In this document: positions 1 through 20,000 of the stretch, in pieces | Numbering within the stretch: position 1 is the first letter of the stretch | Layout: each line of letters begins with the position of its first letter | Translations under genes and position numbers: made by a program | Source: an uncultured virus (IMG/VR IMGVR_UViG_3300025887_000015) | Taxonomy: Duplodnaviria; Heunggongvirae; Uroviricota; Caudoviricetes | Reading direction: 5' to 3' (one strand) | Length of the DNA: 20,000 nucleotides | IMG/VR virus record: IMGVR_UViG_3300025887_000015 | Span: 58,606-78,605 of that record | The notes under the pieces: generated by a model | Databases searched by the model: none | What the model was told of the DNA's origin: nothing | What the model saw: only the letters and a program-made list of their open reading frames with translations

Positions 1-110
1 ACCATGGGTTAATCGATGACGAAGTAATTGTCTTGTCTTATATGGATAAGAGTTTTGAATACCATTTGGATAAAGATTTAAAAATAAATCAAATATATTT
101 GGTAATGTAA
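1..110 (+). CDS. 3' end of a hypothetical protein starting before the window
   Basis: Frame 3 is open from 3 to TAA at 108-110 (HGLIDDEVIVLSYMDKSFEYHLDKDLK...). Confidence 0.55.
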   Translation, partial: HGLIDDEVIVLSYMDKSFEYHLDKDLKINQIYLVM

Positions 111-162
111 TATATTATTCTTACCTTTGAAGTATAATCAAAAAAACAAAAAACAATAAACT

Positions 163-468
163 ATGGATTTAACATTCAACCCAGATGCGAAAGCACAAAG
201 AACCAAAGAAGCGTATAATAATGCGTTATCTGAAATCTCAGATAATTTAAAAAACGGAAACAAAATAACACACCTTTATATTGATAAAGAGGTTGCTGCT
301 GATGTTAGAAGTATGCTCAATGATGAGTTTAAGCGTCAAGGCAAAGAGGATAATTTCAATTGGGGTGTAGTGAGACGTTCACGCAATGAGTTTAGTCGTC
401 AAATGCAAGATTTCACTGGTGAAACTATTGGTGACCAAAAACATTATAAACTATGTTATAGTAATTAA
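163..468 (+). CDS. Hypothetical phage protein
   Basis: 101 aa ORF with own promoter and A-rich leader. Confidence 0.8.
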   Translation: MDLTFNPDAKAQRTKEAYNNALSEISDNLKNGNKITHLYIDKEVAADVRSMLNDEFKRQGKEDNFNWGVVRRSRNEFSRQMQDFTGETIGDQKHYKLCYSN

Positions 469-544
469 TTGTAAGCGATTAATTATTTAAAAAAACCCTA
501 TCATTTATTTGGTAGGGTTATTTTTTTTTCTTATCTTTGTTATA

Positions 545-597
545 ACAAAGGGCCTGACCTAACAAGTCGGAAGAGTAGACTCCAACCTACCTTATAT
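545..597 (+). ncRNA. Repeated small RNA, copy 1
   Basis: Promoter TATCTTTG 532-539; core GGAAGAGTAGACTCCAACCTAC 569-590; no ORF; ends approximate. Confidence 0.65.
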
Positions 598-743
598 TTA
601 AGTTTTCATAAAATAAATGTTAAAGTTCTTGGATATTAAAAAGTTTCATTATGTTGTAAATTTACCTGGTTTTATTTGGTTAGTATATAATAAAGTCTTA
701 TATTTGTACTGTAATCAATATTTAATAATCAAAACCAAAACAA

Positions 744-1490
744 ATGAAAAATTTATTCCAAGAAACAAAGTTATTTTTATCACAAGATTATGACTTATTT
801 AAATTCTTTAACTTCAATAGAGAGGCAGACCAAAACCATGTTAATAGATTAGTTGAATCGATTAAGCGTTGGGGTTTTGTTAGTTGTGTTACAGTTATTA
901 AAACTGATGCTATTGATGGTGTAATGTCTTATTATATTTTAGATGGTCAACATAGATTTTTAGCTGCTAAAATTTTGAACATTCCCTTCAAGTTTGATGT
1001 TGTTGAGATAGCTACTACCTTAGAGTTGGCAAACTACCTAGCAGACGTTAATAATTGTGCAAAAGCGTGGGGGACAAATCAATTCCTTAATATATGGTCA
1101 AAATTAAATATTTCAGAATACGTTAAATTATTAAAAGTTCAAACTGAAACTAAAATTCAAATCACACCATTAGTTAAGGCTTATAGTGGTAAAAGTTCAA
1201 TGAATGAATTTCGTAAAGGTACTATGACTTTTACTGATGAAGCCAAGTCAGACCAAATTATTAAGCAAATTGTAGACTTGAATGATTATTTACCTAGTAA
1301 AGCATTTTGTAGACGTGCTATTATTGATATAATGAATGATAAAGACTATAACCATAAAATAATTAAGCCATTAATTATTAGACGTGCTGAAAGTGTTGGG
1401 TTTACTGAAAATGAAAATGACCTTAGAAATGAATTAAAGATGTTAGTTCGTGCATCTAAAGTTAACGCACCTAAATTAAAAGTTGCGTAA
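744..1490 (+). CDS. ParB/Srx-like N-terminal domain protein (DGQHR motif)
   Basis: NR..HVNRLVESI..GF...YILDGQHRFLAAK is the ParB-N/DGQHR signature. Confidence 0.8.
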   Translation: MKNLFQETKLFLSQDYDLFKFFNFNREADQNHVNRLVESIKRWGFVSCVTVIKTDAIDGVMSYYILDGQHRFLAAKILNIPFKFDVVEIATTLELANYLADVNNCAKAWGTNQFLNIWSKLNISEYVKLLKVQTETKIQITPLVKAYSGKSSMNEFRKGTMTFTDEAKSDQIIKQIVDLNDYLPSKAFCRRAIIDIMNDKDYNHKIIKPLIIRRAESVGFTENENDLRNELKMLVRASKVNAPKLKVA

Positions 1491-1577
1491 ATTTATAAAA
1501 TAACCTGGTAATTATTTTGCTAGGTTATTTTTTATCTTATATTTGTAATATCAATATTTAATCAAAACAAACTAATT

Positions 1578-2507
1578 ATGTTAACAGAAAATCAAGTAAA
1601 AGTTCAAATCATTAGAAACCCTAATGTAAAGTCAAATGAGTTAGATTTTAATTTTGAAGTGCCACAAAAGTTAGGTGGACTTAAACGTGAAATAACGGTC
1701 AAGCGTAACAACTTATTAAAGTTAGCTAAGTCAAGTACTTATACTCACATAACATTAAGTAAAAAGTTAGGAATCACATCTTATGCTTTAAGTCGTTTCT
1801 TAGATAAAGAAACCAACAACCCTATTAATGCAGAAGCTATTTATACTGCTATCTATTCAGTAGATTTGAATGAGTTAAAAGAAGAAACCAAAACTCGTTT
1901 CAATGGTGTTAATAAAATGAATATACGATATAAGTTTATCGAAGCTATTGGAAAAACTAAAAAAACACAAGGTAGGTTTTTTAGCTTACCAAGTGAAACT
2001 TGTGCCTTTGAAAATGAATTGAATATTAATTTAGAAAATAAGTTTCATTACATCGGTGCTGAATGTAAAAAAGATATTTTTGAACAAGCATTACAAACCA
2101 TTGCAAAGTATAAACTTTCAATGCAGTTACATTTAGGTAAAGCAAGTGAAGTTTTAATGTCAAAAAAGAATGATTTTTTTGCTCATATATTTGCTGATTA
2201 TTGTGGTACATTTCCAAGCTACGAAGCTGAAATTAGACATATTTTTACTAATAATTTAGTGATACGTGGTGGGTTAATTGGTTTAACTTTCACTACTCGT
2301 GAAGCAAACACTAAAAATCAAACGTCTATTGAGTATCATAAATCGATTTTAGCTGAAATAGGCTCTAAAGATACACCAACTACAATTGGTGGTATTAGAT
2401 TGAAGTTATTGTCTTTTATGAGTAACAACTATAAATTTGAGGAAGTAATTGATTATTCTGATGATGGTTCACACATGGTATTTGTTTTGATAAAAAGAGT
2501 GAAATAA
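1578..2507 (+). CDS. HTH domain fused to a class I SAM-methyltransferase-like domain
   Basis: HTH-like LSKKLGITSYALSRFL; C-terminal Rossmann-like pattern YIGAE...HIFADYCG...GGLIGLTF; recognised by eye. Confidence 0.55.
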   Translation: MLTENQVKVQIIRNPNVKSNELDFNFEVPQKLGGLKREITVKRNNLLKLAKSSTYTHITLSKKLGITSYALSRFLDKETNNPINAEAIYTAIYSVDLNELKEETKTRFNGVNKMNIRYKFIEAIGKTKKTQGRFFSLPSETCAFENELNINLENKFHYIGAECKKDIFEQALQTIAKYKLSMQLHLGKASEVLMSKKNDFFAHIFADYCGTFPSYEAEIRHIFTNNLVIRGGLIGLTFTTREANTKNQTSIEYHKSILAEIGSKDTPTTIGGIRLKLLSFMSNNYKFEEVIDYSDDGSHMVFVLIKRVK

Positions 2508-2520
2508 AATAACTCTTTAT

Positions 2521-2551
2521 AAATGGCCTCTAAATTTAGAGGCCATTTTTT
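2521..2551 (+). terminator. Intrinsic terminator
   Basis: Inverted repeat AAATGGCCTCTAAA/TTTAGAGGCCATTT followed by T-run. Confidence 0.85.
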
Positions 2552-2619
2552 ATGTTAAATAATTAGGTTTATATATAATAAAGTCTTATATTTGTGCTGT
2601 AATCAAAACAACAAGACAA

Positions 2620-2934
2620 ATGAAAAGAGTACAAAACCTTAAAGATGTAAATATTACTCTTGAAGACTTATACAAGGGTAAAAAACAAATAAATTTACAC
2701 TTGTCTGATAAACCTTATACGTTTTCACTTATCTTAAAAGATAGACATGGTGTAGATTGTAAATTGAGTTCCTTTGGTGCAAATCTTTATGTTAGAACCA
2801 ATAAGGGGTTAAATTATGAAAGATATCAATCATTAAGTAGTTTACAATCTGCAATTAAACGTGCAATCAAAACTAAAGTTGAAACTGAGGGCGAAATCAC
2901 ATTTTCATTATCTGATGAAGTTTATACATTTTAA
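2620..2934 (+). CDS. Hypothetical phage protein
   Basis: 104 aa ORF with own promoter at 2587. Confidence 0.8.
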   Translation: MKRVQNLKDVNITLEDLYKGKKQINLHLSDKPYTFSLILKDRHGVDCKLSSFGANLYVRTNKGLNYERYQSLSSLQSAIKRAIKTKVETEGEITFSLSDEVYTF

Positions 2935-2991
2935 TTAGGATAAATCAAATATATTTCTTATCTTTGTAATGTAATCAAAACAAAACAACAA

Positions 2992-3141
2992 ATGACTTAT
3001 CAAGACAAATTTAATGCACGTATCAATTTAAGAGCTGAACTATTAGCAATCCAATTATCAAAAGTTAATGGTATTGTTAGTAATAGTATCAAAGCAATGT
3101 ATGGAATCCATACTAACAAACTTTTATATAATAAAATATAA
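2992..3141 (+). CDS. Small hypothetical protein (49 aa, not in ORF track)
   Basis: MTYQDKFNARINLRAELLAIQLSK...; promoter 2959 and standard AATCAAAAC leader. Confidence 0.7.
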   Translation: MTYQDKFNARINLRAELLAIQLSKVNGIVSNSIKAMYGIHTNKLLYNKI

Positions 3142-3144
3142 TTT

Positions 3145-3256
3145 AAAATAACCCATCATTTATTTGGTGGGTTCATTTTTTTTTCTTATCTTTGTATTGG
3201 TTGACGGGCGCACTACGGTGGGAAGAGTAGACTCCAACCTACGCTTATTTTTTTTT
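3145..3256 (+). repeat. 112-bp exact direct repeat, copy A (terminator-promoter-sRNA module)
   Basis: Identical to 5146-5257. Confidence 0.95.
3200..3252 (+). ncRNA. Repeated small RNA, copy 2
   Basis: Promoter 3187-3194; CAC-TACG-GTG (cUACGg tetraloop) hairpin; core 3221-3242; T-run. Confidence 0.7.
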
Positions 3257-3332
3257 TGAAAATAAATGTTAAATTATTTGGTGGGTATATAATATTGTCT
3301 TATATTTGTAGTGAACAAATAATCAAAACAAC

Positions 3333-3758
3333 ATGACTACTCAAGCAAACATCATTTCAAGCGAAGCCCTTTATAACGTTATCAAGCGTGAAAAGAATAA
3401 TAAGGGTGCTACTTTTACTATCAAGTCTAAATTGACTGGTAAGGACTTCACCTATAAGATTGCTCGTAGTGAGTTTAAAGGACGTTGGTACACTCAAGTA
3501 TATGTTGAAACAGGATATATGCAATTCACTCATTTAGGTTCTTACTTCAAAGGTAAGATATATAAGCGTGGTGGTGAAATTACTTCACCAAGTGCAATAG
3601 GAATTAGTTTCGTGTTGTTTAAGGTAGAAAATAGACATTTTGAGTGGATTGACCGTCAAGCTGAAATAATGCACTTAGGTTCGTGCTTATGTTGTGGTAA
3701 GACGTTAACTGATGCTCAAAGTATAGAGCGTGGACTTGGCCCAGTATGTGCTGGGTAA
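3333..3758 (+). CDS. DUF6011-like zinc-binding phage protein
   Basis: C-terminal GSCLCCGKTLTDAQSIERGLGPVC. Confidence 0.8.
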   Translation: MTTQANIISSEALYNVIKREKNNKGATFTIKSKLTGKDFTYKIARSEFKGRWYTQVYVETGYMQFTHLGSYFKGKIYKRGGEITSPSAIGISFVLFKVENRHFEWIDRQAEIMHLGSCLCCGKTLTDAQSIERGLGPVCAG

Positions 3759-3840
3759 GTCCTTAAAAAAAAAGTGTTAAAATTTTTGGTAGTTATATAA
3801 TAAAGCCTTATATTTGTACTGTAATCAAAACAACAACTAC

Positions 3841-4560
3841 ATGAAAGATATTAAATACATTTATAGATTAGGTAATACGGTTAACGTATTAAATGCTAAA
3901 GTTTCACAAAACAGTAAGATTGGAATTGGTTATATTATTCAAACATACCATTATTCAATTGAACAAGTTATGGATGCTAGTTTAGTAAATGATAAAGCAA
4001 GTTGTTTAGATTGTCCTTTATCATATAACCAAAACAATGGTAAAAGTGGTGGGTGTTATACTCACAAAGGTATGCAATTAATGGGTTTAAAATCTATGTT
4101 AAGGGGTCTTAATAGAAAATTAAATACTATTAATGAATTTAAACAAAGTGACTTTTTTAACTTTGTTAATAAAGTTAAAGCAACTAACAAAGTAGATTTA
4201 GTTCGTTTTGGTGCTTATGGTGAACCAATTCTATTACCTTTAAAAGTTGTTGAAGTCTTAAGTGGTTTAAGTCAAAAAACTACAGGATATACTCATCAAT
4301 GGAATAAACCACAATACCAAAAATATAATAAGTTTTTTATGTCGTCAACACATACTGAAACAGAACGTCAACAAGCTAAAGATTTAGGTTACCGTTCGTT
4401 TTTTGTTGCTACAAGTGAAATAAAGGGTTTTAAGCCACAAAATGCAGTTAATTGTCCAGCAAGTAAGGAAAGTTCTAAAAACCTTTCATGCATCGCTTGT
4501 GGGCTTTGTAATGGTACTAGCAGAGGTATTAAAAAAGATATCTATATAATGAAACATTAA
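3841..4560 (+). CDS. Cys-rich, gp88-like / radical-SAM-like putative Fe-S protein
   Basis: CxxC...CY, RFGAYGEP, GYTHQW, CPA...CxxCxxC; the track's TTG start at 3814 lies in the promoter, so ATG 3841 is preferred. Confidence 0.6.
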   Translation: MKDIKYIYRLGNTVNVLNAKVSQNSKIGIGYIIQTYHYSIEQVMDASLVNDKASCLDCPLSYNQNNGKSGGCYTHKGMQLMGLKSMLRGLNRKLNTINEFKQSDFFNFVNKVKATNKVDLVRFGAYGEPILLPLKVVEVLSGLSQKTTGYTHQWNKPQYQKYNKFFMSSTHTETERQQAKDLGYRSFFVATSEIKGFKPQNAVNCPASKESSKNLSCIACGLCNGTSRGIKKDIYIMKH

Positions 4561-4618
4561 TTTAAAAAAGACTACCATTAATTTGGTAGTCTTATTTTTT
4601 TGTCTTATATTTGTAGTA

Positions 4619-4672
4619 TACAAAGCAACCGAGCAAAGGTGAGAAGTAGACTCCACCCTACGCTTATTTTTT
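4619..4672 (+). ncRNA. Repeated small RNA, copy 3 (divergent)
   Basis: Promoter 4606-4613; variant core GAGAAGTAGACTCCACCCTAC 4641-4661; AAGC/GCTT closing stem; T-run. Confidence 0.65.
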
Positions 4673-4752
4673 TTTATAAATTAAATATTAAATTATTTGG
4701 TAGTTAAATAATAAAGTCTTATATTTGTACTGTAATCAAAACAACAGAAATT

Positions 4753-5136
4753 ATGTCAAAAGAAATCGAATTAAAATTATCAAATGAGAAGTGTATTGAA
4801 ATTTTCTTTAATGCTTTGTGTAATGGCTTAGGTTACATTGGTGGTTATGGTATAACCATTGATTGTGATAGAGATGCATATAATGATGCTAGAGCCAAGT
4901 TAGATGTCCCAGCATTTGAGGACGTGTTAATTCAAGTATTAAAAGATGGTGGTGTTATTCAATTCGTGGATAACGAAGGTGAAGAAACTACTGATGTTAC
5001 CTTAGATATGGTTTTAGAACGTATACCACAAGTTGAATTAGATACTCTAATGGAGATGATTCAAGAACAAGATGATGCGTGTACTGCTGATATCATTCTA
5101 CAAACTGTTATCTACGGAGAAGTTCAATTCGGATAA
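4753..5136 (+). CDS. Acidic hypothetical phage protein
   Basis: 127 aa; C-terminal DACTADIILQTVIYGEVQFG; own promoter. Confidence 0.85.
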   Translation: MSKEIELKLSNEKCIEIFFNALCNGLGYIGGYGITIDCDRDAYNDARAKLDVPAFEDVLIQVLKDGGVIQFVDNEGEETTDVTLDMVLERIPQVELDTLMEMIQEQDDACTADIILQTVIYGEVQFG

Positions 5137-5145
5137 AATTAATTA

Positions 5146-5257
5146 AAAATAACCCATCATTTATTTGGTGGGTTCATTTTTTTTTCTTATCTTTGTATTG
5201 GTTGACGGGCGCACTACGGTGGGAAGAGTAGACTCCAACCTACGCTTATTTTTTTTT
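5146..5257 (+). repeat. 112-bp exact direct repeat, copy B
   Basis: Identical to 3145-3256, offset 2001 bp. Confidence 0.95.
5201..5253 (+). ncRNA. Repeated small RNA, copy 4 (identical to copy 2)
   Basis: Promoter 5188-5195; core 5222-5243. Confidence 0.7.
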
Positions 5258-5351
5258 ATAGCAAATGTTAAAATTTTAAAATAAGTGTTAAAATATTAGG
5301 ATGGTATATAATAAAGTCTTATATTTGTATTATAATCAAAACAACAACATT

Positions 5352-5750
5352 ATGACAACTACACAAACAGAACTTTCAGAAGCTTATTCAATGTTAAGTG
5401 ATATGCATAAAGATGCATATGGTTTCAGATGTAGAACTTATAGAAGTGACCTTACCATTAAGGAAATTCATGAAGAATTTGATAAACTTCAAGTTGTTAT
5501 TAAGCGTAACATAGAGGAAGAACGTCTTTGGGAGATGGAGCAAGAGATGGCTTTTAAGTTACTTTTACAGAAGACTATTCAGTTAGGTGCTGGAGATGAA
5601 CAAACAGCTCTTAGATGGATTGTAGAGGGTGAAATTGAAGACACTAGAGACTACTTTGAGATTGAGAGTTTCTTATATCGTTATGGTATGATGCATACCG
5701 AATATGGTAGGATTATTAAGCAAAGAATTATTCATATGTTTTGTAAATAA
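5352..5750 (+). CDS. Hypothetical phage protein (SDMHKDAYGFR motif)
   Basis: Start moved to ATG 5352, downstream of promoter 5320. Confidence 0.8.
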   Translation: MTTTQTELSEAYSMLSDMHKDAYGFRCRTYRSDLTIKEIHEEFDKLQVVIKRNIEEERLWEMEQEMAFKLLLQKTIQLGAGDEQTALRWIVEGEIEDTRDYFEIESFLYRYGMMHTEYGRIIKQRIIHMFCK

Positions 5751-5804
5751 TTTGGTAGTTTCATTTATTTTTCTTATCTTTGTATTAATCAAAACAATAA
5801 CATT

Positions 5805-6023
5805 ATGAATTTACAAAAACACATTTGGGAAGGTTGGACTGTTCAAAACTTCATTGACGATTTATCTATACAATTAGATATAATTCAAACAGGTAAGTCG
5901 TGGAAAGACCCTTTAACTTCAAAAAAGGAATTAAAAGTATGGTGCATGGATAATCAACCTTATTATAAGAAATATGTACCTGAAGTGGTAAATTATTTTG
6001 CCAAGAAGTATAACTTAAAATAA
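5805..6023 (+). CDS. Hypothetical phage protein
   Basis: 72 aa with own promoter. Confidence 0.8.
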   Translation: MNLQKHIWEGWTVQNFIDDLSIQLDIIQTGKSWKDPLTSKKELKVWCMDNQPYYKKYVPEVVNYFAKKYNLK

Positions 6024-6099
6024 TCATAAATAAGACTATCATATATTTGGTAGTCTTATTTATTTTTCTTATCTTTGTATTAATCAAAACAACAAGACA

Positions 6100-6390
6100 A
6101 TGAAATATCACGATGTTAAACAATTACAGGCTTTACATGGTCGAAAAGAATTACAAGATAGTATCAATGATGCTTCAATCTGGAAATTTGAAGGTAGTGC
6201 TGGACGTAGAGCAATGGATGCTTTAAGAAGCGGTGAATGTATGTTACCAAAAAAACAAACCTTTGACTATTATGGTAATCCATTACCGTCAAGAGATTGG
6301 CTTAAAGCTGGAACTAAAGGTAGTTATAAAAATTCATTAAACTTTTGGAAGAAAGTTGCAGACGGTGAAATAGATTTATATGATGAATAA
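6100..6390 (+). CDS. Hypothetical phage protein
   Basis: 96 aa with own promoter. Confidence 0.8.
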   Translation: MKYHDVKQLQALHGRKELQDSINDASIWKFEGSAGRRAMDALRSGECMLPKKQTFDYYGNPLPSRDWLKAGTKGSYKNSLNFWKKVADGEIDLYDE

Positions 6391-6394
6391 GACA

Positions 6395-6667
6395 ATGAAT
6401 AAACCAAAATTTTATATCGTATGGATTGAAGGAATATCACCAAGATTTGGTGAGAAGTTAAAACAATTCATTGAGAGTCATCGTCAAGAAGATTATATTA
6501 TAACCACTCGGATGACTAAAGCTATGCGGGTGAAACCACAAGACGTTGAGGAAGTAAAAGAGAAGTTGAAGAATATTGGAGTATCTAACTGGTGCTTAGA
6601 AAATCCTCACACTTTTTTCCCAACAAGATATGCACCATCTGGTACCATATTCAAGTCTGAAAAATAA
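6395..6667 (+). CDS. Hypothetical phage protein
   Basis: Follows the upstream gene directly; start could be 6380, 6383 or 6395. Confidence 0.7.
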   Translation: MNKPKFYIVWIEGISPRFGEKLKQFIESHRQEDYIITTRMTKAMRVKPQDVEEVKEKLKNIGVSNWCLENPHTFFPTRYAPSGTIFKSEK

Positions 6668-6700
6668 CCAATACACAAATGTGTACACTAAAATATTATT

Positions 6701-6853
6701 ATGGAAAAAGAACGTTTAGAATACCTAAGACAAGAACTAAGAGCTGAACGCATTAGCTACGGAGAATTACAAGAACTTCAATCTTTAGTAGATTTTATTG
6801 AAGATGGTGATGTTGAATTGTTAGAAGCTGCGGGAGTTCCTGAATTTAATTAA
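6701..6853 (+). CDS. Small acidic hypothetical protein (50 aa, not in ORF track)
   Basis: MEKERLEYLRQELRAERISYGELQELQSL...LLEAAGVPEFN. Confidence 0.8.
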   Translation: MEKERLEYLRQELRAERISYGELQELQSLVDFIEDGDVELLEAAGVPEFN

Positions 6854-6897
6854 AAATAAATTTGGATAATTAAAATATAAGTTGTATATTTGTAATA

Positions 6898-7215
6898 TCA
6901 AAAAGAGCTGAGAAATCCACAGCCACCACGATGAAAGGAAGTAACGGTAAAAAATAAAAGAGGTGACCATATAAAAGTGGAAAGGTTTTAAATTAATTCC
7001 AGCTGTCACAAACCGTCAACACCGAAAGGAAAAAGACAAAGGAAAGATATTAGATTAACCTAGAGAACCCATGGGAGTTACGGTTACTAATAGAATGGGT
7101 GAGATAAACAAAGCCTCTTTTTTAATTAAAGTGTACCGTTAGTGAATGTATGCACTTAAAATTTACGAGCATTGCGAATTAAAAGCCATCTGTTAATTAC
7201 AGATGGCTTTTTTTT
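6898..7215 (+). ncRNA. Candidate ~300-nt structured non-coding RNA
   Basis: Own promoter 6885-6892, terminator 7181-7215, no sizeable sense ORF, nested long-range stems. Confidence 0.6.
7181..7215 (+). terminator. Intrinsic terminator
   Basis: AAAAGCCATCTGT...ACAGATGGCTTTT plus T-run. Confidence 0.9.
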
Positions 7216-7285
7216 ATGTTAAAATATTTGGTGGTTATATAATAAAGCCTTATATTTGCATATGTTTAATTAAATACTTTATATT

Positions 7286-7789
7286 ATGAATTTACAATTA
7301 AAGAATGTACACTTCTCTGAAAGACTTTCACAAGAAACAAACGCCTTTGCTGCCGATGTATTTTTCAACGGTAAAAAAGTAGGTTATGCTGAAAATGATG
7401 GTCATGGTGGTTGTACTAATGTTGGTGCTTATCCTGAAAAAAGAGATGAGTTTAATGAGGCGTGTGAATATGCCAAGAGTTTACCTGAAATAGTTTATGA
7501 AGGTAGTGGTGGGTTAGATGGGTTTTCTATTAACTCCAATATGGAAAATCAGGTAGATGAGTTATTCAATAAATGGTTAGATAAGAAAGAAATTCAACAA
7601 AATTCAGCTAAAGGTATCTTTTATGAAAAACCTAATGGTACTAGAGCAACAACTTATTGGAAAGGGTGGTCAATTAAGAAGTTATTAGAAACGCCACAAG
7701 GTCGTGCCACAGTTAAAAATGCTATTAATAGACTTCAAAAAGATGGAAATACCATCCTGAATACCAATTTAGGGGTACTTTTAAGCTAA
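7286..7789 (+). CDS. Hypothetical phage protein (SxET..F.A...NGKK.G.A.NDGHGG motif)
   Basis: 167 aa with own promoter. Confidence 0.85.
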   Translation: MNLQLKNVHFSERLSQETNAFAADVFFNGKKVGYAENDGHGGCTNVGAYPEKRDEFNEACEYAKSLPEIVYEGSGGLDGFSINSNMENQVDELFNKWLDKKEIQQNSAKGIFYEKPNGTRATTYWKGWSIKKLLETPQGRATVKNAINRLQKDGNTILNTNLGVLLS

Positions 7790-7811
7790 ATTAGCCCTAT
7801 TTTAACGAAAT

Positions 7812-7834
7812 AAAGCCCCTAAAAGGGGCTTTTT
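7812..7834. terminator. Bidirectional terminator at the convergence of the two gene arrays
   Basis: AAAGCCCCT-AAA-AGGGGCTTTTT. Confidence 0.85.
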
Positions 7835-7891
7835 CATGTTTTAGGGGTACTTTGTCACGGATAGACACAAAAGTGTCTTAGAATGGCTTAT

Positions 7892-8347
7892 TTAGCTTCC
7901 ATATCTAATAATACCAAAATCTATCTCATATTTACCGAATTCCTTGGAATAATAGTCTAAATACTTGGAATATTTGGATTTAAACCTTAAAATCTCAGTT
8001 GCAGAGTTCACATTTAGTAAAGATTGGTCATATTCCCATTCGGTATCAGATTTAATAATTGAATCTTCCCATGAATTAGGTATAAAGAGGCGTTCTACCT
8101 CATTATATTCACCAGCGGTATCAAATGCATCTTCATAGAACCCATCAACATCATCAATATATGAATGTGGATTCGTTTTTTCATTAACTATTTCAGTACA
8201 TAGCTCATATTCTTCACCAGTTTCAGGATTAAAACGGGTATTAGCCCGCTTACCTGATAGGGTTTTATAATATCTCTTTGTTACTGGGATGTTTTGTACT
8301 GGTACTCTTAAAAAACATCCAGCGTATGTCTTGTAGACTGTCCCCAT
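7892..8347 (-). CDS. Hypothetical phage protein
   Basis: 151 aa, abuts upstream gene. Confidence 0.8.
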   Translation of the reverse strand: MGTVYKTYAGCFLRVPVQNIPVTKRYYKTLSGKRANTRFNPETGEEYELCTEIVNEKTNPHSYIDDVDGFYEDAFDTAGEYNEVERLFIPNSWEDSIIKSDTEWEYDQSLLNVNSATEILRFKSKYSKYLDYYSKEFGKYEIDFGIIRYGS

Positions 8348-8551
8348 TTAGTAGTTATTTAGTTTTTTAACGGTTTGTATGTATTTTGGATACAAATCCT
8401 CATACCATGGTATCGATTGACTCTTTAATCTTTCGAATCTTTTGTTTAATCCACACTCTTTGACGGTTATTTCACTGTTCTCAAGCTTCTTAAGCGTCTT
8501 GTGGATGTGAAATAGGTTGATATCTAATGATGAATTACCTTTATATGCCAT
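8348..8551 (-). CDS. Hypothetical phage protein
   Basis: 67 aa, operon-like spacing. Confidence 0.7.
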   Translation of the reverse strand: MAYKGNSSLDINLFHIHKTLKKLENSEITVKECGLNKRFERLKSQSIPWYEDLYPKYIQTVKKLNNY

Positions 8552-8553
8552 AG

Positions 8554-8751
8554 TTATAAGAATTTATTTGGATACTTCCAAGTTTTTGCCTGATATTTTG
8601 AAATTTGATTGGTATCACCAAGAGCTTTCAGGTAGACCCTCCATAACTCATCATACTGGTCGTCATCCAAGTCCTTAAACTTATCTTGAGTCAGTATTTG
8701 GGTCTTAAATCGAGCTGAGACCGTGATTTTCTTTAAGTATTTGCGCTTCAT
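8554..8751 (-). CDS. Hypothetical phage protein
   Basis: 65 aa, ATGA overlap with upstream gene. Confidence 0.7.
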   Translation of the reverse strand: MKRKYLKKITVSARFKTQILTQDKFKDLDDDQYDELWRVYLKALGDTNQISKYQAKTWKYPNKFL

Positions 8752-8936
8752 AAGCTTAACTTTAGTTGAAACAAATCCTTTTTGGGACGCTCCACAGGCA
8801 ATAAATTTATATACCTGTGGTGCACACCATATTTTGTTTTACGAGTCTTGCACATAAAGACATCTGCGGTATGTGTATACCGTCTGGTTACTATTCCCAG
8901 TTGTCCATTGATTATACATTTCTGATTTGTCTCCAT
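8748..8936 (-). CDS. Hypothetical protein, possibly leaderless
   Basis: 62 aa; TATCTTTG box (8949-8942) ends 5 nt before the ATG. Confidence 0.65.
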   Translation of the reverse strand: METNQKCIINGQLGIVTRRYTHTADVFMCKTRKTKYGVHHRYINLLPVERPKKDLFQLKLSL

Positions 8937-9375
8937 TTTTACAAAGATAGTTATTTTTTCTGTATCTTAAAAACTTTTTCATATACCAGAGGGTACTGGT
9001 TCTCTCATATCCCCTGGGACCTCCATTCCAGATTCTAACAATATCAAGTGTGCTTGCCTCCCTACCTTCACGCTGTTCTAATTTATCAGTCCAATGATTT
9101 ATATAAAGTTCAAATATTTCTTCAGAACATTTAATATTAAATGCATCATAAACTTTATAACTTGTACCGTATATACGATTCACATCATCGATGGCAATCT
9201 TCCTAATTTGAAGTATTCCAAATGCTGTGGGCGTTTCACCTCTAAAGTCTCCCAGAGCTGCTGGGTTATGTTCTGATTCAACATACTTCAGGACATCTCG
9301 AATGTCTTCTAAAGTTTCTGATTGTGCTGTAAATGATACAGCAAATAATACTAGTAATAAAAATACATTTTTCAT
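8839..9375 (-). CDS. Secreted lysozyme-like / lytic transglycosylase-fold protein
   Basis: Signal peptide MKNVFLLLVLFAVSFTAQS; VES...ALGD...GILQI...RIWNGGP motifs. Confidence 0.75.
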   Translation of the reverse strand: MKNVFLLLVLFAVSFTAQSETLEDIRDVLKYVESEHNPAALGDFRGETPTAFGILQIRKIAIDDVNRIYGTSYKVYDAFNIKCSEEIFELYINHWTDKLEQREGREASTLDIVRIWNGGPRGYERTSTLWYMKKFLRYRKNNYLCKNGDKSEMYNQWTTGNSNQTVYTYRRCLYVQDS

Positions 9376-9404
9376 AATATATAAAATTTAATTAATATTC
9401 TAAT

Positions 9405-9623
9405 TTACCACTCACCCCAAGTATCTAATACCCAAGATATATTTCCTTCCTCCCAATCGGGGTCATCACCATATTCAGCTTCCATATCACCTCTAATTTC
9501 AGTCATCATAGCTTCCATCTCCTTATCTTCAGGTGTATCATTATCAATTTCAATATAGAAGGTTTCAGTATTTTCATACTCACCATCTCTAGATACCCTT
9601 ACTTCACATATAAGCTCTTTCAT
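9405..9623 (-). CDS. Highly acidic small protein
   Basis: MKELICEV... start at 9623 gives an ATAA overlap with the upstream stop; D/E-rich. Confidence 0.75.
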   Translation of the reverse strand: MKELICEVRVSRDGEYENTETFYIEIDNDTPEDKEMEAMMTEIRGDMEAEYGDDPDWEEGNISWVLDTWGEW

Positions 9624-10036
9624 AATTGTATTTTTAAACGGTCTAATAATTCCTGTGGGTTTGTATAGAACAACTGTAAGGCATTTAATGCCGAGATGCA
9701 AACACTACCATCTTCTTCAAACTCATCTATATGCCAATACACGATATGTGTTGGTTCTTGGTCATCTCCATTATCAACATAAATGTTAACACTTTCCTCA
9801 TCAATAGCTAATTTCAAGTTGGCTAACTTATTGCCAATATGCTCTAGAAAATCTCGACAGGTAAATGTATATTCAAATTGTTCAACAGTTTGAACACCAT
9901 CAACGTGGTCAATCATCATAGTATCATTAATCTTAGATTGATTATATATAGCCAACACTTGTTTATGAACAGGAAAATCAGTTTCCTCATCGGATTGAAC
10001 TAAATATTCTTCTGCTTTATCGAAATTTACTTTCAT
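9620..10036 (-). CDS. Acidic hypothetical phage protein
   Basis: Start moved to MKVNF (10036), after the conserved leader. Confidence 0.8.
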   Translation of the reverse strand: MKVNFDKAEEYLVQSDEETDFPVHKQVLAIYNQSKINDTMMIDHVDGVQTVEQFEYTFTCRDFLEHIGNKLANLKLAIDEESVNIYVDNGDDQEPTHIVYWHIDEFEEDGSVCISALNALQLFYTNPQELLDRLKIQL

Positions 10037-10081
10037 AATATTTTGGTTTTTAAACATTGATATTACAAATATAAGAGATTA

Positions 10082-10318
10082 TTATTTAATATCCAAATTA
10101 AATTTAGTTTTTCTTAATGCAATAATAAATCCATGTGTTGCACCAACATAATATTGAACATCATTATCATAAGCTATATTAGTCATCCACTTATGTTTTT
10201 TGGAAAACCTTTCAATATTATCAAATTGTTCTGGCGTTTCGCAACTCCTAGCCCATCTCATAATAGCGATGGCTTCTTTTTCAGCTCTTAAAACTATTTC
10301 AGGTATTTTCTTACTCAT
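10082..10318 (-). CDS. Hypothetical phage protein
   Basis: 78 aa, overlaps upstream stop. Confidence 0.75.
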   Translation of the reverse strand: MSKKIPEIVLRAEKEAIAIMRWARSCETPEQFDNIERFSKKHKWMTNIAYDNDVQYYVGATHGFIIALRKTKFNLDIK

Positions 10319-10436
10319 CTCCTTTATTTTTATGTTTTGGTTTCCTCGTGTATTTCTTCTTGTTCTTGTACACGTTAGGTCTGGTGGCTGCCCAGATTTC
10401 TTGTTGTGTTACTACTATTTTCTTTAACTTAGCCAT
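10311..10436 (-). CDS. 41-aa basic peptide with ArfA-like C-terminal pattern (not in ORF track)
   Basis: MAKLKKIVVTQQEIWAATRPNVYKNKKKYTRKPKHKNKGDE; own promoter and leader. Confidence 0.75.
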   Translation of the reverse strand: MAKLKKIVVTQQEIWAATRPNVYKNKKKYTRKPKHKNKGDE

Positions 10437-10508
10437 TGTCTGTTTGTTTGATACTGTAAATATAAGACTTTATTATTTAACTACCAAATATTTTAACATT
10501 TAAAATGC

Positions 10509-10537
10509 AAAAAGCTGGGAACCACCCCAGCTTTTTT
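10509..10537 (-). terminator. Intrinsic terminator (potentially bidirectional)
   Basis: AAAAAGCTGGG-AACCAC-CCCAGCTTTTT. Confidence 0.85.
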
Positions 10538-10634
10538 AATCAATGTTTAATGGCCTGTAGTAAGTCGGAGGCGGCCAGCTTCCAGTTCCACCGAGGATAA
10601 GGTCCCTCAACCCTATCCCCTATTCAATTGGCCG

Positions 10635-11075
10635 CTAAGCCTCCTGATGTTTCTTAAAATCTTTTATGACATTCATAACATACTCATCAAATTGATATTC
10701 TGAATTCGTCCAGTATACTTCTCCGTTAACAATATAACCCAGAATAATTCCTTCAGCCTCAAAGTCTTCTGATTTATAACCATCAATATGTGCTACGTCA
10801 TTGTCATCTATATGCTCAATCTTTACTTCACAAAATTTTGATATGGGTTTTACCTCTTCAACCTCAAGGTCGTTGAAACTCATTCCAACGGACATACCCT
10901 TGGTTAATACATTACCCGCCAGTATCATATTGGCTAAGTCTAAATTCTTTTGCATTTCCTGTGCAGCAAAGTTCCATGCATCTGTTGGATTGTGGGCTTT
11001 TACTTCACCGTGGTCCCAACTGGTCCATGCAACATTACCGCTGCATGAGTATTTATATGTTTTTAATTTGCTCAT
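10635..11075 (-). CDS. Hypothetical phage protein
   Basis: 146 aa with own leader. Confidence 0.8.
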   Translation of the reverse strand: MSKLKTYKYSCSGNVAWTSWDHGEVKAHNPTDAWNFAAQEMQKNLDLANMILAGNVLTKGMSVGMSFNDLEVEEVKPISKFCEVKIEHIDDNDVAHIDGYKSEDFEAEGIILGYIVNGEVYWTNSEYQFDEYVMNVIKDFKKHQEA

Positions 11076-11148
11076 CTCTTTTGGGTTTTTAATTGTTAAA
11101 CATTGATAGTATCAATATAAGAAATATATTTGACACTACCTAATTTAA

Positions 11149-11349
11149 TTAATATAATTTTTCACTTAATATTTCATAGATATCTTCACCTGAAATTTCA
11201 CCTATAACATCATCTTCTAAAAGTAAGAATGTGATTGCTTCAGCTAATTCAGTCATTGGAGTATCTTCGTCCCAACCGTTACCCATACAAGCACCTTGCT
11301 TGCCTAATTCATTTGCACGTTTGATTATAACTTCTTTAATTCCTTCCAT
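11149..11349 (-). CDS. Small acidic hypothetical protein
   Basis: 66 aa with own promoter. Confidence 0.75.
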   Translation of the reverse strand: MEGIKEVIIKRANELGKQGACMGNGWDEDTPMTELAEAITFLLLEDDVIGEISGEDIYEILSEKLY

Positions 11350-11467
11350 GATATTTGGTTTTAAACATTGTTAGTACAAATATAAGACTTTATATTATAT
11401 AATCCAAATTATAAATGTTAAAATTACAATCAGGGCCAGAATTTTTAACCTGTCCCTGTTGTTTAAT

Positions 11468-11713
11468 TTATCTACTATATTCATCTTCATTAATTTGTTT
11501 TAGTTCTTTCTCTCCATAAGCATGGCTCATATCTTCTGTATTCTCACACCCTACCGACTTAAAGTATGGTGGTTCTCCTTTTGTTTCTTTAAACTTGTAG
11601 TTGTTGATACAGTCTTCGAGATAAAGGAATAAGTCTTCGAGTTCATCATTGGAAACATCTTCTCTTTCTGCAATATCAAATCCCATTTGGAATACTCTTT
11701 TATACTTTGCCAT
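11468..11713 (-). CDS. Hypothetical phage protein
   Basis: 81 aa with own promoter. Confidence 0.8.
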   Translation of the reverse strand: MAKYKRVFQMGFDIAEREDVSNDELEDLFLYLEDCINNYKFKETKGEPPYFKSVGCENTEDMSHAYGEKELKQINEDEYSR

Positions 11714-11754
11714 TATTTTGTGGTTTAAACATTGATACTGTAAAGATACAACAA

Positions 11755-12038
11755 AAAAAGAACTCTACCAAATTAATGATAGAGTTATTTTATTTTATTT
11801 TCTATTATATATAACTTTTAATAACGTTACATGATTTCTAGGTTTTAAGGTTAAACATTATAGTTGTAGAGTTATTGTGTTAAGTACTCGGCTTGGTCAT
11901 GTCAAAATTATCTGTTATCTATGTTATACCGCTTTCAGTTACCTGTCCACGCTTATCATCAGTTTACCAAATTTCAAGTGATGAATACCGCTCCGTTAGT
12001 TTTCCAGTAATCATTCCTACTTCTAACTGCTAATCGTT
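11755..12038 (-). ncRNA. Candidate ~280-nt non-coding transcript
   Basis: Promoter at 12044-12051, terminator hairpin 11761-11786 plus T-run, only very short ORFs between. Confidence 0.45.
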
Positions 12039-12086
12039 GAATACAAATATACAACAATTTATTTTAATATCCAAAATATTTTAACG

Positions 12087-12350
12087 TTAATATGTTTCTA
12101 AGTAAGCCCATTCAACAATAATCCTACCATCATACTTGCCTTCCTCACCTACATAATCAACCCATCTTAACTCAAACTCACCATGAGTTTTATGCTCTAC
12201 AATGTTGGTAGCTCTGTTGACTTCTAAGATGTTTTTAGCTCTTGCTAATGCACCCTTCTTACTGGTGAAGTAACTTGGTGTTAACCAATATCTTCTCTCA
12301 GTCTTATGAAGACTTCCTGACTTTACAATATAAACTTTTTTTCTGGCCAT
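12087..12350 (-). CDS. Hypothetical phage protein
   Basis: 87 aa with own promoter. Confidence 0.8.
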   Translation of the reverse strand: MARKKVYIVKSGSLHKTERRYWLTPSYFTSKKGALARAKNILEVNRATNIVEHKTHGEFELRWVDYVGEEGKYDGRIIVEWAYLETY

Positions 12351-12418
12351 AATTTCTGTTGTTTTGATTACATTACAAATATAACACTTTATTATATAAC
12401 TACCAAATATTTTAACAT

Positions 12419-12736
12419 TTAATCTTGAGAAACATAATCTTCCCAGAAATCATACATGGCAATTGAATCAATACATTCACCGTCTTCCCAGACATCACCA
12501 ACAATACAGCTCTCACCTTCCAGTTTAAATTCAATAAGCTGTTTACCATCATCAATCCTGATATAACTACCTTCAAATGTAATCTCTCTGGCTGTCTTAG
12601 GTATATCATACTCCCTTGCCATTTTCAGGATGCCACTACCTTCTGGTGGTCTTAAATTACACTTGAATAATATCGTACCGTCATTTACGGTTACTTCCCA
12701 ATTGTAATATGCGTGTGTTACTTTACCTAAAATCAT
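12419..12736 (-). CDS. Hypothetical phage protein
   Basis: 105 aa, 4 nt after upstream stop. Confidence 0.75.
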   Translation of the reverse strand: MILGKVTHAYYNWEVTVNDGTILFKCNLRPPEGSGILKMAREYDIPKTAREITFEGSYIRIDDGKQLIEFKLEGESCIVGDVWEDGECIDSIAMYDFWEDYVSQD

Positions 12737-12740
12737 AGTT

Positions 12741-13316
12741 TTATATCTTATAATTGTTAACTAAAAATTTAAATACGTTATGTGAATTTTCCCCATAAAC
12801 CTTACCTGAAAATGGTGGTATCATATATGTCTTACCATCCCATTTTACATGAAAATGACTATTACCAATTGTTGTGGTATCAAATGAACCAATTTCTTGC
12901 TTTGACATATTGGTAGTTTCAACTCCTACCTTACCTAATACTCCAACAACTTCATCAGGTGTGGCTGTATTAGATTTTCTGAAAATTTCATTCATAGCTC
13001 TCTGACGCTTAAGTTGGTCATTGACTTCCTTAGCTGTCATTAGGTGAGCATAATGGAATTCGTAACCATCCATAATATCCAAATGGATTAAAGATAATGG
13101 TCGCATCTGCAATACCATATACTCGGCATAACCATCGGCAACCTGAAATTTTATTATTTCACCCATGTTCTTACCGTTATATCCCATGCTCTTATTATGA
13201 GCCTTAATCTCATTGATATAACGTTGCTCTTCTTCTCTCCAATTATCACGACCTTTGTTCCAATCGTAATCTGGTTTCTTAATACTCTTTGGTGCACTGT
13301 AAATTTTTGCTGACAT
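12741..13316 (-). CDS. Hypothetical phage protein (VADGYAEY motif)
   Basis: Start moved to MSAKIY (13316), downstream of promoter. Confidence 0.8.
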   Translation of the reverse strand: MSAKIYSAPKSIKKPDYDWNKGRDNWREEEQRYINEIKAHNKSMGYNGKNMGEIIKFQVADGYAEYMVLQMRPLSLIHLDIMDGYEFHYAHLMTAKEVNDQLKRQRAMNEIFRKSNTATPDEVVGVLGKVGVETTNMSKQEIGSFDTTTIGNSHFHVKWDGKTYMIPPFSGKVYGENSHNVFKFLVNNYKI

Positions 13317-13375
13317 ATTATTTGGTTTTAAACATTGATGATACAAATATAAGAGATTATTATTTAATATCCTAA

Positions 13376-13612
13376 TTATTGAAAGAAATCTGTTAAGAAA
13401 AATTCTTTACCATTATACTCTTCATGCTTTTGACATATAATACTATACTCATTAAACATATCCATCCATCTTGTAATGGCTACAATGTTAATCTCCAACT
13501 CTCTCTTTGAAAATTGAAAGTTTCCCATCATTGAATTGTAATGTTTCTTTAGCGTAGGAAAATGAATATCAATTACCTTTTGCTCTATCTGTGCCTGTGG
13601 TGTAAAATCCAT
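13376..13612 (-). CDS. Hypothetical phage protein
   Basis: 78 aa. Confidence 0.7.
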   Translation of the reverse strand: MDFTPQAQIEQKVIDIHFPTLKKHYNSMMGNFQFSKRELEINIVAITRWMDMFNEYSIICQKHEEYNGKEFFLTDFFQ

Positions 13613-13614
13613 AG

Positions 13615-13968
13615 TTATCTTGTTTTTGATTTAATATATTTTATTAATTTAACATAATCAATTGTAGTTTTATAATTAATCATCATTACTAATAAACAAC
13701 CTCCAATTAATTTTTCTTTATCAATATATTGCTTTAGTTTATCAGGATAAGATTTTAATACTTCAGAAATTTCGTATATGTTTTTCCATTTCCTAACTAT
13801 TTTACCATCTGATGAAACTTGATATATGATTTTATTACTTTTATCTTTTTTAATATAATTTTTTGTATTATATGTCCTTTCAGAGAATTTTTTATTACTA
13901 CTATTTGATGGATGAAAACCATCATGATATCTTCTACCTTTATTACGCTCACCTGTATGTCGTCCCAT
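13615..13968 (-). CDS. NUMOD1/IENR1-like DNA-binding domain protein
   Basis: KIIYQVSSDGKIVRKWKNIYEISEVL resembles NUMOD1; very AT-rich; no nuclease motif seen. Confidence 0.55.
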   Translation of the reverse strand: MGRHTGERNKGRRYHDGFHPSNSSNKKFSERTYNTKNYIKKDKSNKIIYQVSSDGKIVRKWKNIYEISEVLKSYPDKLKQYIDKEKLIGGCLLVMMINYKTTIDYVKLIKYIKSKTR

Positions 13969-14009
13969 AATGTTACAAATATAATAAATTATTATATAAC
14001 TACCAAATA

Positions 14010-14441
14010 TTATGACTTAAATATTGCCACAACATTCAATACTCTTCTACGGTCTACCTTTCTAGGTGATGTGTCAACCACCGTTTCTCCTTTGCTGTTA
14101 AGCAATAATACATGAGCCGATACATGAACCATATACATCATGTCTGGCGTGTAATCTTCATATGCCGCTATCGCTCTACGTACACTTCCTACAGTCTTCG
14201 TACCCTTCAATAAAGTTGACTTACGACTTCTAACTGCCCACCCAAATCTTCTTAAAATTGCATGGTGATTATTCCCAACTCGCTTGGACCATGTATACTT
14301 ATATTGGTCTGGCTGTATGCCGAAATAAGATAGACAAGCCGATACACATACTCCCTTGAAGTTTCCACCATCTGTTCTAACGTGCTTCGCTAATCGTTGA
14401 ATGGTTTTGTTATCGGCTGTCTTTTGATATACTGTTCTCAT
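14010..14441 (-). CDS. Putative papain/C39-like Cys-His-Asp protein
   Basis: GVCVSACL ... VSAHVLLL ... VVDT spacing. Confidence 0.5.
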   Translation of the reverse strand: MRTVYQKTADNKTIQRLAKHVRTDGGNFKGVCVSACLSYFGIQPDQYKYTWSKRVGNNHHAILRRFGWAVRSRKSTLLKGTKTVGSVRRAIAAYEDYTPDMMYMVHVSAHVLLLNSKGETVVDTSPRKVDRRRVLNVVAIFKS

Positions 14442-14509
14442 GTTGTTTTGATTATCTGATACAAATATAAGGCTTTATTATATAACTACCAAATAATTTA
14501 ACATTTAAT

Positions 14510-14791
14510 TCAAATACACATATCACAATAATCATCACCATCTCTGGTATGGACCACTGGAACCAACACATGACAATCATTGCACATATATAATGAATAA
14601 TCATCAGTATTGCTCTGGGTGCGCTCCTGATAATCAAACTCCAAAAAATTAAAGTCATCTTCCAACTCTGGCATCTCACCATCAGCAACCCTATAAGCAT
14701 TATGCTGTCTAAGCCATAACTCTGGATTATTGGTTATTCCCTCTATTGATGAATCCACATCACCAATGTACTCTATTACATATAATTTCAT
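14510..14791 (-). CDS. Acidic protein with C-terminal zinc ribbon
   Basis: CNDC...CDMC. Confidence 0.75.
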   Translation of the reverse strand: MKLYVIEYIGDVDSSIEGITNNPELWLRQHNAYRVADGEMPELEDDFNFLEFDYQERTQSNTDDYSLYMCNDCHVLVPVVHTRDGDDYCDMCI

Positions 14792-14794
14792 ATC

Positions 14795-14998
14795 TTATCC
14801 TATTTTAATTGTTTCATCAAATCTTTCATAATATCTCTGTACCAAATCTTCATTACATAAATCCTCAATACCACCAACACCACTTCGCATTATAGCATCA
14901 ATGTAGGTATAATCATTCTGAAATATCATCTGGGATATTGTATCAGTCTCATCATTTACTAATTGGTCAATAACTTCTTGTCTACTTAAAATTTCCAT
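14795..14998 (-). CDS. Small acidic hypothetical protein
   Basis: Start moved to MEILSRQ (14998), downstream of promoter 15024-15031. Confidence 0.75.
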   Translation of the reverse strand: MEILSRQEVIDQLVNDETDTISQMIFQNDYTYIDAIMRSGVGGIEDLCNEDLVQRYYERFDETIKIG

Positions 14999-15073
14999 AA
15001 TATATGTTTTAATGTTATGGGTACAAAGATAAAACATATTCCCTGTACCCACAACATACTATAGTTAGCATTT

Positions 15074-15214
15074 TTAAATATTTATAACTATCTCCACACC
15101 ATTAATGCCATCCACTTCAATATTATTAATATCATGGTTATCTTCACCATCCCAGAAAATTAAATCTGCCTCTGGATTATCTTGTAATAATTTTATTATA
15201 TCTTTAGCTTTCAT
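15074..15214 (-). CDS. Small hypothetical protein (46 aa, not in ORF track)
   Basis: MKAKDIIKLLQDNPEADLIFWDGED..., 3 nt after upstream stop. Confidence 0.7.
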   Translation of the reverse strand: MKAKDIIKLLQDNPEADLIFWDGEDNHDINNIEVDGINGVEIVINI

Positions 15215-15217
15215 ATC

Positions 15218-15580
15218 CTACCAACTATAATTACCACCATATGCATAAGCCACCATAACAATACCAGAACCCATATCTTCAACCTTATAATCACAATCAT
15301 CAAAATATTCCTGTCCACTTATAGCACTAAAAACTTCCTCAAAGACTTCCTCAAAGACTTTTACTTCCGTTAGGTCTTTATCCTTAACAGCTTCGGCTAC
15401 CAATCTATGAGCCTCTGATTCATACCCCAACTCTAATGTATCTTCCCTAAAGTAATCCTCATTCTCACTTAAATCACAATCAACAGCTATAATACTATAT
15501 AACTTACTCTCGATGTCTTCCCTGTTTCTTAATTCAAACTTTACTAATCCTAACCCTAATCCTGATTTACAATTTGCCAT
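15218..15580 (-). CDS. Highly acidic hypothetical protein
   Basis: 120 aa, internal VFEE repeat. Confidence 0.8.
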   Translation of the reverse strand: MANCKSGLGLGLVKFELRNREDIESKLYSIIAVDCDLSENEDYFREDTLELGYESEAHRLVAEAVKDKDLTEVKVFEEVFEEVFSAISGQEYFDDCDYKVEDMGSGIVMVAYAYGGNYSW

Positions 15581-15583
15581 AAT

Positions 15584-15958
15584 TTATATCGACTTTTTAA
15601 TTAACTTATTTATTTTAGATAAAATAATTTCATCCCACTTCTCAAGAGTATCTTTATGTGGTTCATGACCTGTTTGAGATTCAAACTCATTTATCATGTA
15701 TTGTTTATACTCATCCATTTCACTATTAATGGTCGTCCACATATCTCCCCACCCTTTTTCTAAAAACTCTTCAGCTAAATTATCCAACCCTGAATTGAAT
15801 AACTCTTCTTTAACTTCATTTATTTCAGCTTTCCTATCCAATAAACTATCATTGGTAATTCCAAAGCAATCATTACAAACAAGTTCTTTACCTGTTTGTC
15901 CATCCCACGTTCTATAATCTTTAACCGTGGCTTCGTTTTCACAATACTTACATTTCAT
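15584..15958 (-). CDS. Protein with N-terminal zinc finger
   Basis: MKCKYC...VCNDC. Confidence 0.8.
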   Translation of the reverse strand: MKCKYCENEATVKDYRTWDGQTGKELVCNDCFGITNDSLLDRKAEINEVKEELFNSGLDNLAEEFLEKGWGDMWTTINSEMDEYKQYMINEFESQTGHEPHKDTLEKWDEIILSKINKLIKKSI

Positions 15959-16139
15959 AATATATTAGGTTTTAATTAAACATTGATGCAAATATACAAC
16001 AATATTATTTATCTCGCAAATTTATTTTCGCCTGTATCCCGCACCACTAGCGGGATAAGCAGCTTTTAGCTTCTCTAGCATGAAAAAAAACCCTGGTAAT
16101 TATTTGGTGGAATGAAATATATTCCTTATCTTTGTTATA

Positions 16140-16195
16140 ACAAAGGGCCTGACCTAACAAATCGGAAGAGTAGACTCCAACCTACCTTTATTTTT
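16140..16195 (+). ncRNA. Repeated small RNA, copy 5 (near-identical to copy 1)
   Basis: Promoter 16127-16134; core 16164-16185; antiparallel to flanking genes. Confidence 0.65.
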
Positions 16196-16217
16196 CCTTA
16201 CTATATTTCAATAAAAA

Positions 16218-16296
16218 AATCCCACCAGAATTAACTGATGGGATTCAAAATGAAAAATTAAAAAAAATGGGGTAAGGCATCCAATCTTACCCCAAT
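16218..16296 (-). terminator. Two hairpins downstream of the DUF932 gene
   Basis: AATCCCACCAG/CTGATGGGATT and TGGGGTAAG/CTTACCCCA, each with an A-run on the + side. Confidence 0.75.
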
Positions 16297-16300
16297 GCTT

Positions 16301-17203
16301 TTATACTAAACTCGATTCAATCGAATCAAAGTAAACTAACTTTTTACTCGCTCTCTCAAACTTCACCTCATTCGATGCTTTTGAACCTGAACTCTCAACT
16401 CTACGTGATAAGTAATTCGTTACCGATGCATATACTGTGTACATGGTTAAATCTAAACCTAACTCTTTGTTATAAGAAATCTCTCTCTCATAAGCCTCTT
16501 TTAACTCACAGTAACGAGCGTATGAAGGCGTTTCTTTTGGTGATGTAACTAACATCTCTCTAAACATATCTAAAGTCATTGGAACCCATCCATCTTCAGT
16601 CTTAACCTTCTTTTGAGATACAGGTAATTCTTGCTCAAAAAACCACTTATTAAGGTGATACATAACTTCAGTATCCTTAAGTGCAACTTCATTGAATATC
16701 TCATCTCTATTCTCTAATTGTGTCATTAAAGATGTGAAACTACCAATCGACTGTTCCATCAATTTAATACTATCATTGTAATTCCATGTATGTGGAATCT
16801 TAATGTAATTGTCTTTGTGTACAGTCTTATTAGATACCATACCATTGGTGCAAATTAAACGTGTCTGCTTAATTGATAAGTAACCCTTACCACCTCCATT
16901 ATTTGGAACTGTGATAATTAACTTATAACTACAATCACCTACCTTTGTACCCTTCTCCCCAAAAGAAATGTTAAGCCCAATAACTTCACCACATCTATGG
17001 TTGAATGTCGTTACCTCATATCCCTTATCAATAAAGGAATGTCCTAATGAACTTAAATCTGTCGCCTTAACAATATGATAAGACCCTTTTGGACAAGCTA
17101 CGTTAATACCACCTAACCCAAACACCTGTCTGAAATTAGAATCAGTACCATCTTGATTCTTTAATGGATTTTCAATGTACTCAAATGGAAATAAATTTTT
17201 CAT
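16301..17203 (-). CDS. DUF932-family phage/plasmid protein
   Basis: RLICTNGM ... IPH motif, C-terminal T.Y.VY..VTNY..H/R-type helix, 300 aa. Confidence 0.75.
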   Translation of the reverse strand: MKNLFPFEYIENPLKNQDGTDSNFRQVFGLGGINVACPKGSYHIVKATDLSSLGHSFIDKGYEVTTFNHRCGEVIGLNISFGEKGTKVGDCSYKLIITVPNNGGGKGYLSIKQTRLICTNGMVSNKTVHKDNYIKIPHTWNYNDSIKLMEQSIGSFTSLMTQLENRDEIFNEVALKDTEVMYHLNKWFFEQELPVSQKKVKTEDGWVPMTLDMFREMLVTSPKETPSYARYCELKEAYEREISYNKELGLDLTMYTVYASVTNYLSRRVESSGSKASNEVKFERASKKLVYFDSIESSLV

Positions 17204-17281
17204 AATATCTGTTGTTTTAATTATTACTGATGCAAATATAAGACTTTATTATATACTGTGCAAATTATTTTATACTTTTTT

Positions 17282-17590
17282 TTAAAAATTTCCATGCTTA
17301 GTACTAACATAACCTATTTTGATGTCTACAGAGTCTTCCTTATACTGCCATATCTCAATACCATATATCTTATCTTGATATATATGCATTGCGGGCCTCT
17401 CTGAAACTATAATACCATAATAACCCGATGACATTGGATAACGCTCTCCAAGACCCTCATCTAATATAATACCATCTTCAGGCAGCTTTTGTTTAAAAAT
17501 AACTCGCTCCAATAATTTGATTTGTCCATCTAAAGATTTGCGCTCCGCTTTTAATGTCTTTAAGGTTGCTTCGTTTGCTGTAATACTCAT
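17282..17590 (-). CDS. Hypothetical phage protein
   Basis: 102 aa with own promoter. Confidence 0.8.
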   Translation of the reverse strand: MSITANEATLKTLKAERKSLDGQIKLLERVIFKQKLPEDGIILDEGLGERYPMSSGYYGIIVSERPAMHIYQDKIYGIEIWQYKEDSVDIKIGYVSTKHGNF

Positions 17591-17729
17591 GATTTTGTGG
17601 TTTTAATTAAACATTGATGCAAATATACAATAATATTATATAACCACAAAATAAAACTATATAAAAAATAAATTAAAAAAAACCACAAATTATTTGGTAG
17701 TATCATTTATATTACTTATCTTTGTAATA

Positions 17730-17800
17730 GACAATGAGGAAAGACTCTAAGGGCGGTGACTAACAATCAGGAAGAGTAGACTCCAACCTACCTTATACTC
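17730..17800 (+). ncRNA. Repeated small RNA, copy 6 (5'-extended)
   Basis: Promoter 17717-17724; extra GAG-GAAAGA-CTC hairpin; core 17770-17791; TAAGG/CCTTA closing stem. Confidence 0.65.
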
Positions 17801-17912
17801 AAATTTTTTATTACGCTTGCTACCTATGGCCCCGTAAAGATACAACATTTTTTTTTAATATCCTAATGAAATAAATTTTTTTTATCGAATAATTTATTGT
17901 ATATTTGTATCA

Positions 17913-18125
17913 TACTTCGGTTACTACATAGTAGCCGACCACATACCTCTATGCCAAAAATTTATGGCACTGAGGCAATCCCTTACACGCCTATATCAAA
18001 AAAATCTTGATAGTATGGCACGATACCCCTCATGGCAAATTTTTGCCATGAATGGGGCACCACCTTTTATCCCTATTCCGAAAATTATTTCGGCCACCAA
18101 TCCTAGAACATATTTTATAGGACCA
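17913..18125. repeat. Run of ~6 consecutive inverted repeats in a non-coding block
   Basis: TCGGTTACT/AGTAGCCGA, TGCCA/TGGCA, TATCAA/TTGATA, TCATGGCAAA/TTTGCCATGA, CCGAAA/TTTCGG, TCCTA/TAGGA. Confidence 0.75.
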
Positions 18126-18442
18126 ATTTATCCCTCTTTTTATTATGTACCCATTAGTAAATACCTTATTTACCTGGTACAAGATTTACCTGGGCCGCCT
18201 GAGAAATCTCTTAAAAATTTTGGCAATTTAAACACACGGGTCGGACTATTTCTTGGGAAATGATTTATTCATATATAACACGAATATCTCTATCGTGGAA
18301 TTTTGTGGTAAAAAGTGGTAAAAGGTGGTATCCCCGAAATAATGCATACGTGTCGTGTCATTCTGAGACAGGTATCATAAAGGGTTCTTTAAAACGCATT
18401 TCTAGGGGTATTTCCCTGTATATCTTTCTTAAATTGTCCTAC

Positions 18443-18578
18443 TACACAAATGTGTACCTATATGGCCTTAGAGGGGCTTATATATTGTGATATATTTAAT
18501 AATACACAAATGTGTACCTATGTATATATCCTTATGTATTATTTGGTTTTATCATATGTTTATGGACACATTTGTGTA
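18443..18578. promoter_or_regulatory. Three palindromic TACACA-AA-TGTGTA boxes (putative protein-binding sites)
   Basis: 18443-18456, 18503-18516 and inverted 18565-18578; also at 6672-6685. Confidence 0.6.
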
Positions 18579-18712
18579 CATGGTTATTAGGGGTTATAAA
18601 TTTTTGTATTTAATAGGGAGTTCACCCATAGTGTATTTGGATTATTTTTAGAATAGTATAGATGTCTTGGGAGAATAGATTTATTAGCATTTATAGTAAT
18701 TATGTATTTCCA

Positions 18713-19060
18713 TTATCGGGATTGAATACGTTCATCTATTTGTTTTATTATTTCTTTAGATTTTTCATCGATTGAAGGGGTTATATTATATTGATTATTA
18801 TTAATAGCCATAGTATATGTTGGTTTAGAATTAACATAGACTTGTATTTTCTGTTTATGTAATCTTTCAAGTGTTTCATCTTGTAATATACTTCTATGAA
18901 GTTCTTGGTATGTTTTATTATTTTTCATTATTTTTGTTTTATATTGTTTTAGTCTTGTACCAGATTTTGTTTCAATCGTTGGAACGTACTTTCTTAATAT
19001 TTTAGGCACATAAATTTGTTTTGCAGTCACTCTATTTACCATTCTAAAAAACTCTTTCAT
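18713..19060 (-). CDS. Basic hypothetical protein
   Basis: 115 aa ORF; alternative start at 18928. Confidence 0.6.
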   Translation of the reverse strand: MKEFFRMVNRVTAKQIYVPKILRKYVPTIETKSGTRLKQYKTKIMKNNKTYQELHRSILQDETLERLHKQKIQVYVNSKPTYTMAINNNQYNITPSIDEKSKEIIKQIDERIQSR

Positions 19061-19113
19061 TATCTATTGTTTTAGTAGTTTGTTTTTAAATTAATTTCGA
19101 CAATTAAAACTGT

Positions 19114-19166
19114 CGATAACAGTTGCTATAAATCATTAAAACGATTCATAGCTTTGTGTTGTAAAC
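19114..19166 (-). repeat. attC-like hairpin element (AAC-arm-loop-arm-GTT)
   Basis: Minus strand TTACAAC..GCTATGAATC..GATTTATAGC..GTTATCG. Confidence 0.55.
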
Positions 19167-19174
19167 AATAAGCA

Positions 19175-19444
19175 CTAATCAAATTCTTCTCCGCAAGTGT
19201 CGCATTGTTTAAACATAAGTTCGCCCTCTCTACCATAGCAAGGTGTATAATCCTCGTGCTTACAGTTAACAACACGTGGTATAGTTAATTTATTTATTAG
19301 CTCTATCACTAATTTTGCTTCGTTACAGCTCAATAAAATACCTTCTTGGTAATTCCAACTAACGCTATCTAAATCTTCATTCATTTTAACCGCAAAATCA
19401 ATTGAGGCTTGTAATCTGTTTTTTAACAATTTTGCTTTATTCAT
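19175..19444 (-). CDS. Two-module protein: N-terminal part, IPRV linker, C-terminal CxH...CxxC module
   Basis: 89 aa; reads through the arm of a long inverted repeat. Confidence 0.75.
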   Translation of the reverse strand: MNKAKLLKNRLQASIDFAVKMNEDLDSVSWNYQEGILLSCNEAKLVIELINKLTIPRVVNCKHEDYTPCYGREGELMFKQCDTCGEEFD

Positions 19445-19500
19445 TGTTTCCGTTTTTTAAATCCATAAATAAACTAACCATACCACCATACGTTAGGTGC
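19265..19500 (-). repeat. Expanded attC-like element with 22-bp arms enclosing a gene start
   Basis: 19276-19297 vs 19465-19486 inverted repeat, 20/22 match, flanked by AAC/GTT. Confidence 0.65.
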
Positions 19501-19508
19501 AATAAAAA

Positions 19509-19640
19509 TTACTCTATTGCAAGTATCTGTATTTCTAATAAAATTAAGTTTATTTCTGTTTTTCTTATATTACTAAGCATAGTGCTATTTACTTTGTCAT
19601 CTGCTTTTTTAACTAATTCAAGTATTTTATTTGTTTTCAT
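19509..19640 (-). CDS. Small hypothetical protein (43 aa, not in ORF track)
   Basis: MKTNKILELVKKADDKVN... Confidence 0.5.
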   Translation of the reverse strand: MKTNKILELVKKADDKVNSTMLSNIRKTEINLILLEIQILAIE

Positions 19641-19689
19641 TTTTATAAATTTAGTATTAATAATACGCTACTAATCATACACAATACAG

Positions 19690-20000
19690 TTATGCACAAG
19701 GTGGCTTAGGTATTTCAGCCCAATGTGTAATTCCCAAATAATTGTACCAATAACTTTTACCATCTCTGTGATACCAAGTATCAAATTCCACATTACCGTC
19801 TCTTAACACTAAATACTGTTTTGTTTCGTCAGAAGGTTGTTGCTCTTTAGCCACCACCCATTGCATAACATTGGGTATAAAACAGTTTTTTACTAAGTCC
19901 TCTGCCCAATCAATGTTTAGGTGGTCATCTTCATCTAATACTATTCCTTTAGCGTGTAAATCAAAGAATTTTTTGTAATGCTTAATTATTGTGTTCTTAA
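19690..20000 (-). CDS. Partial gene with C-terminal DUF551-like domain after an IPNV linker
   Basis: Frame open from the window edge: ...DLVKNCFIPNV-MQWVVAKEQQP...ITHWAEIPKPPCA*. Confidence 0.75.
   Translation of the reverse strand, partial: KNTIIKHYKKFFDLHAKGIVLDEDDHLNIDWAEDLVKNCFIPNVMQWVVAKEQQPSDETKQYLVLRDGNVEFDTWYHRDGKSYWYNYLGITHWAEIPKPPCA

Follow-up and report, generated by a model that had tools for sequence, protein, structure and literature searches.

Six copies of a repeated element in the window

The window, that is, the whole 20,000-nucleotide stretch of uncultured phage DNA analysed here, carries six dispersed copies of a short repeat (Table 1). The 22-mer GGAAGAGTAGACTCCAACCTAC occurs exactly on the plus strand at 569, 3221, 5222, 16164 and 17770, and had zero matches in 200 shuffles of the window. 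Allowing A or C at one place of the 17-mer core added a variant copy at 4645-4661, and this degenerate core has six matches in the window against 0.04 expected. String search and shuffles therefore confirmed the five exact repeats and one variant listed in a preliminary description of this DNA. The copies lie at least 581 nt apart, and the 78.6-kb record contains six in all, every one of them inside the window. Units 2 and 4 are identical over more than 100 nt.

The same description held that the copies contain no ORF and are followed by T-rich sequence. The latter was borne out in all six. The former stands insofar as no conserved ORF covers any copy; the sole overlap is that of copy 5 with a 40-aa ORF (16112-16234). 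ARAGORN found no tRNA genes in the window and recognised no cloverleaf there, and a tRNA or tRNA-like identity was rejected.

Each copy has its own promoter of the consensus Bacteroidota type, TTTG-N-TAnnTTTG, with 27-46 nt between the -7 box and the 22-mer, close to the 25-45 nt first proposed. The separate promoters claimed for the genes after copies 1-4 were also found. Consensus promoters number 31 in the window, 25 of which lack the RNA element. Several of those driving the copies have their -33 box in the loop of a terminator-like hairpin. A scan of the window returned 25 terminator-like sites, none of which is the end of an sRNA. The contigs of one DNA run branch where the promoters recur.

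Table 1. Features of the six units and their surroundings (window coordinates; P0 and P2 are hairpins described in the text)
Feature	Position	Strand	Remarks
Terminator-like hairpin of upstream gene	494..519	+	Loop holds -33 TTTG of unit 1 promoter
sRNA unit 1	508..606	+	Promoter (-33 TTTG to -7 box) ends 539; model match 548-598, 67.6 bits; T-rich tail after the match
Promoter of gene after unit 1	675..706	+	Separate from sRNA promoter
Hairpin of the same design	3150-3173		-33 box in loop
sRNA unit 2	3163..3262	+	Promoter ends 3194; model match 3204-3250, 51 bits; P2 is CAC-UACG-GUG, then run of 10 T
Like promoter of gene after unit 2	ends 3308		
Hairpin of the same design	4568-4593		-33 box in loop
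sRNA unit 3, divergent copy	4582..4680	+	Promoter ends 4613; model match 4622-4669, 37.8 bits; AAAGC replaces ACGGG; core variant CCACC; T-run afterwards
Like promoter of gene after unit 3	ends 4727		
Hairpin of the same design	5151-5174		-33 box in loop
sRNA unit 4	5164..5262	+	Promoter ends 5195; model match 5205-5251
Like promoter of gene after unit 4	ends 5327		
sRNA unit 5	16103..16200	+	Promoter ends 16134; model match 16143-16193, 67.1 bits; between two minus-strand genes, 108 nt from the DUF932 gene, tail-to-tail
DUF932 gene, 300 aa	16301..17203	-	Convergent on unit 5
sRNA unit 6	17693..17806	+	Promoter ends 17724; model match 17749-17799, 58.8 bits; longer leader with small 5′ hairpin (P0)

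A structured RNA family of Bacteroidota phages

A covariance-model search, the check named in the preliminary description, gave 84 matches in 388 kb of related phage DNA, with 6-11 per record, which reduce to 78 distinct copies. The carriers range from 64 kb to 635 kb and include complete phages of 288 kb and 340 kb, the cultured Tenacibaculum phage Larrie (77.5 kb, two unannotated copies) and a 635-kb uncultured huge phage. The closest pairs of copies in other records are 114-154 nt apart, each copy with its own promoter. The model had no match in a sample of 150 other Bacteroidota genomes. Exact core matches in genome contigs numbered 13; about five resemble family members, on contigs that we read as phage-like. 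The family is absent from the host genomes searched, which speaks against a host RNA. Rfam 15 gave three weak matches in the window (E up to 1) and four in 14 loci with copies, none of them at a copy, in agreement with the preliminary description, which did not recognise the element as a known family. The six repeats are copies of a gene for a small structured RNA of Bacteroidota phages, uncatalogued and sited among early genes, and their description as multicopy, promoter-driven, ORF-less units of an early region was likewise supported.

From 5′ to 3′, the RNA comprises an optional hairpin P0, a near-fixed A(C/A)GGG, a hairpin P2 that is free in sequence and length, a purine linker NAGA, a GUAG/CUAC hairpin (P3) with a nearly invariant 8-nt loop ACUCCRAC, and usually a U-rich tail. 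The hardly changing element of the family is 11 nt long, although some of the core's apparent invariance stems from the method, as the first homologues were collected by an exact 17-mer; weaker model matches vary downstream of GACUCC.

P2 is a true RNA helix, supported by covariation, and the variable hairpin of the preliminary description was thus upheld. Across the 78 distinct copies its closing pair swaps between C-G (47) and U-A (23; other or unpaired, 7), and its second pair is C-G in 29, U-A in 26, A-U in 5, U-G in 3, G-C in 1 and other in 12. The third pair is G-U in 30 copies; because of such pairs, the helix can form only from the promoter-sense strand. P2 also folds better than shuffles (mean z -2.4; z < -1 in 54 of 76). 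P3 is 96% paired and changes by wobble only, with no compensatory double change among the 78 distinct copies. The closing stem, described earlier as covarying, fits the six window copies but lost its covariation support in the 78 distinct members, where pairing reaches 73.5% and consists mostly of G-U pairs with the T-rich tail, the innermost pair being unpaired in 36. Folded singly, the six window copies are no better than dinucleotide shuffles (z -1.81 to +0.59), so that the case for structure rests on covariation. P0 folds in 25 of 39 distinct long leaders, which fits selection for a stable RNA.

A TAnnTTT[GA] box lies within 70 nt upstream of 71 of the 78 distinct copies, compared to 16 of 77 at control positions shifted by 1 kb and 27 of 78 on the antisense strand. 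The distance from the -7 box is bimodal across the family (8-9 and 17-25 nt). In the complete record G015 the RNA stands behind another repeated motif (five occurrences in 64 kb), indicating that the RNA is kept while the promoter changes. At the other end, T-runs of at least 5 are confined to 50 of the 84 copies, and some copies (3′ flank AACAAA) have no T-run, making read-through likely in part. The 3′ hairpin, P3 plus AAG/CUU, has low stability as an intrinsic terminator.

Nearly all copies (83 of 84) lie between genes. The ORF that follows runs in the same direction in 40 of 84 and is convergent in 37, and 59 copies have a further -7 box no more than 150 nt downstream. The tail-to-tail placement with a DUF932 gene seen at unit 5 recurs in 8 records, whose DUF932 proteins are only 17-20% identical. 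Together with the 37 convergent neighbours, this conserved locus argues that these are RNA genes independent of their neighbours, and the claim that they are not simply leaders holds.

Possible functions of the RNA

The reading that we favour, tentatively and with somewhat less than even confidence, is an abundant early sRNA acting in trans that presents its invariant loop to a conserved partner. Host RNA polymerase would transcribe the genes from strong Bacteroidota-type early promoters, yielding a non-coding RNA of roughly 55-90 nt, probably released at or near the U-rich tail. The RNA would then display its invariant GAGUAGACUCC element to a single conserved partner. This partner would most probably be a protein or an RNA of the host that is common to many Bacteroidota, and having several copies would raise the dosage of the RNA in the early phase of infection. 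In the single metatranscriptome that contains this phage, no copy is covered by a contig. This is uninformative either way, and RNAs this short are seldom assembled.

It is also possible, but unlikely, that the element works in cis: a folded leader behind an early promoter, ending in a U-tract, would modulate its own polymerase and set run-on. The mechanism could be antitermination of the put kind, or attenuation through base pairing between the 5′ GGG and the UCC in the loop of P3. The position directly behind promoters at two preferred distances, the two hairpins joined by a fixed linker, the co-oriented gene after 40 copies, and a weak 3′ hairpin and U-tract, which contrast with the strong terminators found in other parts of the window, would all suit such a role, as would the complementarity of GGG and UCC, both of them nearly fixed. 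However, the 37 convergent copies aim at the 3′ end of a gene, a layout that is conserved at the DUF932 locus, and 59 of the 84 copies are followed by a gene with a -7 box of its own. As both sides are fixed, the GGG:UCC pairing can give no covariation signal, and the loop stays unchanged where AAAGC or GUG stands in place of GGG. The same pairing could instead make a pseudoknot in a tiny RNA of a new kind that binds a ligand or processes itself.

A more specific proposal, which we consider rather improbable, is that the high-dosage early RNA uses its invariant GAGUAGACUCC hairpin to bind and disable a conserved Bacteroidota RNA-binding factor, in counter-defence or take-over. Candidate targets would include nucleases of defence systems, global RNA-binding proteins and components of the ribosome, and a shared target would account for a putative horizontal spread among unrelated phages. 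Two forms of sponge or decoy suggested in the preliminary description found no support. A search for a CRISPR-repeat mimic gave no array or look-alike of the core in a sample of 401 Bacteroidota genomes and no model match in the 150. A 21-mer with up to three mismatches matched in 9 of the 401, with multiple matches confined to contigs G023 C56 and G294 C5, where they are dispersed rather than arrayed and which we read as phage-like. The mimic of a type III antitoxin is contradicted by the dispersed, not tandem, copies, and none of the 41 window ORFs matches a ToxN/AbiQ-type family in PHROGs or Pfam.

Alternatively, the invariant loop and stem (GACUCCAAC) could be the seed of a base-pairing sRNA directed at a conserved host or phage mRNA. 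The display of the core in a loop would suit a seed, and the multicopy FopS/GibS sRNAs of Bacteroides offer a precedent (PMC11697453). We regard this as distinctly unlikely: core-complementary sites are not enriched in the 78.6-kb record (two 10-11-mers with the copies' own antisense excluded, about chance), and conservation extends into the paired stem and the linker, beyond the needs of a seed.

There is even less reason to expect that the RNA is the partner of a phage protein, for example in an RNP with the neighbouring DUF932 protein. A copy lies close to 11 of the 12 DUF932 genes examined, at 48-137 nt in ten and about 290 nt from the domain match in the eleventh (G023), in differing arrangements (8 convergent, 3 with the copy upstream and co-oriented). 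Against this, no copy is located within 4 kb of the DUF932 gene in the complete phage G003 (best E-value 0.19, filters off), DUF932 is missing from three carriers of the RNA (Larrie, G015 and the 635-kb phage), and most copies are away from DUF932. The linkage may be inherited synteny.

Least credible is a promoter and terminator cassette devoid of RNA function, kept for gene insulation and modular shuffling as in the PeSLs (PMC2839356). Like PeSLs, promoters of the window have terminator hairpins over the -33 box, and the branching of DNA contigs at the repeated promoters would also suit a cassette. Against it, what is conserved across unrelated phages and promoter types is the transcribed RNA and not the promoter, P2 covaries with G-U pairs, and 25 of 31 consensus promoters lack the element.

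Significance and relation to known systems

To our knowledge, sRNAs encoded by phages have been little studied except in phages of enterobacteria, and almost nothing has been reported on those of Bacteroidota phages. Bacteroidota are a dominant phylum in water and guts. The family described here combines a near-constant 11-nt element with up to 11 copies per record, phages of very different sizes and different promoter types, a pattern that usually marks interaction with something conserved and important. Its presence in Larrie, part of a cultured phage-host pair (PMC10013915), makes expression, partner and phenotype directly testable. The covariance model is ready for annotating such phage genomes.

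Among known systems, the put RNAs of phage HK022 are two stem-loops right behind early promoters, present in more than one copy per genome, that act in cis on the operons downstream of them. The RNA described here shares the position and the multiple copies, but about half of its copies have no co-oriented gene and the sequences are unrelated. Pseudo-ToxI and type III antitoxin RNAs are tandem repeats (~36 nt) beside, or aimed at, a ToxN-type toxin. They resemble our family as phage-borne repeated small RNAs proposed as mimics, and differ from it in that its copies are dispersed, have their own promoters and lie near no such toxin gene.

RNA anti-CRISPRs (Racrs) are small, solitary, promoter-driven non-coding RNAs of phages that mimic host CRISPR repeats and are thought to act by mimicry and dosage (PMC10651486). 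The solitary units with their own promoter in a phage genome are similar, but neither an array nor a look-alike of the present core turned up in the 401 Bacteroidota genomes sampled. The PeSL (promoter-early stem-loop) of T4-type phages is a cassette of DNA and terminator that stands before a gene (PMC2839356). Its defining pairing of a strong early promoter with a terminator stem-loop is found in the window promoters, not in the RNA. Both systems have strong early promoters of host type, repeated at high density and coupled to terminator stem-loops amid small uncharacterised genes, and repeats that may recombine. In our family, by contrast, the covarying RNA behind the promoter is what is conserved, often with no gene behind it.

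FopS is a Bacteroides sRNA family of 14 copies, with a copy also seen in a phage (PMC11697453). It has sigma-ABfr promoters and a conserved 5′ seed (R1) that is single-stranded and leads directly into a terminator hairpin; it is bound by RbpB and is reported to have been deposited in Rfam. FopS is a host family, whereas all occurrences of the present RNA in the sequences searched lie in phage or phage-like DNA, and this RNA folds into two or three hairpins, the 3′ one of which carries the fixed element. Membership in FopS/GibS was rejected on this architecture (GGG-P2-linker-P3, not 5′ seed plus terminator), and no Rfam match was obtained. What the RNA has in common with FopS and GibS is a set of many dispersed paralogous copies, each with a Bacteroidota sigma-A-type promoter (71 of 78 with a -7 box) and a conserved element.

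Multicopy small RNA genes of tailed phages

The repeats of the window represent a real, uncatalogued and widespread family of multicopy phage small RNAs (sRNAs). The preliminary description had reported five exact copies of a core sequence and one variant. All five exact copies of the 22-mer were present on the + strand, against a chance expectation of none, and the variant was recovered by a relaxed 17-mer. As had been suspected, this is not a known Rfam family, since none of the copies had an Rfam match; ARAGORN also found nothing at the copies.

The window is the final 20 kb of a 78.6-kb IMG/VR record (completeness 22% according to CheckV), and all six copies of this record lie inside it. 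The same phage is represented by another record, of 119 kb, which again contains just these six. Elsewhere in the 78.6-kb record are genes for a major head protein, a large terminase, a head protease, a baseplate hub, a thymidylate synthase and a Lon-like protease, and it comes from a large tailed phage. The window genes are small and nearly all without known function, the exceptions being a ParB_N-like protein, DUF6011 and DUF932. No cultured phage matched the window by Megablast.

The exact 17-mer version of the core, the invariant part of the repeat, was found at 36 loci on 23 IMG/VR contigs. By eye, all but one of these contigs keep the same order of elements, namely a -7 box (TAnnTTTG), A(C/A)GGG, a variable hairpin (P2), a purine linker and the core, followed in most of them by a T-run. 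We aligned 38 distinct copies, excluding two doubtful loci (L008 and L055; L numbers denote loci or contigs bearing copies), and built from them a covariance model, R1, in which only two hairpins were encoded. In 388 kb, R1 yielded 84 matches at E <= 0.01 (78 distinct), with 6-11 copies per record grouped within 10-30 kb. There are 6 copies in a 340-kb phage and 9 in a 288-kb phage, both complete and bearing terminal repeats, 11 in a 40-kb fragment and one in a 635-kb uncultured phage. Larrie, a cultured Tenacibaculum phage of the genus Cbastvirus (77.5 kb), has two unannotated copies, at 18784-18838 and 19417-19470 of ON950054.1, on the strand opposite to every flanking gene. Record G015 (64 kb, complete) carries the RNA without the Bacteroidota -7 box; the 10-mer TGCTATACAC is present five times in this record (L106), immediately flanks the RNA on both sides, and probably represents another type of promoter.

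Two further observations were made around the copies. A second recurrent motif, approximately TTAGAATGAWTATAAATAA, lies 20-40 nt past the copy at L012, L018, L021, L047, L054 and L055; the contigs bearing it are several and unrelated, and it may be a phage-specific promoter. Several relatives have tRNA genes at a distance of 1.4-3.5 kb from an sRNA copy; the record of the window has none.

Coordinates of the repeats and associated features (window unless a locus, contig or record is named)
Feature	Location	Coordinates (strand)
Exact 22-mer copies	window	569, 3221, 5222, 16164, 17770 (+)
Variant copy	window	4645 (+)
Fixed mRNA leader after gene promoters	window	e.g. 707-740, 3817-3840, 4728-4752
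Terminator-like hairpins with the -33 TTTG of the next promoter in the loop	window	494-519, 1497-1531, 3150-3173, 4568-4593, 5151-5174, 6026-6063, 11761-11786
Distant sites linked in contigs of a DNA run	window	635/4704, 3318/5145, 4744/16083, 11149/17233
DUF932 gene near copy	window	16301-17203 (-)
DUF932 genes near copy	G002, G004, G007, G012, G013, G014, G016, G017, G020, G023	
First ORF-less unit	window	6893-7211 (+)
Its promoter end	window	6892
Its strong terminator	window	7181-7211
Metatranscriptome contig at first unit	window	6891-7123
Second ORF-less unit	window	11714-12044 (-)
Its promoter end	window	12044 (-)
RNA contig in second unit	window	11811-12007
tRNA trio Met-Arg(UCU)-Leu(UAA)	L121	7457-8838
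tRNA trio Met-Arg(UCU)-Leu(UAA)	L123	17531-19270
tRNA trio Met-Arg(UCU)-Leu(UAA)	L126	4524-4840
tRNA Met and Arg(UCU)	L137	16995-17639

Fold of the RNA

P2 is located immediately 3' of the GGG. Among the 78 distinct copies, the hairpin is closed by C-G in 47 and by U-A in 23, and in 7 the closing bases are unpaired. Five standard types occur at the second pair, and at the third there are 30 G-U and 21 G-C pairs; a MAFFT alignment gave the same picture. Because of its G-U pairs, the helix exists on the promoter-sense strand only, which favours an RNA over a DNA site. P2 spans 12-23 nt, its sequences are unrelated between copies, and its fold is better than that of shuffled sequences (mean z -2.4). 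The six window copies folded no better than shuffles, and RNAalifold was uninformative on the gappy model alignment, predicting zero pairs. A small 5' hairpin was present in 25 of 39 long leaders.

The second hairpin, P3 (GUAG/CUAC, loop ACUCCRAC), is 96% paired, and the most constant stretch of the whole RNA is GAGUAGACUCC. Changes in P3 are one-sided wobbles. A few weak matches have GUCUA in place of CUAC, pairing with UAGAC one step over, or carry a 5-6-nt insertion ahead of CUAC. On this variation, P3 is plausible and not proven. A pseudoknot between the GGG and the UCC of the loop, both of them fixed, is possible.

The covarying closing stem proposed in the preliminary description was not supported: the GGG and the 3' flank are 73.5% paired with no real covariation, and the same is true of the linker AAG and the 3' flank (57.7% paired). 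Both pair trivially with a T-rich tail and were discounted. An alternative local hairpin, GAG-UAGA-CUC, is broken by several natural variants, as judged by eye, and GUAG/CUAC was preferred. There was no general signal of pairing at long range between the 5' leader and the 3' part of the core (mean z -0.27, with z < -1.5 in 11 of 70).

Gene organization and the DUF932 locus

We identified 31 consensus Bacteroidota-type promoters in the window (TTTG, about 20 nt, TAnnTTTG), six of which lead into the repeat and not into the usual A/C-rich mRNA leader. This leader, tactgtaatcaaaacaac..., is nearly fixed between the promoter and the ATG of most genes and has no Shine-Dalgarno. Contigs of a DNA run link distant window sites at repeated promoters, reflecting either strain rearrangements via the repeats or forks in the assembly.

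Of the 78 distinct copies, 71 have a -7 box in the sense direction no more than 70 nt upstream (controls, 16/77 and 27/78). Nearly all of the 84 copies are intergenic (83), 50 have a T-run of at least five, and 59 have a second -7 box downstream. Taking ATG-start ORFs of at least 60 aa as a proxy for genes, the next ORF is co-oriented in 40 copies and convergent in 37. The separate promoters reported for the genes downstream of copies 1-4 of the window were also found.

Copy 5 is flanked on both sides by minus-strand genes, and the stop codon of one of them, the DUF932 gene, is 108 nt away. Seven other records share this tail-to-tail layout, and their DUF932 proteins have 17-20% identity to that of the window; in two further records the copy lies upstream of the gene. 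Altogether, a copy is close to the DUF932 gene in 11 of 12 cases, ten of them within 48-137 nt; in G023, it is about 290 nt from the DUF932 domain match. This linkage is not obligatory, since each also occurs without the other: one complete phage has DUF932 with no copy nearby, and three sRNA-bearing records are without DUF932. A search for related loci with the DUF932 alignment gave three loci, all already in the set. The DUF932 genes neighbour SprT-like, ParB_N-like and GP88 genes, a gene set that resembles anti-restriction regions of mobile elements.

Intergenic position, own -7 boxes, convergent neighbours and DUF932 synteny fit free-standing RNA genes better than leaders. Our best guess, still a tentative one, is that the family is an early RNA acting in trans, whose invariant hairpin would be offered to a conserved partner. 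Antisense targets of the core in the phage record were at chance level. The main rival, a cis-acting transcription element, ranks below the trans-acting sRNA, and we consider it unlikely.

Expression, hosts and comparison with known systems

DNA of the window is present in freshwater metagenome runs from several studies, and one metatranscriptome run contains a small share of its sequence. Contigs from the latter cover parts of the window, with none over a copy, which says nothing either way for RNAs so short. The contig at the first ORF-less unit has a depth of 24.6, by far the highest of the window (2-4.6 for the other listed contigs). This unit follows a consensus promoter and had no Rfam match, a 152-nt stretch of it is 73% identical in record G012, and it is probably another, longer phage non-coding RNA. 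A further RNA contig falls in the second ORF-less unit, the first 218 nt of which match record G019 at 68% identity.

The RNA was not found as a host RNA in the genomes searched. A scan of genome contigs gave 13 exact core matches, about five of them family-like and the others chance matches in coding sequence. The family-like matches fall on a single 39-kb contig from a Lentimicrobium MAG and on small contigs from the bins of unrelated MAGs; we read these as phage DNA. R1 matched none of 150 other Bacteroidota genomes, in each of which part of the candidates was scored. The 21-mer version, with up to 3 mismatches, matched 9 of 401 Bacteroidota genomes, and a reversed control pattern gave single matches in at least as many; multiple matches occurred on only two contigs, read as phage-like. 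No CRISPR-like arrays of the core were detected in these 401 genomes, multiple matches being always dispersed.

Resemblances to CRISPR repeat handles, a 16S rRNA helix, the sarcin-ricin loop, tRNA anticodon loops and the rrn boxA were dropped as short matches presumably expected by chance. We also took as coincidence a 12-14-letter match in the literature to the synthetic reference hairpin of chemical-mapping constructs, and, for a shorter core string, hantavirus papers among the matches listed. The motif was not found in the main text of a survey of phage structured RNAs, the supplements of which may list it (PMC10690425). Three described systems come closest. RNA anti-CRISPRs are solitary promoter-driven phage RNAs; unlike these, the core has no host repeat look-alike in the genomes searched (PMC10651486). 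The fused terminator and promoter of the window resemble the PeSL cassettes of T4-type phages, which match its promoter/terminator hairpins but not the RNA itself (PMC2839356). Finally, the FopS/GibS sRNAs of Bacteroides have the promoter type and the many copies in common with the phage RNA but belong to the host and differ in architecture (PMC11697453).

Follow-up and report, generated by a model that had tools for sequence, protein, structure and literature searches.

The Locus and Its Setting

The stretch of DNA analyzed here, referred to as the window, is 20,000 nucleotides long and corresponds to positions 58606-78605 of a virus record of 78,605 bases. The completeness of this record is 22% (CheckV), and the region is also present, without a difference, in a 119-kb viral contig. 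Genes for a major head protein, a head maturation protease, a large terminase and a thymidylate synthase are found on the record. The sequencing runs that contain the stretch are mostly labelled as freshwater metagenome. Positions 1-7800 of the window hold a row of small genes on the + strand, mostly without a Pfam or PHROG function, and it is within this row that the RNA discussed here is found. The RNA is single-copy in the 78.6-kb record. Searches of deposited and cultured phage genomes gave 0 DNA matches to the RNA, to the whole window or to two core sequences of its relatives. The features of the locus are as follows.

6861..6892, + strand: promoter of the phage's recurrent type, composed of TTTGG, a 19-nt spacer and TATATTTG; one of 21 sites
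6898..6955, + strand: 5′ accessory domain with helix H1 (6907-6912/6918-6923), CACCACGAT (6924-6932) and TAACGGTA (6942-6949)
6956..7121, + strand: core domain closed by helix P1, with stem S2, GTGAC/GTCAC, a GNRA hairpin (7015-7037), the hairpin 7067-7072/7095-7100 and the tail GATAAACAAAG (7103-7113)
7129..7177, + strand: 3′ module with a 7-bp hairpin (7129-7135/7151-7157), its loop CCGTTAGTGAATGTA (7136-7150), a linker and GAGCATTGCGA (7167-7177)
7181..7216, + strand: intrinsic terminator with a 13-bp stem (7181-7211) and a 5-nt loop, followed by a T run
7227..7258, + strand: promoter of the downstream gene, a copy of the same pattern that serves a 167-aa gene (7286-7789) and is conserved in relatives

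Transcription Unit and Coding Content

The window has 21 copies of the promoter pattern TTTGG-N(16-22)-TANNTTTG, with 0.34 expected, and a copy precedes each of the small genes of positions 1-7800. The copy in front of the RNA predicts a transcript start at ~6897-6900. The same promoter architecture precedes the RNAs of relatives, and its design presumably resembles the -33/-7 consensus of Bacteroidota. The letters of the terminator stem vary among relatives with the pairing kept. An initial annotation of this DNA had claimed that the RNA has its own promoter and terminator and that the leader pattern of the neighboring protein genes is missing from it. Both points hold. The promoter lies at 6861-6892 and the terminator stem at 7181-7211, and the leader AATCAAAAC, with 13 copies in the window where 0.66 are expected, has no copy between 6090 and 12361; hence, the RNA unit is without it.

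The same annotation had described the sense ORFs as tiny, which agrees with what is found. Three ORFs of at least 20 aa touch 6890-7220. One of 62 aa lies on the - strand and starts with GTG, while those on the + strand are of 23 and 28 aa. Other small + strand ORFs of 8 and 16 aa are present. None of the small ORFs is kept as a reading frame among the homologues, and the 23-aa ORF has a stop after 5 codons in the related locus L008. In the 3′ module, an ATG within the 15-nt loop starts frames that run for 4 to 24 codons, one module copy stopping after 4 codons. The invariant GCATTGCG falls in all three frames across 6 module copies and thus its conservation is at the RNA level.

Contigs from three metatranscriptome runs (X10, X11 and X13) cover the RNA. 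These are assembled contigs, which prove neither transcription, nor a ranking of genes, nor the ends of an RNA. A contig of X10 spans 6891-7123 at a depth of 24.6, compared with 2.5 on either flanking gene. The X11 contig 6910-7176 has a depth of 3.7 and its flanking contigs are similar (4.0 and 3.8). The X13 contig 6792-7169 is the sole one on a 3-kb stretch and begins upstream of the promoter. The 3′ ends of the three contigs (7123, 7169 and 7176) do not coincide and none reaches the terminator; non-coinciding ends are uninformative on RNA processing. Taken together, the coverage hints at expression in lake metatranscriptomes. The promoter and the terminator point to the + strand as the one transcribed, and the G-U pairs (one of them invariant, in helix P3 of the core) and the natural variant C7117T fit the + strand only. 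This variant is found in run X11 and turns a G-C pair of P1 into G-U.

Fold of the RNA

The initial annotation had listed six pairings, given below, and every one of them is present in the sequence.

6942-6949/7134-7141, + strand: outermost helix, TAACGGTA with TACCGTTA
6956-6963/7114-7121, + strand: helix P1, AAAAGAGG with CCTCTTTT, 8 contiguous pairs
6963-6967/7005-7009, + strand: GTGAC/GTCAC helix
6978-6982/6997-7001, + strand: stem S2, TGGAA/TTCCA, which covaries in relatives
7015-7017/7035-7037, + strand: GNRA hairpin, GTC/GAC around CC-GAAA-GG (7022-7029)
7067-7072/7095-7100, + strand: ACCCAT/ATGGGT hairpin

The fold of the + strand has an energy of -67.3 kcal/mol against a mean of -52.9 (sd 4.7) for 100 shuffles, of which none is as good (z -3.10). 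The - strand fold has a z of -2.64. By estimate, ~0.8 perfect 8-bp helices are expected by chance in 318 nt. Since a single 8-bp helix is close to what chance provides, the case for a structured RNA rests on the z-score and on comparative data. Both speak for the large structured phage RNA that had been proposed: z is -3.1 and homologous RNAs that covary exist. The comparison with homologues that the annotation had suggested finds relatives and covariation in four helices.

Two of the listed helices belong to the whole family. The helix 6956-6963/7114-7121 is the family-wide closing helix P1, as judged by the pairing of cognate and non-cognate flanks, and TGGAA/TTCCA is the conserved and covarying stem S2. 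The helices specific to the window RNA are compared with L008, the sole close relative of its core, and show either no change or a change on one side. The letters of GTGAC/GTCAC and of the GNRA hairpin are identical in L008. The ACCCAT/ATGGGT hairpin stands as a pairing kept in L008, where one C-G has changed to U-G, and it carries no change on both sides. The outermost helix overlaps the covarying hairpin of the 3′ module, with which it shares 7134-7135, and its CCGTTA sits in the 15-nt loop of that hairpin. It is the same in L008 and has an uncompensated C-to-A change (a mismatch) in L007. It would at best be a 6-bp contact of the loop with TAACGG of the 5′ domain.

RNAalifold, run on the window and L008, offered the pairing 6900-6906/7116-7122, which involves the extreme 5′ end. 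This was set aside as the main P1, as the family-wide anchor gives 6956-6963. It may be an alternative pairing, the model energies of the two alternatives being -47.4 and -48.0 kcal/mol. The pairing probability in single-sequence thermodynamics is 0.00 for S2 and 0.03 for the 3′ hairpin, though both covary, and therefore single-sequence thermodynamics is not used here to choose helices.

A Family of Phage RNAs With a Pseudoknot Core

Relatives of the RNA were reached through the gene that follows it. The downstream 167-aa protein has 41 homologues, and an alignment of 32 sequences (A2) led to 36 viral loci and, from 209 relatives, to 80 metagenome loci. Searches of 121 loci with the RNA (blastn and nhmmer) found a homologous RNA in loci L008, L007 and L011. 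A smaller RNA, which has the window's stretch around S2 and its tail GATAAACAAAG, occupies the gap before the 167-aa gene in more distant loci. With model R2, built from the three shortest forms of this core, 10 sequences score 67-116 bits, of which 9 are distinct; L012 was gained in this way, as were L017 and L019 through weak matches (E 0.03). A scan with a core pattern returned 7 stretches, comprising 3 new real loci (L240, L245 and L246), 1 already known and 3 chance matches in coding DNA. The core family now has 12 distinct members.

The common form of the core runs from P1 to an H-type pseudoknot (S1/S2), then to a variable hairpin (P3), and then to an invariant purine-rich strand ending in AAAG. 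P1 is anchored by a G just 5′ of a 3-nt linker, which pairs with a C just 3′ of the AAAG tail. In the 12 RNAs, cognate flanks form a mean of 5.6 contiguous bp against 2.1 in 132 non-cognate combinations. P1 is 8-9 bp long in five RNAs, including the window RNA with its 8 contiguous pairs. In most members the loop of S1 pairs with a strand ~15 nt downstream to form S2, which is the geometry of an H-type pseudoknot.

Pairing in the core was counted in an alignment of 9 distinct sequences (A9). Of its 180 cells, 98.9% are paired; shuffles reach 84.5%, and sliding the partners leaves no more than 46%. S1 changes on both sides at 6 of 6 pairs, and P3 at 2 of 5 pairs. P3 also has an invariant G-U, and its loops or inserts range from 4 to ~70 nt. 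Because S1 and P3 belong to the model used to align A9, the pair counts of these two helices lean towards structure; S2 and P1 are not in that model. In S2, each of the 7 pseudoknot pairs is kept in 100% of the sequences, and a single one has changed on both sides, through an AU/UA swap in L012. Outside this alignment, the TGGAA/TTCCA of the window becomes GGGTA/TACCC in L008 and GGGAA/TTCCC in L017.

Minimal core forms are ~93 nt long, as is the one at 386-478 of L246, and ~46 positions are invariant in 8 sequences, many of them in junctions and loops. The tail GATAAACAAAG is common to the window and its relatives. The core is conserved among phages whose neighboring protein is only 40-50% identical. 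On this comparative evidence, P1 and TGGAA/TTCCA are conserved and covarying features of an uncatalogued phage RNA family. Its compact core unites conservation of ribozyme or aptamer grade with a pseudoknot supported by covariation, and it is single-copy in complete genomes.

A Divergent Subtype With a 5′ Accessory Domain

The window RNA departs from the common form in several respects. R2 gives no match at E≤1 to the window or to L008. The invariant strands CACTGAGCA and TGTGGATAGAAGGGATAAAC, which flank P3, are missing from both, and only GATAAACAAAG is left. The invariant motif TGTGGATAGAAGG of the common form is missing from both as well, as CACTGAGCA is. The place of S1 is taken in the window by GTGAC/GTCAC, which nests S2; what is left of S1 is only GACC/GGTT (6965-6968/6984-6987), with 4 pairs, two of them G-C. 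The middle of the window core is made up of the GNRA hairpin and the hairpin 7067-7100, and part of 7085-7105 is similar to inserts found in P3 of L007, L240 and L245. Membership of the window RNA is based on P1, on S2 together with the stretch around it, and on the tail. Because R2 does not match and invariant strands are missing, the window RNA is filed as a divergent subtype of the core family and not as a standard member.

The 5′ accessory domain is common to L008 and L007 only, with a mean column identity of 88%. A pattern search with it matched 46 stretches, and the sole real one was the identical contig. In H1, 15 of 18 cells are paired and 2 pairs change on both sides, a result equalled by 52 of 500 shuffles; covariation thus suggests H1 only weakly. 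Exactly between the 5′ domain and P1, both L008 and L007 have an additional domain of 143 nt (2006-2148 in L008), which TTCTCAG/CTGAGAA closes. Read against its relatives, the window RNA is a three-part composite of a P1-closed core, a 5′ accessory domain and a 3′ accessory module. With the 143-nt insert, the lone or doubled 3′ module and the remodelled S1, the window copy illustrates how RNAs of this kind evolve, by the swapping, insertion and appending of whole domains.

The 3′ Hairpin Module

Six copies of the 3′ module are found in 4 distinct phage sequences (one each in the window and L008, two each in L007 and L011). One of the two copies in L007 is a short RNA by itself, and those of L011 are in tandem. 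The letters of the stem (6-7 bp) vary with the pairing kept: 36 of 36 cells are paired, and 3 of 6 pairs have changed on both sides. Its covariation score is reached by none of 500 shuffles. The 15-nt loop is identical in 5 of the 6 copies, the sixth having one U-to-C change, and the motif GAGCATTRCGA follows the hairpin after 16-18 nt. Judged by where its copies occur, the module behaves as an autonomous unit, alone, appended or doubled in tandem. A modular build was not part of the first description of the pairings.

Model R1, made for this module, scores the copies at 76-80 bits. It found no divergent copies in 100 loci and none elsewhere in the 78.6-kb record. The strict module pattern is found in 2 viral contigs. 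In 185,579 species genomes it has no real site, the one match being a chance match in coding DNA of a bacterial MAG. The 15-mer of the loop alone matches at least 113 stretches; among the matches listed, one locus is real (L186, with 2 copies) and the others are chance.

Searches of RNA Catalogues and Literature

The initial annotation had suggested a comparison with Rfam and had noted that the RNA lacks the hallmarks of tmRNA and RNase P RNA. Rfam 15, which includes tmRNA, RNase P RNA, 6S, SRP RNA, T-box, riboswitches, small ribozymes and phage pRNA, gives 0 matches in the window at gathering score, and ARAGORN finds no tRNA or tmRNA gene in the window or in 9 related loci, in support of the RNA being neither of the two. 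At E≤10 the window has 11 chance-level matches to Rfam 15, mostly on the terminator, the best reaching 23.5 bits against a cut-off of 70. In L007, L008 and L011 the only Rfam matches are to terminator-like leaders and lie elsewhere in those loci; L246 has 3 chance matches, all outside the core. The pseudoknot-core RNA family is uncatalogued in Rfam 15.

A search of full-text literature found no description of the window RNA. A catalogue of 10,006 candidate structured RNAs of viruses and phages has been published (Fremin, Bhatt and Kyrpides, 2023, PMC10690425). As far as the compared parts of that work go, its candidates are of the same kind as the RNA described here, namely conserved and covarying intergenic RNA motifs of uncultured phages with no assigned function. 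Five contig numbers of our set are absent from 6 of its supplementary files. The RNA family may be among its 10,006 unnamed candidates.

Possible Function and Neighboring Genes

It is very probable that the locus is a real structured RNA gene and a member of the core family. The fuller reading that we favor is a stand-alone structured non-coding RNA gene of ~320 nt that acts in trans, for which we give a probability of roughly 0.5. Here, a transcript of ~6898-7215 would be made from the promoter type shared with the neighboring small genes, which we infer to be early, and would end at its own terminator. The folded RNA would act in trans, and a partner would read its invariant unpaired nucleotides. 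A phage or host protein ranks first as the partner, with the RNA as scaffold or decoy, and the 3′ module would be a separate binding or decoy unit. The mode of action would be neither coding nor long antisense pairing. We favor a trans-acting RNA because the unit is non-coding and separate, is tied to no fixed gene, has no target in the record and includes an autonomous module. The part of this reading that concerns action in trans on a bound partner is itself tentative, at somewhat less than even odds.

An unlikely alternative is that the RNA is a cis-acting leader (riboswitch-like, an attenuator or a put-like antiterminator) that sets the choice between a stop at 7181-7211 and read-through that continues into and past the 167-aa gene. 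In 6 of the 12 distinct RNAs a gene of the 167-aa family comes directly after the core; in the remaining 6 the core is followed by unrelated small ORFs or lies on the other strand. The window and five relatives have a promoter-to-terminator unit and then a separately promoted gene. L240, L245, L246 and L017 have no terminator after the core, and an ORF starts 14-55 nt further on; these relatives keep a cis-leader role alive. The build of the core also recalls an aptamer, as aptamers are usually built as a P1-closed pseudoknot with many invariant unpaired bases. Likewise, the layout of promoter, structured RNA and then terminator resembles that of HK022 put. Against such a role, the gene downstream of the window RNA has its own conserved promoter after the terminator (7227-7258). 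Riboswitches normally precede genes of related function, whereas the ORFs after the core belong to at least 5 unrelated families, and in L012 the core and the 167-aa gene are on opposite strands. The X10 contigs also differ in depth in a way that does not suit a leader (24.6 on the RNA, 2.5 on the downstream gene). Additionally, a 60-nt accessory module lies between P1 and the terminator in the window, and therefore there is no obvious competition between P1 and the terminator.

The neighboring proteins offer few names. Among the ORFs around the core in other phages, Pfam matches are limited to DUF3846, NUMOD4 and a helicase-like match. The 167-aa protein has no family in Pfam, PHROG or PADLOC, and no defense or toxin match. 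In deposited phage genomes it has 3 weak tblastn matches, in unannotated records of uncultured huge phages. Its AlphaFold model is confident, with a pLDDT of 92; against the PDB, Foldseek finds no match at E≤0.001 and a wide VIA-align search has a best Z of 4.6. The lack of a fold match for this protein tells nothing on the RNA.

It is similarly unlikely that the RNA belongs to a new catalytic or ligand-binding class, such as a self-cleaving ribozyme or a free-standing aptamer, in which the core would be active and the other domains peripheral. The ~93-nt minimal forms with their ~46 invariant positions, many in junctions and loops, look like those of an aptamer or ribozyme and keep such a role alive. 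Nested and pseudoknotted helices with strong covariation suit it, as do the tolerance of P3 inserts of 4 to ~70 nt and of the 143-nt domain in L008 and L007. The core occurs once in each of 4 of the 5 phage records searched, two of them complete; two complete phage genomes that bear terminal repeats (94 and 92 kb) have one copy each of the common form. However, no Rfam ribozyme or riboswitch model matches, the window subtype has lost two invariant motifs, which is odd for an active site, and the contigs of the RNA runs share no internal end. A cleavage site, a ligand or a chemistry is not readable from sequence. In its strongest form, which is just as doubtful, the core would be a new phage-specific catalytic or ligand-sensing class, single-copy in phages of ~92 kb to an estimated ~350 kb, and the window RNA a remodelled version with two extra recognition modules.

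A small RNA that acts by base pairing, with the 15-nt loop or another conserved single strand as the seed for a host or phage mRNA, is quite improbable. Its appeal lies in the 3′ module, where the loop is identical in 5 of 6 copies while the stem changes, and which ends in a terminator like trans-acting sRNAs and stands alone in L007. The searches for a target speak against it. The 78.6-kb record holds no complement to the loop (≤2 mismatches), to GAGCATTGCGA (≤1 mismatch) or to the S2 region. The window has one site with 3 mismatches, which is within chance, as 2 or more matches turn up in 20 of 200 shuffles. The strict module pattern has no real site in the 185,579 species genomes. Finally, the absence of any RNA function, with a small-protein gene or a spacer with incidental promoter, terminator and helices in its place, could appeal to the + strand ORFs of 8, 16 and 23 aa, the - strand GTG ORF of 62 aa and the one 8-bp helix expected by chance, and is highly improbable given that the ORFs are unconserved, conserved motifs fall in three frames, four helices covary, z is -3.1 and the core is kept across phages whose neighboring protein is 40-50% identical.

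Comparison With Known RNAs

To our knowledge, a function has been established for few phage non-coding RNAs, and almost none of these comes from phages of Bacteroidota-like hosts. In H-type pseudoknot riboswitches and in the pistol ribozyme a hairpin loop pairs with a downstream strand. The core resembles them in its loop-downstream pairing, its closure by P1, its invariant unpaired nucleotides and its length of ~93 nt. Unlike them, it has no Rfam 15 match, and the window copy is free-standing with the next gene separately promoted.

In ToxI-like antitoxins, ~34-36-nt repeats stand in tandem immediately before the gene of a ToxN/AbiQ-type toxin. No tandem repeat is found in 6700-7400 and the 167-aa protein has no toxin-family match. 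RNA anti-CRISPRs are phage decoy RNAs. Another phage decoy RNA is pseudo-ToxI, a mimic of a type III antitoxin (PMC3475682). The 3′ module is like such decoys in that it is short, autonomous and terminator-ended, and occurs alone, appended or in tandem. By analogy, its build is what a titrating decoy would look like. Unlike the decoys, it forms no tandem array in the window, it is found in phage sequences only, and no host counterpart that it could mimic was found. Nor do the neighboring proteins match a defense or toxin family. If the partner is a host protein or a defense component, the RNA would be a new RNA-based device of host takeover. The minimal forms of the core are small enough for direct in-vitro cleavage, ligand-binding and pull-down tests.

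The same phage carries a multicopy family of small RNAs (repeat families D7 and D14) with the same promoter type as the window RNA. The units of this family are short and non-coding and have a constant module, with six occurrences of the constant part GAGTAGACTCCAACCTAC. They differ in sequence and fold from the window RNA, which is single-copy.

Modular Variation in Related Loci

Relatives of the structured RNA (window 6898-7215, + strand) in other phage and metagenome loci differ in the modules that they carry. Two of these loci, L008 and L007, contain a nearly identical multi-hairpin domain of about 143 nt, an insertion that is closed by the helix TTCTCAG/CTGAGAA and separates the 5' domain from the core. 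This domain is not present in the window and a search of it against Rfam returned no match. A third locus, L011, carries two copies of the 3' hairpin module arranged head to tail with a period of 53 nt, and a terminator follows the second copy only.

L008 2006-2148 and L007 ~199-342, multi-hairpin domain
L011 2301-2410, doubled 3' hairpin module
L017 1800-1828, AGCATTGCG in a hairpin loop
L246 ~270-305 and L240 ~1090-1150, tRNA-like fragments

In L017 and L019, whose core RNA is divergent, a hairpin loop (GGTC...GACC) of that RNA again contains AGCATTGCG, a motif known from the 3' module. Two further phages, L246 and L240, have tRNA-like fragments immediately 5' of the core RNA, with a GGTTCGAATCC that resembles a T-arm; ARAGORN called no tRNA at either site.

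The Neighboring Protein

The gene directly downstream (window 7286-7789) encodes a 167-residue protein that is conserved across numerous uncultured phages, with 41 homologues as well as 209 relatives from metagenomes. Comparisons with Pfam, PHROG, and PADLOC assigned it to no family, and fold searches (Foldseek against the PDB; VIA-align wide) found no match. Its AlphaFold model is confident and its residues 37-44 form an invariant N-x-G-x-G-G-x-T.

Other Repeated Elements of the Window

A second family of short non-coding units, comprising the repeat families D7 and D14, is scattered over six sites. Each unit is preceded by a promoter copy and all share a constant part with GAGTAGACTCCAACCTAC. 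They have no sequence relationship to the RNA at 6898-7215.

548-606, 3134-3256, 4553-4675, 5135-5257, 16143-16201, 17749-17807, short non-coding units
490-526, 3145-3181, 4564-4600, 5146-5182, 6028-6064, terminator-promoter cassettes
2601-2609, 3823-3831, 6082-6090, examples of the leader word

Repeat families D1, D9, and D10 are compact terminator-promoter cassettes. The TTTGG of the next promoter sits in the loop of the terminator hairpin, while the T run of the terminator doubles as the promoter spacer ahead of TANNTTTG.

By pattern count, the window has 13 copies of the leader word AATCAAAAC against 0.66 expected. Its usual place is a few bases past the promoter, ahead of the start codon, and it may serve the phage as a signal for translation or stability.

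Follow-up and report, generated by a model that had tools for sequence, protein, structure and literature searches.

A conserved DNA word of about 45 to 55 nt, present in two orientations in small accessory genes of Bacteroidota phages, very probably marks the borders of domain-sized cassettes that are shuffled at these joints. Each cassette has complementary ends that co-vary, and we are highly confident that this pairing is selected. In the reading that we favor, with a probability of about 0.5, cassettes are exchanged through the homology that the portable joints provide, and each is made self-contained by its fold. The DNA analyzed here (the window, 20,000 nt) is the terminal part of a 78.6-kb T4-like phage contig that is only 22% complete. 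A sequence-only reading of the window had proposed that site-specific recombination at attC-like elements swaps protein domains in frame. Domain shuffling holds; the defining attC features are lacking, the contig carries no tyrosine recombinase, and an integron at this locus is doubtful.

A frame-preserving joint makes any front module combinable with any back module, and would thus allow new small phage proteins to be built quickly. The joints also offer a concrete case for the old question of whether modular phage exchange runs on dedicated linker sequences, and nature's own design for expression cassettes that are portable and self-insulating. Should a recombinase turn out to act at the folded joint, the system would be the first of integron-like type to shuffle protein domains. 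No description of a linker/anti-linker element was found in a literature search.

In its forward orientation, the word is in frame and is translated as an inter-domain linker, K-N/K-L/C-T/S-I-P-x-V-V, often followed by G-Q-S-E-Q-L. The inverted word, or anti-linker, is untranslated and occupies the space from the stop codon of one gene to the start codon of the next. Two small genes of the window share the layout of an N-module, a conserved linker (LTIPRVV or CFIPNVM) and a C-module. Helix A, between anti-linker and linker, closes the 5'UTR, the start codon and the N-module. Helix B, between the linker and the region after the stop codon, closes the C-module and the stop codon, and the two helices abut inside the linker. 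The features are the following, in window positions unless a locus (L) is named.

19690 to 20000, minus strand: DUF551-like gene, with N-module, linker CFIPNVM (19884–19864) and C-module
L006:1574–1592, beyond the window: left arm of helix A, DUF551-like gene
19873 to 19891, minus strand: right arm of helix A, DUF551-like gene, mapped from L006
19853 to 19881, minus strand: left arm of helix B, DUF551-like module, mapped from L006
19674 to 19704, minus strand: right arm of helix B, DUF551-like module, spanning the stop codon
19660 to 19688, minus strand: anti-linker-like word preceding the 43-aa ORF; the same word lies upstream of the gene at L007:97
19509 to 19640, minus strand: 43-aa ORF without linker, from the ORF list
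19465 to 19500, minus strand: anti-linker, the inverted linker copy in the 5'UTR of the 89-aa gene, where the homology block with L007 begins
19465 to 19486, minus strand: left arm of helix A, 89-aa gene, within the anti-linker
19175 to 19444, minus strand: 89-aa gene (ORF), with N-module (residues 1–52), linker LTIPRVV and C-module (residues 60–89)
19288 to 19268, minus strand: linker LTIPRVV of the 89-aa gene, residues 53–59
19276 to 19297, minus strand: right arm of helix A, 89-aa gene, the 5' half of the linker codons (INKLTIPR)
19256 to 19275, minus strand: left arm of helix B, 89-aa gene, comprising the linker's 3' half and the first Cys-module codons
19156 to 19175, minus strand: right arm of helix B, 89-aa gene, beginning in the stop codon
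19097 to 19152, minus strand: two local hairpins after the gene pair, terminator-like, from folding and a terminator scan

The module limits of the 89-aa protein were set from its relatives. Its AF2 model comprises two small domains with an unstructured stretch between them (residues 53–65), and a fold search with this model gave no PDB match at E ≤ 0.001. The C-module, into which the frame continues from the INKLTIPR codons, is a zinc-ribbon-like Cys module. The DUF551-like gene starts 7 nt past the window end, as mapped from L006, where the complete gene of 105 aa lies at 1623–1940. It scores 20.6 bits against PF04448 (DUF551; E 8.5e-4), the Pfam gathering cut-off being 22, and 6 of its 64 listed relatives have a precomputed match to this family. 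The 43-aa ORF is possibly an N-module-only or decayed unit. The word ahead of it has no downstream pairing partner, and the match depth of contigs from other runs piles up around this word, at 19640–19713. No partner was found for the upstream region of a 115-aa ORF either, and we read the opposite-strand ORF at 19402–19674 as a by-product of AT-rich antisense. Paralogy of the N-modules of the two linker genes was considered and rejected: neither BLASTP nor phmmer gave a match within the contig, and the likeness seen by eye is that of the linker only. The contig holds two linkers and one strict anti-linker, all in its last 1 kb. A tRNA scan found none, and Rfam scans returned nothing.

Relatives of both genes bear out that the modules behave as cassettes, with homologous N- and C-modules in many pairings, and that they are joined at the linker, whose DNA makes up the repeat arms. 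Only one of the 38 relatives of the 89-aa protein is full length. Residues 1–59 alone are shared by 25 of them, with visibly different C-termini, and the Cys module alone by 12, behind 12 different N-termini. Most of the 64 relatives of the DUF551-like gene cover just 33–73% of the query, at 60–94% identity, and in the 34 of these that were inspected, CFIP(N/D)V connects its N-module with C-modules of many kinds. The C-module CSCGSIKV..NNRCSSAN is found behind both N-module families (P0022/P0023 and P0064).

The same borders are seen in the DNA. The window and L007 are approximately 92% identical, as estimated from the alignment, from anti-linker to linker, and beyond these limits they are unrelated. 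Another run's contig, of 5664 nt, matches at 19161–19495 only, with flanks that are unlike the window on both sides. Matches to contigs of other runs end at 19161 and 19158, and a loose match end at 19291 translates as the N-terminus of P0009. Anti-linkers are the sites at which whole genes are exchanged. Breakpoints had been expected at a fixed G/TT; the apparent breakpoints are instead spread over the joint of about 50 nt, between about −20 and +35 nt relative to the linker center. Short-sided joints of 20–22 nt in contigs of other runs were considered as excision products and are read instead as relatives with replaced modules.

Across relatives on other contigs, linker DNA forms a block of about 50 nt that is letter-identical between otherwise unrelated genes; L010a and L090, and likewise L009 and L010b, have unrelated modules and share this block only. 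The protein gives little reason for letter-perfect DNA, since the AF2 model shows no structure in the linker. The anti-linker is placed 6–30 nt ahead of the start codon, and its conserved 3' tail extends past the helix. An ATG is always present inside it. It might begin a conserved uORF, but frame and length (2 to 15 codons) differ among genes, and in one gene it reads in frame into the main ORF.

Phages with these joints include T4-like, jumbo and temperate ones, their hosts being marine and freshwater Bacteroidota; a tblastn search of cultured phages gave no match to the 89-aa protein. In a blind search with just the anti-linker, 7 of 10 matches in viral contigs were followed by a gene whose best partner was an in-frame VKNC[SA]IPxV linker. 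Such a gene also followed 5 of 47 matches in genome contigs, and these 5 were all in Bacteroidota. Scans of viral contigs by protein or alignments yielded only 2 real loci; a further candidate, L003, was spurious, being an opposite-strand terminase. A scan with the linker DNA pattern gave 27 loci with only 3 real linker genes.

All three long-range inverted repeats described from the window are confirmed. The first is 22 nt long and 91% complementary (19276–19297 with 19465–19486, loop of 167 nt), the second 20 nt and 85% (19156–19175 with 19256–19275) and the third 16 nt and 81% (19689–19704 with 19854–19869). Chance was estimated from 60 dinucleotide-preserving shuffles of the window (match +1, mismatch −2, loop ≤400 nt). 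Two repeats scoring at least 16 were observed, one of them the 22-nt repeat, versus 0.033 expected per shuffle, and 16 was reached in 2 of the 60 shuffles. The 20-nt and 16-nt repeats, hand-scored at 11 and 7 on this scale, are alone at chance level, and their weight comes only from comparison with relatives.

This comparison covers 12 to 15 genes. In 12 of 15 genes, the 75 nt preceding the start codon form their best duplex with the linker, helix A being missing in the other 3. Its energies are −22 to −38 kcal/mol, versus −14 to −21 for the second-best partner, with z of −3.1 to −7.5 against shuffled controls. The mean is −31.6 for a gene's own pair versus −20.7 with the linkers of other genes, and the own linker ranks best in 9 of 12 genes. 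In the DUF551-like gene, helix A has E −27.5 versus −18.1 for the second best. RNAalifold recovers helix A unaided. In the alignment, 96.5% of cells are paired, compared to 43–49% in slid controls. Ten of the 23 pairs have changed on both sides, a number reached by none of 500 shuffles, although many sequences are mutually related and pair counts thus overstate independent events. All four letters occur at the silent third base of the linker Pro codon, and the anti-linker has the matching letter every time. Two G·U pairs are the same in every variant, for which pairing alone gives no explanation. Helix B is weaker. Just 10 of the 15 genes have one that is equaled in 5 or fewer of 200 shuffles, and a gene's own partner ranks first in 4 of 15. 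For the DUF551-like module its z is −4.0 (0 of 200 shuffles), and in the 89-aa gene its right arm is the 5' half of the next anti-linker, ending ..TACAAC.

The helix A alignment contains 243 Watson-Crick, 55 G·T, 8 A·C and 34 other pairs. G·U mismatches outnumber A·C, and the fold is therefore on the coding-sense strand, which the sequence-only reading had also named. The coding-sense unit folds at −83.6 kcal/mol (z −3.8) versus −56 (z −1.5) for the antisense strand. The fold may act mainly as RNA, at a little short of even odds.

Two local hairpins, at 19152–19125 and 19116–19097, follow the gene pair and are joined by an outer AACA/UGUU stem of 4 bp. The unit (−22.5 kcal/mol, z −4.25, 0 of 200 shuffles) had been described at 19114–19166 as a compact member of the same series. 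The structure is real and of a different kind, an ordinary terminator-like pair of local hairpins; 19116–19097 is the sole terminator-like site in a simple scan. In the anti-linkers, a sigma-70 scan, which does not include promoters of Bacteroidota (probably the host phylum), gave no promoter-like site on the gene strand. No Bacteroidota-type −7 motif was found by eye, and no local stem-loop was seen.

In the favored reading, co-infecting phages would exchange cassettes through their short shared joints, either by homologous recombination or by gene conversion, as has been proposed for the PeSL joints of T4-type phages. Here, one joint sits inside the reading frame, so that a swap would preserve the frame. 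The fold-back would form most likely in mRNA, possibly also in single-stranded DNA, and would bring the cassette ends together whatever the neighbors, making the cassette a self-contained unit. Homologous recombination needs no complementarity of cassette ends, and this reading thus explains the fold only by a second, putative function. On the whole, exchange seems somewhat likelier to be homologous than site-specific.

The joints might instead undergo integron-like, site-specific recombination of folded single strands, which we find doubtful. Anti-linker and linker would together rebuild a recombinase site whose outer box is ..AAC/GTT.. and whose inner box is GGTATGG/CTATACC, with a bubble in the center, at codon x of IPxVV. 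An Xer/IntI-like tyrosine recombinase, of phage or host, would excise, insert or swap domain cassettes in frame at this site. The architecture parallels that of attC in its two paired boxes around an unpaired spacer, its conserved structure with co-varying sequence and its strand-biased folding, and the cassette borders coincide with the paired boxes. Two tandem linker genes in a prophage-like region of Aequorivita echinoideorum JCM 30378 are followed, 58 nt downstream, by a recombinase of 269 aa. A homologue of 268 aa (39% identical, E 6e-53), the only PF00589 match in a complete 327-kb phage, is located about 0.4–1.8 kb from two linker genes. At two further recombinase loci a linker gene lies 2–4.5 kb upstream on the same strand. 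The best NCBIfam matches of these small recombinases are XerA/integron-integrase models. An Xer/IntI-like recombinase beside linker genes in 4 genomes fits this alternative better than it fits homologous exchange.

Other observations speak against it. A tyrosine recombinase is present next to linker genes in those 4 other genomes, but the 78.6-kb contig, at 22% completeness, has no PF00589 match (the search control was positive in 14 of 14 genomes). Of 10 other virus records with linker genes or the module, 7 yielded no tyrosine recombinase either. A linker gene occurs at only 3 of 80 loci of the recombinase family, seed included, which is too few for an obligatory partner. Integron integrases are tyrosine recombinases with an IntI-specific extra segment, encoded beside the array; on TIGR02249 the small recombinases score 124–156 bits, below the integron-integrase cut-off of 265. 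An attC site is a compact non-coding hairpin of about 57–141 nt behind the cassette ORF, with core words RYYYAAC (R'') and GTTRRRY (R'), and its bottom, non-coding strand folds and recombines. The words found here, TTACAAC or CTAACG.. and GTTGTTA or GTTGTAG, fit this consensus at AAC and GTT only; the stems enclose 80–170 nt of coding module, and the coding (top) strand folds. The claim of attC-like elements is thus not supported as stated, and the spread of apparent breakpoints also disfavors site-specific exchange. A phage counterpart of the integron that works on protein domains, with a translated site and a phage Xer/IntI-like enzyme, or perhaps host XerCD elsewhere, is graded as unlikely. 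Such an enzyme would cut at the edges of the 9-nt center (codons I-P-x), and N- and C-modules would be excised, captured and re-paired in frame, giving combinatorial two-domain early proteins shared among unrelated Bacteroidota phages.

The pairing could also be purely an mRNA device of small early genes, for translation, stability or processing, with the linker conserved because of the protein, for instance as a peptide for docking or protease cleavage, and the shuffling being ordinary mosaicism. The G·U-rich pairing on the coding-sense strand, the fixed place of the anti-linker before the start and its conserved tail would suit such a device, as would the many linkers that run on as x-S/R-E-Q/L-L. 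We consider it quite improbable: the S-E-Q-L part is missing from both window genes, the linker is unstructured in the model, and silent linker positions are letter-identical between unrelated genes of different genomes. Moreover, each of the two modules has cassette borders that match paired words at either side, and nothing of the kind is expected of a device for expression alone. Each module might, finally, be a miniature transposon-like element mobilized by a transposase in trans, as matched inverted ends of about 20–30 nt that differ between units, and units in unrelated phage types, could suggest, but this is very improbable given that no transposase was noticed in passing, no target-site duplications were seen, one arm type flanks at least 10 unrelated N-modules, the order, orientation and reading frame of the units are constant, and an excess of G·T over A·C is unexpected for double-stranded terminal repeats.

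The favored reading, portable homology at folded joints, can be compared with three known systems. As with integron attC sites, the borders lie at imperfect inverted repeats with outer ..AAC/GTT.. words and a central unpaired spacer, structure is kept more than sequence, one strand is preferred, and Xer/IntI-like recombinases lie near some arrays. Unlike attC, the linker stem encloses a coding module, the site is translated, the coding strand folds and the R-box words depart from the consensus. The linker cassettes are domains, not genes, and an IntI-type integrase, attI and Pc were not found.

In shufflon-type systems, a dedicated invertase flips DNA between inverted sites, and alternative ends are stored nearby in opposite orientation. 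Shufflons and invertible tail-fibre or hsdS segments have the recombination site inside coding sequence (PMC7672463, PMC5903667). The linker joints resemble shufflons and invertons in that an in-frame site lets alternative C-terminal parts join a constant N-terminal part. They differ in that the linker modules are all on one strand, no stored alternative is seen, the contig has no recombinase, and variation is between genomes, not within a clone.

The promoter-early stem-loops (PeSLs) of T4-type phages are untranslated and directly oriented, combine a sigma-70 promoter with a local terminator hairpin, and are proposed exchange points for the modular shuffling of small accessory genes (PMC2839356, PMC4122927). 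Unlike PeSLs as portrayed there, the linker joints have no visible promoter or local hairpin, and a second, inverted copy lies in the reading frame, is translated as a domain linker and pairs with the first over 80–170 nt. Like PeSLs in those same accounts, they are short conserved intergenic words that bound exchanged small genes in a T4-like contig.

The small genes at the end of the window are assembled from domain-sized and gene-sized cassettes bounded by one joint word in two orientations. In one orientation the word is translated as an in-frame linker between two modules (LTIPRVV in the gene for an 89-aa protein, CFIPNVM in the DUF551-like gene). In the other it is an untranslated inverted copy, present in the 5'UTR and again just past the stop codon.

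19444-19175, minus strand: gene for the 89-aa protein, composed of an N-module, the linker and a Cys C-module

For the 89-aa protein AlphaFold predicts a pair of small domains linked by an unstructured stretch, and no solved fold matched this model at E ≤ 0.001. A word-indexed search returned 38 relatives. One matches from end to end. In 25 the similarity is confined to residues 1-59 (54-97% identity there, with visibly different C-termini), and in the other 12 to the Cys module (82-100% identity where aligned), which is preceded in the alignments by 12 different N-termini. The DUF551-like gene is seen complete, at 105 aa, on an identical metagenome contig (L006); most of its 64 relatives have a query coverage of 33-73%, and in the 34 that were read CFIP(N/D)V joins one DUF551-like N-module to many C-modules. 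One C-module is common to both N-module families (relative proteins P0022 and P0023 versus P0064). Many of the relatives are known as proteins only. Homologous modules thus occur in different pairings, as the sequence-only reading had anticipated, since relatives of both genes show mixed combinations of N- and C-modules.

The modules recombine at the joint word, which is conserved as DNA. In anchored, ungapped comparisons, genes of different origin whose N- and C-modules are unrelated have nothing in common but a linker block of ~50 nt with sharp edges, identical at silent sites (for example between locus L010a and the Aequorivita locus, L090, or between loci L009 and L010b). Genes that share one module are similar across that module to a point within the linker, past which they are unrelated. 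Counted from the Ile codon, N-side identity ends at about 0-2, +12, +14, +31 and +35 and C-side identity starts at about -20, -17, -9, -3 and +10, the first values of both lists including linker-only pairs. The -9 value derives from a contig of another run, whose loose end at 19291 translates as the N-terminus of relative protein P0009. Because the linker halves exist as subtypes that have themselves recombined, these limits are apparent breakpoints, which neither define a single cut site nor fully rule one out. Many linkers encode x-S/R-E-Q/L-L in their 3' half (GQSEQL, QQRELL, KSDSELL), as seen at loci L001, L009, L010, L023, L028, L044-L046 and L090 and in many relative proteins; this part is absent from both window genes.

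The word in the 5'UTR reads (T/C)AAC-G, a 4-6 nt spacer, GGTATGG, a T-run and ACGGATT, and ends 6-30 nt ahead of the ATG. It is the reverse complement of the entire linker and is therefore named the anti-linker; its pairing with the linker (19465-19486 with 19276-19297) is termed helix A. The main pairing tests covered 15 genes with DNA, comprising at least 8 unrelated N-modules but few independent DNA sequences, and ~12 more genes were seen in scans. When all 30-nt windows of each gene were compared, the best partner of the 75 nt 5' of the start codon was the linker in 12 of the 15, at -22 to -38 kcal/mol versus -14 to -21 for the runner-up; helix A is missing from L006:823, L013:5387 and the degenerate L013:2842. 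Shuffling of the upstream region gave helix A z-scores of -3.1 to -7.5. Upstream regions averaged -31.6 with their own linker versus -20.7 with linkers from other genes, and the own linker ranked best in 9/12 genes and second or third in the remainder, which involve near-identical family members.

Helix A was also predicted unprompted by RNAalifold from five genes of one N-module family. In the pair count, 96.5% of cells are paired and both sides have changed in 10 of 23 pairs, a level reached by none of 500 shuffles, with slid controls 43-49% paired. Across genes, all four bases (A, T, C and G) occur at the silent third position of the Pro codon, and the upstream arm carries the matching letter each time. 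A second anti-linker variant (..GTATGATTAGTAGCG..) lies at 19660-19688 in the window, 5' of a 43-aa linker-less ORF and with no pairing partner, and at L007:55-68; contigs from other runs stack up over it, with a depth peak at 19640-19713. An inner helix within the N-module coding region of the 89-aa gene family (alignment A4, columns 107-118 with 186-197; IDFA codons with EAKL codons) is predicted in all five sequences, and is neutral on structure because its sequence never varies.

The region past the stop codon pairs best with the linker's 3' half in about 13 of the 15 genes (helix B; 19156-19175 with 19256-19275 in the window). Helix B pairs less strictly than helix A: own pairs average -23.8 versus -16.6 with other genes, and at most 5 of 200 shuffles reach the own pair in 10 genes, the other 5 being indistinguishable from shuffles. 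In tandem arrays, most clearly at the Aequorivita locus, one anti-linker is shared by both neighbours, its 5' half pairing with the linker of the preceding gene and its 3' half with that of the following gene. A repeat search of the window recovered the three inverted repeats reported from sequence alone, at the positions given there. Two repeats, the 22-nt one included, reach its score, against 0.033 expected per window (60 dinucleotide-preserving shuffles), and the 20-nt and 16-nt repeats, with scores of 11 and 7 when rated by hand in the same way, are unremarkable by themselves. The supposed compact unit resolved into two plain hairpins 3' of the gene. The 356-nt unit 19505-19150 folds in the coding sense at -83.6 kcal/mol (z -3.8, 0/100 shuffles), with helices A and B abutting without a gap in MFE and centroid alike; the opposite strand reaches -56 kcal/mol (z -1.5). 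Helix A contains 55 G·T versus 8 A·C juxtapositions, a G·T count inflated by related sequences, two such pairs being fixed in all genes; the base composition of the coding strand, taken as rough frequencies, presumably accounts for only a ~1.5-fold excess. Both measures agree with the earlier suggestion that the coding strand is favoured for folding.

Whole genes move as units as well. The match between the window and a 5664-nt contig of another run is limited to 19161-19495, with 13 differences and both flanks unlike, and a second contig matches 19158-19482; the borders of both fall within ..AAC words of anti-linkers. Similarity between the window and locus L007 is likewise confined to the anti-linker-to-linker stretch. 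A scan with the anti-linker word alone gave 10 viral-contig matches, in 7 of which the word pairs best with a VKNC[SA]IPxV linker read in frame within the following gene (-31 to -41 kcal/mol), adding 6 new module combinations on contigs of 5 to 327 kb. Among genome contigs there were 47 matches, against an estimated ~35 expected by chance. Five are genuine (a Saprospiraceae MAG, Maribacter, Aequorivita and two Flavobacteriaceae MAGs); a sixth strong-scoring one was rejected as a GC-rich false match. Since all genuine matches fall in Bacteroidota, the hosts are probably Bacteroidota.

The element is found in T4-like, jumbo and temperate-looking phages. The window forms the final 20 kb of a virus record of 78,605 bases (22% complete by CheckV). 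Genes on this record for a T4-type major capsid protein (PF07068, 1.3e-70) and large terminase, together with those for a ClpB-like ATPase, thymidylate synthase and a NUMOD4/HNH endonuclease, identify it as a large T4-related myovirus. There the element occupies only the last 1 kb, plus 1.6 kb further on seen on L006, in a series of small minus-strand ORFs nearly without family matches. HNH/NUMOD-type homing endonuclease genes lie near accessory regions (L002:2331-2867; genome G000 49043-50530, or L043:9043-10530), the former immediately 5' of a stand-alone N-module gene with neither linker nor C-module. Window positions 17600-18700 comprise ~1.1 kb with no convincing gene-strand ORF, tRNA or Rfam family and a local sign change of GC skew. 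They hold a 13-nt palindromic word (18443-18455 and 18503-18515, inverted at 18566-18578) and a 95% inverted repeat of 19 nt (17615-17633 with 17894-17912) as rare in shuffles as helix A, and are possibly an origin or regulatory region.

The main rival explanation is integron-like site-specific recombination at the joints, which would account jointly for the complementarity, the conserved boxes and the borders, and is backed by a recombinase lead. On the Aequorivita scaffold a 269-aa tyrosine recombinase lies 58 nt 3' of two tandem linker genes, and a complete 327-kb phage encodes, as its sole PF00589 match, a homologue of 268 aa (39% identical, E 6e-53) that has two linker genes ~0.4-1.8 kb away. 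Both match XerA/integron-integrase models best, with scores under the cut-offs. Small (~268 aa) Xer/IntI-like tyrosine recombinases are widespread in viral contigs (150 tblastn-confirmed stretches, 80 kept), with one just downstream of linker genes in four genomes. Two loci of the family are:

L103:11311-12120, minus strand: small Xer/IntI-like tyrosine recombinase
L105:6818-7624, minus strand: small Xer/IntI-like tyrosine recombinase

A linker gene with helix A occurs in 3 of the 80 viral loci of this family (seed counted), 0.5-4.5 kb upstream on the same strand. This is a lead and not an established link: no tyrosine recombinase was found in the 22%-complete window contig, nor in 7 of the 10 other virus records, mostly fragments, in which linker genes or the module occur, so that most contexts show no such enzyme. 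Counting further against this rival, the repeats lack the attC features that could be checked.

We favour exchange running on the joints themselves as short portable homology, one joint being translated. The cassette ends co-vary, with complementarity retained on the coding-sense strand, and we infer that the fold-back is under selection. As a first guess it would act in the mRNA, every cassette folding alike whatever its context; alternatively, pairing of the joints in single-stranded DNA might bring neighbouring joints together, which would make exchange more likely to be precise and in frame. Homology-based exchange of this kind resembles that at the promoter-early stem-loops (PeSLs) that form cassette joints in T4-type phages, which are proposed to provide short portable homology for exchange (PMC2839356, PMC4122927). 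Compared with PeSLs, the special feature here is that one of the joints is translated.
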